A stretch of 51,173 bases of DNA from Eubacteriales bacterium (GTDB lineage: Bacteria > Bacillota > Clostridia > Oscillospirales > SIG627), in NCBI GenBank assembly GCA_045580105.1, contig JAZNNH010000043.1:1-51173 (forward strand), read 5' to 3'. The translations under genes were made by a program, and so were the position numbers. Below the pieces are notes generated by a model. That model was given only the letters and a program-made list of their open reading frames with translations, ran no database searches and was not told the DNA's origin. This document shows, piece by piece, positions 1 through 51,173 of the stretch. Positions within the stretch are counted from its first letter, which is position 1. Each line of letters opens with the position of its first letter.

Positions 1-156
1 ACATGGCTACGATCCGACTTAGCGCCCTTCCCCCCTTTTCAAACTACGTTCAATATATCATATCCGAGGTAAAAATACAAGGGGGAAACCGGATTGCTTC
101 GGGGTGATTTTTGACCGAAAAAGATGAAAAAGGGGTATACAAAATGAAAATTTAGT

Positions 157-164
157 TGTATAAT
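157..164 (+). promoter_or_regulatory. candidate extended -10 promoter (TGTATAAT) for the nusB leader
   Basis: tgtataat at 157-164; weak -35; followed by about 250 nt without a credible ORF before nusB. Confidence 0.35.
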
Positions 165-418
165 AAAATTAAATCATACGCCCTCTTGCCGTTTTCCGGG
201 ACGCGGCGTTTGCTTTTGAAAAGTGCGCTGAAGTCAGCGTTGCCGTGCCACGAGCGCTTTGCCAAAGAGGGGGCAAGCCGAGCCGAAGAGCTGTCTTTCG
301 GGTCGAAAACACAGCGAATAATATTCTTTCGGATGCATGAGAAGCACACCGCCGTAGGTTGGTGTGGAAAAACAAAACCGTAAGGGGAATTGCCTCTTAC
401 CGAAAAAAAGGAGTATCT

Positions 419-826
419 ATGGCCCTGAACCGCAGAAAAGAACGAGAGTTGGTATTTCAAATGCTCTTCGCCGCGCAGTTTTCTTCCGAGGAGGAAACCG
501 CCGCGCTTTATGAAAGCTTGATCGGAGAATGTGAAACCGAGGGTGCGAGCGAGAGCGAATATATAAAAGACGTCTTTTGCGGTGCTTGGGACGGGCACGA
601 AGCGGTGCGCGAAAAGATCGAGAGTGCCGCAGAGGGCTGGCGCGTGGAGCGCTTTTCCAAAGCCACGCTTGCCATTTTGTATCTTGCTGTGTTTGAAATG
701 GAACAGCGCGAGGACGTTCCGGTGAAAATCGCCATCAACGAAGCGGTGGAACTTGCCAAGCGCTTTGCCGAGGACGGCAGCCGCAAGTTCATCAACGGAA
801 TTTTGGGCACACTGGCAGGCAAATGA
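419..826 (+). CDS. nusB: transcription antitermination factor NusB
   Basis: MALNRRKERELVFQMLF... and C-terminal FINGILG are typical NusB; SD aaaggag at 407-413; start trimmed from the 359 ORF. Confidence 0.9.
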   Translation: MALNRRKERELVFQMLFAAQFSSEEETAALYESLIGECETEGASESEYIKDVFCGAWDGHEAVREKIESAAEGWRVERFSKATLAILYLAVFEMEQREDVPVKIAINEAVELAKRFAEDGSRKFINGILGTLAGK

Positions 827-827
827 A

Positions 828-1811
828 ATGAAGGTCGGAATTCATTTCGGAATCGACACCAGTAATTATACGACTTCGGCGGCAGCGATCAGTTCTGCCG
901 GAGAGGTCTTTTGCGCAAAGCGCCCTCTTGCCGTTTTGCCGGGTGACCGGGGACTGCGGCAGAGCGACGCTTTGTTTTGTCATACCAGAGATTTGCACGA
1001 GGTTGTCAAGCAGTGCCTTGAAAAGGTAAAACTCGCGCACGAAGAATACGAAATCCTGTCCGTCGGTGTATCCACTCAGCCCCGTCGGGTCGAGGGCTCG
1101 TATATGCCCTGCTTTTTGGCGGGGGTCAATGCCGCGGAGAGCGCCGCCGCTCTTTTGGGCGTTCCGTGTTTTTCGTTTTCCCACCAAGAGGGACACTTGG
1201 AAGCGGCACGGCTGGGCTCGGCGCAGGAGGGGAAAGAACTCAAGAAAGAAGAATTTTTGGCATTTCACCTCTCGGGCGGGACGACGGAGCTGCTTTCCGT
1301 TCGGCAAAGCGAGGGTCGCTACGACGCTGCGCTTTTGTGTGCCACGCTGGACGTAACTTGCGGTCAGCTCATTGACCGATGCGGCACGGCGATGGGGCTT
1401 TCGTTCCCCTCGGGTCCCGAATTGGAAGCGCTGGCAGAGAGGTCGAACCGGCGTTTTAAAATCAAAATCCCCGCCAAGGAAAAGGGCATCAACCTGTCCG
1501 GCTTTGAAAATCAGTTTCAGAAGAAAAAAAACGAGGGGGCATCCCGCGAGGACCTTGCCCGCTTTGTGTTTGACGTTGTGATTGCCGCGATCGACGCCCT
1601 GCTTTCCCTTGCAGGGGACGTGGAAAAACCGGTTCTGTTTTCCGGCGGTGTTTCTTCTTCTCGCATCTTGCGGGAGCATTTTAACGGGTCGCGCTATTAT
1701 TTTGCGCCCGCCGCGTATTCTGCCGACAATGCCATCGGCATTGCTTCTCTGGCAGGGAAAGGAGTTCTTCTTGGATCGACAGCAAGCGCTGACCGTCACG
1801 GGTCTGAATGA
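828..1811 (+). CDS. TsaD/Kae1 (peptidase M22, ASKHA fold) family protein, divergent paralog
   Basis: GIDTSNYTTS phosphate-1-like motif, HQEGH metal motif, SGGVSSS, ADNAIGIA; ATG at 828 directly after the nusB stop. Confidence 0.7.
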   Translation: MKVGIHFGIDTSNYTTSAAAISSAGEVFCAKRPLAVLPGDRGLRQSDALFCHTRDLHEVVKQCLEKVKLAHEEYEILSVGVSTQPRRVEGSYMPCFLAGVNAAESAAALLGVPCFSFSHQEGHLEAARLGSAQEGKELKKEEFLAFHLSGGTTELLSVRQSEGRYDAALLCATLDVTCGQLIDRCGTAMGLSFPSGPELEALAERSNRRFKIKIPAKEKGINLSGFENQFQKKKNEGASREDLARFVFDVVIAAIDALLSLAGDVEKPVLFSGGVSSSRILREHFNGSRYYFAPAAYSADNAIGIASLAGKGVLLGSTASADRHGSE

Positions 1812-2976
1812 ATATATCAAGGGAAAGCTCGAAAGCGATCCGCTTTTGAGCCGCGTCTTGGTCAAAGGCGAGATCTCCAATTTTGTCAATCACTATAAGA
1901 CGGGGCATTTTTATCTGTCCCTCAAGGACGAGGGCGGCGTCATCCGCGCGGTGATGTTCCGTATGAACGCGCAAAAGCTCGGCTTTGTTCCCGAAAACGG
2001 AATGAAGGTCGTGTGTTCGGGAAGAGTTTCCTCTTACGTGAAGGACGGACAGTATCAGCTTTATATTTCCGATATGCAGCCCGACGGGGTCGGTGCCCTG
2101 TATATCGCGTTTGAACAACTGAAAAAGAAACTGGAGGCAGAGGGACTGTTTGATCCCGCCTACAAAAAGCCCTTGCCGAAATATCCGCGCACGGTCGGCA
2201 TCATCACCAGCCCCACGGGCGCCGCAATCCGCGATATGATCAACGTATCCGGCAGACGCTTTCCGCTGGCAAAGCTGGTTTTGTATCCGAGTCTTGTGCA
2301 GGGCGAGGGAGCGCCGGCACAGCTGATCCGCGGTGTGGAATTCTTCAACCAAAAAAGGCCGGTGGACGTCATCATTTTAGGACGCGGCGGCGGTAGCTTA
2401 GAGGAGCTTTGGGCGTTCAACGACGAGGGGCTTGCCCGCGCGATTTTCGCCTCTTCCATTCCCGTCATCTCCGCCGTGGGTCACGAAACGGATTTTTCCA
2501 TCAGCGATTTCGTGGCGGACTTAAGAGCCCCGACCCCGTCTGCGGCAGCCGAGCTTGCTCTGCCCGAAGCGGGGGAAGTGAAGCGTAAACTTCGAAACGT
2601 GATCGACCGAATGGAGCTGGTCACCGACGGCAGAATCCGAACGCTCCGCTCCCGCTTAGAGGCGCTTGCCGCCTCGCGCCAAATGCAGAATATGATGGCG
2701 CAGGTCGACGATCGGCGCATGGCGCTCGCTTCGCTCGATCGGGAACTGGAAAATAAGATGGAACGCAATCTGACGGCAAAAAAGAGTCAGTTTTTGCAAC
2801 TGGCAGGAAAGCTCGATGCCCTCAGCCCCCTTTCGGTGTTGACGAGGGGCTACAGCGCACTCTTTGATGAAACGGGCAAGACCCTGCGCACGAAACAAGA
2901 CCTTGCACCCGGTAAAAAGGTGGACATCCGCCTGTGTGACGGCAAGGCGAAAGCCGAAATTCTGGAGGTAGAATGA
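1771..2976 (+). CDS. xseA: exodeoxyribonuclease VII large subunit
   Basis: LTVTGLNEYIKGKLESDPLL OB-fold N-terminus and GRGGGSLEELWAFNDE core. The start is uncertain: TTG 1771 fits the family N-terminus, the alternative ATG is at 1729, and both overlap the upstream gene. Confidence 0.85.
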   Translation: MDRQQALTVTGLNEYIKGKLESDPLLSRVLVKGEISNFVNHYKTGHFYLSLKDEGGVIRAVMFRMNAQKLGFVPENGMKVVCSGRVSSYVKDGQYQLYISDMQPDGVGALYIAFEQLKKKLEAEGLFDPAYKKPLPKYPRTVGIITSPTGAAIRDMINVSGRRFPLAKLVLYPSLVQGEGAPAQLIRGVEFFNQKRPVDVIILGRGGGSLEELWAFNDEGLARAIFASSIPVISAVGHETDFSISDFVADLRAPTPSAAAELALPEAGEVKRKLRNVIDRMELVTDGRIRTLRSRLEALAASRQMQNMMAQVDDRRMALASLDRELENKMERNLTAKKSQFLQLAGKLDALSPLSVLTRGYSALFDETGKTLRTKQDLAPGKKVDIRLCDGKAKAEILEVE

Positions 2977-2977
2977 T

Positions 2978-3220
2978 ATGAGTCAAACCAAAAAAGACGA
3001 ACAGACCTTTGAAGAAATGCTCCGCCGCTTGGAGGAGATCGTACGGGCGCTGGATTCGGTGGAAACGCCGCTTGATACCTCCCTTGCTTTGTTTGAAGAG
3101 GGCGCAAAGCTTGTGCGCCTTTGCACGGAAAAGCTGGACGACGCACAGCAAAAGGTGACGATTCTGACCTCGGGTGAGGGCGGCGTGACGGAAGTACCCT
3201 TTGCCCCCCAAGGATCATGA
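2978..3220 (+). CDS. xseB: exodeoxyribonuclease VII small subunit
   Basis: 80 aa; FEEMLRRLEEIVRALDS...LALFEEGAKLVRLC is typical XseB; adjacent to xseA. Confidence 0.9.
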   Translation: MSQTKKDEQTFEEMLRRLEEIVRALDSVETPLDTSLALFEEGAKLVRLCTEKLDDAQQKVTILTSGEGGVTEVPFAPQGS

Positions 3221-5055
3221 AACTTCTCGATACTCCGGCGCAACTGAAGGCGTTGACGACCGAGCAGGCACAGCAGTATTGCCAAACGATCCGCTCGTTT
3301 TTGGTGCAATCGGTCAGCCGAACGGGAGGGCATCTTGCCAGTAACCTCGGTATTGTGGAAATCAGCGTTGCCTTGGCGCGTGTGATGGATCTTCCCTTGG
3401 AACAGGTGGTTTACGATACCGGCCATCAGTCGTACGTGCATAAGATTCTGACCGGCAGAGCGGATCGCTTTGACACGCTTCGCTCGTTCGGGGGGCTGTC
3501 GGGTTTTCCCCGTCGGGAGGAATCGGAATACGACCCCTTCGGTACGGGTCATTCCGGCACCGGCATTTCCGCCGCGCTGGGTCTTGCCCGCGCCAAAAAG
3601 CTTCGCGGAGAAGACGGCTTTTGCGTGGCGGTGATCGGCGACGGTGCGTTTACCGGCGGAATGGTCTTTGAGGCGCTCAACAACATTGCGCCCACGGAAA
3701 AGCTGATCATCATTTTAAACGACAACGGAATGAGCATTTCCAAAAGCGTGGGCCGAGTCAAATCGCAGCTCAATCGCATGCGCACGGCGGGCTACTATCG
3801 CTTGAAAGGCGAAGTGCGCGGAACGCTTTCGCATCTTCCCTTGGTGGGAGAGCCGATTGCCCGCGTGGCGCGGCAGGTAAAAAACAGCGTGAAGCGCTCC
3901 GCCTTGCCGATGGGAAATTTGTTTGAACAGTTCGGGCTTCACTATTTCGGGCCCGCAGACGGAAACGATTTGGAAACGGTGGAATTTCTCTTGCGGGAAG
4001 CCAAAAAGAGAAATCGCCCGTCGATTTTACATCTTTGTACCGAAAAAGGACGCGGCTTTGAGCCTGCCCGAAAAGACCCCTCGCGCTTCCACGGCATTGC
4101 CGCGCAAGAGGGAAAAAAAGAAAGCGGACCCGGTGCATCTTCGGTTTTCGGGGAGTGCTTGACCAAGCTTGCCGAAGAGGATCCCCGCATCGTGGCGATC
4201 ACCGCGGCGATGACGGATGGGGTGGGGCTTACCTCGTTTGCCCGCCGCTACCCCGATCGCTTTTTTGACGTCGGCATTGCAGAGGAACACGCGATGACCT
4301 TTGCGTCTGCCCTTGCCGCCGGCGGAATGAAGCCCTGCTTTGCGGTGTACGCAACCTTTTATCAGCGCGCGGTGGATCAGCTCCTTCACGATGCCGCCTT
4401 GCAGAATTTACCGATCGTTTTGGCTCTGGATCGAGCGGGGCTGGTCGGTGAAGACGGCGCGACGCATCACGGGGTGTTCGATCTTCCGCTCACCCTTCCC
4501 ATTCCCGGTGTGAAAATTTACGCACCTGCGTGTAAAGAGGAAATGATGCGACACCTTCGCCGCGGCTTTTCCGAAACGGCTTGCCCCAGCGTGATCCGCT
4601 ATGCCAAGGGCGCATTTTCCGAAGCGATTCCGTGCGCCTTTCCTTGCGAACAGGACGTGGAATGGATCGATTTGGGCGAGGGCGTGCCGGAAGCGTGCGT
4701 GGTCAGCTTCGGAAGACAGACGGTGTCGGTGCTCGAGAGCGCGAAAACGAGCGGTGCGAGTGTGCGCGTGATCCGCTTTGCCGTTCTCAAAGGGTTTGAT
4801 ATGGATTTGTTGCAGACGGCTTTTGCAGGAATGCAGCGCGTCTTGTTTGTAGAGGAATCCGTCGAAATCGGGGGATTTTCTCAGTATCTTTGGAATCTCT
4901 TATCTCAAAATCGGAATCATTCGATTTTGTTTACTAAAATTCTTGCGATCGGAGACGCCTTCGTCGGGCACGGGAAGAACGCGTGCTTGCTGGAGGATTT
5001 GAACTTGCAAAAAGACGCCATCAGAAAGGAAATCGAATCGCTTGTCAAGACTTGA
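3217..5055 (+). CDS. dxs: 1-deoxy-D-xylulose-5-phosphate synthase
   Basis: GGHLASNLG, GTGHSGTGISAALG and the GDGAFTGGMVFEALNN TPP motif; ATGA overlap with xseB. Confidence 0.95.
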   Translation: MKLLDTPAQLKALTTEQAQQYCQTIRSFLVQSVSRTGGHLASNLGIVEISVALARVMDLPLEQVVYDTGHQSYVHKILTGRADRFDTLRSFGGLSGFPRREESEYDPFGTGHSGTGISAALGLARAKKLRGEDGFCVAVIGDGAFTGGMVFEALNNIAPTEKLIIILNDNGMSISKSVGRVKSQLNRMRTAGYYRLKGEVRGTLSHLPLVGEPIARVARQVKNSVKRSALPMGNLFEQFGLHYFGPADGNDLETVEFLLREAKKRNRPSILHLCTEKGRGFEPARKDPSRFHGIAAQEGKKESGPGASSVFGECLTKLAEEDPRIVAITAAMTDGVGLTSFARRYPDRFFDVGIAEEHAMTFASALAAGGMKPCFAVYATFYQRAVDQLLHDAALQNLPIVLALDRAGLVGEDGATHHGVFDLPLTLPIPGVKIYAPACKEEMMRHLRRGFSETACPSVIRYAKGAFSEAIPCAFPCEQDVEWIDLGEGVPEACVVSFGRQTVSVLESAKTSGASVRVIRFAVLKGFDMDLLQTAFAGMQRVLFVEESVEIGGFSQYLWNLLSQNRNHSILFTKILAIGDAFVGHGKNACLLEDLNLQKDAIRKEIESLVKT

Positions 5056-5779
5056 TACGTATTTGCATGAAAACGGCTATGCCGCCAGCCGCGCCCTTGC
5101 CGCCAAACTGGTTCGGGGCGGATACGTCTTTTTGGACGGAAAAGAATGCCGCAAGCCCAGCACGCCGGTGCAGGAGGGCGCCTCGGTTCTCATTCAGGAA
5201 AGCCCTCTGACCCGATACGTGTCCCGCGGCGGACTGAAACTGGAAGCGGCGCTGAACGCTTGGCAGATCTCGCCCGAAGGCGCAGTGTGTGCGGATATCG
5301 GTGCCTCCACGGGCGGCTTTACCGATTGCCTCCTGCAGCACGGAGCGGCGAGGGTTTATGCCGTGGATTCGGGAAGCGGTCAGCTTCACCCTGCTTTGCG
5401 GGAAAACGAGCACGTCGTTTCGATGGAAAACGTGAACGCGCGTTTTCTCAACGAAAAAACCTTCGGCAAAGTGGATCTTGTGGTGATGGACGTGTCGTTC
5501 ATTTCGCAAACTCTGCTTTACTCCGCAGTGACGAAGATTTTATCGCCCGGCGGGAAATTTGTTTCCCTTGTCAAGCCCCAATTTGAAGTGGGAAGAGAGT
5601 TCATCGGCTCGGGCGGGATCGTGCGAAGCGAAAAGGCACGGGAGGCGTGTCTGGAAAACATCCGCCTGCAGGCGCAAAAGGCGGGACTGAACCTGCTCTC
5701 CGTCATCCCCTCTCCGATTGCCGGAGGGGACGGAAACGTAGAATACTTGGCTTTATTTGAATTTGAAAATGCGTCCTAA
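5042..5779 (+). CDS. tlyA: TlyA-family rRNA (cytidine-2'-O)-methyltransferase
   Basis: N-terminal S4 domain plus DIGASTGGFTDCLLQHGA SAM motif; TTG start overlapping the dxs end by 14 nt. Confidence 0.85.
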   Translation: MSRLDTYLHENGYAASRALAAKLVRGGYVFLDGKECRKPSTPVQEGASVLIQESPLTRYVSRGGLKLEAALNAWQISPEGAVCADIGASTGGFTDCLLQHGAARVYAVDSGSGQLHPALRENEHVVSMENVNARFLNEKTFGKVDLVVMDVSFISQTLLYSAVTKILSPGGKFVSLVKPQFEVGREFIGSGGIVRSEKAREACLENIRLQAQKAGLNLLSVIPSPIAGGDGNVEYLALFEFENAS

Positions 5780-5795
5780 CGGAAAGGAGATCGGA

Positions 5796-6638
5796 ATGAA
5801 TGTGATCGGAATGTACCCCAATATCAAACGTGATATCGGGCTTTGCTATACCAAAGAAGCGGTCAAGGTGCTCCGCGCCCATCCGGTTTTGATTTTACTG
5901 CCGCAGGAATTGAAGCAGCACTGGCAAGGGGATGCAAGCGGATTGGAATTCGTTCCCGAAGAGGAACTGTTTTCCCGCAGTGACTGTCTTGTCACCTTAG
6001 GAGGGGACGGTACGATCCTTTCGGTTGCCGATTGCGCGGCGGAAGCGGACCTTCCCATTTTCGGAATTAACTTGGGCAGAGTCGGGTTTATGGCAACGGT
6101 GGAGAAAAAAGAAATTGCCAAAATCGATTGTCTGATGACGGGTAATTTTTCCGAATCCTCTCGTATGCTCCTTTCTTGCTACGTCAACGGCAAGGAAGAA
6201 ATGCGCGCGCTCAATGAATTTGTCATTGCGCCGGAGAGAGGGATTCACATGATTGAGCTTTCCCTCTTCGCCGACCGAAAACGGCTTTGCGATTTTCGCG
6301 CAGACGGGCTGATTTTCAACACCCCCAACGGATCGACCGGCTATTCCTTTTCCGCAGGGGGCGCGGTGGTCGATGCGGAATTTGATTCCATCGGAGTCAA
6401 AGCCGTGTCTTCCTATCTTTTGATCAACGCCCATCACATGATCTTTTCCCCGGAAACGGTGTTCACCGCCAAAAACATTCAAAGCGACGGTTCCTCCGTC
6501 TCGGTATGCGCGGACGGCAGACAGTCCGTTCTGCTTTCGCCCGATGACACCGTGAAAATCTGCCGCAGCAAAAAAAGAGTGCGGCTGATTACCGTATCCA
6601 AACGCAGCAATTTAGAAGTATTTTTCCGTAAATTTTAG
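5796..6638 (+). CDS. nadK: NAD kinase
   Basis: GGDGTIL and NTPNGSTGYSFSAGG motifs; start trimmed to MNVIGMY behind SD ggaaaggaga. Confidence 0.9.
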   Translation: MNVIGMYPNIKRDIGLCYTKEAVKVLRAHPVLILLPQELKQHWQGDASGLEFVPEEELFSRSDCLVTLGGDGTILSVADCAAEADLPIFGINLGRVGFMATVEKKEIAKIDCLMTGNFSESSRMLLSCYVNGKEEMRALNEFVIAPERGIHMIELSLFADRKRLCDFRADGLIFNTPNGSTGYSFSAGGAVVDAEFDSIGVKAVSSYLLINAHHMIFSPETVFTAKNIQSDGSSVSVCADGRQSVLLSPDDTVKICRSKKRVRLITVSKRSNLEVFFRKF

Positions 6639-6647
6639 GAGAAAAAG

Positions 6648-7112
6648 ATGAAAAACGATCGCCAACTGAAAATTTTGGAAATCATTGCCGATGAAGAAAT
6701 CCGCACCCAAGAGGAATTGATTTTAGCCCTTCGTCGTTTTGGCTTTGCCGCCACGCAGGCGACGGTATCCCGTGACATCAAGGAATTGCACCTGCAGAAG
6801 ATCACCGCCAAATCCGGCGGTACCAAGTATGCGGTGGAGGGGACTGCCAAGGAAAAGCAAAAGGAAACGGTGGATAAATACCGGAACGTCTTGCATCAGG
6901 TGCTGACCAGCGCCGTGCCCGCCGGTAATATCGGCGTGGTGAAAACTCTTTCCGGCACCGCCAATGCCGCCGCCGCGGCGCTGGAGGCAATGGAATTCGG
7001 CGAGATCATCGGCACGCTTGCGGGCGACGACACGCTTTTGGTGCTCTTTGCCAACGACCGTACCGCCTTTGAGTTTTGCCAGAAGATCAATCATCTCTAT
7101 CTGAAAGATTAA
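6648..7112 (+). CDS. argR: arginine repressor
   Basis: winged-helix ATQATVSRDIKEL and C-terminal GTLAGDDTLLV. Confidence 0.9.
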   Translation: MKNDRQLKILEIIADEEIRTQEELILALRRFGFAATQATVSRDIKELHLQKITAKSGGTKYAVEGTAKEKQKETVDKYRNVLHQVLTSAVPAGNIGVVKTLSGTANAAAAALEAMEFGEIIGTLAGDDTLLVLFANDRTAFEFCQKINHLYLKD

Positions 7113-7127
7113 TTTTGGGAGATCACG

Positions 7128-8837
7128 ATGCTTGCCAATCTTTTCGTGACCGATCTTGCCCTCATCCGACACCTTTCGGTGGATTTTCATGCGGGCTTTT
7201 CGGTGCTGACCGGTCAAACCGGTGCAGGAAAAAGTTTGATTTTAGATGCGCTCAATTTGTTTTTAGAGCAAAAGGGCGCAAAGGAATTGGTGCGCGAAGG
7301 GGCACCGAAACTGGAGGTTTCCCTCTTTTTTGATGAAATTTCACCCGATACGGCACGCCTTCTCTCCGATTATTTTTGCGAGGAGGACGTGGCGGAGGGC
7401 ATCACGCTGATGCGGCAAGTGACCTCCGACGGAAAGAGCACCTGCAAAATCGGTGGGCGCACGGTTCCGTTTTCGCAGTTAAAGAGCGTGGCGCAGCATC
7501 TTTTGTCCATTCAAGGGCAAAACGCCGCCGGTGCTTTGCTCGACGAGAAGAATCACCGTGGGTATTTGGACAGCGCTCTGTCTGATGCCGATCAGCAGGT
7601 TTTGGAAGAATACCGCGCGCTTTATCGCGACTGGGTCAAAGAAAAAAACGCCCTGCAGCAAATGAAAGAAACGGCATCTTCCGGAAAAGAGAAGCTTGCG
7701 CTTTTGGACTTTCAGATGAAAGAAATTGAAAAAGTCAAGCCGAAACGCGGCGAAGAGGAAGCGCTGGAGGCGCGCCTTTCGGCGTTGAAAAATTCCGAAA
7801 AAATCCACGCCGCGCTGTACACCGCCGACCGTGCGCTCTCGGGCGGAGAAAAGGGAAGAGGGGCGGTGTTCCTCTTGGAGGCGGCGGCAGGAAAATTAGA
7901 AACGCTGGGAGAGCCGGACCCCGATTTTGCGCTTGCGGGCGAGCTGTATGAAATTTCCCGTCGGGTCAAGGAGATGGCAGGGGAAGTGTCCTACCGTCTT
8001 TCGCAGGTGGGCGAAGAAGATCCGGCTACCCTTGTGGATAAGATCCAGCGCAGATTGGATCTGCTTTACAAGCTAAAACTCAAATACGGCAGTACCGTAG
8101 AGGAAGTGATTTCCTACTACGAGTCGATAAAACAGCAAAAAGACTTGACGATGACCTTGAAAGATGATATAAAAAGAGCGACCGAGCAGCTTTCCGCGCT
8201 CGAACACAAGGTCAAAGAGGTCGGCGCGAAGCTGACGCGGGCAAGAAAGACGCTGGCAAGGGCGCTGGAAGAAGAGATCGGCTCGGTGCTGACGTTTTTG
8301 GATATGCCCCAAACCCGATTTTTTGTTCAGCTATCCCCGACCGAACCGGGTCCGGAGGGGCTGGAGAGTGTGTCGTTTGCCATTTCTCCGAACCTCGGCG
8401 AGGGCACAAAGCCCTTGGCTCAAATCGCGTCCGGCGGTGAGAGCAGCCGAATTATGCTGGCGCTTCACTTGAAACTGGGACGGGCGAAGGATGCGGACAC
8501 AATGGTCTTTGACGAGGTGGATACGGGAATTTCCGGTGCGACCGCACAAAAGATCGCCTTGGCACTCAAAAAACTGTCGCAGCGCAAGCAGGTTTTGTGT
8601 GTGACGCATTCGGCGCAGGTTTCCACGCTTTCCGACCACCACTATCTGGTGGAAAAAAGCCAAGAAGACGGCAGAACCCAAACTCGGCTGTTTTGTTTGG
8701 ACGAAGAGGGACGGCTTTTGGAAAACGCCCGCTTATTTGCCGGCGCGACCCTGACGCAGGAAGCCAAGAGCGCCGCGGAGGATCTGAGGAGACAAGGGCT
8801 GCGAGAATATGAAAAATGGAAGGATACGATCCTTTGA
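7128..8837 (+). CDS. recN: DNA repair protein RecN
   Basis: Walker A GQTGAGKS, long coiled coil, signature ASGGESSRIMLAL, Walker B MVFDEVDTGISG. Confidence 0.95.
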   Translation: MLANLFVTDLALIRHLSVDFHAGFSVLTGQTGAGKSLILDALNLFLEQKGAKELVREGAPKLEVSLFFDEISPDTARLLSDYFCEEDVAEGITLMRQVTSDGKSTCKIGGRTVPFSQLKSVAQHLLSIQGQNAAGALLDEKNHRGYLDSALSDADQQVLEEYRALYRDWVKEKNALQQMKETASSGKEKLALLDFQMKEIEKVKPKRGEEEALEARLSALKNSEKIHAALYTADRALSGGEKGRGAVFLLEAAAGKLETLGEPDPDFALAGELYEISRRVKEMAGEVSYRLSQVGEEDPATLVDKIQRRLDLLYKLKLKYGSTVEEVISYYESIKQQKDLTMTLKDDIKRATEQLSALEHKVKEVGAKLTRARKTLARALEEEIGSVLTFLDMPQTRFFVQLSPTEPGPEGLESVSFAISPNLGEGTKPLAQIASGGESSRIMLALHLKLGRAKDADTMVFDEVDTGISGATAQKIALALKKLSQRKQVLCVTHSAQVSTLSDHHYLVEKSQEDGRTQTRLFCLDEEGRLLENARLFAGATLTQEAKSAAEDLRRQGLREYEKWKDTIL

Positions 8838-8858
8838 GGATAAAGAAAGGTTAGAGTT

Positions 8859-10079
8859 ATGGAAATTTATGAAGAACTTCAAAAACGCGGATTGATCGCG
8901 CAGGTGACGGACGAAAAGGAGATTCGTGAACTGCTCAACTCCGGCGGAGCTCGTTTTTACATCGGTTTTGACCCCACTGCCGATTCGCTTCACTGCGGCC
9001 ACTTTATGGCACTTTGCCTGATGAAGCGTTTGCAGATGGCAGGCAATAAGCCCGTTGTTTTGCTGGGCGGCGGTACGGGATATATCGGTGACCCCTCCGG
9101 CAGAACAGATATGCGATCCATGCTCACGCCCGAGACCATCGAGCACAACTGTCAGTGCTTCAAGAAGCAGATGGAACGCTTCATTGAATTCGGTGACGAC
9201 AAGGCAATTATGGTGAACAACGCCGATTGGCTCTTGAAGCTCAATTACGTGGAGCTTCTTCGCGAGGTGGGCGCGTGCTTTTCCGTGAACAATATGCTTC
9301 GTGCCGAGTGCTACAAGCAAAGAATGGAAAAGGGCTTGTCTTTCCTCGAATTCAACTATATGATTATGCAGTCCTACGACTTCTATCACCTGTCCAAGGA
9401 ATACGGCTGTAATATGCAGTTCGGCGGCGACGATCAGTGGTCGAATATGCTGGGCGGTACGGAGCTGATCCGCAAGAAGACCGGCAAGGACGCCTATGCG
9501 ATGACCATTACCCTGCTTCTCAACTCCGAGGGTAAGAAAATGGGTAAGACCCAGTCCGGTGCGGTTTGGCTTGATCCCGAAAAAACCTCGCCCTTTGACT
9601 TTTATCAGTATTGGAGAAACGTGGCGGATGCGGACGTACTCAAGTGCATCCGTATGCTCACCTTCCTGCCTTTGGAAGAAATCGAAAAGATGGAATCTTG
9701 GGAGGGAAGCCAGCTTAACGTTGCCAAGGATATTCTCGCCTATGAATTGACCTTGCTCGTTCACGGCGAGGAAGAAGCGAAAAAGGCAAGAGAAGCGTCC
9801 AAGGCGCTGTTCGGCGGTTCGGGCTCGAACGCCAATATGCCCAGCTTCGCTCTGACGGATGCAGATTTCACCGACGGCGCCATCAACGTGATGGATCTGA
9901 TGGTGAAAGCCGGTCTTTGCCCCTCTAAGGGCGAAGCCAGACGTTTGGTTCAGCAGGGCGGTGTTTCCGTGAACGATGAAAAGATCACCGATATTGCCAA
10001 AACCTTCGACAGCGCACAGTTCGACTCCGAATTCATCCTGCGCAAGGGCAAGAAAGTCTTTATTAAGATTACGAAATAA
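8859..10079 (+). CDS. tyrS: tyrosine--tRNA ligase
   Basis: HIGH-type HCGH, KMSKS-type KMGKT, C-terminal S4 domain; only 21 nt after recN. Confidence 0.95.
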   Translation: MEIYEELQKRGLIAQVTDEKEIRELLNSGGARFYIGFDPTADSLHCGHFMALCLMKRLQMAGNKPVVLLGGGTGYIGDPSGRTDMRSMLTPETIEHNCQCFKKQMERFIEFGDDKAIMVNNADWLLKLNYVELLREVGACFSVNNMLRAECYKQRMEKGLSFLEFNYMIMQSYDFYHLSKEYGCNMQFGGDDQWSNMLGGTELIRKKTGKDAYAMTITLLLNSEGKKMGKTQSGAVWLDPEKTSPFDFYQYWRNVADADVLKCIRMLTFLPLEEIEKMESWEGSQLNVAKDILAYELTLLVHGEEEAKKAREASKALFGGSGSNANMPSFALTDADFTDGAINVMDLMVKAGLCPSKGEARRLVQQGGVSVNDEKITDIAKTFDSAQFDSEFILRKGKKVFIKITK

Positions 10080-10093
10080 TATTTTAGATATAT

Positions 10094-10296
10094 GCAGGGC
10101 TGCCGCCCCGCAGTTACTTTCTTTGAAAAAAAGTAACCAAAGAAACTTTCCGAATAAAAAGAAAAGGACTGGTATTTCCAGTCCTTTTTTCTTTTTATAT
10201 TGATCTATTACAGTTTTCTTTGTCACACTTTCTTTTTGAAAAGAAAGTGTGGGTTGAAGTTTTCTTTGCCTACTTTCTTTTTCAAAAGAAAGTAGG
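10094..10296 (+). repeat. modular palindromic repeat element, copy A (GC-rich head, inverted L unit, terminator module, two R hairpin units)
   Basis: gcagggctgccgccccgcag; L hairpin 10113-10137 plus caaagaaactttc; terminator 10162-10190; R hairpins 10224-10251 and 10269-10296, each preceded by agttttctttg. Confidence 0.85.
10162..10190. terminator. bidirectional intrinsic terminator carried inside repeat copy A
   Basis: A-run, GGACTGG-tattt-CCAGTCC, T6; sits between convergent tyrS and cysE. Confidence 0.75.
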
Positions 10297-11139
10297 TTAG
10301 TTTTGAGGGGGCGTGTAGTAGAGCGTTTTGCCGGCTTCCACGGAGCGGGTCAGCCAAACGGACGCGCCGATCACACAGCCGTCGCCCACGGTGGTGTCAC
10401 CGCCCAAAATGGTCGCGTTGGCGTAGATAATGACGTGGTTTCCGATATTGGGATGGCGCTTGAGATCCTTGATGGGATGACCGTTTTCATCCAGCTCGAA
10501 GCTCTTCGCACCCAGCGTCACACCCTGATAGAGCTTAACGTGGTCGCCGATCACGCAGGTTTCGCCCACAACGATACCGGTTCCGTGGTCAATGAAGAAA
10601 TACTCGCCGATGGTCGCACCCGCGTGAATATCGACACCCGTTTTTTCGTGTGCGTATTCGGTCATAATACGGGGGATCATGGGGATTTTGAGGGTGTAAA
10701 GCTCGTGCGCCAGTCGGTAAATGGAAATGGCGTAAAAGCCGGGGTAGCAAAGAAGAACTTCCTCGTGGCTCTTGGCGGCAGGGTCGCCTTGATAAATCGC
10801 TTCGATGTCCTTCATGAGAAGGGTTTTGATGTGAGGAAGCGTTTCCAAAAACGCGGCAGCGCTGATTTTTGCATCCGGCGCATCGGTCTGAAGGCGCGAC
10901 GCTTTTTCGATCAGCGTAATCAGTTCGTTTTCAATTTTTCGCAGTAGGGAAAGAGAGCTCAGTCCTTCCTGCGTGACGGAACGGCTCTTAAAATAGCCCG
11001 GGAATAAGAGGGATTGCAGATCTTTAATCAGATCGACCACTTCTTTTCGATTGGGCAAAAGCACGTCGCACTCTGCCTGCGCAATCTTGCTTTCCTTTCC
11101 GATTTGATCCAATCGGCTTTGAATGTCTTCCAGGTTCAT
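10297..11139 (-). CDS. cysE: serine O-acetyltransferase (long form)
   Basis: hexapeptide-repeat C-terminal half DIHAGATIGEYFFIDHGTGIVVGETCVIGDHVKLYQGVTLGA. Confidence 0.85.
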   Translation of the reverse strand: MNLEDIQSRLDQIGKESKIAQAECDVLLPNRKEVVDLIKDLQSLLFPGYFKSRSVTQEGLSSLSLLRKIENELITLIEKASRLQTDAPDAKISAAAFLETLPHIKTLLMKDIEAIYQGDPAAKSHEEVLLCYPGFYAISIYRLAHELYTLKIPMIPRIMTEYAHEKTGVDIHAGATIGEYFFIDHGTGIVVGETCVIGDHVKLYQGVTLGAKSFELDENGHPIKDLKRHPNIGNHVIIYANATILGGDTTVGDGCVIGASVWLTRSVEAGKTLYYTPPQN

Positions 11140-11166
11140 GGCACATCTCCGAAGTTGTTTTTTTTG

Positions 11167-11195
11167 ATTATACTATGCCAAGATTTTCTTGTCAA
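11167..11195 (-). promoter_or_regulatory. consensus sigma-A promoter for cysE
   Basis: minus strand TTGACA (11195-11190), 17 nt spacer, TATAAT (11172-11167). Confidence 0.7.
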
Positions 11196-11197
11196 TG

Positions 11198-11228
11198 AAA
11201 AAACAGCCCCCGAAACTTCGGGGGCTGT
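11198..11228 (-). terminator. intrinsic terminator downstream of spo0A
   Basis: minus strand CAGCCCCCGAA/TTCGGGGGCTG hairpin followed by T6; a second weaker hairpin lies at 11236-11268. Confidence 0.75.
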
Positions 11229-11269
11229 TTGATGAAAAAGCAGAAGCCGAGGGGAAAGCCCCTGCTTTT

Positions 11270-12031
11270 TTAACCTGCCAGACCGCGCATTTTAAGGCGG
11301 AGATTGTCGGCGATCATCGCCACAAATTCGGAATTGGTGGGTTTTCCCTTAGTGTTTTGCACCGTGTATCCGAAAAAGGAGTTGAGCATATCCACGTCGC
11401 CTCGGTCCCAAGCCACTTCAATGGCGTGACGAATGGCGCGTTCCACGCGCGAGGAGGTGGTGTTAAACTCCTTTGCCACGGAGGGGTAAAGGGTTTTGGT
11501 GACCTCGGAAATGATGCGATGATCCCGCACGACCATCATAATCGCGCATCGGAGGTACTGATAGCCCTTGATGTGCGCGGGAATTCCCACCTGATGAATG
11601 ATGCGGGTCACTTGCGCCTCTAAATCAAATTCATCTTCCAAACGGAATTTTTCTTCGCTGCAAACCTGATGAATCTTTTCCGCCAGCGCTTCGTAGTCAA
11701 AGGGCTTGAGAACACAGCTGGAAATCCCGTTTGCAAACGCATCCTCCAATACCGCCTTGTTGTTCACCGCCGTCACCAAAATAAACTTCGGTGCGCGCAG
11801 CTTTAAGTCGCGCCGTACCTCCCGAATCAAGCTTGCCAGATCATACCCCGGAAACCAAAGGTCCAGCAAAACCACGTCGGGCTTTAGGTTTTTAATCGCA
11901 AGAAGCGCTTCTCCGCCGTCGCCGCTGTCACCGACCACGCAAAAGCCCAAATTGGCAAGACTCTCGCGACAAACAAAACGGAAATCATTTCCGGAATCAA
12001 TAATGTATACTTTTTCTTTTGGCTCTTTCAT
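11270..12031 (-). CDS. spo0A: sporulation master regulator Spo0A
   Basis: receiver domain plus signature C-terminal domain ([25 protein letters not shown]..., [31 protein letters not shown]); start trimmed to MKEPKEK behind SD ggaaggg. Confidence 0.95.
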
Positions 12032-12081
12032 ATTCAACCCTTCCTTTTCAAAAAATACGTTCTTTCCCTTTCGGCGTTCTA

Positions 12082-12110
12082 ATTTTACCAATAATTGGTA
12101 ATTTTTGCAA
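12082..12110 (-). promoter_or_regulatory. candidate spo0A sigma-A promoter with embedded 17-nt palindrome
   Basis: minus strand TTGCAA (12110-12105), 17 nt spacer, TAAAAT (12087-12082). TTACCAATAATTGGTAA at 12085-12101 fills the spacer. Two more TTACCAATTTT copies lie at 12129-12139 and 12139-12149. Confidence 0.45.
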
Positions 12111-12232
12111 TACCTTTTGGAAAGAAAATTACCAATTTTTACCAATTTTGTAGAAGTGAACAAAATCGCTTTGCTTTTTGTGTGTTTTGTTCCAAATACC
12201 GGGGGAGAAAAGGCGTGGCTTTTGCCAAAGTT

Positions 12233-12239
12233 TGTCGAA
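12233..12239 (+). promoter_or_regulatory. 0A-box-like heptamer TGTCGAA
   Basis: exact match to the TGNCGAA Spo0A box consensus, about 200 nt upstream of spo0A. Confidence 0.4.
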
Positions 12240-12349
12240 TGGTGCGTTTTTGCCCGATCCGGTGCTTGTCGGGGTCGGATTTTCTCGCCCTTTCCCTTCT
12301 TTTCCAGTTTACTTGCCGCTCGGTGCTGATTTCATCGAAGCGCGCTGAC

Positions 12350-12387
12350 AAAAAAACACAAAAGACCGATTTTTTCGGTCTTTTGTG
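12350..12387 (-). terminator. orphan intrinsic terminator (no upstream gene on this strand in the window)
   Basis: perfect 12-bp stem 12357-12368/12376-12387, 7-nt loop, followed on the minus strand by T7. Confidence 0.5.
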
Positions 12388-12405
12388 CGGAACGAAAAGG
12401 GCTCT

Positions 12406-12412
12406 TGTCGAA
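12406..12412 (+). promoter_or_regulatory. 0A-box-like heptamer TGTCGAA
   Basis: second exact TGTCGAA, about 375 nt upstream of spo0A. Confidence 0.35.
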
Positions 12413-12477
12413 AAAACAGTTCGTGTGGCCCAAGCGCGGCAAAAAGATGAAACATCTTTGTTTTTTTCACAAATTTA

Positions 12478-12506
12478 TTGACTTTACGGCAAAAAAGTGT
12501 TAATCT
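12478..12506 (+). promoter_or_regulatory. promoter of the T-box operon
   Basis: TTGACT (12478-12483), 17 nt spacer, TAATCT (12501-12506) preceded by TGT. Confidence 0.55.
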
Positions 12507-12512
12507 ACCTAT

Positions 12513-12750
12513 GATATAAAACACGAGGAAGAAGACAAGTACCTCTTCGACTTTTTTGCAAGAGAGCTGCCGGTTGGTGCAAGGCAGTCGAAAAGAGAGG
12601 AGGGAATACCCTTTGGAGTGGCTTTTCCGAAACAAAGTAGGAAAAGACGGGTGCGCCCGATACTGCGCTTTGAGACTGTCCTATGACAGTGAATATGAGG
12701 TGGTACCACGATTCTGTCGTCCTTGTGCTTATAGCTCAAGGGCGTTTTTT
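12513..12750 (+). promoter_or_regulatory. T-box riboswitch leader, probable Tyr (UAC) specifier
   Basis: AGUA 12538-12541; AGAGAG bulge 12561-12566; distal loop GGUUGGUGCAA 12572-12582; GAA-UAC 12604-12609; K-turn halves 12522-12529 and 12615-12620; T-box sequence AAUAUGAGGUGGUACCACG 12692-12710; terminator CGUCCUUG/CAAGGGCG plus U6 at 12718-12750. Confidence 0.85.
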
Positions 12751-12774
12751 GTTGGTACCCGAAAGGAAGTTTTT

Positions 12775-14406
12775 ATGGCGATTACTGATTTTTTGGAGCG
12801 CAACGCGCGCCTGTACGGACGGGAAACGGCTCTGGTGGAGCTCAATCCTACCGAGGAACGCGATCTGGGCGTGACTTGGCGCGATTTTAATCTGATTGAA
12901 GGAACTGCCGATGCCCCCTATCGCAGAGAATACACTTGGAGCGATTTTGACCGCAGAGCCAACCGCTTTGCCAATCTTCTTTTGAGCCGCGGATTTGAGC
13001 GCGGCACGAAGGTTGCCATTCTTTTGATGAATTGCCTCGAGTGGCTTCCCATCTATTTCGGCATTTTGAAGGCGGGCTGCATTGCGGTTCCCATGAATTT
13101 CCGCTATTCGAGCGCTGAGATCAAATACTGTTTGGAGCTGGCAGACGTATCCGCGCTGGTTTTCGGTCCGGAATTCATCACGCGGATGGATCCGGTCGTT
13201 CCCACGCTTTCGGAAGTCAAAACCTTTTTCTTCGTCGGAAAATCCACCCCGGCTTATGCCGAGGACTGTCTGAAGATCATGGGCTTTTGCTCCTCTTCCG
13301 CCCCGCCTGTCAAGCTCGAGGACGAGGACGTTGCCGCGATTTATTTTTCTTCGGGTACGACGGGATTTCCCAAGGCGATCCTGCACAATCACAGAGCGCT
13401 CGTGTCCTCTTGTGAAACCGAGCAGAACCACCACGGACAAACGCGCTCTGACGTCTTCCTTTGCATTCCGCCGCTGTATCATACGGGCGCGAAGATGCAC
13501 TGGTTCGGCTCACTCCTTTCCGCCGGCCGCGCGGTTCTGCTTCGCGGCGTCAAACCGGAATGGATTTTGCGCGCCGTGACGGAAGAAAAATGCACCATCG
13601 TATGGCTTTTGGTGCCGTGGGCGCAGGATATTCTGGATGCCATCGAGTCGGGAAAAATCAATCTCGAGGATTATTATCTGGATCAGTGGCGCTTGATGCA
13701 CATCGGCGCGCAGCCCGTGCCGCCGAGCTTGGTGCGCCGCTGGCAAAAGATTTTCCCGCGCCACGAGTACGATACCAACTACGGTCTTTCCGAATCCATC
13801 GGTCCTGGCTGTGTACATCTGGGTGTGGAAAACGTACATAAGGTGGGCGCCATCGGAAAACCCGGCTATCTGTGGGAAGCCAAGATCGTCGTGGGCGATC
13901 GCATTGCCGAAAAGGGCGAAGTGGGCGAGCTTTGCGTCAAAGGCCCCGGCGTGATGCTTTGTTATTATAAAAATCCGCAAGCCACCGAAGAAGTGTTAAA
14001 AGACGGTTGGCTCTATACCGGCGATATGGCAAAAGAAGACGAAGACGGTTTTCTGTATCTGGTCGATCGCAAGAAAGACGTTGTCATTTCCGGCGGAGAA
14101 AACATTTATCCCGTTCAGATCGAGGACTTTTTGCGCGGCCATGAAAAAATCAAGGACGTTGCGGTCATCGGTCTTCCCGACACCCGTCAGGGAGAGATCT
14201 GCGCGGCGATCATTGAACTCAAAGACGGCGAAGATTGCACGCAGGAAGAAATCGATGAATTTTGCACCGGTCTTCCTCGCTACAAGCGCCCCCGCAAGGT
14301 CTTTTTCGACAAGGTGCCCCGTAACCCCACCGGAAAGATCGAAAAGCCCGCTCTTCGTGAAAAATACTGCAAGGGTCGGCTGGTAGAAGCGCAAATCAAC
14401 GGATAG
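12775..14406 (+). CDS. AMP-dependent acyl-CoA synthetase/ligase (substrate unknown)
   Basis: YFSSGTTGFPKAILHNH AMP-binding motif, YGLSE, GWLYTGDMA, PRNPTGKIEK; start trimmed to MAITDF behind SD gaaaggaag. Confidence 0.85.
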   Translation: MAITDFLERNARLYGRETALVELNPTEERDLGVTWRDFNLIEGTADAPYRREYTWSDFDRRANRFANLLLSRGFERGTKVAILLMNCLEWLPIYFGILKAGCIAVPMNFRYSSAEIKYCLELADVSALVFGPEFITRMDPVVPTLSEVKTFFFVGKSTPAYAEDCLKIMGFCSSSAPPVKLEDEDVAAIYFSSGTTGFPKAILHNHRALVSSCETEQNHHGQTRSDVFLCIPPLYHTGAKMHWFGSLLSAGRAVLLRGVKPEWILRAVTEEKCTIVWLLVPWAQDILDAIESGKINLEDYYLDQWRLMHIGAQPVPPSLVRRWQKIFPRHEYDTNYGLSESIGPGCVHLGVENVHKVGAIGKPGYLWEAKIVVGDRIAEKGEVGELCVKGPGVMLCYYKNPQATEEVLKDGWLYTGDMAKEDEDGFLYLVDRKKDVVISGGENIYPVQIEDFLRGHEKIKDVAVIGLPDTRQGEICAAIIELKDGEDCTQEEIDEFCTGLPRYKRPRKVFFDKVPRNPTGKIEKPALREKYCKGRLVEAQING

Positions 14407-14417
14407 GAGTTGGGTGT

Positions 14418-15998
14418 ATGTTCATTAAAATTTCCATGCTGATCGTGTTTTTTTCCGTGATGATCGGCGTCGGCTTTTCCTGCCGCAAGCACGCCACGGA
14501 CGTGAACGGCTTTGTTTTGGGCGGCAGAAGCGTCGGCCCTTGGCTGACGGCGTTTGCCTACGGCACGTCTTATTTTTCCGCCGTGGTCTTCGTGGGCTAT
14601 GCCGGCCAGTTCGGCTGGAAATACGGCATTGCCGCCACGTGGGCGGGCATCGGAAACGCCCTGATCGGATCGCTCATGGCTTGGGCGATTTTGGGCAGAA
14701 GAACCAGAGTTATGACCCAGCATCTGGATTCGGCTACGATGCCGCAGTTTTTTCAGGCACGTTTGGATTCCAAGGGCTTAAAGCTTGCGTCCTCGGCTCT
14801 GATTTTCATTTTTATGATCCCGTATACCGCCTCGCTTTATAACGGCTTGAGCCGCCTTTTTGGAATGGCGTTCGGCATCGATTACACTTGGTGTGTCGTT
14901 GCGATGGCAATCCTGACGGGTGTTTACGTGACGGTGGGCGGCTATATGGCAACGGCGGTTAACGATTTTATTCAGGGCATTGTGATGCTCTTCGGAATCG
15001 TTTTGGTGATTGCCGCGGTTCTGCATACAAAGGGCGGCTTTACCGCCGCGCTCGATGCGCTTTCCCGCGTTTCCGATCCCACGGTTTCCTCCTCCCCCGG
15101 TGCGTTTGCCTCGTTCTTCGGACCGGATGGGAAGGGACTTGCGGGCGTGGTGATCCTCACTTCCTTGGGAACGTGGGGACTTCCGCAGATGGTGCAGAAG
15201 TTTTACGCCATCAAAAGCGAAAAGCAGATTAATAAAGGTATGATCATTTCCACCCTCTTTGCTCTGGTGGTTGCCGGCGGATGTTATTTTCTCGGCGGCT
15301 TCGGACGGCTGTTTTGCGACGGCGCCCTCGTGGCGAGGGAAGGGTACGATGCCATCATTCCCGCCATGCTCGAGCCCTTGCCCGATTTTCTGATCGCCAT
15401 TGTGGTGATCTTGGTTCTTTCGGCTTCCATGTCCACGCTTTCTTCCCTTGTGATGACCTCCAGCTCGACCTTGACGCTGGATTTTCTCAAGGGAAACGTG
15501 ATCCGGAATATGAAAGAAAAGACCCAGCTCTTGCTTTTGCGACTGCTTGTGGTTGTGTTTATTGCCATTTCCGCGGTCATCGCCATTTATCAAAGTTCGG
15601 CGGGCGGTGACGGCGTGAAGTATATTGCCCAGTTAATGGGCATTTCTTGGGGTGCGATGGCGGGCTCGTTCTTAGCTCCGTTTCTTTACGGCTTGTATTG
15701 GAAAGGGCTCACGCGCGCCGCGGTTTGGGTGAATATGCTCTTTTCCACCGCCGTGATGGTGGGCTGCATTTTGCCCGGTGTGAAGGAAATGTATCCTCCC
15801 TTCCTGCAATCGCCCATCAATGCCGGCGCGTTTTGTATGCTCGCAGGGCTTGTGATTACCCCGCTTGTCAGTTTGGTGACCAAAAAAACGGACAAAGCAA
15901 AAATCGAATCGGTGTTCTCTTGCTATGAACGCATGGTCACGGTTACCGTGAAAGATTCCATCGGAGAAGCCGCAGAAAGAAAAGGAGAAAGCAAATGA
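14418..15998 (+). CDS. sodium:solute symporter (SSS) family transporter
   Basis: 526 aa polytopic membrane protein with SSS-like N-terminal helices (GGRSVGPWLTAFAYGTSYFSAVVFVGYAG). Confidence 0.75.
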   Translation: MFIKISMLIVFFSVMIGVGFSCRKHATDVNGFVLGGRSVGPWLTAFAYGTSYFSAVVFVGYAGQFGWKYGIAATWAGIGNALIGSLMAWAILGRRTRVMTQHLDSATMPQFFQARLDSKGLKLASSALIFIFMIPYTASLYNGLSRLFGMAFGIDYTWCVVAMAILTGVYVTVGGYMATAVNDFIQGIVMLFGIVLVIAAVLHTKGGFTAALDALSRVSDPTVSSSPGAFASFFGPDGKGLAGVVILTSLGTWGLPQMVQKFYAIKSEKQINKGMIISTLFALVVAGGCYFLGGFGRLFCDGALVAREGYDAIIPAMLEPLPDFLIAIVVILVLSASMSTLSSLVMTSSSTLTLDFLKGNVIRNMKEKTQLLLLRLLVVVFIAISAVIAIYQSSAGGDGVKYIAQLMGISWGAMAGSFLAPFLYGLYWKGLTRAAVWVNMLFSTAVMVGCILPGVKEMYPPFLQSPINAGAFCMLAGLVITPLVSLVTKKTDKAKIESVFSCYERMVTVTVKDSIGEAAERKGESK

Positions 15999-17716
15999 AA
16001 AAATTGATGCTCGGCAACGAAGCGGTCGCCCGCGGTCTGTATGAGGCAGGGTGCAGCTTTGTTTCCAGTTACCCCGGTACGCCCAGTACCGAAATTACCG
16101 AGTGTGTCGCGCGCTACCCGGAAGTGTATGCCGAATGGGCGCCCAATGAAAAGGTTGCGATGGAATCCGCCTTCGGTGCAAGCTTGGCAGGCAAACGCAG
16201 TTTTTGCGGAATGAAACACGTCGGCTTGAACGTGGCGGCAGACCCGCTGTTTACCATGTCGTATACCGGTGTAAACGCCGGCTTTGTGATCGGTGTGGCA
16301 GACGACCCCGGCATGCATTCTTCTCAGAACGAGCAGGATTCCCGTCACTACGCAAGAGCCGCTAAAATGCCGATGCTCGAGCCCGCAAACTCCGAGGAAG
16401 CACGCAATTTTACCAAGATTGCGTTCGAAATTTCCGAGCAGTTCGACACGCCCGTTCTTCTGAAAATGTGTACGCGTATTGCCCATTCCCAGAGCATTGT
16501 GGAAGAGGGCGAGCGGGTGGAAGTGAAAAAAGAATACGAAAAGAACGGTCAAAAATACATTATGATGCCCGGCAACGCCAAGCGCCGTCACCCCATTGTG
16601 GAACAGCGCACCCGTGATCTGGTCGCGTTTGCGGAAGAGGACGACATCAACCGCATCGAAGATGGAAAAAATAAGAAAATGGGTATCATCACCTCCTCGA
16701 CTTCGTATCAGTACGTCAAAGAGGTGTTCGGAGACGAATATCCCGTTCTCAAACTGGGTATGATCTGGCCTTTGCCCGAACAAAAAATCATCTCCTTTGC
16801 CAAGAGTGTTGAAACGCTTGTGGTCGTAGAGGAGCTGGACTCCTTTATCGAGGAGCACTGCCGCAACCTCGGACTGGAAGTGGTCGGCAAGGAACTGTTT
16901 TCTCCCGTCGGCGAATTCAGCCAAAACGTTGTTGCCAAGGCGCTGGGCAAAGAAGAAGCGGTCGGCACGGCACTTTCGGAAGAAATTCCGCAAAGACCGC
17001 CCGTGATGTGTGCCGGCTGTCCCCACAGAGGACTGTTTTATACCTTAGCGAAAAATAAGATCACCGTTTTGGGTGATATCGGTTGTTACACGCTCGGTGC
17101 CGTGCCGCCGCTTTGCGCACTCGACAGCACCATTTGTATGGGCGCGAGCGTTTCGGGTCTGCACGGCTTTGTGAAAGCCCTCGAGGGCGCCGCCGACGGC
17201 AAGACGGTCGGTGTCATCGGCGATTCGACCTTTATGCATTCGGGTATGACCGGTCTTGTGAATATTGCCTATAACAATTCCAATGCCACCGTCATCATTT
17301 TGGATAACTCCATTACGGGTATGACCGGTCACCAGCAGAATCCCACCACCGGTAAGAACTTGAAGGGCGATCCTGCCGCCGCGGTCAATCTGGAAGAGCT
17401 TTGCCGCGCCATCGGCATCCGCCGCGTTCGCGTGGTCGATCCCTATCAGCTTTCCGAAACGGAAAACGCAATCAAAGAAGAATTGGCAGCTGCCGAGCCG
17501 TCTGTGATCATTTCCAGAAGACCCTGCGCACTGTTAAAATACGTCAAGCACGCAGGTCCCATCAAGGTCGATTCCGACAAGTGCCGTTCCTGCAAGGCCT
17601 GTATGAAGATCGGCTGTCCTGCCATCAGTATGAAAGACGGCAAGGCCGTGATTGATAACACCCTTTGTACCGGTTGCGGTGTTTGCACTCAGCTTTGTAA
17701 ATTCGGCGCACTGTGA
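15995..17716 (+). CDS. iorA: indolepyruvate (arylpyruvate):ferredoxin oxidoreductase alpha subunit
   Basis: MKKLMLGNEAVARGLYEAG...SSYPGTPSTEI, TPP motif GDSTFMHSG, C-terminal 2x[4Fe-4S] CRSCKACMKIGCP and CTGCGVCTQLC. Confidence 0.9.
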   Translation: MKKLMLGNEAVARGLYEAGCSFVSSYPGTPSTEITECVARYPEVYAEWAPNEKVAMESAFGASLAGKRSFCGMKHVGLNVAADPLFTMSYTGVNAGFVIGVADDPGMHSSQNEQDSRHYARAAKMPMLEPANSEEARNFTKIAFEISEQFDTPVLLKMCTRIAHSQSIVEEGERVEVKKEYEKNGQKYIMMPGNAKRRHPIVEQRTRDLVAFAEEDDINRIEDGKNKKMGIITSSTSYQYVKEVFGDEYPVLKLGMIWPLPEQKIISFAKSVETLVVVEELDSFIEEHCRNLGLEVVGKELFSPVGEFSQNVVAKALGKEEAVGTALSEEIPQRPPVMCAGCPHRGLFYTLAKNKITVLGDIGCYTLGAVPPLCALDSTICMGASVSGLHGFVKALEGAADGKTVGVIGDSTFMHSGMTGLVNIAYNNSNATVIILDNSITGMTGHQQNPTTGKNLKGDPAAAVNLEELCRAIGIRRVRVVDPYQLSETENAIKEELAAAEPSVIISRRPCALLKYVKHAGPIKVDSDKCRSCKACMKIGCPAISMKDGKAVIDNTLCTGCGVCTQLCKFGAL

Positions 17717-17732
17717 GAAAGGAGTAACTCAG

Positions 17733-18305
17733 ATGAAAACGAAAAATGTGATGATTGTCGGCGTGGGAGGACAGGGAAGTCTTCTGGCGTCCAAACTCTT
17801 GGGAAAACTCCTTTTGAGCCGTGGGTACGACGTGAAGGTATCGGAAGTGCACGGAATGAGCCAGCGCGGCGGAAGCGTGGTAACCTACGTTCGTTTCGGC
17901 GACGTGGTCTATTCTCCCGTGATTGATAAGGGGCAGGCCGATTTTATCGTGTCGTTTGAATTGCTGGAAGCGGCGCGCTGGACGGAGTATTTGCGAGAGG
18001 GTGGCGTGATTGTTTCCAACACCCAAAAAATCAATCCGATGCCGGTGATTATCGGGTCGGCACAGTACCCCGAAAACTTAGAGGGAAAGATTCGCGATGC
18101 CGGAATCCATCTGGAAACGCTCGATGCACTGGCGCTGGCAGAACAAGCCGGTAGTGCCAAGGCGGTGAATATCGTCTTGATGGGCAAGCTCTCCCGATTC
18201 TTTGATTTTTCTAAGGAAGAATGGATGGATGCCATTGCCCAAAGTGTACCTGAAAAGTTTTTGGAACTCAATCAAAAAGCTTTCCTGATGGGAAGAGAAG
18301 CATAA
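17733..18305 (+). CDS. iorB: indolepyruvate:ferredoxin oxidoreductase beta subunit
   Basis: MIVGVGGQGSLLASKLLG and SEVHGMSQRGGSV are typical of IorB / the 2-oxoacid oxidoreductase gamma domain; start trimmed. Confidence 0.85.
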   Translation: MKTKNVMIVGVGGQGSLLASKLLGKLLLSRGYDVKVSEVHGMSQRGGSVVTYVRFGDVVYSPVIDKGQADFIVSFELLEAARWTEYLREGGVIVSNTQKINPMPVIIGSAQYPENLEGKIRDAGIHLETLDALALAEQAGSAKAVNIVLMGKLSRFFDFSKEEWMDAIAQSVPEKFLELNQKAFLMGREA

Positions 18306-18317
18306 GAGGAGATTGAT

Positions 18318-19616
18318 ATGAAACGCTATTATCAACCCGAAATCGAAACCGCCTCGCAGGAACAGATCCTCGCTTGGCAAAATGAACGCCTTATCAAACA
18401 GGTTCAGCACGTGTGGGACAACGTTCCGTATTACCGCAAAAAAATGGAAGAAAAAGGCGTGACTCCTGCTGACATTACCGGAGTCAAAGACCTTCACAAA
18501 TTGCCGTTTCTGACCAAAGCAGACCTGCGCGACGCCTATCCTTACGGCCTGATGGGAAAACCCCTCAAGGACTGCGTGCGCATTCAGTCTACCTCCGGCA
18601 CCACCGGCAAGCGCGTGGTTGCGTTTTACACCCAAAAGGATCTTGACCTTTGGGAGGATTGCTGTGCCAGAGCCATTGTGGCTGTGGGCGGAAGTGAAGA
18701 AGACGTGTGTCAGGTGTGCTACGGCTATGGTCTGTTTACCGGCGGTCCGGGCTTAAACGGCGGCTCTCACAAGGTCGGCTGCTTGACGCTCCCGATGTCT
18801 TCGGGTAATACCGACCGTCAGCTTCAGTTTATGACCGATTTGGAAGCGACCATTATTTGCTGTACCCCCTCTTACGCAGCTTATCTTGCCGAGTCCATTC
18901 AAGAAAAAGGACTGCGCGACAAGATCAAGCTTAAAGCCGGCATTTTCGGGGCAGAGGCGTGGAGCGAAGAAATGCGCCGCGATATTGAATCCCAGCTCGG
19001 CATCAAGGCCTATGATATTTACGGCTTGACGGAAATTTCCGGCCCCGGCGTTGCCTTTGAATGTGAAGCGCAGACGGGAATGCACATCAACGAGGATCAC
19101 TTCATTGCAGAGATCATCGATCCCGATACGGGCGAGGTGTTGCCTGAGGGAGAAAAGGGCGAATTGGTGTTCACCTGTATTACCAAAGAAGCGTTCCCGC
19201 TTCTTCGTTACCGCACCCGCGATATTTGTGTTTTGACCCGCGAGCCCTGCCCCTGCGGAAGAACCCACGTGAAAATGTCCAAGCCCATGGGCAGAAGCGA
19301 CGATATGCTCATCATCAAGGGCGTGAACGTATTCCCCAGCCAGATCGAAACCGTTCTGTTGGAACAGGGGTATCCTGCCAACTATCAGATCATTGTGGAT
19401 CGCGTGAACAACGCCGATACCTTTGAGGTGCAGGTGGAAATGACACCCGAAATCTTCTCCGATTCCCTTTCGAATCTGGGTGCGTTGGAAAAAGGCCTTG
19501 TGAATGCACTCCATTCCATGCTCGGCATTTACGCCAAGGTGAAATTGGTTGCACCTAAGAGCATTGCCCGCAGTGAAGGCAAAGCGGTTCGAATCATTGA
19601 CAATCGTAAAATTTAA
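18318..19616 (+). CDS. paaK: phenylacetate-CoA ligase family (PaaK-like) enzyme
   Basis: 432 aa, STSGTTGKRVV, YGLTEISGPG, PLLRYRTRD; the usual partner of iorAB. Confidence 0.85.
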   Translation: MKRYYQPEIETASQEQILAWQNERLIKQVQHVWDNVPYYRKKMEEKGVTPADITGVKDLHKLPFLTKADLRDAYPYGLMGKPLKDCVRIQSTSGTTGKRVVAFYTQKDLDLWEDCCARAIVAVGGSEEDVCQVCYGYGLFTGGPGLNGGSHKVGCLTLPMSSGNTDRQLQFMTDLEATIICCTPSYAAYLAESIQEKGLRDKIKLKAGIFGAEAWSEEMRRDIESQLGIKAYDIYGLTEISGPGVAFECEAQTGMHINEDHFIAEIIDPDTGEVLPEGEKGELVFTCITKEAFPLLRYRTRDICVLTREPCPCGRTHVKMSKPMGRSDDMLIIKGVNVFPSQIETVLLEQGYPANYQIIVDRVNNADTFEVQVEMTPEIFSDSLSNLGALEKGLVNALHSMLGIYAKVKLVAPKSIARSEGKAVRIIDNRKI

Positions 19617-19629
19617 GGAGGAAGAAACG

Positions 19630-20064
19630 ATGAAGGGTATCCATCAGATTTCTGTTTTTATCGAAAACAAAAAAGGTTCTCTTTCTGAAATTACTCGCCT
19701 TTTGGCAGATAGCAAAATTAACTTGCGTGCCATCTCTATTGCAGAAAGTGCCGATTACGGTGTGCTTCGTCTGATTGCCGACGATGCCGAAAAAGCAACC
19801 TCCGTTCTTCTTTCCCACGGATTCATTCTTTCCATGACGCCCGTAACGGTCATTTCCGTGCCGGATGAGCCCGCCGGTCTTTCGCAGGTTCTTAATATTC
19901 TGACGCAGGCAGGGGTCGATATTGAATATATGTATTCTCTGTTTACCCACCAGAACGGAAAAGCGTATATGGTGTTCCGTATTTCCGATCAAGAGGAATT
20001 TGAAAAAATGGTCACCGGGCAAAACCTTTCGGTGACCACCAAAGAAGAACTGGGCTTGATTTAA
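19630..20064 (+). CDS. tandem ACT-domain protein
   Basis: two ACT-like units (ISVFIENKKGSLSEITRLLADSKINL and VISVPDEPAGLSQVLNILTQAGVDI); start trimmed to MKGIHQ behind ggagg. Confidence 0.8.
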   Translation: MKGIHQISVFIENKKGSLSEITRLLADSKINLRAISIAESADYGVLRLIADDAEKATSVLLSHGFILSMTPVTVISVPDEPAGLSQVLNILTQAGVDIEYMYSLFTHQNGKAYMVFRISDQEEFEKMVTGQNLSVTTKEELGLI

Positions 20065-20076
20065 GTTATAGAGCAC

Positions 20077-20293
20077 GCAGGGCTGCCGCCCCGCACCCTG
20101 CAGTTCCTTTCTTTGGAAAGATGGGAACCAAAGAAACTTTCATAATAAAAAGTAAAAAAAGGACTGATTATTTCAGTCCTTTTTATTATTTTTATATTTC
20201 CCCATTCGAGTTTTTCTTTGCTTACTTTCTTTTTTCAAAAAGAAAGTAAGAAGCTTTCTTTGGCTTACCTTTCTTTTCCAAAAGAAAGGTAAG
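20077..20293 (+). repeat. modular palindromic repeat element, copy B
   Basis: head hairpin gcaggg...ccctgc 20077-20101; L hairpin 20103-20128 plus caaagaaactttc; terminator GGACTGA-ttatt-TCAGTCC 20161-20184; R hairpins 20221-20250 and 20264-20293. Confidence 0.85.
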
Positions 20294-20977
20294 TTATTCT
20301 TGGGGCTCCTGCACGGGCGATTGCGTCGGAACGTGGCTTAAGAGAGCGCCGTATTCAAAGAGATAAGACAGCGCAAAGAGAACAAAGCCCCAGAGAATGG
20401 TTTCGAGATTCACGTTGGTTTCCCCGAGAAGAAGCGTGCCTTTGCCGTGTGTCAAAAGAGCAATGAGTGTGGAGCAAACCGCGGGCGCACCGGCAAGGAA
20501 AAAGAGGGAAATGCCGGCACATTTGAGGTCCTTTGCCGCCTGAGAGGTAAAGGGAGAAAGCTGGGCTTCTTTGATGGAAGCGGCAACGCGGGAAAGGTAG
20601 CGATAGAAGAAAAAGAGAACGATCATTTCGGCAAACGTGGGAATGATCGACAGCGCCAAGGTGTGGTTTTCGGCGGACGCGATGGGCGTTTCCTCAACGA
20701 TACGAAATCCGTTTTCGGTCACTTCCAAGCCCTCGGTCTCTTGCCCGGAAAGCGATTGTTTTACCTCGTCAAACGCCTCTCCGACAAGGGCGCGAAGATC
20801 AAATTCCATATCGACCTTCGTTTCGGTGCGGAAGACAACCGTGTCCCGCGGCAAAAACGAAAGCGATAAAACGCCGATGAAAATGCCGACGGCACCGATG
20901 ATGCACAGCACCTTCAAAATGGAAAAAACCACTTGGCAGGCAGAGGCAACGGAACGAATGAATTTGGTTTTGTTCAT
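20294..20977 (-). CDS. membrane protein, DUF2975-like
   Basis: N-terminal TM, about 3 C-terminal TMs, LSPFTSQAAKDLK resembles the DUF2975 PFT motif; SD aaaggag before MNKTKF. Confidence 0.55.
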   Translation of the reverse strand: MNKTKFIRSVASACQVVFSILKVLCIIGAVGIFIGVLSLSFLPRDTVVFRTETKVDMEFDLRALVGEAFDEVKQSLSGQETEGLEVTENGFRIVEETPIASAENHTLALSIIPTFAEMIVLFFFYRYLSRVAASIKEAQLSPFTSQAAKDLKCAGISLFFLAGAPAVCSTLIALLTHGKGTLLLGETNVNLETILWGFVLFALSYLFEYGALLSHVPTQSPVQEPQE

Positions 20978-21084
20978 AAAAAACTCCTTTCTCACGGTAA
21001 CGGATACGTTTGGTATCCTGTTTATCGGACACCTGTTTTGTTATGATGAACTTGCAAACAAACGAAACAGGAGATTTTACGAAA

Positions 21085-21480
21085 ATGGATGAAAGAATGA
21101 CAAGCTTGAAAGAGCAGGTAAAAAAGGGAAGCATCCCCGCGGCGTTTTCCTTGGCAGAAGCGCTGAAATGGGGGTATTACGGAGAGACCGACCCGATGCG
21201 CGCCGCCAGAATGTATCGCATTTGCTGTCGGGCAAAGGATAAAAAAATGAGCGCCGCCGGCTTTTTAAACCTCGGCATTTTGTATTATTACGGATACCTT
21301 TCCGACGGAAGCGAGCCGGAGAAGGACGCCAAAAACGCCTTTTCCTGCTTTCTGAAAAGCGCCTTGACCTATCCGAATAAGGATGCGCTTTCCCGTCTTG
21401 GTGATATGTACCGCTACGGGCAGTACGTGCCCAAAAACGAAGGTGTTGCGCTTTCGCTTTATCTTAAGGCAAATGCTTGA
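21085..21480 (+). CDS. Sel1-like (SLR/TPR) repeat protein
   Basis: repeated A..WY/YY..G motifs (ALKWGYYGE, LGILYYYGY, LGDMYRYGQYVPKN); start trimmed to MDERM. Confidence 0.65.
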   Translation: MDERMTSLKEQVKKGSIPAAFSLAEALKWGYYGETDPMRAARMYRICCRAKDKKMSAAGFLNLGILYYYGYLSDGSEPEKDAKNAFSCFLKSALTYPNKDALSRLGDMYRYGQYVPKNEGVALSLYLKANA

Positions 21481-21820
21481 GGGTGATCTTCTTTAAGAAA
21501 AGATCCAAATTGGCTTTTGGATGGAACACAAAATCTTCTTTTTCTATGCTCGGCAGGAGGGTGGAAAGAAGTGTGGGATTTAAAATAAGCGCTTCTTTTT
21601 CGCTTTTTTTCAAGGTTTTAATGGCATATTCCAATCGGGACGCCTCGGCGCGGGATGCGCTGGACCAAAGTGCGGCAAGCGAAGAAATTTTTCGCGCACG
21701 GGTAAACTTGGCGCTTTTTTTGCCTTGTTTTGCGTGGTCAGCCATGCGAGAAAACATATTTTTGGCAATTCCCGTGTAAAGCGCGCCGCCCTCGACGCGG
21801 AGAATATAGGTATAATACAT
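21464..21820 (-). CDS. GIY-YIG domain protein (UPF0213/YhbQ-like)
   Basis: MYYTYILRVEGGALYTGIAKNMFSRMADH...RLEYAIKTLKKSEK; SD aaaaaggag; 17-nt convergent overlap with the previous CDS. Confidence 0.75.
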   Translation of the reverse strand: MYYTYILRVEGGALYTGIAKNMFSRMADHAKQGKKSAKFTRARKISSLAALWSSASRAEASRLEYAIKTLKKSEKEALILNPTLLSTLLPSIEKEDFVFHPKANLDLFLKKITLKHLP

Positions 21821-21948
21821 ATTCTGCTCCTTTTTTTCATTGTAACACAAAGATTGGCTGACTACAAGAAAAAAAGTGAAACTGGTCATTGTAATCGCCC
21901 AAAATTTTTGTTACACTCGTTTCATCAAAGGAAAAAGAGGACGATCGG

Positions 21949-22785
21949 ATGAAACGAATTGTAAGCGTTCAAGATATCTCGGCGGTCGGAAAATGCTCCC
22001 TGACGGTGGCACTTCCCATCATTTCCGCTTGCGGTGTGGAATGTGCGGTCATGCCCACGGCGGTGCTTTCGACACACACGCAGTTCACCGGCTTCACCTT
22101 TCACGATTTAACGGGTGAAATCGAACCCATTTTCACGCATTGGAAAAAAGAAGGGCTCGATTTTGACGCCATCTATACCGGATATTTGGGTTCGTTTGAG
22201 CAAATTCGCCTCGTCGAAGAGATGGTAAACACCTTAAAAACCGAACAAACGGAGCTGATCGTTGACCCTGCCATGGCAGACAACGGCAAGCTGTATTACG
22301 GCTTTACCCCCGAATTTGCACGGAGGATGGGAAAGCTTTGCGGCAAAGCGGATTTGATTTTGCCGAATTTGACCGAAGCGGTCTTTATGCTCGGCGAGCC
22401 GTATCCCGAACAATACGATCGGGAGTATATAAAGGCACTTCTCAAAAAGCTCTGTGCCCTCGGCGCAAAGAGAGCCGCCCTGACCGGCGTTTCCTATGAA
22501 AAGGGAAAGGTAGGGGTGGAGCTGTACGACAGCCAAACGGACACGTTCTTTTCTTATTTTAACGAGCATCTCCCCGTCGCTTTCCACGGCACGGGCGACA
22601 TTTTCGCTTCCACCGTGGTGGGGGCAAGAAGCCGCGGCTTGAATTTTGAAGAAGCGCTGAAGGTTGCCGTGGATTACACACTGGAGTGCATCCGCAAGAC
22701 CTTGGCAGATCCGAATAGCCGCAGCTACGGCGTCAATTTCGAGGAAGCGATCGGGTATCTGATCGAACGCATCGGAAAAGAATAA
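21949..22785 (+). CDS. pdxK: pyridoxal/pyridoxamine kinase
   Basis: ISAVGKCSLTVALPIISACGVE, VDPAMADNGKLY, GTGDIFAS ribokinase-fold motifs. Confidence 0.85.
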   Translation: MKRIVSVQDISAVGKCSLTVALPIISACGVECAVMPTAVLSTHTQFTGFTFHDLTGEIEPIFTHWKKEGLDFDAIYTGYLGSFEQIRLVEEMVNTLKTEQTELIVDPAMADNGKLYYGFTPEFARRMGKLCGKADLILPNLTEAVFMLGEPYPEQYDREYIKALLKKLCALGAKRAALTGVSYEKGKVGVELYDSQTDTFFSYFNEHLPVAFHGTGDIFASTVVGARSRGLNFEEALKVAVDYTLECIRKTLADPNSRSYGVNFEEAIGYLIERIGKE

Positions 22786-22797
22786 TTTTTCGATAAA

Positions 22798-22827
22798 AGA
22801 AAAAAAGAGGCAACGCCTCTTTTTTTT
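22798..22827. terminator. bidirectional intrinsic terminator
   Basis: A-run, AGAGGC-aac-GCCTCT, T8; lies between convergent pdxK and the DUF1836 gene. Confidence 0.7.
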
Positions 22828-23398
22828 ATGCCTTTTTCTTTTCTTTTTTCTTTTCCTTTTTGGTTTCCTTCTCTTTTTCCTTTTGCTTTTCCTCGGTTAA
22901 GGGTTTCGGCCACGTTTGTTCCGCCAAGCGAAACGTTCCGCGGGCGTAAAGAATGGAAGCGAATGCCATAATTGCCGTTTGCAGGGCTTTTTCGGTCGGA
23001 TTCTCCGCTTTCGGCTTTTCCTCTTCTTTGCCGAATACGGTGCTGACAGCCCGATCCAACTCTTCGGAAAAGAGGGTGTAAACCTCTTCATCCGTTCGCT
23101 CGGCGGCAAGACTGTCAAGAAGCGCCGCAATCTCGGAAAGCTGCATAAAGCTTTTTAAAATGCAGATCATGAAAAGCTTGGTGATTTGTCCCTTGGTGTA
23201 GCGCTTGTTCTGCGGCGGGGGAAGCAGTTTTTGCTTCACGTAGTTGTTGATCATTGTCGAAGTGATCGCTTTTTCCCCCGGAAAATACGGCGAAAGGGTC
23301 TTTTCCAGTACGGAAATTACCTGATCCATATACAGTTCAATATCAGGAAAATCAATCCACTGCGGTGCCGCAGACGGACAAAGAATGTCAGAATCCAT
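22826..23398 (-). CDS. DUF1836 family protein with Lys/Glu-rich tail
   Basis: ITSTMINNYVKQKLLPPPQNKRYTKGQITKLFMICILK matches my memory of DUF1836; tail EEKQKEKEKETKKEKKKEKKKA. Confidence 0.7.
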   Translation of the reverse strand: MDSDILCPSAAPQWIDFPDIELYMDQVISVLEKTLSPYFPGEKAITSTMINNYVKQKLLPPPQNKRYTKGQITKLFMICILKSFMQLSEIAALLDSLAAERTDEEVYTLFSEELDRAVSTVFGKEEEKPKAENPTEKALQTAIMAFASILYARGTFRLAEQTWPKPLTEEKQKEKEKETKKEKKKEKKKA

Positions 23399-23572
23399 TT
23401 TCGCTCCTTGAAAAAAAGGTAATATTGTGTTAATATAGCAAGTGTACCATAAAGAAGGAGTTTCGTCAAGAGACGAAAACCACGGAAAGAAATGAAAAAA
23501 GATGCTGACACGGCATCAAAAATCTGATAACATAGTTTTCGAAACCAGATGATGGGAAAAGGAGAAACAACA

Positions 23573-25264
23573 ATGGCTAAAAAATACAAATTTTTACCTT
23601 ACAATGAAGTATCCAAGATTGATCGAATTTGCGATATTCTGACGCAAGCGGAGGCAGAGTGTCCGGAGAAGATTGCCTATCGGCACAAAAACGCCAAGCA
23701 AGAAGTTTTGGACGTAACGTTCCGCGAATTCGGTGTAGACGTGCGAGCACTGGGAAGCGCCCTTTCGGATTTGGGAGTAGACTGTGAGCACATCGCCTGC
23801 GTGGCGGATAACAGTTACAACTGGATCAACGTATATCTTTCCGTTCTTTGCTCTCGCGGTGTGTACCTGCCGGTGGATAAGCTCTTGCCTCCCGAAGATA
23901 TGATGTATGTTCTTACCTCGGGTGATGCCAAGGTGATTTTCTATTCCAAGCAGTTTGAAACCCTGTTCCACGAAAAGGAAGAAGAGCTTTCCGAGGTCAA
24001 ATACTTTATCGGATTCGACCGCGAAGAAGACGAGGGAAAATTTCTTTCCTTTGCCCGGCTCAAAGAAAAAGGCAAAGAGCTTTTGGCGTCCGGCTACGAC
24101 GTTTACACTTCGAATATGACCTCGTCTGACATCAAGGCGCTGAAAATGTTGGTTTACACCTCCGGTACGACCGGCATTGCAAAAGGTGTTATGCTCTCGG
24201 AAGAGAACTTGGTTTGTGAAGTATACCACGGCTTGCAGGTGGCAGACGTTTTGACGGTCGGTCTTTCCGTGTTGCCGTATCACCACACCTATGAAGCGGT
24301 GGTTGGAATTTTGGTGTACTTGCACCGCCACGCGGTCACCTGTATCAACGACAGTCTTGCCGCGATCCTGAAGAACTTTAAAATCTATCAGCCGGACTTC
24401 ATTTATCTCGTGCCCGCGTTCCTGGAAATGTTCTACAAAAAGATTCGTGCGACTATGGAAGAGCAGGGCAAGTGGGAAACCTTCCAAAAGGGCGCTAAAA
24501 TTTCAAAATTCCTTTTGAAATTCGGCATTGACATACGCAGAAAGCTTTTTGCTCAGCTCCACGAAACCTTCGGCGGAAAATTGGAACTGATGGTTGTGGG
24601 AGCCGCGCCCCTTCGTCCGGAAGTCATCAATTTCTTTGAAACCGTCGGTATCACCGTTTGTCAGGGCTACGGTATTACTGAATGCTCTCCTCTGGTGAGT
24701 GTAAACCGAAACAATAAATACGCCGATCCCGAAACCGTAGGTCTGCCTCTGCCTTGTCTTGAGGTTCGCATTGACAATCCCGGAGAAGACGGAAACGGCG
24801 AGATTTGCGTTCGCGGAAAAACGGTCATGATGGGCTATTACAAAAATCCCGAAGTGACCGAAAAGGCAATGGTCGACGGCTGGTTCCACACCGGTGACTT
24901 GGGTCACATTGATGAAAGAGGATATCTTTCCATCACGGGCCGTTGCAAGAACCTGATCGTTTTGGATAACGGAAAGAACGTATACCCCGAAGAACTTGAA
25001 AACTACATTATGAATATCCCTTACATTGCGGAAGCTGTGGTAAAGGGGGAAAAAGAAGAAAGCGGAAAAACCGTGGTTGTGGCAGAGGTCTTCCTTTCCA
25101 AGGATCACGTGAAGGAAATGGGCAAATCGCCCGACGAGGCAAAAATTCTTGCCGATATCCGCGCACTGACCGGTGAACTTCCGATGTACAAGCAGGTGAC
25201 CCGTGTTGTCATTCGCGAAAACGAATTTGAGAAAACCACCACCCGCAAGATCAAGAGAACTTAA
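23573..25264 (+). CDS. long-chain acyl-CoA synthetase (AMP-forming)
   Basis: YTSGTTGIAKGVMLS, GYGITECSP, GWFHTGDLG, TRKIKR; start trimmed to MAKKYKF behind SD aaaaggag. Confidence 0.85.
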   Translation: MAKKYKFLPYNEVSKIDRICDILTQAEAECPEKIAYRHKNAKQEVLDVTFREFGVDVRALGSALSDLGVDCEHIACVADNSYNWINVYLSVLCSRGVYLPVDKLLPPEDMMYVLTSGDAKVIFYSKQFETLFHEKEEELSEVKYFIGFDREEDEGKFLSFARLKEKGKELLASGYDVYTSNMTSSDIKALKMLVYTSGTTGIAKGVMLSEENLVCEVYHGLQVADVLTVGLSVLPYHHTYEAVVGILVYLHRHAVTCINDSLAAILKNFKIYQPDFIYLVPAFLEMFYKKIRATMEEQGKWETFQKGAKISKFLLKFGIDIRRKLFAQLHETFGGKLELMVVGAAPLRPEVINFFETVGITVCQGYGITECSPLVSVNRNNKYADPETVGLPLPCLEVRIDNPGEDGNGEICVRGKTVMMGYYKNPEVTEKAMVDGWFHTGDLGHIDERGYLSITGRCKNLIVLDNGKNVYPEELENYIMNIPYIAEAVVKGEKEESGKTVVVAEVFLSKDHVKEMGKSPDEAKILADIRALTGELPMYKQVTRVVIRENEFEKTTTRKIKRT

Positions 25265-25270
25265 GCTTAC

Positions 25271-25447
25271 TTGGAACCTTTTGAAAAAGGTTCCAAACCT
25301 CCAAAACGTTCCTTTCTTTGAAAAGAAAGGAACCAAAGAAACTTTCCGAAAGGAAGAACAAAAAAGGACTGATTTTTCAGTCCTTTTTTATTATATTACC
25401 CATTACAAAGTTTTCTTTGGCTTACCTTTCTTTTGAAAAAAGGTAAG
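25271..25447 (+). repeat. modular palindromic repeat element, copy C
   Basis: 26-nt perfect palindrome 25271-25296; L hairpin 25308-25333 plus caaagaaactttc; terminator GGACTGA-tttt-TCAGTCC-T6 25366-25389; R hairpin 25421-25447. Confidence 0.85.
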
Positions 25448-26701
25448 TTATTTATTATAAATTCGCTCGATTTTGGTGAAGCCGTCTTCCATCAGCCGAT
25501 CAATTTGGAATTTGGCATTCTTTTTCAAAGGAAGAACGGTGACGGTGTTGCCCTCGGCACGCAGGGCTGCTGCCTGATCGAAGATCTCTTGCATCTTTTC
25601 CGCCGAAGCACCGGTTTCGACCAAGAATGCGATGCCCTCTTTGGCGTCCTCGTTTTTGACGGGGTGATCGCGAAGAATGGTGATAATGCGTTCAAATCCG
25701 ATGGAAAAACCGCAGGCAGGAACTTTTTGACCGGAGAATTTTCCGATCATTTCGTCGTATCTGCCGCCGCCGGCAATGGAAAAGTTGTATTCGTCCAGTT
25801 TCACTTCGAAAATCGTTCCCGTGTAATAGCCCATACCGCGCACGAGGGTCGGATCAAATTTTAAGGTCACGTTTTCACCCAGCGATTTTCTCACACAGGA
25901 AAGAATGGTATCCAGTCCGCTCGGAACGGACGGGGAGAGAAGCTCTTCCGGAAGCTTGGCACAGAAATCGGCAACACAGGGGGCATTGTTTTCAAAGAGT
26001 GCAAGATAGGAATCCACCGCTGTTTCTTCCAGACCCAGCGAAAGAAGCTCGGCTTTCACGCCCTCGACACCGATTTTGTCGAGTTTATCCAAAATAATGA
26101 AGACTTCTTCCAAAACCTCTTCGGAAAAGCCGGCAGACAGAGCCATCGCGCGCAAGATGCGGCGGTCGTTTACGTGAATGGTGATGTTTTCGATTCCCGT
26201 TCCGGCAAGAAGTTTGGAGAGCATATTACCGGTTGCGCCCACCAATTCAATTTCTGCCAAAATGGAGGCATCTCCGAGAATATCAATATCGCATTGGGTA
26301 AACTGACGGAATCTGCCTTTTTGGGGCTGATCGGCGCGCCATACGTTGCCGATCTGAAGTGCCTTGAAAGGCGCGGGGAGGGTGGCGCTGTTGGCGGCGT
26401 AGAAGCGGGACAGCGGCAGGGTCAGATCATAGCGCATGCCCGAATCGGCAAGATCGGAACCGGTTTCCAGCGCACGGGAAAGAGCCGCACCGCGTTTGAG
26501 CACCTTAAAGATCAGCTTTTCGTTTTCGCCGCCCTGTTTTCCGGTCAGGTTTTCGATGTGCTCCATACAAGGCGTTTCAATTTCGCGGAAGCCGTAGGAA
26601 GAATAGGTACTGCGAATTTTTGCCAATACACTCTGACGCAGTGCCATCTCCTGAGGTAAAAAGTCGTTCATTCCCTTCACAGGGGTCTTTACAAATCCCA
26701 T
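25448..26701 (-). CDS. hisS: histidine--tRNA ligase
   Basis: class II motifs, e.g. VWRADQPQKGRFRQFTQCDID and GGGRYD. Confidence 0.95.
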   Translation of the reverse strand: MGFVKTPVKGMNDFLPQEMALRQSVLAKIRSTYSSYGFREIETPCMEHIENLTGKQGGENEKLIFKVLKRGAALSRALETGSDLADSGMRYDLTLPLSRFYAANSATLPAPFKALQIGNVWRADQPQKGRFRQFTQCDIDILGDASILAEIELVGATGNMLSKLLAGTGIENITIHVNDRRILRAMALSAGFSEEVLEEVFIILDKLDKIGVEGVKAELLSLGLEETAVDSYLALFENNAPCVADFCAKLPEELLSPSVPSGLDTILSCVRKSLGENVTLKFDPTLVRGMGYYTGTIFEVKLDEYNFSIAGGGRYDEMIGKFSGQKVPACGFSIGFERIITILRDHPVKNEDAKEGIAFLVETGASAEKMQEIFDQAAALRAEGNTVTVLPLKKNAKFQIDRLMEDGFTKIERIYNK

Positions 26702-26890
26702 GGATCATCCTCCAAATATAAGTGTTTCGCCCGATCGGGCGCTGTTTTGCAAATTCGGTGGAAAAGACGTGAAATCCACGCAGAATCTATTATATGATGA
26801 AAAAGCGCGTTTGTAAAGCCGAAAGGAAAATTTTCACAAATGCACCGCCCCGTCGCGCGGGGGCAAATTGAAGAGGGTGCGAATTTTCTA

Positions 26891-26919
26891 TGGACTTTTT
26901 GAAAAGAAAATGTTATAAT
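26891..26919 (+). promoter_or_regulatory. promoter of the dCMP deaminase gene
   Basis: TGGACT, 17 nt spacer, TATAAT with an upstream TG (tgttataat, 26911-26919). Confidence 0.55.
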
Positions 26920-26953
26920 ACTATATCTGTTATCATTTTTGGAGGTTTTTTCC

Positions 26954-27442
26954 ATGATACAAAGAAATTCGAAAGAAAATTATTATTTGGATATCGCGCA
27001 GACCGTTTCCGAACGAGGCACCTGCTTGAGAAAAAAATACGGCGCCATCATCGTGAAAAACGATGTGATTGTTTCGACCGGCTACGTGGGCGCACCGCGC
27101 GGCAGAAAGAATTGCTGTGATATGAATTTTTGTCTGCGTGAAAAAATGAATATCCCTCGCGGAGAGCGGTATGAATTGTGCCGCAGTGTCCACGCAGAGC
27201 AGAATGCGATCATCAACGCCTCCCGTGAGCAGATGATCGGAAGCACCATGTATCTTTGCGGTGTGGATGCCAAAACCGGCGAATACGTGGAAAATTCCTC
27301 TTGCTGTCAGATGTGCAAGCGCATGGTCATCAACGCGGGAATCGAAAAAGTCGTCATCCGCGATTCCAAGGACAAATATCGCATCATTCAAGTGTCCGAA
27401 TGGGTCGAAAACGACGATTCTCTGGGCACTGTCGGGTATTGA
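26954..27442 (+). CDS. comEB: dCMP deaminase (ComEB family)
   Basis: HAEQNAI and CCQMCKRMV zinc-ligand motifs; start trimmed to MIQRNSK behind ggagg. Confidence 0.9.
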   Translation: MIQRNSKENYYLDIAQTVSERGTCLRKKYGAIIVKNDVIVSTGYVGAPRGRKNCCDMNFCLREKMNIPRGERYELCRSVHAEQNAIINASREQMIGSTMYLCGVDAKTGEYVENSSCCQMCKRMVINAGIEKVVIRDSKDKYRIIQVSEWVENDDSLGTVGY

Positions 27443-27445
27443 TCC

Positions 27446-27682
27446 CACACCCCATTAGAGTTTTTGTAAACTTGTGAGGAAACACCCCATTACAGTTTTC
27501 TTTGTCAAACTTTCTTTTTTAAAAGAAAGTTTGAAGCTTTTCTTTGCTTACTTTCTTTAAATGATTGTGGGGAAGCACTTCCAGTTTAGCTTTTCTTTGC
27601 TTACTTTCTTTAAATGATTGTGGGGAAGCACTTCCAGTTTAGTTTTTCTTTGCTTACTTTCTTTTTTCAAAAAGAAAGTAAG
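27446..27682 (+). repeat. modular palindromic repeat element, copy D (no terminator module; contains a 53-nt tandem duplication)
   Basis: acaccccatta[g/c]agtttt twice (27447, 27482); R hairpin 27505-27534; perfect 53-nt copies at 27537-27589 and 27590-27642; R hairpin 27653-27682. Confidence 0.9.
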
Positions 27683-27699
27683 GAGAAAGGAATGAGGTT

Positions 27700-28707
27700 A
27701 TGTCAAAATCTTTTGTGCCGGAAGGATACGTCAACCGCTTGGGCGCGTACGATACCCAAGCCGCCATCAGTGTATTGCGCCGCCGATTCGAAAAGAATCT
27801 GGCATCGGCGTTGAATTTGAAGCGCGTTTCCGCGCCCTTGTTTGTCGATCCCAATACCGGCTTGAACGACGATTTGAACGGACACGAGCGTCCGGTTCGC
27901 TTTGATATTAAAGAAACGGGCTCCGATGCGGTGGTGGTCCACTCTCTTGCCAAGTGGAAGAGAATGGCCTTGCACAAATACGCATTCCCCGTAGGCGAGG
28001 GTCTTTATACGGATATGAACGCCATTCGTCGCGACGAAGAAATGGACAATTTGCATTCCATTTACGTAGACCAATGGGATTGGGAAAAGGTCATTTCGGA
28101 AGGCGATCGCACCCAAGAGTATCTGAAAAAGACCGTCGGCGCGATCGTTGCCGCCGTGTGCGATACGCAAGACGAGGTCAAGAGCTTGTATCCTTCCTTG
28201 AAGACCACGCTTTGCCGCAAGGTCAAATTCGTAACCGGTCAGGAACTGGAGGATCGCTATCCGGATTTGAGCTCCAAAGAGCGGGAAAATGCAATTTGCC
28301 GTGAGTATAAGACTGTATTTATCATGCAGATCGGGGATAAACTCAAAAGCGGAAAGCCGCACGACGGCAGAGCCCCCGACTACGACGATTGGTCGCTGAA
28401 CGGAGATCTTCTGTTCTGGGACGAGGTGCTGGGACTTGCACTGGAAATTTCTTCGATGGGAATCCGCGTTTCCCCGCAATCTCTCGTGGAGCAGCTGGAA
28501 AAAGCCGGTTGCCCCGAACGCGCCAATTTAATCTTTCACCGTCAACTGATCGACGGTACGCTGCCTTTGACGATGGGAGGCGGAATCGGTCAGTCGCGGC
28601 TTTGCTTGCTTCTTTTGGAAAAGTGCCACGTCGGCGAAGTGCAGGTTTCGCTCTGGGATGAAAAAACCGAAGAGATCTGTCGCCGCGGCGGTGTGAATTT
28701 GCTTTAA
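27700..28707 (+). CDS. asnA: aspartate--ammonia ligase (asparagine synthetase A)
   Basis: 335 aa; N-terminus and LNLKRVSAPLFV... and IYVDQWDWEKV are typical AsnA. Confidence 0.9.
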   Translation: MSKSFVPEGYVNRLGAYDTQAAISVLRRRFEKNLASALNLKRVSAPLFVDPNTGLNDDLNGHERPVRFDIKETGSDAVVVHSLAKWKRMALHKYAFPVGEGLYTDMNAIRRDEEMDNLHSIYVDQWDWEKVISEGDRTQEYLKKTVGAIVAAVCDTQDEVKSLYPSLKTTLCRKVKFVTGQELEDRYPDLSSKERENAICREYKTVFIMQIGDKLKSGKPHDGRAPDYDDWSLNGDLLFWDEVLGLALEISSMGIRVSPQSLVEQLEKAGCPERANLIFHRQLIDGTLPLTMGGGIGQSRLCLLLLEKCHVGEVQVSLWDEKTEEICRRGGVNLL

Positions 28708-28724
28708 AAGAAATAGGGGACAGT

Positions 28725-30815
28725 ATGATCAACGTGCCTGAAATTTTCGGATCGAAAGTATTTAACGATCCGGTGATGAAACAATATCTGCCTGCCGAGG
28801 TGTACGAATCTCTCAAAAACACCGTGGCAAGGGGAGAAACCTTAAATTCTGAAATTGCCGATGCCGTTGCCAAGGGAATGAAAGAATGGGCACTGAGTTT
28901 AGGTGCTACGCATTTTACCCATTGGTTCCAGCCCATGACCGGTACCACTGCGGAAAAGCACGATTCATTCGTGCGCCCCGTCAACGACAGCCAGATCATG
29001 ATGGCCTTTTCCGGCAAGAATCTGATCTCCGGTGAAGCAGACGCCTCTTCTTTCCCCTCCGGCGGTCTGCGCGCCACCTTCGAGGCGCGCGGCTATTCTG
29101 CTTGGGACCCCACGTCCTACGCGTTCGTCAAGGACAATACCCTTTGCATCCCCACGGCGTTCTGTTCCTATCGCGGGGAGAGCTTGGATAAAAAAACACC
29201 GCTCTTGCGCTCGCAAGAGGCGATCGACCGCGAAGCGCGTCGTCTGCTGGCTCTGTTCGGCATGACCGACGTGAAGCGCGTTCACGCGGAAGTGGGTGCG
29301 GAGCAGGAGTATTTTCTCATCGACGATGAAATGTGGAGCCGCCGTCCCGACTTGGTGTATTGCGGCAGAACGCTGTTCGGCGCACGCCCCCCCAAGGGTC
29401 AGGAAATGAACGACCACTACTACGGTCAGATCAAGCCGCGCGTGCTTGCCTTTATGCAGGAATTGGACGAGGAGCTTTGGAAACTGGGAATCCTTGCCAA
29501 TACGGAGCACAACGAGGTTGCCCCCGCACAGCACGAATTGGCACCGATTTATTCGACGGTGAATATCGCAACCGATCACAACCAGTTGACCATGGAAATG
29601 ATGAAGAAGATCGCCGCCCGCCACGGCTTGGCGTGCCTGCTTCACGAAAAGCCCTTTGCGACGGTCAACGGTAGCGGTAAACATAATAACTGGTCCATTT
29701 CTACCGATACGGGCGTGCCCCTGCTCAAGCCCGGCAAGACCCCCTCGCAGAACGCACTGTTTCTCTTGATTCTCACCGCAGTGATCAAAGCGGTGGACGA
29801 AAACCAGGATCTGCTTCGCATTTCCGTTGCCGACGCCGGCAACGACCATCGTTTGGGTGGAAACGAAGCACCTCCCGCCGTACTTTCCATTTTCCTTGGC
29901 TCTGAATTGGAAGCCATTTTGGAAGATATTATGGCAGGCGAAAAGCCGGAAGACCGCCCGAAGACAAAACTCAATATCGGTGCATCGGTTCTGCCCGTGC
30001 TTCGCTGTGACAGTACCGACCGAAACCGTACCAGCCCCTTTGCCTTTACCGGTAATAAATTCGAGTTCCGTATGCCCGGTTCTTCTTGCTCGATCGCTTG
30101 TCCCAATATGATCATGAACACCATCGTTGCCGAGGCACTGTCTCAGTTTTCGGATATTTTAGAACAAAGTCAGGATTTCCACTCCGACTTGAACAAGCTC
30201 ATTCACGATACCCTGATCCGTCACCGTCGGATTATTTTCAACGGTGATAACTATTCGGCTCAGTGGCGGGAAGAGGTCAAAAAGAGAGGGCTTCTCAATT
30301 TTTCCAATACCGTGGAGGCCATTCCGCATTATACCGACGAAAAGAACGTCGCGATGTTCGAAAAGCACAAGGTGCTCTCCCGCGCGGAGATTGCTTCCCG
30401 ACAGGAAGTGCTTTTGGAAAACTACGCCAAGAGTATTCGCGTGGAATGTCTGACGATGGTAGACTTGACCCGCAAGGATATTATCCCTGCTGTGGTTCGT
30501 TATCAGAATTTCCTGTTGCAGGAGAGAAAAGCAAAGGAAAGCGTCGGTGCGCTTTCGACCAAGTTGGAAGACCGTTTGTTGCGTGACGTTTCCGATTTGA
30601 GTGAAACCCTCTTTGTGCGTTTGGAAAAGCTGGAAGAAGATGCCGAAAAGGCGAAAGAGCCCACCGATGCCCTCGCCCTTGCCGTCTATTCCAGAGAAGT
30701 CTTGTTCCGCGATATGACCTTGCTGCGAGAGGTGATCGACCGACTCGAAAGCATTGTGGCACGTGAGTTTTGGCCGTTCCCGACCTATGCGGAGATTTTG
30801 TATAGCGTAAAATAA
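28725..30815 (+). CDS. glnN: glutamine synthetase type III
   Basis: 696 aa; N-terminal FGSKVFNDPVMKQYLP, catalytic EVAPAQHELAP and NGSGKHNNWS motifs. Confidence 0.9.
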   Translation: MINVPEIFGSKVFNDPVMKQYLPAEVYESLKNTVARGETLNSEIADAVAKGMKEWALSLGATHFTHWFQPMTGTTAEKHDSFVRPVNDSQIMMAFSGKNLISGEADASSFPSGGLRATFEARGYSAWDPTSYAFVKDNTLCIPTAFCSYRGESLDKKTPLLRSQEAIDREARRLLALFGMTDVKRVHAEVGAEQEYFLIDDEMWSRRPDLVYCGRTLFGARPPKGQEMNDHYYGQIKPRVLAFMQELDEELWKLGILANTEHNEVAPAQHELAPIYSTVNIATDHNQLTMEMMKKIAARHGLACLLHEKPFATVNGSGKHNNWSISTDTGVPLLKPGKTPSQNALFLLILTAVIKAVDENQDLLRISVADAGNDHRLGGNEAPPAVLSIFLGSELEAILEDIMAGEKPEDRPKTKLNIGASVLPVLRCDSTDRNRTSPFAFTGNKFEFRMPGSSCSIACPNMIMNTIVAEALSQFSDILEQSQDFHSDLNKLIHDTLIRHRRIIFNGDNYSAQWREEVKKRGLLNFSNTVEAIPHYTDEKNVAMFEKHKVLSRAEIASRQEVLLENYAKSIRVECLTMVDLTRKDIIPAVVRYQNFLLQERKAKESVGALSTKLEDRLLRDVSDLSETLFVRLEKLEEDAEKAKEPTDALALAVYSREVLFRDMTLLREVIDRLESIVAREFWPFPTYAEILYSVK

Positions 30816-30974
30816 TTCTGCTCGATAAAATCCGCTGCGGCTTTGTCAAACAGCGCGCGGGGCTCGGTTATTTACGAAAAGTAAACGTCCATCGCCTCCT
30901 TGCTTGTTTTCCTCGCCTCGCTGAATTTTCTCTTCGCAGAAAAAATCCAAATACTTTTGCATTCAAAAAGCAAA

Positions 30975-31203
30975 ACAAAAAAGGACTGATTTTTTCAGTC
31001 CTTTTTTTGCACCTTTTTGAAAAAAGGAGCAAACCCCAAAAACTTTCGGAATGGAAAACAAATCATTCTCTATTACCGTTTTCTTTGTCACACTTTCTTT
31101 TCCAAAGGAAAGTGTGGTTTGAAGTTTTCTTTGAATTTGTTGTGGAGGGCACGTTCAGTATAGTTTTCTTTGGCTTACCTTTCTTTTTCAAAAGAAAGGT
31201 AAG
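30975..31203 (+). repeat. modular palindromic repeat element, copy E (module order permuted: terminator first)
   Basis: terminator GGACTGA-ttttt-TCAGTCC-T7 30983-31008; palindrome 31009-31030; ccaaaaactttc; R hairpin 31089-31116; hairpin-less unit 31121-31163; R hairpin 31174-31203. Confidence 0.85.
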
Positions 31204-32349
31204 TTATTCTTTTGATTCTTCTTCCTGCGGGGGTTGAAGCTTCGCTTCGCGCGCTCGCACGTCACGGCGGAGAATGCGGTAGAGTGCCGCGGCAAAGGGG
31301 ACACCGAGTAGCATTCCCACAACGCCAAACATACCGCCGCCGATCGTGACCGCCGCCAAGACCCAAAAGCCGGGCAGCCCCAGAGAAGTTCCTACTACCT
31401 TGGGATAGATAAAATTGCCTTCGATTTGCTGAAGAATAATGAGGAAAACAAGGAAGATCAGGGCTTTGAGGGGAGATACGGTCAGAATCATAAAAGCACC
31501 GACCGCCGCACCGATGTAAGCCCCTGCAATGGGAATGAGTGCGGTGAACGCAATGAGTGCGGAAATCATACCGGCATAGGGCAGGCGAAGAATGAGCATA
31601 CCCGCGGCGCACAGAACGCCTAAAATGACCGCCTCGAGGCACTGTCCCACAATGTACTTGTGAAACGATTCATTCAAGACGGACAGAAGATAGGTAATCG
31701 TTCCGTTCCACGTTTTCGGCAGGTACGTAGCAAAGAGGCGAGAAAACTGCCGTTTGAGCTGTTTGCGGGAAAGGAGAATGTAAAGGGCGAAAATGAAGCT
31801 GAGCAGTCCCGTTACCACACCGGAAATGAGCCCTGCGACCGTGGTAATGACCATATTAACCACGCCACTGACCCCGCTTGTTACCATATTGATCAGATCG
31901 CCGATGCGGCTCTTCCAGTCAATGGCAGACAGCCGGTTGAACACGTCGTCGGACAGGAGATTGTGTTCCTCCAGCAAAGCAAGAAGCTTGCTGATCGCAC
32001 CGGGCAAAAGATCGAGGATCAACTGCACGCAAGAGATCAGCTGCGGCACGATCAAGCCGATGATCAGGCCAACGACAGCAAACACCGAAAGAACGGACAA
32101 AACCAGACAAAGCGGGAGTTTGATTTTCAAAAGCCACCTCTTTTTGCACTTGGCAAACAAAACCCGCTGGTAGAAATCCATCGGAAGCGCGAGAATATAC
32201 GCAAGACCGGCACCGATGAAAAGGGGTAGAGCGGCGGACATGACCGCGCCGAGAAACGAGAATACCGTCGGCCAGAAATGAATGGCAAGATAGAGGAGAA
32301 AAACAGAAACGCCAACGGTCAGGCAAAATTTTATTTCCTTTTGTTTCAT
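31204..32349 (-). CDS. AI-2E family transporter (PerM/UPF0118)
   Basis: 381 aa, about 8 TM; IPIAGAYIGA and QQIEGNFIYPKVVG motifs. Confidence 0.85.
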   Translation of the reverse strand: MKQKEIKFCLTVGVSVFLLYLAIHFWPTVFSFLGAVMSAALPLFIGAGLAYILALPMDFYQRVLFAKCKKRWLLKIKLPLCLVLSVLSVFAVVGLIIGLIVPQLISCVQLILDLLPGAISKLLALLEEHNLLSDDVFNRLSAIDWKSRIGDLINMVTSGVSGVVNMVITTVAGLISGVVTGLLSFIFALYILLSRKQLKRQFSRLFATYLPKTWNGTITYLLSVLNESFHKYIVGQCLEAVILGVLCAAGMLILRLPYAGMISALIAFTALIPIAGAYIGAAVGAFMILTVSPLKALIFLVFLIILQQIEGNFIYPKVVGTSLGLPGFWVLAAVTIGGGMFGVVGMLLGVPFAAALYRILRRDVRAREAKLQPPQEEESKE

Positions 32350-32370
32350 ATTGCTATCCTTTTTCTTTTT

Positions 32371-34527
32371 TTACTCTTTAATATCACGCATGGTAAGCGA
32401 GATTTTTTTCATTTTCAGATCGACTCCGAGAACGGCAACCTTGACCTGATCTCCCACGCTGACCACCTCCGAGGGGTGGCGAACGAAGCGGTTGCAGAGC
32501 TTGGAAATGTGAACCAGACCATCCTGATGCACCCCAATGTCCACAAAGGCACCGAAGTCACAGACGTTTCGTACGGTTCCGATCAGAACCTGACCTTCTT
32601 TCAAGTCTTCCATGCTCAGCACGTCACTGCGAAGAAGGGGCTGCTCAAAATCGTCGCGTAGGTCGCGACCGGGTTTTTCCAGTTCTCGAATGATATCCTT
32701 CAGGGTTTCCGAGCCGATTCCCAGCTCCTGAGCCAATGTGGCAAGTCCTTCTTTTTGACACAAATCCTGAAAACCGGGGATTCCCTCGCGGGAAAGAGAG
32801 TGGGAATCAAAGCCGAATCGGGAAAGCAGGGCTTTTGCCGCCTCGTAGCTTTCCGGATGCACGCCGGTGTTATCCAAGGGCTCTTTCCCACCGGGCACGC
32901 GCAAAAAGCCGGCACACTGCTCATACGCCTTTGCTCCGATTTTCGGTACTTTTTTCACCTGACTGCGGCTTTCAAACGCACCGTTTTCTTCGCGATAGGC
33001 GACAATGTTCTTGGCGGCGGCTTTCGTGATGCCTGCCACGTAGGAAAGCAGCATATAGGAAGCGGTGTTCAAATCCACCCCTACGAGGTTGACACAGTTT
33101 TCCACCACGCCGGAAAGCGCTTCTTCCAGGCGCGCGGGTTTTAAATCGTGCTGGTATTGACCGACCCCGATGCTTCTGGGCTCGATTTTCACCAGCTCCG
33201 CCAAGGGATCCTGCAGACGGCGCGCAATGGAAATGGCACTGCGCAAGGTCACGTCGTAATCGGGAAACTCCTCCGCGCCCAAGGGCGAGGCGGAATAAAC
33301 GGAGGCACCGGATTCGGAAACCATCATATATTTAACGTTTAATTGATTTCGGCCAATGACCCCTGCGATGAAGATTTCACTTTCCTTGCTCGCCGTTCCG
33401 TTTCCGATGGCAATGGTATCCACACCCCATTTGCGAACGAGAGAAAGAACGATTTTTTCCGCTTCCTCAACTCTTTCCTGTGGCTTGGTGGGATAGATCA
33501 CCCCTTTGTCCAGCACTTTTCCTGTGGGGTTTACCACCGCAAGCTTGCAGCCGGTGCGGTATCCGGGGTCAAAGCCCAGAACGGTTTTTCCCTTAATGGG
33601 GGGACTAAGGAGAAGATTTTTCAAATTTTCACGGAAGAGCGAAAGCGCGCCTTCTCCTGCCTTGTCGGTCAGTTCCGTGCGCAGTTCGCGTTCTAAGGAC
33701 GGCGCGATCAGACGGCGGTAGCTGTCTTCCAGTGCCTCTTGCATCAAGGCGGCAAAATCCGCGCCGGGCTCGACCAAGCGGTTTTGCAAAAAGCTCAAAG
33801 GCAGATATTCATCCAAAACCAGAGAAACCTTTAAAAAGCCCCCTTTTTCTCCGCGGTTGGCCGCCAAAATGCGGTGTCCGGGGATTTTGTCCGCTTCCTG
33901 AGAAAAATCGGCGTACATACGGTAAACCCCCAGATCCTCTTCGGTGGCGGCCGTGCTTTGGAATTTCGCTTCTTTAAAGTAAATCTTTCGCAGTTCTCCG
34001 CGGATGGCGGCGTCGTCCGAAATATCCTCCGCTACGATATCCATCGCACCCTGCAGAGCATCTTCGACGGTGCACACTTCTTTTTCGGGGTCAACGTAGG
34101 CAAGCGCGGCGCTTTTGGGATCGACTCCGTTTTTTTCCTGACGGAACATCAGTTCCGCTAAGCCCTCCAGCCCCTTTTCTCTTGCCACGCTCGCGCGGGT
34201 CTTGCGCTTGGGACGGAAAGGGCGGTAAATGTCCTCGATCGTTGCGAGAATTTTTGCGTTTTCCAGAGCCAAGGCGATCTCCTCGGTCATTTTTCCTTGC
34301 TCTTCGATGGCAGAACGCACTTCTTCTCTGCGCTTTTCCAAGCCCCTTAAATACTCCAATCGCTCTGCGAATTGGCGCAAGGTCACGTCGTCCATGGCAC
34401 CCGTTTTTTCTTTGCGGTAACGCGCGATGAACGGAATGGTGTTGCCGTCATCCAGCAGTTCCGTCACGCTCTTTACGCGCTCTAAACTGATGCCAAGCTC
34501 TTCCGATAGACAAAGTAAGATATCCAT
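32371..34527 (-). CDS. tex: Tex-like transcription accessory protein (S1 RNA-binding)
   Basis: N-terminal TIPFIARYRKE, YqgF-like core, HhH, C-terminal S1 domain GTVRNVCDFGAFVDIGVHQDGLVHIS. Confidence 0.9.
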   Translation of the reverse strand: MDILLCLSEELGISLERVKSVTELLDDGNTIPFIARYRKEKTGAMDDVTLRQFAERLEYLRGLEKRREEVRSAIEEQGKMTEEIALALENAKILATIEDIYRPFRPKRKTRASVAREKGLEGLAELMFRQEKNGVDPKSAALAYVDPEKEVCTVEDALQGAMDIVAEDISDDAAIRGELRKIYFKEAKFQSTAATEEDLGVYRMYADFSQEADKIPGHRILAANRGEKGGFLKVSLVLDEYLPLSFLQNRLVEPGADFAALMQEALEDSYRRLIAPSLERELRTELTDKAGEGALSLFRENLKNLLLSPPIKGKTVLGFDPGYRTGCKLAVVNPTGKVLDKGVIYPTKPQERVEEAEKIVLSLVRKWGVDTIAIGNGTASKESEIFIAGVIGRNQLNVKYMMVSESGASVYSASPLGAEEFPDYDVTLRSAISIARRLQDPLAELVKIEPRSIGVGQYQHDLKPARLEEALSGVVENCVNLVGVDLNTASYMLLSYVAGITKAAAKNIVAYREENGAFESRSQVKKVPKIGAKAYEQCAGFLRVPGGKEPLDNTGVHPESYEAAKALLSRFGFDSHSLSREGIPGFQDLCQKEGLATLAQELGIGSETLKDIIRELEKPGRDLRDDFEQPLLRSDVLSMEDLKEGQVLIGTVRNVCDFGAFVDIGVHQDGLVHISKLCNRFVRHPSEVVSVGDQVKVAVLGVDLKMKKISLTMRDIKE

Positions 34528-34582
34528 AACTTCTCTCTTTCCGATGAAACTAATGTTATTGTACTGGAAACGGGTGGATTTT

Positions 34583-35695
34583 TCAAGGGGTGTTTTGGAG
34601 AAAATACGCCGACGTTAAGCCGATGATACGCGAATAGGAAACCGTTCCTTCGGCTTGCCCCATCGCTTTTAAGTAGGTGGAATTGGTTTTGTCAGCCACC
34701 TTGGAAGCGGTGCTGTTCCGATACGGCTCGAAAAAGCGGTTGTACGCCGCAAAGTCCCGCAGAAGAACGGGGTCCGTTTCGGCAAGAATTTGCGAGGTGC
34801 GCGCGGCATCCATCTTTTTGCAAAGGGAAATAAAATCGTCAATGACAAAGGCGGCGCCGCAGTAGCGCAGATACGCCGAATCCGATTCCATCAGAAGAAC
34901 CGCCGCCAAAAAATTACATTCGTTTTCCGGCGCGATACCGCGGGCGTGGCAGGTTTCGTGTGCCAGTGTGGCGGTCACGATGAAATGGGGATAGTTGGTG
35001 TTCACGTTCGCTTCCCCCGTGAAAAAGCCGTATACACCCGATAGATGCGTATAGGTCATCAGCGGGGAGACGAGAAAGGATTTGGCGGCAAAGCCGCGAT
35101 TCTGATAAAAGGGGTGGGCGTTGCCGAATCGGTCTGCCGCCGACACCACCTGCTGCTTGATTTTCGTGAAATCCTCGGATGGGGTGCTTTCTCCGTTTTC
35201 ATTCAAGGAAAGCGCGGGCGCGGCATCGTTGACCACCTTGCAAAGGGATTCGAGGGCAAAGAATACGGCGGGCTCATCCACCGCATCAAGGTCTAAGTCC
35301 ATGTTTTGCGCAGTTGAAATGCGAAAATAACAAGGGCCGAAGGTCAAGGAAAACAGATCGACCACCGTCACGAGCGTTAAGACAACGGCAAGGGCACAGC
35401 GGCTCAGATGCTTGGGAGCGGCACTCTTTTTTATTTTGGCAATCAACGCGCGGATCGCAAGGGAAAAAACGAAAAGCACGAACAAAGAAAACAGGGCAAT
35501 CGAAAGTTCAAACAGCGAAAAGGGAAGAGGAGAAGTGATCGCGGCAAGCAAAAAGCGGAAAAAGGCGGCAGGGCCGGTGGAAAACCACTCGGCAAAGCCG
35601 ACCGAACAGCGGCAAATGAAAAGAAGCGCAAGACAGAGAAGAGATGCGGAAAAAAAGCCCCAAAGATACGGATGCTTTTGTACGGTTTGCTTCAT
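34583..35695 (-). CDS. DUF3810 family membrane metalloprotease-like protein
   Basis: N-terminal TMs and HETCH (HExxH) followed by ENECNF; start trimmed to MKQTVQ behind SD gggggagg. Confidence 0.7.
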   Translation of the reverse strand: MKQTVQKHPYLWGFFSASLLCLALLFICRCSVGFAEWFSTGPAAFFRFLLAAITSPLPFSLFELSIALFSLFVLFVFSLAIRALIAKIKKSAAPKHLSRCALAVVLTLVTVVDLFSLTFGPCYFRISTAQNMDLDLDAVDEPAVFFALESLCKVVNDAAPALSLNENGESTPSEDFTKIKQQVVSAADRFGNAHPFYQNRGFAAKSFLVSPLMTYTHLSGVYGFFTGEANVNTNYPHFIVTATLAHETCHARGIAPENECNFLAAVLLMESDSAYLRYCGAAFVIDDFISLCKKMDAARTSQILAETDPVLLRDFAAYNRFFEPYRNSTASKVADKTNSTYLKAMGQAEGTVSYSRIIGLTSAYFLQNTP

Positions 35696-35801
35696 CGGAT
35701 TTACCCTCCCCCTTTTTTCTTCTATTGTATTATAAAAAGGGGCTCGTTTCAAGGTTTTTTTCCGCACGGTAAAAGAGAAAAAATATTTTTTGCAAAAAGA
35801 C

Positions 35802-35830
35802 TTGACAAACGAAATAATATTTGTTATGAT
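35802..35830 (+). promoter_or_regulatory. promoter of the ABC transporter operon
   Basis: TTGACA (35802-35807), 17 nt spacer, TATGAT (35825-35830). Confidence 0.65.
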
Positions 35831-35893
35831 TGCTTCACTGATTTAGCACACTAAATCGAAAAAACATTAACACAGTGAAAAGAGGAAATCATC

Positions 35894-36691
35894 ATGAAAA
35901 AAATTCTTGCCCTTGCCTTGGCAGCTTTGATGCTGTTTTCTACCGTGGCTGTTTTGTCTTCTTGCAGCAAAGACGAAAACGTGGTTGTCGTCGGTTACAC
36001 CATTTACGAGCCGATGAACTACAAAGATGAAAGCGGAAAACTGGTTGGCTTTGATACCGAACTTGCTGAAAAAGTATTTGGCAACCTCGGTTACAAAGTT
36101 ATGTTCCAAGAAATCAAATGGGAAAACAAGTACACCGACCTCAACTCCGGCGCGATTGATTGCGTTTGGAACGGCTTTACCTGCAACACCAGCGATGACG
36201 ACGGTGTGAAGCGCAGCGATAAGGTTGATTTTTCCTACAACTATATGGAAAACAAACAGGTTGTCGTTGTTAAGAAAGATTCCGGTATTGCAAAAGCAGA
36301 AGATCTGAAGGATAAGATGGTTTCTGCAGAAAAAGGTTCTGCCGGCGAATCCTACGCTACCGATACCTTTGAAGGTGCTACCGTGAAGGGCTTTACCAAG
36401 CAGACCGACTGCCTGTTCGAAGTGAACGCAGGCACGGCAGACGCCGCTGTTCTGGATGCTCAGCTTGCCAAGAGCTACGTTGGTAAGGGCGATTACAAGG
36501 ATCTTACCATCCTTGAAGATCTTTCCAGCGAAGTAGAATACTATGCCATCGGCTTCAAGAAGGGCAGTGAATTGACCGCAAAGGTAAACGCACAGCTGGA
36601 AGCGCTCGGCAAAGACGGAACCATCAAGACCTTGGCTGAAAAATACGGTGTTGCCAACACAGCCATCACTGATTTTTCCGAACAGAAATAA
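35894..36691 (+). CDS. amino acid ABC transporter substrate-binding lipoprotein
   Basis: signal peptide with lipobox LSSC; family-3 SBP features (GFDTELAEKV, WNGFT). Confidence 0.85.
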   Translation: MKKILALALAALMLFSTVAVLSSCSKDENVVVVGYTIYEPMNYKDESGKLVGFDTELAEKVFGNLGYKVMFQEIKWENKYTDLNSGAIDCVWNGFTCNTSDDDGVKRSDKVDFSYNYMENKQVVVVKKDSGIAKAEDLKDKMVSAEKGSAGESYATDTFEGATVKGFTKQTDCLFEVNAGTADAAVLDAQLAKSYVGKGDYKDLTILEDLSSEVEYYAIGFKKGSELTAKVNAQLEALGKDGTIKTLAEKYGVANTAITDFSEQK

Positions 36692-36715
36692 GGACTGAGC
36701 CAACAGGAGTTTTGA

Positions 36716-37408
36716 ATGACCTTTTTCGAAGTAACATCATTCCTATTTGATGGCTTCAAGATATCATTGCTCATTTTTGCGGTGACGCTGCTTTGCGGCG
36801 CACCGCTTGGCTTGCCTATAGCCCTTTGTTCGATGAGCCGATTTCGCCCCATCAAATACCTTGCAAGAGTGTTTGTTTGGATCATTCGAGGCGTGCCCTT
36901 GATGCTCCAGATTTTTATTATTTTCTATCTGCCGGGACTTCTTTTTAAGACCCCGGTTTTCAGTTTGCTTGACCGTTGGGCCATTGGCTACGGCATTCAG
37001 GATGCGGGCCGCGTGATTGCGGTGATGATCGCTTTCATCATCAACTACGCCTGCTATTTTTCTGAAATTTACCGTGGCGGGATTGAGAGCATTTCGCAAG
37101 GGCAGTATGAGGCAGGTTACGTGCTGGGACTGACCAAGCGTCAGGTGTTTTTCCATATCGTTCTCAAGCAGGTGATCAAGCGCATCGTGCCCCCGATGTC
37201 CAACGAGATCATCACCTTGATCAAGGATACGGCGCTTGCCAACAGTATTATGGTCGGGGAAATCATCAAAAAAGCATACGAATTGGCAGCCGAACAAGCC
37301 ATCATCTGGCCGCTGTTTTACACCGGAGCATTTTATCTTCTTTTCGTTGGTTTTCTTACCATTGTGCTGGGTAAAGTCGAGAAGAAGTTATCTTACTTCA
37401 AGGCGTGA
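36716..37408 (+). CDS. amino acid ABC transporter permease
   Basis: HisM/GlnP-type permease; EAA-like loop QYEAGYVLGLTKRQVFFHIVLKQ. Confidence 0.85.
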   Translation: MTFFEVTSFLFDGFKISLLIFAVTLLCGAPLGLPIALCSMSRFRPIKYLARVFVWIIRGVPLMLQIFIIFYLPGLLFKTPVFSLLDRWAIGYGIQDAGRVIAVMIAFIINYACYFSEIYRGGIESISQGQYEAGYVLGLTKRQVFFHIVLKQVIKRIVPPMSNEIITLIKDTALANSIMVGEIIKKAYELAAEQAIIWPLFYTGAFYLLFVGFLTIVLGKVEKKLSYFKA

Positions 37409-37419
37409 AGGAGGGCAGT

Positions 37420-38202
37420 ATGGCATATTTTGAAGTGAAAAACGTTTCCAAAAAATTCGGTAAAACCGAAGTGCTTCGCGGCATCGATTTTTCGATGGAA
37501 AAAGGACAGGTGGTTTCGATCATCGGTTCCTCGGGAAGCGGAAAAACTACGCTCCTGCGCTGCATCAACTTCCTTTGCGATCCCGATTCGGGCAAGTTCT
37601 ATCTGGACGGTGATCTTCTCTTTGAAGCGACCCAAGGACAGGATTTGAACGATGCGCAGATTCGCCAAAAGAGAAAGAATTTCGGACTGGTGTTCCAGCA
37701 GTTCAATCTCTTTCCGCAGTATAGCGTGAAGGAAAACCTTTGTCTTGCTCCCCGCCTTTTGGCAAAGGAGAGAGAAGATTTTAAGGAAAAGAAAAAAGAA
37801 ATCTTTGCGCAGATCGACGCCCACGCAGACGAGCTTTTGGAGCAGGTGGGTCTGACGGAAAAAGCCAACAGTTACCCCTGCGAGCTTTCCGGCGGTCAGC
37901 AGCAACGAGTTGCCATCGCCCGCGCGCTGATGCTGCAGCCCAAGATCCTTTGCTTTGATGAACCCACCAGTGCCTTGGATCCGGAATTGACCGGCGAAGT
38001 GCTTCGCGTGCTCAAGGAACTGGCACAGAAAAAGATCACGATGATCATCGTCACCCACGAAATGAATTTCGCCAGAGAAATCAGCGATAAGATCGTCTTT
38101 ATGGCAGACGGGGTCATTGCCGAGGAAGGGGATCCGGAAACCTTGTTTTCGCATCCGAAATCTCCTCGCTTGCAAGCGTTTCTTGCCAAAACCGAAGGAT
38201 GA
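37420..38202 (+). CDS. amino acid ABC transporter ATP-binding protein
   Basis: Walker A GSSGSGKTT, signature LSGGQQQRVAIARAL, Walker B LCFDEPTSALD; start trimmed to MAYFEV behind gaaggagg. Confidence 0.9.
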   Translation: MAYFEVKNVSKKFGKTEVLRGIDFSMEKGQVVSIIGSSGSGKTTLLRCINFLCDPDSGKFYLDGDLLFEATQGQDLNDAQIRQKRKNFGLVFQQFNLFPQYSVKENLCLAPRLLAKEREDFKEKKKEIFAQIDAHADELLEQVGLTEKANSYPCELSGGQQQRVAIARALMLQPKILCFDEPTSALDPELTGEVLRVLKELAQKKITMIIVTHEMNFAREISDKIVFMADGVIAEEGDPETLFSHPKSPRLQAFLAKTEG

Positions 38203-38206
38203 ACCA

Positions 38207-38233
38207 AACCCGACCGAAATCGGTCGGGTTTTT
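38207..38233 (+). terminator. intrinsic terminator
   Basis: AACCCGACCG-aaat-CGGTCGGGTT followed by a T-run. Confidence 0.8.
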
Positions 38234-38317
38234 CTTATGTTTTATGTTCGGATGAATTTGCAAAAATGACGGGACTGTGATAAAATCGGAGAAAGAAAAC
38301 GAAAAAGGGGAAACGCG

Positions 38318-41300
38318 ATGTTTTACCGAGTGTTCGGAGCCATCGGAAGCGGCAAAAAAGAAGTACTTCTGAATCTGGCAAAAAAAGCATATCAGAACGG
38401 GGAAAAGGTGTTTTGGATCGTTCCCGAGCAGGCAAGCGCCGGATACGAGCGCCTTTTGACGCAAGAGCTGGGACCCGGTGTCAGTACTTTGGTCGAGGTC
38501 TGCAATTTTTCTCGTTTGTCCAACGTGGTGCTGCGTAGCTACGGAAAACTAGCACAAAGAAGCGTGACCGAAGAGGAAAAGAAGCTCCTTTTATTCCGCA
38601 CGCTCTCGGAGAAAAAAGACGCGCTTCGCCATTTTTCATTCCGCCGCGATCCGGAATCGGTCGATGCGATTTATCACGAACTGGAAGAGGCGAGATTGGC
38701 GGGTTTGGATGCCGATGCCCTGCGAGATCTCATTCGGCAAGATTTTTTGCAGGAAGATCTGAAAGAAAAGCTGGTGGAGCTGTATTGGGTGCAAGAGAGC
38801 TTTGACAAAGCCATCCAAGAAAAGTTCAGCGATCCGCTGGAAGAAGAAATGCGCCTTGCCGGTATTTTGCAAGAATACAATTTCTTTTCGGGATCTACCG
38901 TGCTTTTGGACGGATTTTGGGATTTCACCGCTCCGCAAGAGGCGCTCATCCGTCGCTTTCTCTCGCAAGCGAAGACCGTTGCCATCTCCTTTGTCGGAAC
39001 CAAAAAAGAAACGGTTCTGTTTGAAAAAACACTGCGCTGTGCCCGCCGCCTGCTTCGTTTTGCGCGCGAGGCGGGAGTCGAGGTAGAGGATATTACCGTG
39101 GAAGAAGAGCCCGACGCTTCGCCGCTTGGCTTTTTAAAGGCGCATATGGCCGATGGCATCGGCACGTTCCGCGGCGAGGTGAAAGCACTTTCCTTGACGT
39201 CCTGCCCGACCCCCTCCGATCAGGCAAGCTTTGTGGCGGAAACGATTTTGAAAAAAGTCAAAGAAGGGGCAAGATGGAAGGATTTTGCGATTCTTTCCCG
39301 CACAAACGGGGATCAGGAACGAATGATTTTAACCTTGCAGGAAGCGGGAATTCCCGTGTTTGCCGAGGAAAAAAAGAGTTTGGAAACCTCCCCGCTTGCG
39401 ACCACCCTTTTGCTGGGAACGCGCATTGCCTCGCTCTATGCAAAGGAAGACGTGGTGCGGGAGTATTTGAAGTGTGGCTTGATTTTAAGTCCCCAAGAGG
39501 ATTTGTTCCTCTTGGAAAAATATATTGCGACTTGGTCCCTTTCCGGTCGCGCTCTGTTGGACGGAAAGGACTTTGTGATGAATCCGGAGGGCTATTTTGC
39601 CCTCGATTCGGTTCAAACGCAGGAATTGGAGCGGGTCAACGCTGCCAAAAAGCATGTGTTTGATCCCCTGCGCCGCCTTTCGTTTGCGCTGAGCGCCGGA
39701 ACCAATGAAGAGAAAGTCACTTCTCTTGTTTCGTTTTTGGTGGAGATCGGGGCGGAAAAACTGCTTCACGATCAAATTTCCGCTTCGCAGAAAAAAGGGC
39801 GCTTTGAGGAAGCGGGAGAGCTGGTTCGGATGTGGAACTGCGTGTTGGAACGGCTCTCGGGGATCGGGCGCACCTGCGGACAAAAAGAGGATACTGCCGA
39901 GGGATTTTTCGCCCTTTTGACGCTGGCACTGTCCGGCGATTTGCCGGGATCGGTTCCGCCCGGACAGGATCAGGTGCTTTTGTCACAACTGAGCTTTGCG
40001 CGCCCCGAGGAGGCAAAATACGTCTTTCTGACCGATTTGAACGCGGGTGTGTTCCCCGAAATCCCTGCGAAAGGAACGCTTTTTTCCGAGGAAGACAGGG
40101 AAGCGCTCAGTGACTGCGGGTATCTGTTTTCCTTCGGGGATCGGGCGCAGAATGAAGAACTGTTTTACTTTTATCTTGCCACCGGCTTTGCCAAATCCGA
40201 GTTTTTCCTGTCGTATCTGACCGGCTCGGACGGTCAGGGCGGACAGGGCTCGCTTTCGGTGTTCGGCAAGCGCGTCAAATCCTTGTTCCCCGATTTGAAG
40301 GAAAGGGAATACCGCAAAGAAAACGCGATGCCGCGGACCCGTCACGACGCGTTTTCCTATCTTCTGTCCCACGCAGGAAAAGAGGATGCGCTGTCGAGAA
40401 AATTAGTGGAATATTTTTCTGAAACGAAGGAAGACCGAGCCCGCCTGCTCTCTGCCTTGTCGGGCAAGGTCTACGGCGGCGATCACGCCTTTCTTTCCGA
40501 GGAAAAGCCGTATGAAAACCGCGATATTTCCATGACCTATTCCCGATTGGAAACCTATTCGCGCTGTCGTTTTTCCTATTTTTCGCGCTATCTTTTGGAG
40601 GCGCGCGCCCAAGGAAAAGCGCGGTTCGGTGCGAACATTACCGGCTCGTTTGTGCATCGGGTTTTGGAAACGGTGCTTGCTTTGTTGCGAGAAGAAAAGC
40701 GGCAGTTAAAAGACCTTACGGCTTCGGAGCTTGCCGCGCGCAATATGCGCGCCTGCGCCGCGGCGGTTTCGGAGATTATGGGAGATCAGCCCATTTCTCC
40801 CGAAATTCGGATTCGTCTGCGCCAAGTGGAGCGCAGTACGCTTTTGATTTTGAAAAATTTGCAGAAAGAATTCAGCGTTTCTTCCTTTGAACCGGTTTTC
40901 TTTGAAAAAGAATTGACGGATTTGGGCGGAGCATATCAGCTCCCGCTTCCCGACGGAACGCGGCTTTGCCTTTACGGCACCATTGACCGCGTGGATCGCT
41001 TTACGGATGCCGACGGCAAGGAATATATCCGCGTGGTGGACTATAAAACCGGCTCTCAAACGTTCCGTTTGGAGGACGTGGCGAACGGGCTGGATTTGCA
41101 GATGCTTTTGTATTTGTTTGCCCTTTGGGGACGGCCCTTGACCCCGGAAAGCCGTCACGGCGCGTTGCCGGCGGGTATTTTATATCTAAGCGGAATGGGA
41201 TCTTCCGTTTTGTGCGAGAATACAAGCGATTTGAAAAAAGCGGAAGAAATGCCCTTTTTCGGTCTGTCACGGGAAGGACTTGTGGTGGATGATAAAACCT

Positions 41301-41623
41301 TGCTTTCCGCGCAGGACCCCGACGGCAACGGAGAATGGATTCCCGTTGCTTGGAATCACTTGACGGCAAGCGGAAAGAGAGCGCTTGTTTCCTTGGAAAA
41401 ACTGGGTCGATTAAAGCAGAAGGTGGAATCGGACTTCGTTCGCTTGGCAAGCCGGCTGAAAGCGGGTCAAGTGGAAACCAATCCGCTTTATTCCGCCGCC
41501 AAAAAAATAGATCCTTGTCTGTATTGTGACCATCTTCCCATTTGCAAACGAACGCCGGAGTGTCGCAGGGCGTACCGAACGAGCGTTACCGAAGAAGAAA
41601 TATTCGGAAAGGAGGAAATGTGA
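38318..41623 (+). CDS. addB: helicase-nuclease AddAB subunit B
   Basis: 1101 aa; N-terminal GAIGSGKK; C-terminal nuclease with Fe-S cysteines (CRFSYFSRY ... DPCLYCDHLPICK). Confidence 0.9.
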   Translation: MFYRVFGAIGSGKKEVLLNLAKKAYQNGEKVFWIVPEQASAGYERLLTQELGPGVSTLVEVCNFSRLSNVVLRSYGKLAQRSVTEEEKKLLLFRTLSEKKDALRHFSFRRDPESVDAIYHELEEARLAGLDADALRDLIRQDFLQEDLKEKLVELYWVQESFDKAIQEKFSDPLEEEMRLAGILQEYNFFSGSTVLLDGFWDFTAPQEALIRRFLSQAKTVAISFVGTKKETVLFEKTLRCARRLLRFAREAGVEVEDITVEEEPDASPLGFLKAHMADGIGTFRGEVKALSLTSCPTPSDQASFVAETILKKVKEGARWKDFAILSRTNGDQERMILTLQEAGIPVFAEEKKSLETSPLATTLLLGTRIASLYAKEDVVREYLKCGLILSPQEDLFLLEKYIATWSLSGRALLDGKDFVMNPEGYFALDSVQTQELERVNAAKKHVFDPLRRLSFALSAGTNEEKVTSLVSFLVEIGAEKLLHDQISASQKKGRFEEAGELVRMWNCVLERLSGIGRTCGQKEDTAEGFFALLTLALSGDLPGSVPPGQDQVLLSQLSFARPEEAKYVFLTDLNAGVFPEIPAKGTLFSEEDREALSDCGYLFSFGDRAQNEELFYFYLATGFAKSEFFLSYLTGSDGQGGQGSLSVFGKRVKSLFPDLKEREYRKENAMPRTRHDAFSYLLSHAGKEDALSRKLVEYFSETKEDRARLLSALSGKVYGGDHAFLSEEKPYENRDISMTYSRLETYSRCRFSYFSRYLLEARAQGKARFGANITGSFVHRVLETVLALLREEKRQLKDLTASELAARNMRACAAAVSEIMGDQPISPEIRIRLRQVERSTLLILKNLQKEFSVSSFEPVFFEKELTDLGGAYQLPLPDGTRLCLYGTIDRVDRFTDADGKEYIRVVDYKTGSQTFRLEDVANGLDLQMLLYLFALWGRPLTPESRHGALPAGILYLSGMGSSVLCENTSDLKKAEEMPFFGLSREGLVVDDKTLLSAQDPDGNGEWIPVAWNHLTASGKRALVSLEKLGRLKQKVESDFVRLASRLKAGQVETNPLYSAAKKIDPCLYCDHLPICKRTPECRRAYRTSVTEEEIFGKEEM

Positions 41624-44600
41624 TGAAGAAAACCTTTACTCCTTCGCAGGAGAAGGCGATAAGCGCGCGCGGATGCGATTTGGCAGTCAGCGCGGCGGCC
41701 GGAAGCGGAAAAACCACGGTTCTGACCGAGCGAATTCTCTCCCTCCTTTCCGATCCCGACGGGATCGACGCTGCCAAGCTTGTCGTGGTGACCTTCACGA
41801 AAACGGCGGCGCAGGAATTGGAAGACCGTCTTTACGGTGCCTTGTCCGAAAAGGTCGGACAAGGGCAGGGAGGAGCCCTGCTTTCCCGTCAGCTCTTTCG
41901 CCTGTCCCGCGCGCAGATTTCCACCATTCACTCCTTTGCGTTTTCTCTGATCAGAGAGTACCGAAAAGAATTGGGCTTGGGGCAGTCCGTTCGCATTGCC
42001 GACCCGATGGAAGCGTCTGTCTTGCAGCGCAGCGCGGTCGAGGAAGCCATCGGGGAATTTTTCGACGTGCAGGACGAGGCGGTGTATGAAGAACGAGAAA
42101 CGCTTTACCGTCTGTTCGGCAGTTCCCGAAGCAGTGTCGGTTTAACGGAAGCCCTGCTTCGCATTCAAAATACCGCCGCTTCCTATCCCGGCGGCATCGG
42201 TCAAATGTGGCGCTGTCACGAGAACATGGCAAAGCAGGCACAAGAAATCCGAGAGGAAAAGGGGCTGTTTTTCGAAACGCCCTTCGGAGAAGAAATTTGC
42301 GGCTATGCAAAAGACGTATGTCACAGGGCACTCCTGCTTCTTGAAACCTTGCTGGAAGCGATGGAAAACAGCGTGGCGCTCTCGGAAAAATATCTGCCTT
42401 ATTTTGCAGGAAAAAGACAGAGCGCGCTCGCTATTTTGTCGCTGATCGAAAAAGGGAACCTGCCGGATGCCGGAAAGCGGATCGATTTGGACTTTGCGGA
42501 AAAGATGCCCACCATCCGTTCTTGCCCCGAAGAAGAGGCGGAACTGAAAAAAATGTGTCAGGATACCTATAACGAGCGCATCAAAAAGCCGCTTCTTCGC
42601 TTGCGTGAGGATTATCTTGGGCAAAGCCGCAATCAGATCCTTTCGGAGATGGAAAAAACGCTTATTTTGACCGAAAACCTACTTCGACTTGCGACCCTTG
42701 CCAAAGAAAAATACGATGCGGCAAAACGGGAAAAGGATTTGGTGGATTATCAGGATCTGGAGCATATGACCCTGTCGCTTCTCATGGAAGAAGAGGGGGG
42801 CGTTTGGAAGAAAACCGCTTTGGCAGATCGCATCGCTTCCTCGTTCGACGCGATTTTCGTAGATGAATATCAAGACACCAACGCCATTCAAGATATGATC
42901 TTTTGCGCCCTTTCGCGTAATGGAAATCTGTTTGTGGTGGGAGACCCCAAGCAGAGCATTTACCGCTTCCGCGGTGCGGAACCGAGCATCTTTTCTCGCT
43001 ATAAAAACGAGCTTCCGCTGTATCCTTCTAAAGGAAAGGGGATGCAGAAAATTCTCCTTTCGGACAATTTCCGATGCGATGAAACGGTGATCCGTTTGGT
43101 CAATCGCGTGTTTTGCGCGGTGATGGAGGAAAACGCGCCCGACTCGCTCTATCAAAAAGAAGATCAGTTGCGCTTTTCAAAGGTGGCGCCGCAGGAGGAA
43201 AACCGCTTTCCGACGGAATTGGTGCTGGTCACGCCCGCCGAAACCGATTCGCTCAGAGAAGACGATGACTGTTACGACGAAGCCATCAGCGCGGAGGAAA
43301 ACCGCGAGGCGGCGTATCTTGCCGGCAGAATCGGTGCGATTTTATCGGGCGAGATTGAGAAAAAGCCAGGGGAAAAATTCAAGCCAAGTGACATTGCGGT
43401 GATCTGCCGCACCCATTTGCAAATCGCCGGAGTGAAAAAGTCGTTGGATTTAAGGGGCATTCCCAACACCGCCCCTGCCGCGGAAAACATCAAGGAAGAG
43501 CCGGAATATCTGTTTGTGTCCTCGCTCCTTTCCGCGCTGGACAACCCCACGCGCGACATCCCGTTTTTGGGTGCGCTCACGTCCCCCGTTTTCCGGTTCG
43601 ACGCCGATGAACTGTATCGGGTTCGAAAACACACCCGAAAACTTCCGTTTTATACGGCGCTCGTGCGCTACGCCAAGGAGGGGGGGCACCCTCAAACAAA
43701 AGAAAAATGCCGCGAGGCATTGGACATCTTAGAGGATTTGAGAGAGCAATCCAAGCGGGAAGGGCTTTGTTCCTTTTTGTTTTCCCTCTACAGCCGTTTT
43801 CAGATTGACGCGTTGTACCAAAAAGACGGAAGGGCTTTGATTCGGGAAGTGCTTTTGTCTGCCGCCACGGCGGCTGCCCGCGCTTCGGTTCATACGCTCG
43901 GCGGCTTTTGTCAGTATCTGGAAGAAGCGGAATTGACCCTGCCGGAAAGCCAAAACGGCGTTCAGCTTCTGACCATTCATAAATCCAAGGGACTGGAATT
44001 TCCCATCGTTTTCGTTTCCTTCTTGGGGCAGCCGTTCTCGACCCGCGAGGAAACGGCAACGCTCCTGCTTTCCTCCGAGTTGGGCGCTCTTTTGCCCTTG
44101 CCGATGCTGGACGGAAGAGCCAAAATGAATACGATTTTGAAAAAAGCGGCAAAAATTCGTCTGCATCGCGAGGCACTGGAGGAAGAAAAACGAGTGCTTT
44201 ACGTGGCGCTCACGCGCGCCAAAACCAAATTGATTCTCACCTCTTCCGTGTCGAATCCCGACAAGGTGAAAAAGGAAATTTTGTCTTGCTATGAAAAGCC
44301 GCTTTCCGATGCGCTGACCTCGAGCTTGGTGCGTGCGGCAACGAGCCCCCTTTCCATGCTTTTGCCTGCTTTGCGACGCGACGGCGCTCTGCTTTCGGTG
44401 CTGGACGGAAAGAGAGAAGCGGAAGAAAACGGCTTCTTGGTTCGCATCGGAGCCGTGGCGCCTTTTGCCTTGTGGGAGGCGCAAGAAGAGCCGGTGAAAG
44501 AGATGCCCGACTTCGATCCGGATGCGGTGATGGAGGCGCTTTCGTTTGTCTATCCCGAAAAAGGGCTTGAAATCTTACCGCAAAAATTGTCCGTTTCGGA

Positions 44601-45189
44601 AATTTTGCGCGAAAAAAGAGATGATCAAGCGCCCGAATTCTTCCCGCGGCGTTTGATGGATTTTGAAAAAGGGGTACTGCTTTCCGGTGCGGAAAAAATC
44701 GGAACGGCAACGCATCAGGTGATGCAGTTTGCCGATTTCAAAGCCATGGAAGAAAATCCCGAGCAGGAATTTGCGCGCTTGGTCGAACGCGGCTTTTTAT
44801 CGGAAGAAGATATGGCACTGGTGGAAAAGGAAAAGGTGCTCTCGTTCTTCGATTCCGCCCTGTATGCTCGGATGAAAAAATCCGAGCATGCCGAGCACGA
44901 AAAGCGCTTCCACGTTCTGTTGCCGGCAGAAGAGCTTGGCGTTGGCGAGGAGGGCGAGGTCTTGGTGCAGGGCGTTGTGGACGCTTGGTTTGAAAATCCC
45001 GACGGCACGCTGACCCTCTTGGATTTCAAGACGGATCGCGTGAAAGAAGACGGCGGAGAAGCGATTTTGCGCGTGCGGCACGCAGACCAGCTTCGTCTGT
45101 ATGCCTTAGCGGTGGAAAAAATGACCGGACGCGCGGTGCGGGATCTGTATTTGTATTCCTTCTCCTTGAAACGAGAAATTCAAATCTAA
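41623..45189 (+). CDS. addA: helicase-nuclease AddAB subunit A
   Basis: UvrD-type AAAGSGKTTVL, VDEYQDTN, C-terminal RecB-type nuclease GVVDAWFENPDGTLTLLDFKTD; the ATG overlaps the addB TGA. Confidence 0.9.
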   Translation: MKKTFTPSQEKAISARGCDLAVSAAAGSGKTTVLTERILSLLSDPDGIDAAKLVVVTFTKTAAQELEDRLYGALSEKVGQGQGGALLSRQLFRLSRAQISTIHSFAFSLIREYRKELGLGQSVRIADPMEASVLQRSAVEEAIGEFFDVQDEAVYEERETLYRLFGSSRSSVGLTEALLRIQNTAASYPGGIGQMWRCHENMAKQAQEIREEKGLFFETPFGEEICGYAKDVCHRALLLLETLLEAMENSVALSEKYLPYFAGKRQSALAILSLIEKGNLPDAGKRIDLDFAEKMPTIRSCPEEEAELKKMCQDTYNERIKKPLLRLREDYLGQSRNQILSEMEKTLILTENLLRLATLAKEKYDAAKREKDLVDYQDLEHMTLSLLMEEEGGVWKKTALADRIASSFDAIFVDEYQDTNAIQDMIFCALSRNGNLFVVGDPKQSIYRFRGAEPSIFSRYKNELPLYPSKGKGMQKILLSDNFRCDETVIRLVNRVFCAVMEENAPDSLYQKEDQLRFSKVAPQEENRFPTELVLVTPAETDSLREDDDCYDEAISAEENREAAYLAGRIGAILSGEIEKKPGEKFKPSDIAVICRTHLQIAGVKKSLDLRGIPNTAPAAENIKEEPEYLFVSSLLSALDNPTRDIPFLGALTSPVFRFDADELYRVRKHTRKLPFYTALVRYAKEGGHPQTKEKCREALDILEDLREQSKREGLCSFLFSLYSRFQIDALYQKDGRALIREVLLSAATAAARASVHTLGGFCQYLEEAELTLPESQNGVQLLTIHKSKGLEFPIVFVSFLGQPFSTREETATLLLSSELGALLPLPMLDGRAKMNTILKKAAKIRLHREALEEEKRVLYVALTRAKTKLILTSSVSNPDKVKKEILSCYEKPLSDALTSSLVRAATSPLSMLLPALRRDGALLSVLDGKREAEENGFLVRIGAVAPFALWEAQEEPVKEMPDFDPDAVMEALSFVYPEKGLEILPQKLSVSEILREKRDDQAPEFFPRRLMDFEKGVLLSGAEKIGTATHQVMQFADFKAMEENPEQEFARLVERGFLSEEDMALVEKEKVLSFFDSALYARMKKSEHAEHEKRFHVLLPAEELGVGEEGEVLVQGVVDAWFENPDGTLTLLDFKTDRVKEDGGEAILRVRHADQLRLYALAVEKMTGRAVRDLYLYSFSLKREIQI

Positions 45190-45190
45190 C

Positions 45191-45228
45191 AAAAAAAGTG
45201 TCGTAGCGGTATCTACGACACTTTTTTT
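45191..45228. terminator. bidirectional intrinsic terminator
   Basis: A7, AGTGTCGTAG-cggtat-CTACGACACT, T7. Confidence 0.8.
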
Positions 45229-45231
45229 GTT

Positions 45232-46209
45232 TTATGCAGAGGCGTCTTCTTTCATCGCTTCGCGCTTTTCTCTGCGACGGGCGCGCTTGCGGCGCTCTTT
45301 CTGGCGTTCCTGCGCTTTGTATTTTTCGTATCTTTCGTTTTTTTGTTCATAAAAGGCAACAAGATCGTCGTTTAAAGCAAAGACCTCGCGGATACAGCAA
45401 ATTTTTTGCTTTTCCCCCCGATACAGGCGAAAGCGGATCAAATAGCGCTCTCCGCCGGTGCATTCTGCCATGGCAAGATATTTGGAGCTGTTTTGCGGAA
45501 TGATTTCTTCCGGCAGAAGATAGCCGTCGCATTCCGGGCAGGCAAAGGTGGTGCTTCCCAGCTCGCGCAGGGCTTCACCGCGGTTTTCATAGTGCATGGG
45601 GACAAGGCAACTTCGAAGCGGTTGAGAGGTGATGTCACCCGCCAAACGGGCATAGTCGCGAAATCCGCTTTCCATATCCAAATGGCGGCAGATCAAAGCG
45701 GTGCTTTTGGCGTCGCACAGGGCATCGTGCGCTTGAAACGGCTCCTCTCCCAGCATGGTGATGGCGTCTTCCAATGCGACTTGGCGCACCGAGCCCAATT
45801 TTTGATGAGAAAAGAGGATTTGCAGGTCAAAGGAGTCGGGAATCCAGTCCTCGTCCAAAGAAAAAAGGGTGAAATTGTCCCGCAGCATCGGAATGTCATC
45901 CGGTCCCCAAGTCAGAAAGATAAAATCCTCTCCGCAAAACGAGGCAAGAAGGCGCACCGCCTCGGGAAAGGAGATGCCTCCTCGCACGGTTTCGTTGTCA
46001 AGACCCGTGATCCGAGCTACTTTGCGGTGCATTTTTCGATAATATTTCGGGCTGACGGTCAATCTCAGCTCGTCCTTGATGGAAAGCGTTTCATTCATAC
46101 GGACCGCGCCGATCTGCACAATCTCTCCGACCAGATGAACGGGATTTTCAACCGTTTCCCCTGCCCATCGGGGTTGGTTCCATTCCAAGTCCAAAACGAT
46201 ATAATTCAT
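45232..46209 (-). CDS. DEDDh 3'-5' exonuclease (KapD/ERI-1-like) with C-terminal Cys-pair module and basic tail
   Basis: VLDLEWN (Exo I), HDALCDA (Exo III), CPECDG, tail QERQKERRKRARRREKRE; start trimmed to MNYIVLD. Confidence 0.75.
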   Translation of the reverse strand: MNYIVLDLEWNQPRWAGETVENPVHLVGEIVQIGAVRMNETLSIKDELRLTVSPKYYRKMHRKVARITGLDNETVRGGISFPEAVRLLASFCGEDFIFLTWGPDDIPMLRDNFTLFSLDEDWIPDSFDLQILFSHQKLGSVRQVALEDAITMLGEEPFQAHDALCDAKSTALICRHLDMESGFRDYARLAGDITSQPLRSCLVPMHYENRGEALRELGSTTFACPECDGYLLPEEIIPQNSSKYLAMAECTGGERYLIRFRLYRGEKQKICCIREVFALNDDLVAFYEQKNERYEKYKAQERQKERRKRARRREKREAMKEDASA

Positions 46210-46434
46210 AATTTCCTCTTTTCTTTCCTTAATAGTGTATCTTCCGAAAAGGGAAAAGTCAATAGAAAAAAGCCGCGAGGTGCCGGTTCGCTTTCGTTTC
46301 GCGGAACAAATTGAGAGAGGATCCTGATTTTGTTTGTTTACAAACGCTTTTCTTTCCGTTATAATGAAGAAAAGATGTTGCAATGAAAGGTTTTGTTTTC
46401 TGCAAAACCAAAACAACAAGGGAGAGTGCGTTTT

Positions 46435-47706
46435 ATGAAGATCAAAATGCGCAAAAGCACTTGGGAGGAAATTTTGGCAAAGCCGGCCATTCCTCATTTG
46501 AAGCCCATTCGCCCACCCGCGCTTTTTCGTTTTCTGATGTGGATTTTGTCACTTCCGGCGTGTCTTGCCGTGCGCTTTTCTTATCAGCGCAAAGCCATGA
46601 AAGAAGCAGGAGAGGGCCCTTATTTTATTTTGATGAACCATTCCAGCTTTTTGGATTTGAAAATGGCATCCAAAATCTTGTTTCCCATGCCCTATTCGAT
46701 CGTTGCCACCACCGATGCCTTTGTGGGAAAGGCGCTTTTGATGCGCCTTTTGGGCTGTGTTCCTACACAGAAATTTGTAACGGACGTGACTCTTGTCATG
46801 GACCTCATTCGCATCATCAAAAAGCAAAAAAGAAGTGTTTTGATGTATCCCGAAGCCGGTTACAGCTTTGACGGGACTGCCACGCGACTTCCGGCCAAGC
46901 TCGGTGGGATGTTCAAGCGTTTGGGCGTTCCGGTTCTGATGATTCGCTCCGACGAGGGCGGCTTTTTGCGTGATCCTCTGTATAACGGCTTGCGCTTGAG
47001 AAAGACGCGCGTGAAAGCGGAGGTGACCTGCCTTTTGGCGCGTGACCAGATCCGGGAAATGAGCGTGGAAGAGATGGACAAGATCGTGGAACAGGCGTTT
47101 TCCTTCGACCATTTTGCCGCGCAAAAGGAAAATAAGGTCACCATTTCCGAGCCGTTCCGTGCCACGGGGCTGGAACGAGTTTTGTATCGCTGTCCGCATT
47201 GTCAAACGGAAGGCAAGATGCGCGGAGAGGGAATTTTTCTGACCTGCGAGGCCTGCGGGGCGCAGTATGAACTGAAAGAAGACGGCACCCTGTCGTCCAC
47301 AAAAGGGGAGAGTGCGTTTTCGCATATTCCCGATTGGTACGCTTGGCAAAGGGAATGTGTTCGAAAGGAACTGGAGGAAAATAGCTATCGATTGGAAACA
47401 AAGGTTTGTGTGGGCGTCATTTGCGACCACAAGGCCATGTATATGGTCGGGGACGGCACCCTTGTTCACGATCGGCACGGCTTTGTATTAAAACGCGATT
47501 CGGGAGAAGTGATCTACACCCAAGACCCCTATTTTTCTTACAGTGCGAACGTGGACTTTTTCTTTTATGAAATCGGGGATATGATCAGCATCGGTGATAA
47601 GAAAAGACTGTATTATTGCTTCCCGAAAGAGCCCATTCCCGTTACACGCTGTCGCCTTGCGGCAGAAGAAATGTACCAAATGCCGAAACTGGAAAAAGGG
47701 GAATAA
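46435..47706 (+). CDS. PlsC-family acyltransferase with C-terminal zinc-ribbon-containing extension
   Basis: HX4D motif NHSSFLD, YPEAGYS; CPHCQT...CEACG ribbon; start trimmed to MKIKMRK. Confidence 0.7.
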   Translation: MKIKMRKSTWEEILAKPAIPHLKPIRPPALFRFLMWILSLPACLAVRFSYQRKAMKEAGEGPYFILMNHSSFLDLKMASKILFPMPYSIVATTDAFVGKALLMRLLGCVPTQKFVTDVTLVMDLIRIIKKQKRSVLMYPEAGYSFDGTATRLPAKLGGMFKRLGVPVLMIRSDEGGFLRDPLYNGLRLRKTRVKAEVTCLLARDQIREMSVEEMDKIVEQAFSFDHFAAQKENKVTISEPFRATGLERVLYRCPHCQTEGKMRGEGIFLTCEACGAQYELKEDGTLSSTKGESAFSHIPDWYAWQRECVRKELEENSYRLETKVCVGVICDHKAMYMVGDGTLVHDRHGFVLKRDSGEVIYTQDPYFSYSANVDFFFYEIGDMISIGDKKRLYYCFPKEPIPVTRCRLAAEEMYQMPKLEKGE

Positions 47707-47708
47707 AG

Positions 47709-47741
47709 AAAAAAAGCAGAGGAAAAACCTCTGCTTTTTTT
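47709..47741. terminator. bidirectional intrinsic terminator
   Basis: A-run, GCAGAGG-aaaaa-CCTCTGC, T7. Confidence 0.8.
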
Positions 47742-47758
47742 ATGCTTGATTGGTTTGA

Positions 47759-48910
47759 TTAGGCCTTCGAGTGTACGATTTTGCCGTCTACGATGGTGGT
47801 GTAGGATTCTACGCCGACCTCTTTCAAAGGATCGCCTTCCCAGATTACCACGTCGCCGTCCTTGCCGGGTTCCAAGCTTCCGATACGGTCGCCGACACCC
47901 AAGCTCGTTGCGGGGTTGATGGTGATTGCTTTCCAAGCTTCGTCATAGGGCAGACCGGCGCGGCTTGCCAGACCTGCGAAGAGAGGAAGTCGATGCAGAG
48001 CGGTAACGGGAGAGTCGGTGATGATGCTCACTTTGAGACCGGCAGCGTGCAGAATGCCGGGAGTTTCCATGGACTGATGGCTCAATTCGGGCTTGGATTT
48101 GCCGGTGAAGGAAGGACCAACGAAGACAGGATAGCCCTCTTTTGCCAGATCCTCGGCAATCAGAGATCCATCAGAGCAGTGGTCGAGGGTGAGATTTACG
48201 TCAAATTCCTTGGCAATGCGGATGGCGGTGAAAATGTCATCGGCCTGATGTGCGTGTGCCTTCAGCGGAATTTCCTTTTTCATAACGGGAATCATAGCTT
48301 CGAGCTTCATATCGAATTTGGGGTTTTTGCCTGCTTCTTTATCGTTCAGATAGTTGCGGGCCTTGAAGAGCAGTTCTCTCAAGAGTGCTGCGACTGCCAT
48401 ACGGGTAACGGGAGTTTTGCCTTTTTGACCGAAAGCGTTTTTCGGGTTTTCACCGAAGGCGCATTTCATAGCGGCGGGGCTCTTTACGATCATATCGTCT
48501 ACGCGGTTGCCTGCCAGCTTGATGACGGCGAAGGTACCGGCTACAACGCCTGCGCTACCGGGGCCGGTGCAAGCGGAGGTAACACCACCCTGAAGGGCGA
48601 AATCAAAGGTTTCATCCATGGGGTTGATTGCGTCAATGGCGCGCAGGTGAGGGGTCAGAACGTCGGACTTTTCGTTGACGTCAGAACCTTCCCAACGCAC
48701 TTTGGAGGTGTGCGTACCGATGTGGCAGTGTGCTTCGACACAACCGGGCGTAACAAGACGTCCTTCGGCATCGATGACAGTCATATCGGCAGTTTCTTCG
48801 ACTGCTTTGCCAACAGAGATGATTTTTCCGTCGTCGCCGATCAAAATAGAACCGTTTTCGATGTCTTCGCCGACGATCGGTTTGATTTTACCGTTTTTAA
48901 TAAGAAGCAT
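47759..48910 (-). CDS. metal-dependent amidohydrolase family protein
   Basis: N-terminal LIKNGKI...VIDAEGRLVTPGCVEAHCHIG (HxH) typical of the amidohydrolase superfamily. Confidence 0.8.
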   Translation of the reverse strand: MLLIKNGKIKPIVGEDIENGSILIGDDGKIISVGKAVEETADMTVIDAEGRLVTPGCVEAHCHIGTHTSKVRWEGSDVNEKSDVLTPHLRAIDAINPMDETFDFALQGGVTSACTGPGSAGVVAGTFAVIKLAGNRVDDMIVKSPAAMKCAFGENPKNAFGQKGKTPVTRMAVAALLRELLFKARNYLNDKEAGKNPKFDMKLEAMIPVMKKEIPLKAHAHQADDIFTAIRIAKEFDVNLTLDHCSDGSLIAEDLAKEGYPVFVGPSFTGKSKPELSHQSMETPGILHAAGLKVSIITDSPVTALHRLPLFAGLASRAGLPYDEAWKAITINPATSLGVGDRIGSLEPGKDGDVVIWEGDPLKEVGVESYTTIVDGKIVHSKA

Positions 48911-48989
48911 AATATACTCCCCCTTTTATTTTTATGGCTTTATGATATCACACTTTTATCCGAGGTGCAAGGTTTTGCAAAAAAAATGA

Positions 48990-49017
48990 AAAAAAGAGCA
49001 TTTTTGATGCTCTTTTT
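48990..49017. terminator. bidirectional intrinsic terminator
   Basis: A-run, AGAGCAT-ttttg-ATGCTCT, T5; lies downstream of the 33-aa mini-ORF on the minus strand. Confidence 0.65.
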
Positions 49018-49062
49018 AATTTGACTGAAAAAAAGTCTTCTTTTTGCTTTAAAATCTTAATT

Positions 49063-49164
49063 TTATAAAGTGATGGATGGATCAAAAGCAAACCATCCAA
49101 TCAAAGCAACGATTGCACCAATAAATCCTATAAAAAACGAAATCAATACTACCAACTCCAACAT
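49063..49164 (-). CDS. 33-aa hydrophobic single-TM peptide (MLELVVLISFFIGFIGAIVALIGWFAFDPSITL), apparently leaderless
   Basis: My own translation (below the ORF-track cutoff). ATG lies 7 nt after a consensus -10 and there is no SD; the terminator at 48990-49017 follows. Confidence 0.4.
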   Translation of the reverse strand: MLELVVLISFFIGFIGAIVALIGWFAFDPSITL

Positions 49165-49171
49165 TTTTATA

Positions 49172-49199
49172 ATTATACCACAGAAATAGTTTTGTGCAA
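49172..49199 (-). promoter_or_regulatory. near-consensus promoter for the mini-ORF
   Basis: minus strand TTGCAC (49199-49194), 16 nt spacer, TGG-TATAAT (49180-49172). Confidence 0.5.
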
Positions 49200-49225
49200 G
49201 ATATAATTGTGCCGAAGGCACACCT

Positions 49226-49320
49226 AACTTCTTCACTATTACTTCTTACCTATTACTTTCCCAAAATCCCGAACGAAGTTTTATTTGAAGTAAGAGTGAA
49301 GAGGTGAGAAGTAAGAAGTA
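49226..49320. repeat. inverted arrays of degenerate AGAAGTA/TACTTCT heptamers
   Basis: pyrimidine-strand arm 49226-49260 (about 5 units), about 26 nt spacer, purine-strand arm 49287-49320 (about 5 units). Confidence 0.6.
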
Positions 49321-49347
49321 AAAATCCCACCACTTTCGTGATGGGAT
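49320..49347 (-). terminator. intrinsic terminator of the TM2 operon
   Basis: minus strand ATCCCATCAC-gaaa-GTGGTGGGAT (one G-U pair) followed by T5. Confidence 0.65.
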
Positions 49348-49438
49348 TTCTGGAGGTGCCACCCAAAAGTGAACCGGTGAAAACCGTGAGATCTTGATGA
49401 TAAACTCTGTTTTTTGATTTCTGATTTTACAAAATCTA

Positions 49439-49837
49439 TCAATACACAAAATACGGATTCGGCTTGAAAAGAATCGTAATGAAATCTACGAATAGGCCGA
49501 TTCCAAAAAGGCCTGCTGTGAAAATATATAGCACGCCGAGACCGGCTTTTCCCTCGTAAAATTTGTGTGCACCCAAAAATCCGAGGAAGAAGCACAAAAG
49601 AAGCGCAACCCATTTGTTTTTTGGTCTTCCATAGCCCATAGCCCCATTTTGATTTACATTGGAATTGACATTGTTGTTGTCGTTATTGATAACAATGCTG
49701 GGCTGCTGTGCCTGCGACTTGAATTCCTCTACTTGTCTACCGCACTGTGTGCAAAGCACGGCATCCTCGGGTATTTTCCCTCCGCAATGCTTGCAAAATT
49801 TTGTTCTGATTTCCTGCGTTGTAGTGTTGTTTTCCAT
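49439..49837 (-). CDS. zinc-ribbon plus TM2-domain membrane protein
   Basis: CKHCGG...CTQCG ribbon, Asn-rich linker, TM2 motif LCFFLGFLGAHKFYEGK. Confidence 0.8.
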   Translation of the reverse strand: MENNTTTQEIRTKFCKHCGGKIPEDAVLCTQCGRQVEEFKSQAQQPSIVINNDNNNVNSNVNQNGAMGYGRPKNKWVALLLCFFLGFLGAHKFYEGKAGLGVLYIFTAGLFGIGLFVDFITILFKPNPYFVY

Positions 49838-49863
49838 AGAAATTTCCTCCGTTTTTAATTTTT

Positions 49864-50271
49864 CTATTTATTAAGCTTTTTTTGGTTGCTAACACTTATA
49901 AATGTAAGTACTGAAACAGGGATGCCGAAAATGAATCCTATTGGTGAACAAACGGTGCTGATTACAAATATGATTGCCGCAACCATTGCAAGCATTGTGT
50001 CTGTTTTTGCATAAGCTACCCAAGAAACAATACCGCCTATAACAAACAATCCTAAATGTATCAAAGACAAAATCCCAAGCACATATAAATAATTTGTTAT
50101 TGCAAGATCCATATGGATAATTTCAAACAGCGATTCAAGAAAGCCGCCCAAAGCATTTATCACGCTTTTTCCGCCGGCATCGACAATCGTCATTCCAATA
50201 AAAAACCACGATAATAATACACTGTATACCGATGCTACAATATTTGATATCAAAAGTGTTTTACTTCTCAT
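49864..50271 (-). CDS. small polytopic membrane protein (4 TM), unknown function
   Basis: four hydrophobic helices; start trimmed to MRSKTLL behind SD gagaggag. Confidence 0.6.
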   Translation of the reverse strand: MRSKTLLISNIVASVYSVLLSWFFIGMTIVDAGGKSVINALGGFLESLFEIIHMDLAITNYLYVLGILSLIHLGLFVIGGIVSWVAYAKTDTMLAMVAAIIFVISTVCSPIGFIFGIPVSVLTFISVSNQKKLNK

Positions 50272-50300
50272 GAAAGTACTCCTCTCGACCAAGCATTAAG

Positions 50301-50732
50301 TTATTGGCCAACTTCGGCAAGCTTCTGGGCAATTCTCAACATCTCTTTAGAATATTCCAAAGCATCCTCTGTATCTTGAATGCTGCTCTGTATATCGTCG
50401 GCTCTTTTTGTCCAGCTTGCTAAATCAGATACCATCTTGGTATAATCAGCTAATACAGACATATCGGTTGGATTATCCTTATATTTTTTCAACATAATAA
50501 TATAGTCATCAACCAACTTTTCATATTCTTCAAGAAATTTTTTCCATTCCGGAACGGTAGCCGAATTTTCTTGTGAATTTGCTTCGGTATCAGAAGTGCC
50601 CTCTTCCACATTGTCAGCTTGTACCTGAGCATGTATTGCGGTCGTGTCAACCGTAGCGTTATCGCCGTCAATGCACGCCGTTGCCGCGAATAACATGAGC
50701 AACATTAGTGCTATACCTATAACTTTTTTCAT
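50301..50732 (-). CDS. acidic lipoprotein, unknown function
   Basis: signal peptide with lipobox AATAC; strong SD aaaggagg; helical acidic mature part. Confidence 0.65.
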   Translation of the reverse strand: MKKVIGIALMLLMLFAATACIDGDNATVDTTAIHAQVQADNVEEGTSDTEANSQENSATVPEWKKFLEEYEKLVDDYIIMLKKYKDNPTDMSVLADYTKMVSDLASWTKRADDIQSSIQDTEDALEYSKEMLRIAQKLAEVGQ

Positions 50733-50750
50733 TTAACAGCCTCCTTTTTT

Positions 50751-50805
50751 GACATTCTGTAAATGTCATTTTACACATTATATTATCGTACAATAATTTT
50801 GTCAA
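50751..50805 (-). promoter_or_regulatory. consensus promoter plus palindromic operator for the lipoprotein operon
   Basis: minus strand TTGACA (50805-50800), 17 nt spacer, TATAAT (50782-50777); palindrome GACATTctgtaAATGTC at 50751-50767 lies between the -10 and the SD. Confidence 0.6.
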
Positions 50806-50833
50806 GCACTGAATGTCAAAATAGGTGAGAAAA

Positions 50834-51097
50834 ATGTTTAAAAACAAAACAAATAGTGGAAAAAACAATGTTTGCGGAGAACAAATTTATCTGCTAAGAA
50901 AAGCCTATATTCCAAAAATGTCGCAAAGAATCTTGGCTGATAAGCTACAGCTTTTGGGAATTGACGTTGATAAAAATGCGATTCAAAGAATCGAAAGCGG
51001 GCAAAGATTTGTTACCGATATTGAGTTGATTGCGTTAAGAAAAATTTTCAATGTAAGTTACGAACAATTGCTAAACGAAAAACAAAAGCAAGACTAA
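50834..51097 (+). CDS. XRE-family helix-turn-helix transcriptional regulator
   Basis: MSQRILADKLQLLGIDVDKNAIQRIESGQR HTH; ATG 50834 behind aggtga (a GTG at 50825 is possible). Confidence 0.8.
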   Translation: MFKNKTNSGKNNVCGEQIYLLRKAYIPKMSQRILADKLQLLGIDVDKNAIQRIESGQRFVTDIELIALRKIFNVSYEQLLNEKQKQD

Positions 51098-51116
51098 AAT
51101 TCAGTCTTGCTTTTTG
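51086..51116 (+). terminator. intrinsic terminator
   Basis: GCAAGACT-loop-AGTCTTGC followed by T5; the 5' arm overlaps the stop codon. Confidence 0.7.
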
Positions 51117-51173
51117 TTTTACTACCGAAAAGGGGTGGGGCAAGGATAGATTAGTGAAATATTTGCTTCGCAA

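Follow-up and report, generated by a model that had tools for sequence, protein, structure and literature searches.

The REP and BIME sequences of Enterobacteria and Pseudomonas, which are mobilised by RAYT, are imperfect intergenic palindromes of about 40 nt; they occur as inverted pairs and mosaics, often between convergent genes, and their stems vary with compensation. Pneumococcal BOX elements (boxA-boxB(n)-boxC, Streptococcus) are modular; they vary in the number of their tandem units, internal or terminal, and fold into strong secondary structures. The Correia and RUP elements are MITEs carrying terminators or hairpins; elements of this type are small, non-autonomous and intergenic, have inverted ends, and can act as sources of terminators or ribosome-binding sites. 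Potential intrastrand triplex (PIT) repeats, including E. coli BoxC (TMECO), are short, dispersed, intergenic and multi-copy in many genomes (Hoyne and Maher 2000; Holder et al. 2015, PMC4666352). They consist of three consecutive blocks on the same strand, two of which form a hairpin while the third carries a Hoogsteen-type code with mirror symmetry, and their stems are conserved while their loops are free. In ENE/MALAT1 two U-rich strands clamp an A-rich strand, the U.A-U triads being broken by one C+.G-C, and ENE-like elements are also found in transposable-element RNAs (PMC13541005). The repeat which we describe here shares these traits, those of BOX in architecture only and by description, and those of ENE/MALAT1 as a potential. 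Judged by its sequence, its closest known kind would be the PIT repeats.

The repeat lies in the window, that is, the whole 51-kb stretch of DNA analysed, which comes from a Clostridia MAG and encodes Spo0A. Five intergenic gaps between positions 10094 and 31203 are mosaics assembled from a common set of modules, namely GC-rich head hairpins, units of tail plus hairpin in either orientation, intrinsic terminators acting in both directions, and one to four units in tandem. The core of about 42 bases is a hairpin with a T-rich tail, from which a three-stranded helix could form. The modules are as follows.

10094..10112, unstranded: GC-rich head hairpin GCAGGGCTGCCGCCCCGCA, copy A; module also in the relatives L121 and L191
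10113..10150, minus: L unit A, hairpin (10113-10137) plus tail CAAAGAAACTTTC, an R-type unit on the minus strand
10160..10190, unstranded: terminator A, bidirectional intrinsic, stem GGACTGG with A-run and T-run
10212..10252, plus: R unit A1, tail AGTTTTCTTTG, lower stem TCACA/TGTGG, upper stem CTTTCTTTT/AAAAGAAAG
10258..10296, plus: R unit A2, hairpin end adjoining the cysE TTA stop (10297)
20077..20095, unstranded: GC-rich head hairpin, copy B
20103..20141, minus: L unit B, degenerate hairpin plus tail CAAAGAAACTTTC
20154..20186, unstranded: terminator B, bidirectional, stem GGACTGA
20209..20250, plus: R unit B1, T5 tail with A5 stem
20252..20293, plus: R unit B2, lower stem GCTTAC/GTAAG, adjoining the stop codon at 20294
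25271..25307, minus: extra L-type unit of a sister subfamily, hairpin TTGGAACCTTT..AAAGGTTCCAA plus tail ACCTCCAAAAC
25308..25346, minus: L unit C, hairpin GTTCCTTTCTT..AAGAAAGGAAC plus tail CAAAGAAACTTTC
25357..25392, unstranded: terminator C, bidirectional, stem GGACTGA
25409..25447, plus: R unit C1, adjoining the hisS stop at 25448
27450..27493, plus: degenerate lead-in CCCCATTAGAGTTTTTG ... CCCCATTAC, left end of array D
27494..27534, plus: R unit D1, lower stem TCAAA/TTTGA
27535..27640, plus: two truncated units of 53 nt each, 100% identical, tail plus half-hairpin plus 29-nt X module
27641..27682, plus: R unit D4, whose hairpin 3' end is the Shine-Dalgarno (GTAAGGAG) of asnA
30977..31007, unstranded: terminator E, bidirectional, stem GGACTGA
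31009..31049, minus: degenerate L-type unit, copy E, hairpin GCACCTTTTTGAAAAAAGGAGC plus tail AAACCCCAAAAACTTTCGG
31077..31117, plus: R unit E1, 92% identity to A1
31123..31161, plus: unit without hairpin, copy E, tail AGTTTTCTTTG plus X module
31162..31203, plus: R unit E3, 96% identity to B2, adjoining the stop codon at 31204
10212, 10258, 20209, 20252, 25409, plus: R-type tail starts, copies A-C
27494, 27535, 27588, 27641, 31077, 31123, 31162, plus: R-type tail starts, copies D-E

With at most one mismatch the R-unit motif AGTTTTCTTTG matches the window 13 times against 2.5 expected, and eight of the 13 lie inside the five gaps, all eight on the + strand. R-type tails, T5 and CT3 variants included, number 12 across the gaps; a hairpin of 12-15 bp follows in nine. 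The terminator AAGGACTG..CAGTCCTT is found at 10164, 20159, 25365 and 30981 (chance expectation 0), and on both strands its four modules score terminator-like and show the GC-containing stem and subsequent T-run of an intrinsic (rho-independent) terminator; some R hairpins also score terminator-like. The head GCAGGGCTGCCGCCCCGCA occurs at 10094 and 20077. Three L units (10113-10150, 20103-20141, 25308-25346) are the reverse complement of R units, tail included, and two more L-type units (25271-25307, 31009-31049) belong to a sister subfamily, the second having a homologue in L121 and L125, where it lies downstream of GS-III. When composite A is folded, the L tail pairs with one of the R tails, enclosing the terminator (z = -10.8 for each strand); the element as such is quasi-palindromic, with the terminator at its centre. 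The first-pass annotation had the five gaps built from the same modules, the L unit as the reverse complement of the R unit, inner arms able to pair around the terminator and a window free of transposases, all of which re-examination bears out. Neither the gaps nor 12 carrier loci matched any Rfam covariance model at the gathering score, the sub-threshold hits (E up to 5) being noise.

The flanking genes are convergent at four of the five gaps, and in all four the last R hairpin touches, with 0 nt between, the TTA (reverse-strand TAA stop) of the minus-strand gene. The same orientation of all copies had been read as a sign of single-strand mobilisation. Since four gaps are convergent and the element is quasi-palindromic around its terminator, this uniformity is nearly forced and carries little information.

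The unit begins with a 5' pyrimidine tail (T4-5 C T3), followed by one G, a lower stem of 4-6 bp, the upper stem CTTTCTTTT/AAAAGAAAG and the loop; units start with TTTCTTTG. The tail repeats the upper-stem pyrimidine strand in mirror image and not directly (in the window, tail T4CT3 with stem T3CT4/A4GA3), a feature which the earlier reading had missed. The three strands co-vary: both T5 tails in the window occur with A5 stems, and in a sister family in L121 the tail TTTCTTCG stands over the purine strand AAAGAAGG. In viral contigs, for which the rule had been predicted beforehand, the mirror tail TTCTTTTG accompanies the asymmetric stem CTTTTCTT/AAGAAAAG at 18 loci in about eight contexts, and the direct-repeat tail, which is also the version able to form Watson-Crick pairs with the purine strand, at 0. 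Another mirror/direct pair gave 1 against 0 loci, which is nearly uninformative; a local count of 7-mers gave 98 mirror against 29 direct. The linker is G in 26 loci versus 6 for the other three bases combined. Lower stems are 3-6 bp long among the scanned loci, with 75% of positions paired against 44% after shuffling and 36 distinct fully paired stems; those in the window differ from one another (TCACA, CCTA, CTTA, GCTTAC, TCAAA). Because single-unit MFE folds leave the tail unpaired and its complement lies within 300 nt in just 8 of 132 units, the tail is not kept for ordinary pairing.

Under the triad code of PMC7015867, the mirror tail, single G and variable but compensating lower stem together correspond to the predicted signature of an intrastrand Y.R-Y triple helix (T.A-T, C+.G-C). 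The potential triad run is 7-9, the loop of the hairpin has 2-6 nt, and the second loop consists of the G and 4-6 nt paired to the 3' flank; this would agree with the run of at least 6-8 triads and short loops (1-6 nt) expected of such structures. The three blocks of intrastrand triplex repeats, a Watson-Crick pair and a third block in Hoogsteen code with the correct polarity, can likewise be recognised. In sister units with tail TTTTGAGGG and stem GGGAACTTTT the code fits over only 5 positions. The C+.G-C triad requires protonation.

PIT repeats carry coupled triplex classes on their two strands, and the R-sense strand of the unit would fall into class IV and its complement into class II, the class of BoxC. 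BoxC is G/C-rich, whereas the unit is A/T-rich (T.A-T plus one C+.G-C). E. coli BoxC itself is not represented here, its consensus (CCCTCNCCC N3-6 GGGNGAGGG N3 GGGNGAGGG) being absent and the unit sequence unrelated. Unlike the described PIT cases, the loop between third strand and duplex itself pairs with the 3' flank as the lower stem, with a single-G bridge; unlike BoxC, the unit ranges well outside the Proteobacteria, to archaea, phages and a giant virus, and its copies in the window form part of an inverted composite centred on a terminator. The BOX/REP likeness seen in the first-pass annotation stands for architecture and fails on the GTAG/CGTC tag, which is absent here and which PMC3733652 gives as the defining feature of REPs. 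REP sequences are moreover lineage-specific, whereas the unit sequence recurs across phyla and keeps an 8-nt mirror-repeat tail, and no associated Y1 transposase was seen, the window lacking one and no protein recurring beside 120 loci. In contrast to pneumococcal BOX, the host belongs to the Clostridia, the modules are others, and tandem units stand at one end by the gene stop, not between boxA and boxC. ENE/MALAT1 acts in one transcript orientation on an A-rich strand which is the 3' tail of the transcript; that of the unit is internal to the hairpin. What is new here is the unit anatomy. The trait by which the unit is best defined, its mirror-repeat tail consistent with an intrastrand triplex, is absent from the BOX/REP/RAYT picture.

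Collection scans, which accepted exact motifs alone, place the exact unit at more than 120 genome loci in many phyla of bacteria and archaea, including DPANN/CPR genomes, and at 26 viral loci, among them about 15 copies in one NCLDV (giant-virus) MAG as well as copies in phages. Because exact motifs were required, the cross-domain occurrence may reflect not homology but convergence, the space of possible sequences being tiny (a T-rich 7-mer with a single C). Units of the same type are found in many other Clostridia MAGs and far beyond, in keeping with the dispersed modular family with inverted, hairpin-bearing ends proposed at first. Vescimonas sanitatis MH37-1 and Rheinheimera sp. 4Y26 are examples of complete genomes with many units. 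Solitary units are commonest elsewhere, and a metagenome-collection scan for the composite of L tail and GGACTG terminator gave only chance matches. The hairpin faces the nearest gene in 94 collection loci and the tail in 32, and in about 10 cases, drawn from several phyla, hairpin and stop codon are immediate neighbours. The arrangement seen most frequently is an L-sense unit that immediately follows a stop codon (66 versus 26). Between co-directional genes 31 units are R-sense and 29 L-sense, so that outside the window orientation relative to transcription is unbiased.

Five relatives have an empty comEB-asnA gap of 9-39 nt; in the window its length is 257 nt, and L191, with 383 nt, has a different subfamily there. 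Since it is empty in five relatives and differently occupied in the sixth, the elements were gained independently; a presence/absence difference between related species exists at this one gap. This is the sole gap with empty-site comparisons, and no target-site duplication is seen there. No transposase or autonomous element for the repeat was found; the window lacks a transposase, and no protein recurs beside the 120 loci.

We favour, at a probability of roughly 55%, a modular intergenic repeat whose unit is a potential intrastrand triple helix and which has spread as small DNA modules. Its bidirectional intrinsic terminator lies between inverted tail-plus-hairpin units, to which further tandem units and GC-rich head hairpins are added. 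Within a single strand the tail could run along the purine strand, parallel to it in the major groove, and give about seven T.A-T triads plus a C+.G-C triad; the complementary strand would offer a purine-motif equivalent. The three-stranded fold is probably the property under selection. Units may spread as small non-autonomous or recombinogenic DNA modules which settle at gene boundaries, hairpin towards the gene, where they would be tolerated, or useful as terminator carriers and structural barriers to polymerases or nucleases.

An RNA element selected by the host, in which the U-rich tail would clamp the A-rich 3' hairpin strand (U.A-U, C+.G-C) and protect RNA ends as a compact ENE/MALAT1 analogue, we consider rather unlikely. 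A linker of 1 nt spanning 4-6 bp is plausible in A-form RNA (cf. pseudoknot loop 1) and less so in B-DNA, and a mechanism free of host factors would account for occurrence in all domains and viruses. R-sense copies lie in the rRNA operon spacers of L034 and L061, and 27 distinct ones just upstream of a Shine-Dalgarno and start codon; according to PMC4666352, RNA forms intrastrand triplexes of the pyrimidine motif but not those of the purine motif. Against this reading stand the balanced orientation between co-directional genes, the prevalence of L-sense units after stop codons, the position of R-sense units beyond the terminator in four of the five window gaps, and downstream genes which are unrelated to one another. 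Linker geometry and orientation are opposing hints, towards A-form RNA and DNA respectively. As orientation relative to transcription is unbiased, DNA is slightly favoured as the folding strand. Mobilisation as single-stranded DNA by a Y1 HUH transposase (RAYT or IS200-type tnpA) encoded elsewhere in the genome, as first suggested for these REP/BIME-like elements, appears unlikely. It would suit a hairpin with a conserved 5' flank, inverted pairs and tandem arrays in intergenic DNA, 12 R-sense units on the strand with positive GC skew, and gain and loss between species at one gap. The tag is missing, however, no protein recurs beside the 120 loci, no part for the mirror-repeat rule is known in HUH recognition, and the unit is present in giant-virus and DPANN/CPR genomes; the window lacks a Y1 gene, a weak point as RAYT is usually single-copy. 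An IS200/IS605-derived PATE or MITE, for which same-orientation subterminal hairpins without terminal inverted repeats are expected, was rejected, the L unit being the reverse complement of R.

Ordinary MITEs with terminal inverted repeats of about 45 bp, moved by a DDE transposase and with an incidental mirror tail, are quite unlikely. The composite does have inverted ends with the hairpins outermost, genes are faced by the hairpin side, and different subfamilies independently entered the same gap. Yet neither a TA nor any other target duplication is seen at the one informative gap, most units elsewhere are solitary (8 of 132 have an inverted partner), tandem single-end arrays, which are atypical of MITEs, dominate there with them, and the mirror rule survived a prediction test. 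That there is no special element, only AT-rich terminator-like hairpins and low-complexity T/A runs multiplied by local duplication, is very improbable and largely refuted. Low complexity, the terminator-like scores of some R hairpins and the failure to find the exact composite in the metagenome collection speak for it; against it are motif counts far above shuffled expectation, the recurrence of an identical unit, its lower stems compensating, at over 120 unrelated loci, the mirror-to-direct ratio of 18 to 0 and the enriched G linker.

Beyond the triplex-forming DNA module which we favour, we would tentatively entertain a wider possibility, namely a natural triple-helix module, constrained in sequence and common to bacteria, archaea, phages and giant viruses. 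It would be near-invariant since three strands must co-vary, and might cap RNA ends without a host factor or be recognised by a mobilising activity. If true, this would be the first dispersed triple-helix element with three-way covariation support for in vivo folding outside riboswitches, introns and eukaryotic ENEs.

Five intergenic gaps, at 10094-10296, 20077-20293, 25271-25447, 27446-27682 and 30975-31203 (A to E), hold a modular repeat arranged around a terminator, in which the repeated unit is a hairpin with the potential to form a triplex. On reading the gaps, all the shared modules listed in the first-pass annotation were found. The modules are a head hairpin, an L unit, a bidirectional terminator and one to four tandem R units; the R unit consists of a 5' pyrimidine tail, a G linker, a lower stem, and an upper stem with its loop. 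The motif AGTTTTCTTTG (≤1 mismatch) has 13 matches in the window (2.5 expected), and the eight inside the gaps are all on the plus strand. Twelve R-type tails are present, including T5 and CT3 variants, and nine are followed by a hairpin of 12-15 bp. The terminator stem GGACTG(A/G), flanked by A- and T-runs, was found four times (0 expected), and these modules score as terminators on both strands. The pairing of the arms around the terminator, which had been proposed, is seen in the predicted fold of composite A, where the tails are paired (z = -10.8 on either strand). The L unit was described as the reverse complement of the R unit, which holds for three units, listed here with two of a sister subfamily.

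L-type units in the gaps
10113-10150: L unit A, reverse complement of R units
20103-20141: L unit B, reverse complement of R units
25308-25346: L unit C, reverse complement of R units
25271-25307: L-type unit, sister subfamily
31009-31049: L-type unit, sister subfamily

Array D, in gap D upstream of asnA, has four units, the last hairpin of which supplies the asnA Shine-Dalgarno sequence. Positions 27535-27640 are an exact 53-nt tandem duplication, each copy consisting of a tail with half a hairpin and an X module of 29 nt, which recurs, diverged, at 31134-31161. Arrays of lineage-specific 60-80-nt modules, each ending in (A)AGTTTTCTTTG and with a hairpin after the last only, occur at four loci of other genomes (L035, L036, L059, L086), and the same pattern is found at 31123-31203 of the window. 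The head hairpin (10094-10112; in the relatives L121, 13463-13560, and L191, 760-900) contains a G.T wobble when read on the R-sense strand, where the opposite strand has an A.C mismatch, an asymmetry constant across every copy and species seen; in relatives this GC-rich hairpin forms tandem 36-nt arrays. A plain terminator at 51084-51114 (stem AGACTAA/TCAGTCT) resembles the GGACTGA terminator of the family and has no flanking units.

The window, housekeeping DNA from an uncultured spore-forming member of the Clostridia, contains a T-box, Spo0A, AddAB, tyrS, hisS and asnA, and a glutamine synthetase of type III; an exact-protein lookup of one gene returned no record. The T-box leader (12517-12727, 132 bits) does not precede an aminoacyl-tRNA ligase gene; it heads an operon (12556-20064) for an AMP-binding enzyme, an SSF symporter, an IorA/IorB-like oxidoreductase, a PaaK-like ligase and an ACT-domain protein. 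Between copies B and C a small ORF (21464-21889, minus strand) encodes a GIY-YIG nuclease domain; no link between it and the repeats was found. The T/C-rich run at 22822-22897 (period about 12 nt) codes on its minus strand for the C-terminal end, rich in Lys and Glu, of a DUF1836 protein. Over 49000-51173 the GC content falls from about 0.50 to 0.36-0.37; this region, with DUF6591-type ORFs, may be acquired DNA.

Convergent genes flank four of the five gaps, and the composite is a quasi-palindrome centred on the shared bidirectional terminator, so that the 3' regions of both genes read hairpin, purine tail, terminator. The final R hairpin of each of the four convergent gaps runs straight into TTA, which is the minus-strand gene's stop codon. 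The claim that the five copies share one orientation is almost uninformative, since both convergent genes meet an equivalent 3' module order.

In the window the unit has a T4CT3 tail and a T3CT4 5' stem strand, the two T5 tails go with A5 stems, and in L121 the tail TTTCTTCG stands over the purine strand AAAGAAGG. Being a mirror repeat of the homopyrimidine strand, the tail matches the requirement of a parallel Hoogsteen third strand under the triad code T.A-T and C+.G-C (PMC7015867). The prediction, set beforehand and scanned in viral loci, was that a stem lacking mirror symmetry should carry the mirror tail only.

Tails of non-mirror-symmetric stems in viral loci
Stem CTTTTCTT/AAGAAAAG, mirror tail TTCTTTTG: 18 loci in about 8 contexts, lower stems again complementary
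Stem CTTTTCTT/AAGAAAAG, direct tail TTTTCTTG (also capable of Watson-Crick pairing with the purine strand): 0 loci
Stem CTTCTTTT/AAAAGAAG, mirror tail TTTTCTTG: 1 locus
Stem CTTCTTTT/AAAAGAAG, direct tail TTCTTTTG: 0 loci

The second stem, at 1 versus 0, has too few matches to add weight. Relative to the main family the 18 loci have one more T in the tail, one more T in the stem strand and one more A in the purine strand, all at the linker-proximal end, a three-way co-variation. Across the loci collected, mirror 7-mers number 98 and direct ones 29, of which 18 derive from the symmetric core. The linker base is G in 26 loci versus 6 for the three other bases combined, and the lower stem measures 3-6 bp; a 7-9 class was rejected as mostly one phage coding region without complementarity. 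The bases left free by the genome scan pattern, TTTCTTTG-N4-6-CTTTCTTT-N4-6-AAAGAAAG, form a complementary lower stem in most copies, with 83 distinct combinations (36 distinct ones fully paired) and pairing of 75% versus 44% with shuffled partners. Wobble asymmetry in this stem is uninformative as an indicator of the folding strand (T.G 43, C.A 42).

Alternatively, the tail might pair with the purine strand in Watson-Crick fashion. This was rejected: the tail able to do so gave no matches, and a partner tail lies nearby in few units. The tail is unpaired in secondary-structure predictions of single units, and only 8 of 132 units have a complement to it within 300 nt, so ordinary pairing does not explain its conservation. 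Comparative evidence, from the mirror-rule test, the insertions occurring together in all three strands and the constraint on linker and lower-stem length, argues for selection on a third strand.

The unit is not a local family: with one genome per species, its pattern occurs at at least 120 genome loci. Carriers among the matches listed are Oscillospiraceae and other Clostridia, Thermodesulfobacteriota (many copies per MAG), Lysobacterales and other Proteobacteria, Bacteroidota, Lentisphaerota, Nitrospirota, Campylobacterota, CPR bacteria and DPANN archaea. Carriers with complete genomes include Vescimonas sanitatis MH37-1, Rheinheimera sp. 4Y26, Lacisediminimonas profundi, the Bacteroidota MAG OY970334 and Candidatus Marinarcus CP182357. 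Viral contigs contain a further 26 loci, about 15 of these copies being in a giant-virus MAG, some as 44-nt tandem arrays (as at L143); this MAG encodes a poxvirus-type poly(A) polymerase, and at its locus L127 (6056-7175) an HNH endonuclease ORF begins 17 nt past a unit. The collection scans used exact motifs only, so all counts are lower bounds, and with the very small sequence space homology and convergence of the copies are inseparable. No Rfam family matched the window or 12 carrier loci at gathering and E-value thresholds, and the 22 metagenome loci matching the composite (L tail plus GGACTG terminator) were all chance matches within coding DNA. In Lacisediminimonas a unit lies within each arm of about 150 nt of an inverted-repeat element of about 650 nt, and a conserved, GC-rich hairpin (GCCGGGGTGTCTCCCGGC) comes after it. 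Conserved flanks of an analogous kind, among them terminator-like hairpins upstream, are found in Lysobacterales and Rheinheimera; the loci concerned are L052 (920-1560), L081 and L119.

The first-pass annotation looked to orthologous gaps for presence/absence polymorphism, which is found between comEB and asnA.

The comEB-asnA gap
L121, L124, L125, L192 and L193 (relatives, AsnA 83-90% identical): 9-39 nt, empty
Window: 257 nt, R-unit array
L191 (relative): 383 nt, a different subfamily with four heads, hairpin CCAAACTTTTTT..AAAAAAGTTTGG and tail ATCAAAAAACTTTAAG

The elements of the window and L191 are independent gains at one site, with no target duplication visible there. Downstream of the gene for glutamine synthetase, the window, L121 and L125 have in common an L-type unit whose tail is CCCCAAAAACTTTCG, so some copies are old. 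Sister subfamilies in relatives have a common plan with different stems and terminators. The mobilisation proposed earlier, by HUH enzymes of RAYT type, is possible; no result of the analysis supports it. The window has no transposase, as had been stated, and clustering the ORFs within 2.5 kb of a unit (120 matches listed) gave no transposase and no recurrent neighbour. Three inverted pairs of units were considered as flanking cargo and rejected, a mobilisation gene being absent from each: ribosomal and his genes lie between the pair at L093, an HTH/ImmA-type pair at L020, and small unknown ORFs at L092. The units may rather have spread as small modules, non-autonomous or recombinogenic.

Placement was scored for 179 units by the side adjoining a gene boundary.

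Units at gene boundaries
Hairpin side, stop of an other-strand gene (≤80 nt): 66
Hairpin side, start of a same-strand gene (≤60 nt): 28
Tail side, gene stop (≤80 nt): 26
Tail side, gene start (≤60 nt): 6

Hairpin and stop codon are exactly adjacent in about 10 cases, which come from several phyla. Units also adjoin 5S rRNA and tRNA genes. In two Clostridia MAGs (L034, about 196-240; L061, about 394-440) a unit lies directly upstream of the 5' end of the 5S rRNA gene, and being within the rRNA operon is transcribed in the R-sense. Units lie immediately beside tRNA genes or 3' fragments of tRNAs at L042, L142, L064 and L051; the hairpin at L142 overlaps the tRNA CCA end on the opposite strand, and in L064, a nanoarchaeal MAG, the unit alternates with repeated tRNA 3' fragments. 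A gene-specific 5'UTR regulator was rejected, the 20 downstream proteins scanned being unrelated (among them β-lactamase-fold, MupG, CitG/X, YchF, ATP synthase, SecDF, SerRS, terminase and tape-measure proteins). Between co-directional genes 31 units are R-sense and 29 L-sense, which with the unrelated downstream genes argues against such a regulator and against any function in a single transcript orientation. The placement fits units that form the outer termini of DNA elements, or a role needing the hairpin alone.

Beyond what the comparisons demonstrate, namely the anatomy, the mirror and three-way co-variation, the lower-stem compensation, the wide distribution and the independent gains, we infer that the selected property is the three-stranded fold, and that at gene boundaries the units would carry terminators and form structural barriers. 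The lack of bias in transcript orientation slightly favours DNA over RNA as the folding strand; by analogy with pseudoknot geometry, the one-nucleotide linker would suit A-form RNA better.

We know of no function assigned to the bacterial intrastrand triplexes studied to date (BoxC/TMECO). Intrastrand triplex repeats are a described kind (PMC4666352), and BoxC of E. coli (PIT, TMECO) is a G/C-rich purine-motif element with thousands of copies in Proteobacteria, folding shown in vitro and a link to genomic instability (PMC4666352). In the PIT scheme of that paper (PMC4666352) the R-sense strand of the A/T-rich unit is class IV (Hoogsteen, pyrimidine, purine), whereas the complementary strand is class II, that of BoxC. 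Pyrimidine-motif intrastrand triplexes also form in RNA, whereas purine-motif ones do not (PMC4666352). Among prokaryotic RNA triple helices, a 2026 review names only those of riboswitches and group II introns (PMC13541005). Sequence- and topic-based literature searches returned intrastrand-triplex papers, but no description of the A/T-rich unit, its single-nucleotide-bridged lower stem or its distribution.

The folding and relevance of intrastrand triplexes and H-DNA in living cells is a long-standing question, for which the unit is a simple 45-nt object of study. If the cross-domain copies are homologous, this would be an unusually promiscuous small element; if convergent, it would mark a structural solution favoured for hairpins at gene boundaries. 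In terms of annotation, the composites provide terminators, hairpins beside stop codons and once, at asnA, a ribosome-binding site.

Follow-up and report, generated by a model that had tools for sequence, protein, structure and literature searches.

The leader of Bacillus subtilis tyrS is the model T-box of Grundy and Henkin (cited through PMC9382623), and a classic laboratory mutation of its specifier from UAC to UUC reportedly retargets it to phenylalanine. In this study we describe a leader that shares with it the transcriptional T-box design, the UAC specifier, a UGGU bulge for a tRNA with A73 and a competing antiterminator and terminator. Unlike the tyrS leader, it and its relatives mostly carry C as the nucleotide 3′ of the codon, and its targets are genes for a ligase, an indolepyruvate:ferredoxin oxidoreductase (IOR), a second ligase and an ACT protein. 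They include no aminoacyl-tRNA synthetase, form no classical biosynthetic operon and are no transporter on its own. In Streptococcus suis as well, an aromatic (UGG) T-box controls a supply of the amino acid that bypasses de novo synthesis; its target there, the tryptophan uptake system trpXYZ, is an ABC importer (PMC9382623).

As to the enzymes, IOR alpha and beta subunits convert exogenous aryl acids to aromatic amino acids in M. maripaludis, and aryl acids are shown substrates of this IOR-dependent pathway (Porat et al. 2004, as cited in PMC4162585); we propose the same pathway here. M. maripaludis is an archaeon in which the evidence is genetic and neither a T-box nor any other RNA switch takes part, whereas our evidence is regulatory and comparative. 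The original prediction knew of neither a genetic nor a T-box assignment for such a pathway. Its genetic half does not hold in view of the same account of M. maripaludis, but its T-box half does: no paper linking T-boxes with IOR was found in our literature search. Since a genetic IOR assignment already exists, the new part is the bacterial T-box link and not the pathway idea.

In Bacteroides, iorAB adjoins an AMP-forming ligase shown to be active on phenylacetate, 4-hydroxyphenylacetate and indoleacetate, and the authors suggest a biosynthetic role (PMC13285125, 2026). That cluster resembles ours in having IOR next to an AMP-forming ligase; the same paper gives no regulatory evidence and reports no T-box, and our operon has three further genes, for a FadD-like second ligase, a symporter and an ACT protein. 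Arylpyruvates and arylacetyl-CoA are likewise handled by 2-oxoacid:ferredoxin oxidoreductases in clusters for the oxidative fermentation of aromatic amino acids (C. scatologenes HpdDEFG-HpdJ-HpdK, the IOR and acyl kinase of C. difficile, and oxidoreductases of gut acetogens). These run oxidatively and gain ATP through a phosphate acyltransferase and kinase or through ADP-forming ligases, whereas the T-box-gated clusters carry AMP-forming ligases only. We propose, with a probability of roughly 0.7, that a Tyr T-box gates an operon making an aromatic amino acid from aryl-acetic acids through IOR working in reverse.

The leader RNA and its six-gene operon

The window, by which we mean the whole stretch of 51,173 nucleotides that was analysed, had been predicted to hold a T-box in front of six genes beginning at 12775. 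A T-box match (RF00230) indeed lies just 5′ of this position (Table 1). It is the sole Rfam match across the 51 kb, even at E ≤ 0.01, and the aromatic specifier implied by the original prediction turned out to be UAC. In Stem I, the K-turn, the specifier loop with its S-turn and codon, the AG bulge and the distal loop all fit the model, and they are kept in 23 aligned leaders. The antiterminator alone folds to the expected bulged helix, and the UGGU of its bulge is complementary to the 3′ end ACCA of a tRNA with discriminator A73. The terminator hairpin, equalled in folding by none of 200 shuffles, overlaps with its 5′ arm the 3′ arm of the antiterminator and is the stronger of the two (−15.2 vs −6.0 kcal/mol); all aligned orthologous leaders have an equivalent hairpin and T-tract. 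The leader promoter was not among the calls of a generic promoter scan, and its TTGACT...TGnTAnAnT pair is kept across the aligned orthologous leaders. By score, Stem I motifs and mutually exclusive antiterminator and terminator, the leader is, as far as its sequence tells, a canonical transcription-attenuating T-box that would read tRNA-Tyr, with one deviation, the C in place of a purine after the codon. A tyrS gene also lies in the window (8859-10079), but it lacks a T-box.

Table 1. Features of the T-box leader and the operon in the window
Feature	Position	Strand	Basis
Promoter: −35 TTGACT (12478-12483), 17-nt spacer, extended −10 TGtTAATCT (12498-12506)	12478-12506	+	read from sequence
T-box leader RNA (RF00230)	12517-12727	+	132.3 bits vs gathering 93, E 2.9e-29, model positions 1-219 of 219
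Stem I: K-turn (GA) motif, specifier loop, AG bulge AGAGA (12561-12565), distal loop GGUUGGUGCAAG	12523-12619	+	Rfam alignment columns
Specifier codon UAC (Tyr); S-turn GAA (12604-12606) 5′, C12610 3′	12607-12609	+	codon columns of Rfam model
Antiterminator helix, 7-nt T-box bulge UGGUACC (12701-12707)	12694-12727	+	Rfam structure line
Intrinsic terminator: hairpin 12718-12744, U6 tract 12745-12750	12718-12750	+	−15.2 kcal/mol, z −5.5
lig1, AMP-forming acyl/aryl-CoA ligase, FadD/4CL-like	12775-14406	+	PF00501, PF13193
Sodium:solute symporter (SSS family)	14418-15998	+	PF00474
IorA, indolepyruvate:ferredoxin oxidoreductase alpha, TPP and 2x[4Fe-4S] domains	15995-17716	+	TIGR03336; Pfam POR_N, TPP_enzyme_C, Fer4
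IorB, IOR beta subunit	17733-18305	+	NF005325, PF01558
PaaK-type arylacetate-CoA ligase, AMP-forming	18318-19616	+	PF14535, PF00501
Tandem-ACT protein (small-molecule-binding fold)	19630-20064	+	PF19571 ACT_8
Bidirectional terminator hairpin closing the operon, 12-bp stem, T-tracts on both strands	20156-20184	.	hairpin with T-tracts

Profile matches bear out the six co-directional genes named in the original prediction. They are tightly packed, as had been claimed, with gaps of 11, −4, 16, 12 and 13 nt in order (the upper value is thus 16 and not 17), and no convincing terminator was found inside the operon. Both IOR subunits pass their equivalog cutoffs (IorA 718.3 bits against 650.9 for TIGR03336; IorB 278.6 against 230 for NF005325). 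The best NCBIfam model for lig1, PRK06187, stays under its cutoff (393 vs 476 bits); among proteins of solved structure, lig1 comes closest to FadD13, FadD5, feruloyl-CoA synthetase and 4-coumarate-CoA ligase. The second ligase had been described as a PaaK-type phenylacetate-CoA ligase. It has the PF14535 C-terminal domain and misses the equivalog cutoff of TIGR02155 PaaK (493.7 vs 646.3 bits), and hence we label it PaaK-type and not PaaK. The ACT-pair protein matches PDB 2F06 (uncharacterised, 144 aa; E 1.4e-25) and, weakly, C-terminal positions 287-354 of the 367 in an NCBIfam prephenate dehydrogenase model; it is a candidate amino-acid sensor, plausibly for the end product. No aminotransferase gene was found within the operon or the 51 kb window.

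Leaders of orthologous operons and of a distant IOR clade

The same operon is present in 80 species-level genomes, with lig1 77-85% identical across them. A T-box precedes 22 of these operons. With two further loci (L081 and L110, the latter with its T-box immediately 5′ of iorA) this gives 24 loci beyond the window, all in gut and rumen genomes of the Oscillospiraceae type. Ten orthologous leaders, L110 among them, were run against Rfam and all ten exceeded the gathering cutoff, at 112-126 bits. In line with the aromatic specifiers that the original prediction had expected from such a survey, the specifier column of the 24 leaders reads UAC in 13 and UUC (Phe) in 11, with no others (UAC in 14 when the window is counted). 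Tyr and Phe leaders are intermixed as sister pairs on the lig1 tree, which implies at least four specifier flips, and every flip lands on the single neighbouring codon that is also aromatic.

Could the specifier have been misread? The base 3′ of it is C in most leaders, versus the usual purine, and no tRNA genes were found in the 51 kb window, so that it offers no local cognate for a pairing check. The codon might then be AUA or AUU (Ile) in the −1 frame or ACC or UCC (Thr or Ser) in the +1 frame, or the T-box might have decayed and lost its regulatory role. We consider this very improbable indeed. In each leader with a printed alignment, the codon columns of the Rfam model are occupied by UAC or UUC, and a 1-nt insertion in the leader of L080 leaves UAC in the canonical frame but disrupts the −1 frame; read in the +1 frame, the leaders would carry Thr codons as well as Ser codons, for which several tRNAs would be needed. 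Moreover, five leaders do have the canonical purine after the codon, four as GAA-UAC-A or AAA-UAC-A and L003 as GAA-UUC-A, and the GAA-UAC-A arrangement is also found in tyrS T-boxes of related loci. Against decay, 24 diverged leaders keep the promoter, the motifs of Stem I, the bulge of the T-box and the terminator.

The T-box is absent from the other 58 of the 80 operons, which are of the Lachnospiraceae type, and from L084. Nearly all of these 58 (55) begin with a gene for a PaaI-type thioesterase, which could be compatible with either direction of flux. A tyrS gene with its own T-box (UAC) follows immediately downstream of the operon at 17 or more loci in Lachnospiraceae.

A distant IOR clade, with IorA ∼38-40% identical to that of the window, has a T-box followed by iorA, iorB and a PaaK-type ligase gene at 20 loci, and here the specifier is UGG (Trp); the Trp specifiers that had been foreseen thus occur in an independent setting. 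Hosts are the cultured Sporomusa acidovorans, a Pelosinus metagenome-assembled genome and metagenomes. Among seven homologues fetched by protein and not by T-box pattern, five have the T-box; the remaining two have none, and these, from R. cellulolyticum and P. cellulosolvens, are also the most divergent (65-68% identity). Most leaders of this clade score under the Rfam gathering cutoff and are therefore missed by routine annotation. Their bulge is UGGU, in contrast to the UGGC of the verified Trp T-box of S. suis trpXYZ (PMC9382623), and would need a wobble to pair with a G73 tRNA-Trp. At least two origins of the gating are suggested by the low identity of IorA, by operons of different composition and by leaders so diverged that a single-sequence search does not link them; these origins appear to lie in gut and rumen Oscillospiraceae (Tyr/Phe, with one-base flips) and in Sporomusaceae and other anaerobes (Trp).

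These loci also bear on the symporter. Its membership of the SSS family, which the original prediction described as including the monocarboxylate carriers ActP and MctP, stands. It fails the curated models of such carriers (ActP 29.6 bits, cutoff 1099; MctC 55.8 bits, cutoff 670), and its best scores, both sub-threshold, are with the proline and pantothenate carriers PutP (202 bits) and PanF (147 bits). Being nearer to PutP and PanF than to known monocarboxylate carriers, it may import an amino acid. Hence it might be possible that the T-box is a real Tyr T-box whose starvation product is uptake of tyrosine or phenylalanine by this protein, while IOR and the ligases act oxidatively or buffer aryl-keto-acid and CoA pools, with no bearing on reverse flux. 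Amino-acid transporters are commonly T-box controlled (PMC2494555), and the thioesterase gene heading the Lachnospiraceae versions would fit as well. We regard this as unlikely. The symporter is missing from four T-box loci (L001, L003, L004 and L035), which leaves ligase, IOR, ligase and ACT as the core under T-box control. The T-box lies directly 5′ of iorA in L110 and in 20 of 20 Trp-clade loci, and no transporter was found in the unit at the 14 loci of this set whose downstream genes were examined. AMP-forming ligases, furthermore, favour thioester formation, that is, acid activation (PMC13285125).

Direction of flux through IOR

In our reading, the control of the operon would work as follows. 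With tyrosine ample, charged tRNA-Tyr would be unable to hold the antiterminator; the terminator would then form and transcription would end before lig1. Uncharged tRNA-Tyr(GUA) would pair through its anticodon with the UAC in Stem I and through its free ACCA end with UGGU (12701-12704), and with the antiterminator held RNA polymerase would continue into the six genes. Aryl-acetic acids are plentiful in gut and rumen. Such an acid would be imported by a carrier, possibly the SSS protein, and activated by the two AMP-forming ligases to phenylacetyl-CoA or 4-hydroxyphenylacetyl-CoA. IorAB with reduced ferredoxin would carboxylate the thioester reductively to the arylpyruvate, from which an aminotransferase encoded elsewhere would form Tyr or Phe, so that the operon would yield an aromatic amino acid. 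The ACT-pair protein could plausibly sense this end product.

We infer the carboxylating direction from regulation: induction by an uncharged aromatic tRNA fits a route from arylacetate over arylacetyl-CoA and arylpyruvate to the amino acid. As would be expected for aryl-acid salvage, iorAB and two AMP-forming ligases lie in a single transcription unit. Expression would be tied to aromatic shortage by 25 Tyr/Phe and 20 Trp leaders, and Tyr, Phe and Trp T-boxes together are thus predicted to gate operons of IOR and AMP-forming ligases. An AMP-forming ligase accompanies IOR in all T-box-gated clusters. Catabolic oxidoreductases have been tied to Pta/Ack-type or ADP-forming enzymes, and a possibly biosynthetic IOR to AMP-forming ligases (PMC13285125). 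Conversion of phenylacetate to Phe in the rumen has been studied too (as cited in PMC7356843). The reverse flux put forward in the original prediction hence gains support from the aromatic-only specifiers and the type of ligase.

The converse has to be considered: a catabolic operon running from arylpyruvate over arylacetyl-CoA to arylacetate, switched on under starvation as a general shift to aromatic fermentation for energy or reducing power. In Clostridia and Bacteroides, the usual interpretation of IOR and its related oxidoreductases is an oxidative one, and the PaaI-type thioesterase of the Lachnospiraceae operons would suit such a role. We find it highly doubtful, since an amino acid with an uncharged tRNA would become scarcer still if its own keto acid were broken down, and the specifiers are confined to Tyr, Phe and Trp, the three that correspond to the keto acids handled by IOR. 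Moreover, no phosphotransacylase, kinase or ADP-forming ligase, the markers of catabolism, was found in the T-box loci with gene calls read, including no Pta/Ack-type or ADP-forming enzyme in four T-box-gated loci with full gene calls (L081, L112, L115-L118).

Implications for aromatic acids in gut and rumen

On balance we lean, with modest confidence, towards T-box gating of operons for IOR and arylacetate-CoA ligase being a widespread, undescribed aromatic salvage regulon that arose at least twice, and towards a regulated net consumption, by its bacteria, of phenylacetate, 4-hydroxyphenylacetate and indoleacetate. The classic laboratory retargeting from UAC to UUC has natural counterparts in the orthologous leaders, at least four times. 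Labelling work in the rumen in the 1960s reportedly gave observations of reductive carboxylation; if our reading is true, these would gain bacterial genes and their control. For the Trp version, the cultured Sporomusa acidovorans is a testable system. In gut anaerobes, IOR clusters are normally taken to produce phenylacetate, 4-hydroxyphenylacetate and indoleacetate, the first two being precursors of phenylacetylglutamine and p-cresol, respectively. A switch that turns the cluster on only with the matching uncharged tRNA is regulatory evidence for the opposite direction in these lineages, where the acids may be removed to make amino acids. As such, metagenomic counts of iorAB would need a different reading.

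The T-box leader and the operon behind it

A T-box leader, an RNA switch that reads uncharged tRNA through its specifier codon, precedes six plus-strand genes with intergenic gaps of only 11, -4, 16, 12 and 13 nt. This arrangement, described in the original prediction, was borne out by the Rfam match and by the gene calls (see table). The 3' side of the specifier loop reads GAA-UAC-C, and the identity of the leader as a tyrosine T-box is near certain. Because the terminator outweighs the overlapping antiterminator in folding energy, the default state of the switch is 'off', as in classical T-boxes. The UGGU of the bulge would pair with the tRNA 3' end ACCA (A73), and A73 fits bacterial tRNA-Tyr as well as tRNA-Phe. 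Genes for tRNA-Tyr, -Phe, -Trp or -Met were found neither in the window nor in the collected loci. There was no second Rfam match in the 51-kb window, even at E<=0.01. Neither tyrS (8859-10079, +, 21 nt past recN) nor hisS (25448-26701, -) has a T-box at this threshold. Synthetases are the usual targets of T-boxes, yet the only one in the window governs the ior operon. The minus-strand gene spo0A (11270-12163) lies close to the leader on its 5' side; together with the xseA-dxs-tlyA-nadK-argR-recN run (1582-8837) it indicates that the contig comes from the chromosome of a spore former within the Clostridia.

Features of the T-box leader and the ior operon in the window
Feature	Position	Strand	Evidence or remark
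Promoter -35 TTGACT	12478-12483	+	sequence; kept in orthologous leaders
Extended -10 TGtTAATCT	12498-12506	+	sequence; kept in orthologous leaders
T-box leader (RF00230)	12517-12727	+	Rfam 132.3 bits (gathering score 93), E 2.9e-29, whole model matched
Stem I (K-turn, AG bulge AGAGA, distal loop, specifier loop)	12523-12619	+	
Specifier UAC	12607-12609	+	codon columns of Rfam alignment
Antiterminator, 7-nt bulge UGGUACC	12694-12727	+	folded alone, only -6.0 kcal/mol
Terminator hairpin, then U6	12718-12744	+	-15.2 kcal/mol, z -5.5; overlaps antiterminator
lig1, FadD/4CL-like AMP-forming ligase	12775-14406	+	
SSS symporter	14418-15998	+	
IorA	15995-17716	+	TIGR03336 718 bits (cutoff 651)
IorB	17733-18305	+	NF005325 279 bits (cutoff 230)
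PaaK-type ligase	18318-19616	+	PF14535; TIGR02155 494 bits (cutoff 646)
ACT-pair protein	19630-20064	+	PF19571; resembles PDB 2F06 (uncharacterised)
Bidirectional terminator ending the operon	20156-20184		

The operon encodes indolepyruvate:ferredoxin oxidoreductase (IOR, IorAB) between two ligases. For the first ligase, lig1, the closest solved structures are FadD13, FadD5, feruloyl-CoA ligase and 4-coumarate-CoA ligase. The second was predicted to be a PaaK-type phenylacetate-CoA ligase; the type holds, but the protein falls short of the TIGR02155 cutoff and is thus no PaaK equivalog. Similarly, the symporter belongs to the SSS family as predicted, but its nearest models are PutP and PanF rather than the ActP and MctP carriers named for the family. 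We infer the roles of lig1, the symporter and the ACT protein in the route proposed below. No aminotransferase gene was found in the window, which spans the whole contig. A third AMP-binding ligase gene (23549-25264, +; 571 aa, PF00501 only) is located 3.5 kb 3' of the operon.

Orthologous operons with and without a T-box

Using lig1 as query and one genome per species, we collected 80 loci (77-85% identity). Their genomes were all assembled from metagenomes of gut or rumen (sheep, goat, deer, buffalo, mouse and human) and are labelled Oscillospiraceae/Faecousia or Lachnospiraceae. The gene order is the same in nearly all of them. A search with nhmmer and the window leader, combined with a search for the 12-mer T-box core, placed a T-box at the same position in 22 of the 80, and two extra T-box loci (L081 and L110) came from metagenomes. 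All ten orthologous leaders submitted to Rfam, L110 included, exceeded the gathering cutoff (112-126 bits). Only two triplets are found past the S-turn GAA in the alignment: UAC in 14 leaders (the window counted) and UUC in 11. Four UAC leaders and one UUC leader (L003) carry the canonical purine 3' of the codon, and GAA-UAC-A is common to the tyrS T-boxes of related loci.

Other reading frames for these leaders were considered. A frame shifted by -1 would give isoleucine codons (AUA/AUU), which is ruled out by locus L080: one added base 5' of the codon breaks that frame, while UAC stays in the canonical one. A +1 frame would produce a mixture of Thr and Ser codons requiring several tRNAs and was rejected. 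With the canonical Tyr/Phe frame, six NNC codons lie one base away from UAC, and of these only the other aromatic codon is observed, which is a rough argument. In a neighbour-joining tree of lig1 the Tyr and Phe specifiers are interleaved: the window (Tyr) groups with L001 (Phe), L004 with L003 and L065 with L050, and L009 and L036 fall within a Phe group. Hence the specifier must have flipped at least four times.

The symporter is missing from four T-box loci (L001, L003, L004 and L035). In L110 (1840-3960) lig1 has a separate promoter with a short leader, and the T-box (UUC, 112 bits) comes after lig1, ahead of iorA; the switch therefore has no fixed place in the operon. Taken together, these layouts leave IOR with the PaaK-type ligase as the constant regulated core. 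Between Oscillospiraceae- and Lachnospiraceae-type genomes, conservation is higher for the PaaK-type ligase (82-91%) and for lig1 (77-85%) than for IorA/IorB (70-83%), the symporter (58-79%) and the ACT protein (51-69%), which suggests either strong constraint or lateral spread of the cluster. Just 3' of the ACT gene, two loci carry genes for a SCIFF peptide (PF13165) and its radical-SAM/SPASM maturase (L082, 6586-8254; L083, 6038-7706); in L081 only the maturase gene was called (12699-14084).

The remaining 58 loci showed no T-box within 700 nt by nhmmer and the 12-mer search, and Rfam gave the same outcome for the seven of them that were checked. In fifty-five of these operons, Lachnospiraceae versions, the first gene encodes a PaaI/4HBT-type thioesterase and the promoter is plain and sigma-70-like; examples are L018 (8565-8963), L012, L024 and L026. 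In at least 17 T-box-less loci a tyrS gene with its own T-box (UAC) follows directly 3' of the ACT gene (among them L012, ~16500-18097, and L018, 16409-17744), and this T-box is canonical (GAA-UAC-A, bulge UGGUAAC). It is a further tie to tyrosine, not control of the ior operon. Reading the gene after the ACT gene as trpS in Lachnospiraceae was dismissed, as tblastn identified it as tyrS, ~75% identical to the TyrRS of the window. The tyrS frame of only 337 aa in L018 is probably due to an assembly error or frameshift. In one T-box locus, L019 (8254-8956), a PaaI-like thioesterase gene, its product 48% identical to that of L018, lies directly 5' of the T-box; this locus may represent a transitional form linking the two operon types.

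A second IOR clade with a tryptophan specifier

Scanning metagenomes for a T-box core joined to the conserved IorA start GNEA[IV]A gave 25 matches, 17 of them real T-box-to-iorA junctions. One was L110; the rest belong to another IOR clade, whose IorA and ligase are only 38-40% and 41-44% identical to the window proteins and whose operon consists of iorA, iorB and a PaaK-type ligase (10 sufficiently long pattern loci, L112 and L115-L118). All 15 leaders of this clade from the scan that could be read have UGG as specifier. A protein search places the clade in Sporomusa acidovorans, Pelosinus, Ruminiclostridium, Pseudobacteroides and uncultured Clostridiales. Of seven homologues chosen through their protein sequence, with no regard to the T-box pattern, five (S. 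acidovorans, a Pelosinus MAG and three others) have a T-box with UGG (81-90 bits, E 1e-16 to 1e-18), and the most distant two, R. cellulolyticum and P. cellulosolvens (65-68% identity), have none at E<=1e-3.

Methionine (AUG, -1 frame) as specifier is ruled out by L116, which reads G-UGG-G. A +1 frame (GGN, Gly) would put the codon directly against the helix, with no unpaired base in between, and require several isoacceptors; it was also rejected since the bulge UGGU mismatches U73, the discriminator of bacterial tRNA-Gly. The tryptophan reading has a peculiarity of its own, as all leaders of the clade carry the bulge UGGU though their specifier is UGG. If tRNA-Trp carries G73 here, as in bacteria generally, its pairing with UGGU would be a G-U wobble. 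The experimentally verified Trp T-box of S. suis, in contrast, has UGGC (PMC9382623). Of 16 Trp-clade leaders run against Rfam, five scored 81-90 bits, ten were under the gathering score of 93 and only L102 was above it, so standard Rfam-based annotation would miss most of them.

Several neighbouring genes and switches were noted in this clade. In P. cellulosolvens (L114, 9940-12954) a TrpP-type ECF tryptophan transporter with ATPase and T components lies immediately 3' of iorA-iorB-ligase. R. cellulolyticum (L113) has an MGS-like-domain gene between iorB and the ligase gene (8455-8916) and, ~1.2 kb 3' of the latter, an ECF S-component gene (11655-12179) with a THF riboswitch (11456-11563, 94 bits) ~90 nt 5' of it. 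In L116 an FMN riboswitch (651-789, -; 119 bits) precedes a DHBP-synthase (ribB-type) gene ~2.2 kb upstream of the ior cluster on the opposite strand.

Proposed direction of the regulated pathway

T-boxes raise expression when their tRNA is uncharged, and their targets therefore normally boost the supply of that amino acid. The original prediction concluded that such induction implies IOR running in reverse. In this route AMP-forming ligases would convert arylacetate to arylacetyl-CoA, IorAB with reduced ferredoxin would carboxylate it reductively to arylpyruvate, and transamination would yield the aromatic amino acid. The survey of leaders before iorAB that the prediction called for did return aromatic specifiers, namely Tyr and Phe, and Trp in the second clade; IOR acts on the keto acids of these three amino acids, and no other specifiers occur. 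AMP-forming ligases are present in each gated cluster. Moreover, two distant IOR clades appear to have gained T-box control separately, as their proteins share little identity, their operons differ in content and their leaders have diverged. Together these three points support the earlier reading and indicate the direction from aryl acid to amino acid. Aryl-acid salvage by reverse IOR is the probable and well-supported role of the gated operons. This claim is limited by the 58 of 80 orthologous operons that lack a T-box, 55 of them headed by a thioesterase gene, and by the missing aminotransferase gene. For the combined mechanism, a tyrosine T-box governing such salvage, we estimate a probability of roughly 0.7.

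Published work backs the chemistry of this route, not its regulation. For M. maripaludis, PMC4162585 credits Porat 2004 with a pathway to aromatic amino acids that depends on IOR and is fed by aryl acids, and formation of phenylalanine from phenylacetate by rumen anaerobes is cited in PMC7356843. An AMP-forming ligase linked to IOR in Bacteroides was shown to accept phenylacetate, 4-hydroxyphenylacetate and indoleacetate for activation, and a biosynthetic role was suggested; many IOR/VOR-cluster homologues adjoin a phosphate acyltransferase and kinase or ADP-forming ligases (PMC13285125, 2026). We found no link of T-box to indolepyruvate, or of T-box riboswitch to phenylacetate, in the searchable literature, and subscription-era surveys might hold an earlier mention. 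IOR-type targets are absent from the T-box and RNA-regulon surveys of Wels 2008 and Sun 2013. The T-box RNA itself is ordinary and the enzymes were already known; the new part is their combination. It provides regulatory evidence on which way a gut pathway of relevance to the host runs, and it points to cultured organisms suited to testing this.

Follow-up and report, generated by a model that had tools for sequence, protein, structure and literature searches.

Much work has been done on the short extragenic palindromes of Proteobacteria that make up the REP/BIME class, and hardly any on those of uncultured gut Clostridia. A REP carries the head GT[AG]G at the 5' foot of its palindrome. The BOX of Streptococcus pneumoniae has the order boxA-boxB(n)-boxC, and we know of no report that BOX elements start at a stop codon. 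Furthermore, MIRUs carry small ORFs that overlap the codons of their neighbours and thereby lead to translational coupling inside operons. Concerning the position of REPs, the portion of PMC12306157 that deals with them states that a large share of the E. coli REPs lies 1-20 nt after the stop codon, that those whose distance to the stop is below 16 nt stall the terminating ribosome and down-regulate translation (citing Liang et al. 2015), and that REPs shield 3' ends from exonucleases. Similarly, AT-rich, stable stem-loops have been described near the stop codons of low-GC Firmicutes, as far as the account in PMC1590033 goes.

The window analysed here is a stretch of 51,173 nucleotides from Eubacteriales bacterium (GCA_045580105.1 JAZNNH010000043.1:1-51173), and the assembly that holds it is called G000; the genomes compared with it carry G numbers as well. 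The first-pass annotation of the window had claimed that the last hairpin of a palindromic repeat abuts the TAA stop codon of the convergent gene with zero spacing in four of four cases. When the sequence was re-read, the zero spacing was borne out, as TAA adjoined the last palindrome base in 4/4 arrays facing a convergent gene. The count of four applies to arrays placed in this way; the window also contains a fifth array, on whose gene side lies the asnA start.

Arrays and Genes of the Window

The features of the window on which the analysis is based are the following (L-side and R units are defined below).

10094..10149, plus strand: GC-rich module GCAGGGCTGCCGCCCCGC, L-side palindrome and CAAAGAAAC
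10162-10188, 20156-20184 and 30977-31007: terminator stem repeats, same stem as 25360..25389
10224..10251, minus strand: inner palindromic unit of the cysE array, CACAC type
10269..10296, minus strand: terminal palindrome of CCTAC type with a 13-bp stem, abutting the TAA (10297-10299) of the cysE-like gene (hexapeptide transferase)
10297..11139, minus strand: ORF of 280 aa, TAA flush with the palindrome
20221..20250, minus strand: second palindromic unit of the array of 20264..20293, CTTAC type, preceded on the plus strand by GTTTTTCTTTG
20264..20293, minus strand: terminal palindrome of CTTACC type with a 14-bp stem and a 2-nt loop, abutting the stop of ORF 20294..20995
20294..20296, minus strand: TAA stop of ORF 20294..20995
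20294..20995, minus strand: ORF of 233 aa, TAA flush with the palindrome
25308..25345, plus strand: L-side unit, palindrome GTTCC...GGAAC and then CAAAGAAAC, in the mRNA sense of the plus-strand gene
25360..25389, unstranded: shared bidirectional terminator AAAAAAGGACTGA...TCAGTCCTTTTTT
25421..25447, minus strand: terminal palindromic unit, shortened CTTACC type, 12-bp stem (RNA fold), flush with the hisS TAA (25448-25450)
25448..26701, minus strand: ORF of 417 aa, TAA flush with the palindrome
about 27503-27682, plus strand: fifth array, made of a palindromic unit, two non-palindromic 53-nt units and a palindromic unit at 27653-27682, ending directly before GAGAAAGG
31089..31116, minus strand: inner palindromic unit of the AI-2E array, CACAC type, one T-G position
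31174..31203, minus strand: terminal palindrome of CTTACC type, abutting the TAA (31204-31206) of the gene for the AI-2E family transporter
31204..32349, minus strand: ORF of 381 aa, TAA flush with the palindrome

Read on the plus strand, the junctions were ...GAAAGTAGG/TTA at 10296/10297, ...AAGGTAAG/TTA at 25447/25448, and ...GAAAGGTAAG/TTA at 20293/20294, with the same sequence at 31203/31204 (...GAAAGGTAAG/TTA). The last of these was spanned without any difference by one contig of a public run, which is probably the source sample. Among the public runs listed, one matched half of the words sought and is probably this sample, the others matched small shares, and none was recorded as RNA. 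Short contigs identical to the window were found in the run X1 only, and the joints in X2, X5 and X6 belonged to other organisms with less than 95% likeness. In the fifth array, GAGAAAGG is followed by the asnA ATG (27700). No promoter was called before the arrays by a simple scan.

Among the gene names proposed earlier, hisS and the AI-2E permease were supported by the Pfam families HisRS (25451-26701) and AI-2E_transport (31207-32349), respectively. The name cysE fits the Hexapep match at 10300-11139, which falls short of proving it. For the gene called DUF2975-like, the name could not be confirmed, and the ORF at 20297-20995 had no Pfam family at E<=1e-5.

Structure of the Repeat

On the plus strand, the unit consists of GTTTTCTTTG and then a palindrome of 22-36 nt. 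The inner stem, CTTTCTTTT/AAAAGAAAG, was constant, and the outer 4-6 pairs were variable (CTTAC(C), CCTAC, CACAC and TCAAAC, with the further types CTTCC, CCCAC, CTGAC, CCGCC and CCACC in relatives) and complementary in every case. In the conserved flank GTTTTCTTTG, TTTCTTTG was unchanged in 38/38 aligned units. The palindrome centres measured 0-4 nt, and the loop dinucleotides occurred in both orientations among units of one polarity (TC and GA, CC and GG). All family palindromes were intergenic, that is, between ORFs. The units formed direct tandems with a period of about 38-53 nt and a single orientation per array, the opposite orientation being seen only across the central terminator. Inner units can lack the 3' arm and have a different short hairpin in its place, and the gene-adjoining unit is palindromic.

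In the mRNA sense, the polarity of stop, hairpin and CAAAGAAAAC was constant in all 20 junctions printed, and the full layout was a stop, a 12-15-bp stem-loop, the conserved CAAAGAAAAC, 0 to several additional units of ~45 nt each and, last, the shared terminator that works in both directions. The flush palindromes of the window formed perfect stems of 13-14 bp, except that the shortened copy at hisS had 12 bp. When the minus strand was folded as RNA, the first paired base was the base directly after UAA. As to whether the hairpin is itself a terminator, it is followed in the mRNA sense by CAAAGAAAAC and not by a T run, and a simple scan made a terminator-like call for one of the four flush hairpins of the window (10268-10297), on the opposite strand only. 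On inspection, no read-through extension was conserved; in CCTAC units a ribosome reading on would meet a stop after 4 codons, and the frame depends on the length of the T run.

Whole intergenic regions were tiled by repeated modules without free spacer. The recurring modules were the bidirectional terminator, whose stem is GGACTGA and which was seen at 9 loci, a module rich in G+C (5 loci), a hairpin of the GGAACC type (8 loci), and inverted units (palindrome and CAAAGAAAC) lying across the terminator from the R units. Because its stem is present at 9 loci of the genome, the terminator itself belongs to the mosaic. The L units (palindrome and CAAAGAAAC) and the R units (GTTTTCTTTG and palindrome) are mutually inverted about the shared terminator. 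Two L-side features of the window were not flush: between the unit at 25308..25345 and the stop at 25262-25264 there are 43 nt, and the module at 10094..10149 begins 14 nt past the tyrS stop (10077-10079). In the G000 loci inspected, target-site duplication was absent at the composite borders; the composite 25262-25450 has TAA and GCTTAC on the left and TTA on the right, and the other left borders were found 3-14 nt from the stop, behind the GC-rich module.

Spacing between Hairpin and Gene

The spacing was surveyed for 99 terminal main-type hairpins with at least 150 nt of flank, out of 132 distinct family hairpins in loci from 11 genomes. The ORFs were called by length, and the survey was seeded by exact sequence patterns, so that diverged units were missed. 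A convergent ORF lay within 150 nt of 57/99 terminal hairpins, and the spacing was exactly 0 in 30/57. The rest of the 57 comprised 6 hairpins at 1-10 nt and 21 at 11-150 nt. Furthermore, 20/99 had a co-directional start codon within 40 nt and 6/99 had a start at 41-150 nt, while no ORF was called for 16/99.

For the null, the 995 ORFs of at least 150 aa in G000 were each followed past the stop to the nearest perfect hairpin outside the family; 214 of them had such a hairpin starting from -12 to +30 of the stop and 6/214 had it at exactly 0. Compared with this rate, 30/57 was highly significant (p=1.8e-31). For G000 alone, 7/7 automatically detected copies were flush (p=1.4e-11), and 9/9 were flush after curation (p=1.1e-14), which added the hisS copy, missed because of its shortened arm, and C1:9335, which had scored 3 owing to mismatches in its outer three pairs.

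Over the 57 convergent cases, the zero spacing claimed for the window was thus found in just over half. The variable spacing that the first-pass annotation had named as a refutation was therefore partly seen, and the 27/57 that were not flush mostly had an intervening module. In most of the 21 distant cases, judged by eye, the gap was filled by a recognisable module that was itself near the stop. The fillers were of two kinds, terminators of the ordinary sort (33 nt long in both G012 and G017) and CGCAGCCGATTTTACAAAG, a module of ~20 nt.

Stop Codons, Start-Facing Copies and Transposases

The first-pass annotation had suggested that an IS200/IS605-type element targets a TTA/TAA-containing site. 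The flush stops were 23 TAA, 6 TGA and 1 TAG, with the junction triplets TTA (23), TCA (6) and CTA (1). The genome uses the three stops at 597:339:59, which predicts 18:10.2:1.8, and the two distributions did not differ (chi-square p=0.18). The bases beyond the flush stop were not conserved. AAA preceded the flush TAA in 10/23 cases vs 85/609 (14%) genome-wide, a figure inflated by orthologs; the excess may reflect a target preference or selection.

In the start-facing copies, a purine-rich ribosome-binding sequence came directly after the last paired base, as in GTAAG/GAGAAAGG at asnA, GTA/AGGAGG at mfd, and GTAGG/AGAAAGG in G014 and G017. In addition, some copies had a -35 hexamer 0-5 nt further on (G017 contig C260, G014 contig C119, G016 contig C101 and G000 contig C34), for example GGAAG/TTGACA in G017 and GTAGG/TTGCAA in G014. 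TTA was absent from these ribosome-binding and -35 junctions. What defines the junction is where the reading frame ends, rather than a TTA target.

The Y1 transposase family (PF01797) had no match in the element-rich but incomplete assemblies G000 (80.7% complete), G016 (90%) and G009 (92%), and it was present in G008, G004 and G018, three genomes in which the stricter unit pattern gave no match. No family hairpin was found beside the 4 Y1 loci read, of 33 PF01797 matches. The IS110 transposase (PF01548) was found in 0/20 genomes of the genus. Since the MAGs are incomplete, such absences are weak evidence. Hfq (PF17209), tried as a reader of the A-rich CAAAGAAAAC, was found in 0/5 element-rich genomes.

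Ancestral Stops, Orthologs and Pairing

The HisRS of G000 ends in ...RIYNK. The same length was found in 15/19 orthologs, which mostly end in ...IYND and are followed by unrelated DNA. The cysE-like protein ends in ...YYTPPQN, and the identical end occurs in G010 without a hairpin; the cysE of G004 ends in ...PPQT, and a CCTAC hairpin is flush there too. The stops of hisS and cysE thus occupy their ancestral positions, and the element starts behind a stop that was already there. The hairpin was absent from 19/20 hisS and 17/19 cysE orthologs of sister species. An exception was the gene at C35:7341, which ends in ...LLSF (orthologs in ...LLSL or ...LLNL); its last 13 coding bases and the TGA are the same in sequence as the 5' arm and loop of a hairpin, and a complete hairpin follows directly.

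The 30 flush cases fell into 22 orthogroups, six of which were flush in 2-3 species, with stems differing in three of them. One gene had CTTCC in G002, CCGCC in G003 and CTTAC in G012, and its ortholog in G000 was without a hairpin. For tyrS, CTTCC was found in G002 and CCTAC in G014, and in G000 the stop is followed by 14 nt and other modules. Another gene had CTTACC in G000 and CCTAC in G014. The cysE stem was CCTAC in both G000 and G004, and two further flush orthogroups likewise had an identical CCTAC stem in both species.

Across 38 aligned units, 99.4% of 494 cells were paired. Both sides had changed in 4/13 pairs and one side only in none, a covariation score reached by 0/500 shuffles. 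A few stem variants are common to many loci, so these counts stand for few covariation events and not for many. There were almost no G-U pairs, and no strand bias was seen in them (7 vs 4, with 14 mismatched on both strands).

Gene order around the repeat was variable. The genes cysE and tyrS are convergent in G000 and G002, whereas in G014 they point the same way, and family repeats lie in the gap. Downstream of hisS, almost every genome of the genus has its own gene order.

Distribution of the Repeat

All genomes were MAGs, and G000 consists of 89 contigs. The stricter unit pattern was found in G000 and in 8/19 other genomes of the genus, and in 0/21 searched genomes of other genera in the family and order; a reversed control pattern gave 0. 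The looser pattern was found in 13/20 genomes of the genus. With 31 units in the 1.38-Mb assembly of G000, the copy number was lower than in classical REP hosts. A search of the whole window with Rfam cmscan gave only a T-box at 12517-12727 and no match on the repeats, and a full-text literature search for the repeat motif strings returned chance primer matches only. When a cysE C-terminal coding pattern was sought in metagenomes, at least 117 stretches matched, and tblastn found no CysE among the 80 loci fetched.

The nearest HisRS loci were those of uncultured Eubacteriales or Clostridia gut MAGs. Within G000, the repeat was confined to contigs of higher G+C. A chimeric bin was considered as the cause of this skew and was not supported, as a gene on the low-G+C contig C2 had the same nearest relatives as hisS at the same identity. 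A gene on contig C36 had its best relative in G010, at 67%. The G000 bin may hold two close strains.

Possible Role of the Hairpin and Alternative Explanations

The junction follows the reading frame, recurs in orthologous genes and keeps its pairing, which points to a constraint at the gene end. The reading that we tentatively prefer, and rate as plausible while slightly short of probable, is that the hairpin is an RNA 3' stem-loop selected to lie inside the footprint of the terminating ribosome. Selection for a stop-proximal stem-loop had been offered by the first-pass annotation as its second explanation; the ancestral stops, the orthologous recurrence and the double changes in the stem are compatible with it, and its function is what we infer from them. 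The hairpin would be transcribed as 3' UTR, and it may affect stability or translation. It would be kept at the first post-stop base through its action on RNA, where a 3' stem-loop could block 3'-to-5' exonucleases. Moreover, the stem would lie within the stretch that the terminating ribosome must open, so that termination could be tied to mRNA fate or protein yield, for which the E. coli REPs reported to act within 15 nt of a stop are the precedent. With the stop in the A site, a stem of 13-14 bp that starts at +1 is largely inside the mRNA channel of the ribosome, and a spacing of 0 would therefore maximise the coupling.

Several results count against this RNA reading. A requirement to lie within about 15 nt of the stop does not by itself predict a spacing of exactly 0. 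The scarcity of G-U pairs and the lack of one-sided changes look more like palindromy at the DNA level or spread of subfamilies than like RNA stems evolving in place. In addition, a role in the 3' UTR leaves unexplained the units of opposite polarity before ribosome-binding sequences (20/99) and -35 boxes. In all flush hairpins the base after the stop is C, which is rare there in G000 (117/995), and C after the stop is the weakest termination context. Most hisS and cysE orthologs of sister species also manage without the hairpin (19/20 and 17/19, respectively).

A possible if rather doubtful alternative is that the repeat spreads selfishly up to gene boundaries, by copy-paste, tandem expansion or an unknown hairpin-reading enzyme, and that selection removes the copies that damage gene signals, the hairpin having no role of its own. 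Every array would accordingly stop at the next functional signal, be it a stop codon, a ribosome-binding site or a -35 box. One rule would then cover the 30 flush stops, the 20 co-directional starts within 40 nt and the -35 boxes at 0-5 nt. The fully tiled intergenic regions agree with it, as do the perfect Watson-Crick stems in a few subfamilies common to loci and genomes, the presence or absence of the hairpin at the same stop in different species, and the patchy occurrence in one genus. However, random insertion followed by selection predicts spacings from 0 upward, whereas the survey gave a spike at 0, few copies at 1-10 nt and known modules beyond. Flush positions in orthologs of species at 76-85% HisRS identity would need repeated exact hits or long maintenance, and the composite borders (25262-25450) carry no target duplication. 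No transposase tracks the repeat either, PF01797 being absent from the most element-rich assemblies and PF01548 from all 20 genomes, which weighs little because MAGs often lose such genes.

It is unlikely that the palindromes act as DNA sites, where a dimeric protein or a recombinase would bind or cut the duplex or the cruciform, and serve as borders for gene inversion or exchange in the manner of cassettes. Perfect palindromes with 0-4-nt centres and without wobble bias, and with loop dinucleotides in both orientations at one polarity, are what such a site might look like, yet a dimeric binder would conserve its half-site, and stem positions 2-4 vary freely while remaining paired. It would also fit that cysE is inverted with respect to tyrS in some species, with repeats in the gap, and that the gene order downstream of hisS changes, but homologous recombination at dispersed repeats alone predicts rearrangement, and the housekeeping genes hisS, tyrS, cysE and asnA are unlikely cassettes.

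Another and very unlikely view makes the palindrome a termination-coupled RNA device. The pyrimidine arm CCUUUCU... and the purine arm ...AGAAAGG would mimic the duplex between the 16S tail and the Shine-Dalgarno sequence, with which the 16S rRNA tail pairs. A ribosome at the stop would have to melt this duplex, and the freed purine arm together with CAAAGAAAAC could hold the ribosome or recruit a factor. The 16S rRNA 3' end was not assembled in G000, and 6/7 GGATCACCTCCTT matches in relatives were read, all of them non-rRNA. If the device were real, each termination event would set the fate of the mRNA, and the nucleotide-exact position at any of the three stops, across species, would be explained.

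Finally, an IS200/IS605-like or RAYT-driven element inserting beside a fixed TTA/TAA target is extremely improbable and largely refuted: the conserved flank (GTTTTCTTTG) with its hairpin does resemble REP and IS200/IS605 ends, and TAA is the commonest flush stop (23/30, with an ortholog-inflated excess of AAA-TAA), but 7/30 flush junctions have TGA or TAG in a stop mix that fits the background, the ribosome-binding and -35 junctions lack TTA, Y1 was not found in the element-rich G000, G016 and G009 and was present in G008, G004 and G018, where the stricter pattern was not, the 4 Y1 loci read (of 33 matches) had no family hairpin, and a three-base target cannot alone pick in-frame stops among the TAA/TGA of AT-rich spacers, so that the junction and transposase data leave the reading with little support.

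The family provides a natural series for examining possible effects of a stop-adjoining stem-loop on termination and mRNA decay. The contrasts are a spacing of 0, of 3-8 nt or behind a module, the same gene with vs without the hairpin, and the hairpin before a ribosome-binding sequence. For annotation of these genomes, it is a warning that the first part of a 3' UTR can be a repeat and that the arrays may be points where contigs end and gene order changes. If a mobility mechanism sets the junction by locating gene ends whatever their sequence, that mechanism would be new in its own right.

Comparison with Known Repeat Families

Like REP and BIME, the present repeat is a short extragenic palindrome with a conserved flank, forms mosaics with other modules and favours the 3' ends of genes. 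It differs from them in its head, which is the 10-mer GTTTTCTTTG with no GTAG or GTGG, and in its direct tandem units with a ~45-nt period, compared with the alternating orientation of BIME. Furthermore, it has perfect, AT-rich stems, the search for a RAYT found none, the copies are fewer (31 units), and more than half of the stop-facing copies are exactly flush. Among the four REP features tested, the multi-copy short extragenic palindrome was found, whereas there was no GT[AG]G head, no RAYT and no alternation of orientation.

The low-GC Firmicute stem-loops of Petrillo et al. (2006), as far as PMC1590033 describes them, are likewise stable, AT-rich, near stops and enriched between convergent genes; in that description they are individual A-tract/T-tract terminators without a sequence family, whereas here a separate shared terminator comes after the hairpin. 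The MIRUs of Mycobacterium tuberculosis are similar in being tandem intergenic units of 40-100 bp whose ends are codon-exact to the flanking stops or starts. In contrast to MIRUs, the present units have no conserved ORF and lie mostly between convergent genes. BOX of Streptococcus pneumoniae, likened here by its general description, is also a modular intergenic repeat of a Firmicute, with a ~45-nt unit in variable number and strong predicted secondary structure. Taken together, the repeat is best filed as an uncatalogued, genus-restricted member of the extragenic palindromic mosaic repeat class, resembling REP/BIME/BOX, and the way it keeps to gene borders is unusually strict.

Gene Ends and the Shared Terminator

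The base directly after the stop codon was C at all of the flush hairpins, i.e., those whose first base immediately follows the stop codon of the convergent gene. Genome-wide, C occupied this position at only 117 of the 995 stops in the source genome (G000). C after the stop is the weakest termination context in Escherichia coli. One of the minus-strand ORFs of the window, at 20297-20995, had been described in the first-pass annotation as DUF2975-like; this name was not confirmed, as the ORF matched no Pfam family at E ≤ 1e-5.

Repeat-like sequence was also found within a coding region, at the following site of the source genome:
contig C35, 7341..8108: gene ending in an apparent half unit
contig C35, 7311-7360 (locus L356): junction region

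The last 13 coding bases of this gene together with its TGA were identical to the 5′ arm and loop of the hairpin that follows. Its predicted product ends in ...LLSF*, and the orthologs end in ...LLSL* or ...LLNL*. It looks as if half a repeat unit was taken into the reading frame.

Bidirectional terminators were located between convergent genes of the window:
10162-10188: bidirectional terminator
20156-20184: bidirectional terminator
25360-25389: bidirectional terminator
30977-31007: bidirectional terminator

The terminator stem, GGACTGA/TCAGTCC, was identical at nine loci of the source genome, indicating that the terminator itself belongs to the repeat family. A T-box leader (RF00230, 132 bits) was also recognized in the window, at 12517-12727 (+).

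Gene Starts and Promoters

At three gene starts, those of asnA, mfd and one further gene, the end of the same palindromic unit directly abutted the ribosome-binding site:
window, 27653-27702: palindromic unit adjoining ribosome-binding site
G000 C69, 5072-5111: palindromic unit adjoining ribosome-binding site
G000 C34, 8444-8482: palindromic unit adjoining ribosome-binding site

In relatives, the AGAAAGG after the hairpin repeated that hairpin's own 3′ arm, as if this arm were serving as the ribosome-binding site. The purine arm AGAAAGG resembles a Shine-Dalgarno sequence, just as the 16S rRNA tail is resembled by the pyrimidine arm, CCTTTCT; an assembled 16S gene was found neither in G000 nor in the relatives checked. 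Furthermore, in the source genome and three others of the genus, a terminal hairpin preceded a -35 hexamer with a spacing of 0-1 nt, and a TATAAT-like box stood 17 nt after the hexamer:
G017 C260, 205-260: terminal hairpin, then TTGACA
G014 C119, 560-635: terminal hairpin, then TTGCAA
G016 C101, 5000-5061: terminal hairpin, then TTGACT
G000 C34, 28424-28490: terminal hairpin, then TTGAAA

Gene Order and Genomic Distribution

The tyrS/cysE-like region (window 8859-11139) was compared with loci L069, L068 and L077. The two genes were convergent in G000 and G002, co-directional in G014, and co-directional by reported strands in G009, and their intergenic gap contained family repeats. In addition, almost all genomes of the genus differed in the order of the genes downstream of hisS.

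All 31 repeat units of the source genome lay within the set of 17 contigs with a G+C of at least 0.50 (299 kb in total), and none was found in the 72 contigs below 0.50 (1,085 kb). The six repeat-bearing contigs also grouped together in tetranucleotide space. A mixed bin might give such a distribution. However, a gene on the low-G+C contig C2 had its nearest relatives in G004 (85%) and G010 (84%), the same as those of hisS; therefore, a mixed bin was not supported for this genome. Regional clustering of the units within the genome is possible.

Variation among Units

Among units of the same polarity, the loop dinucleotides occurred in both orientations (TC and GA, CC and GG), and the lengths of the T-run and A-run co-varied across units (unit alignments A1 and A2). 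Such variation is the flip-flop pattern expected for palindromes copied or repaired as hairpins.
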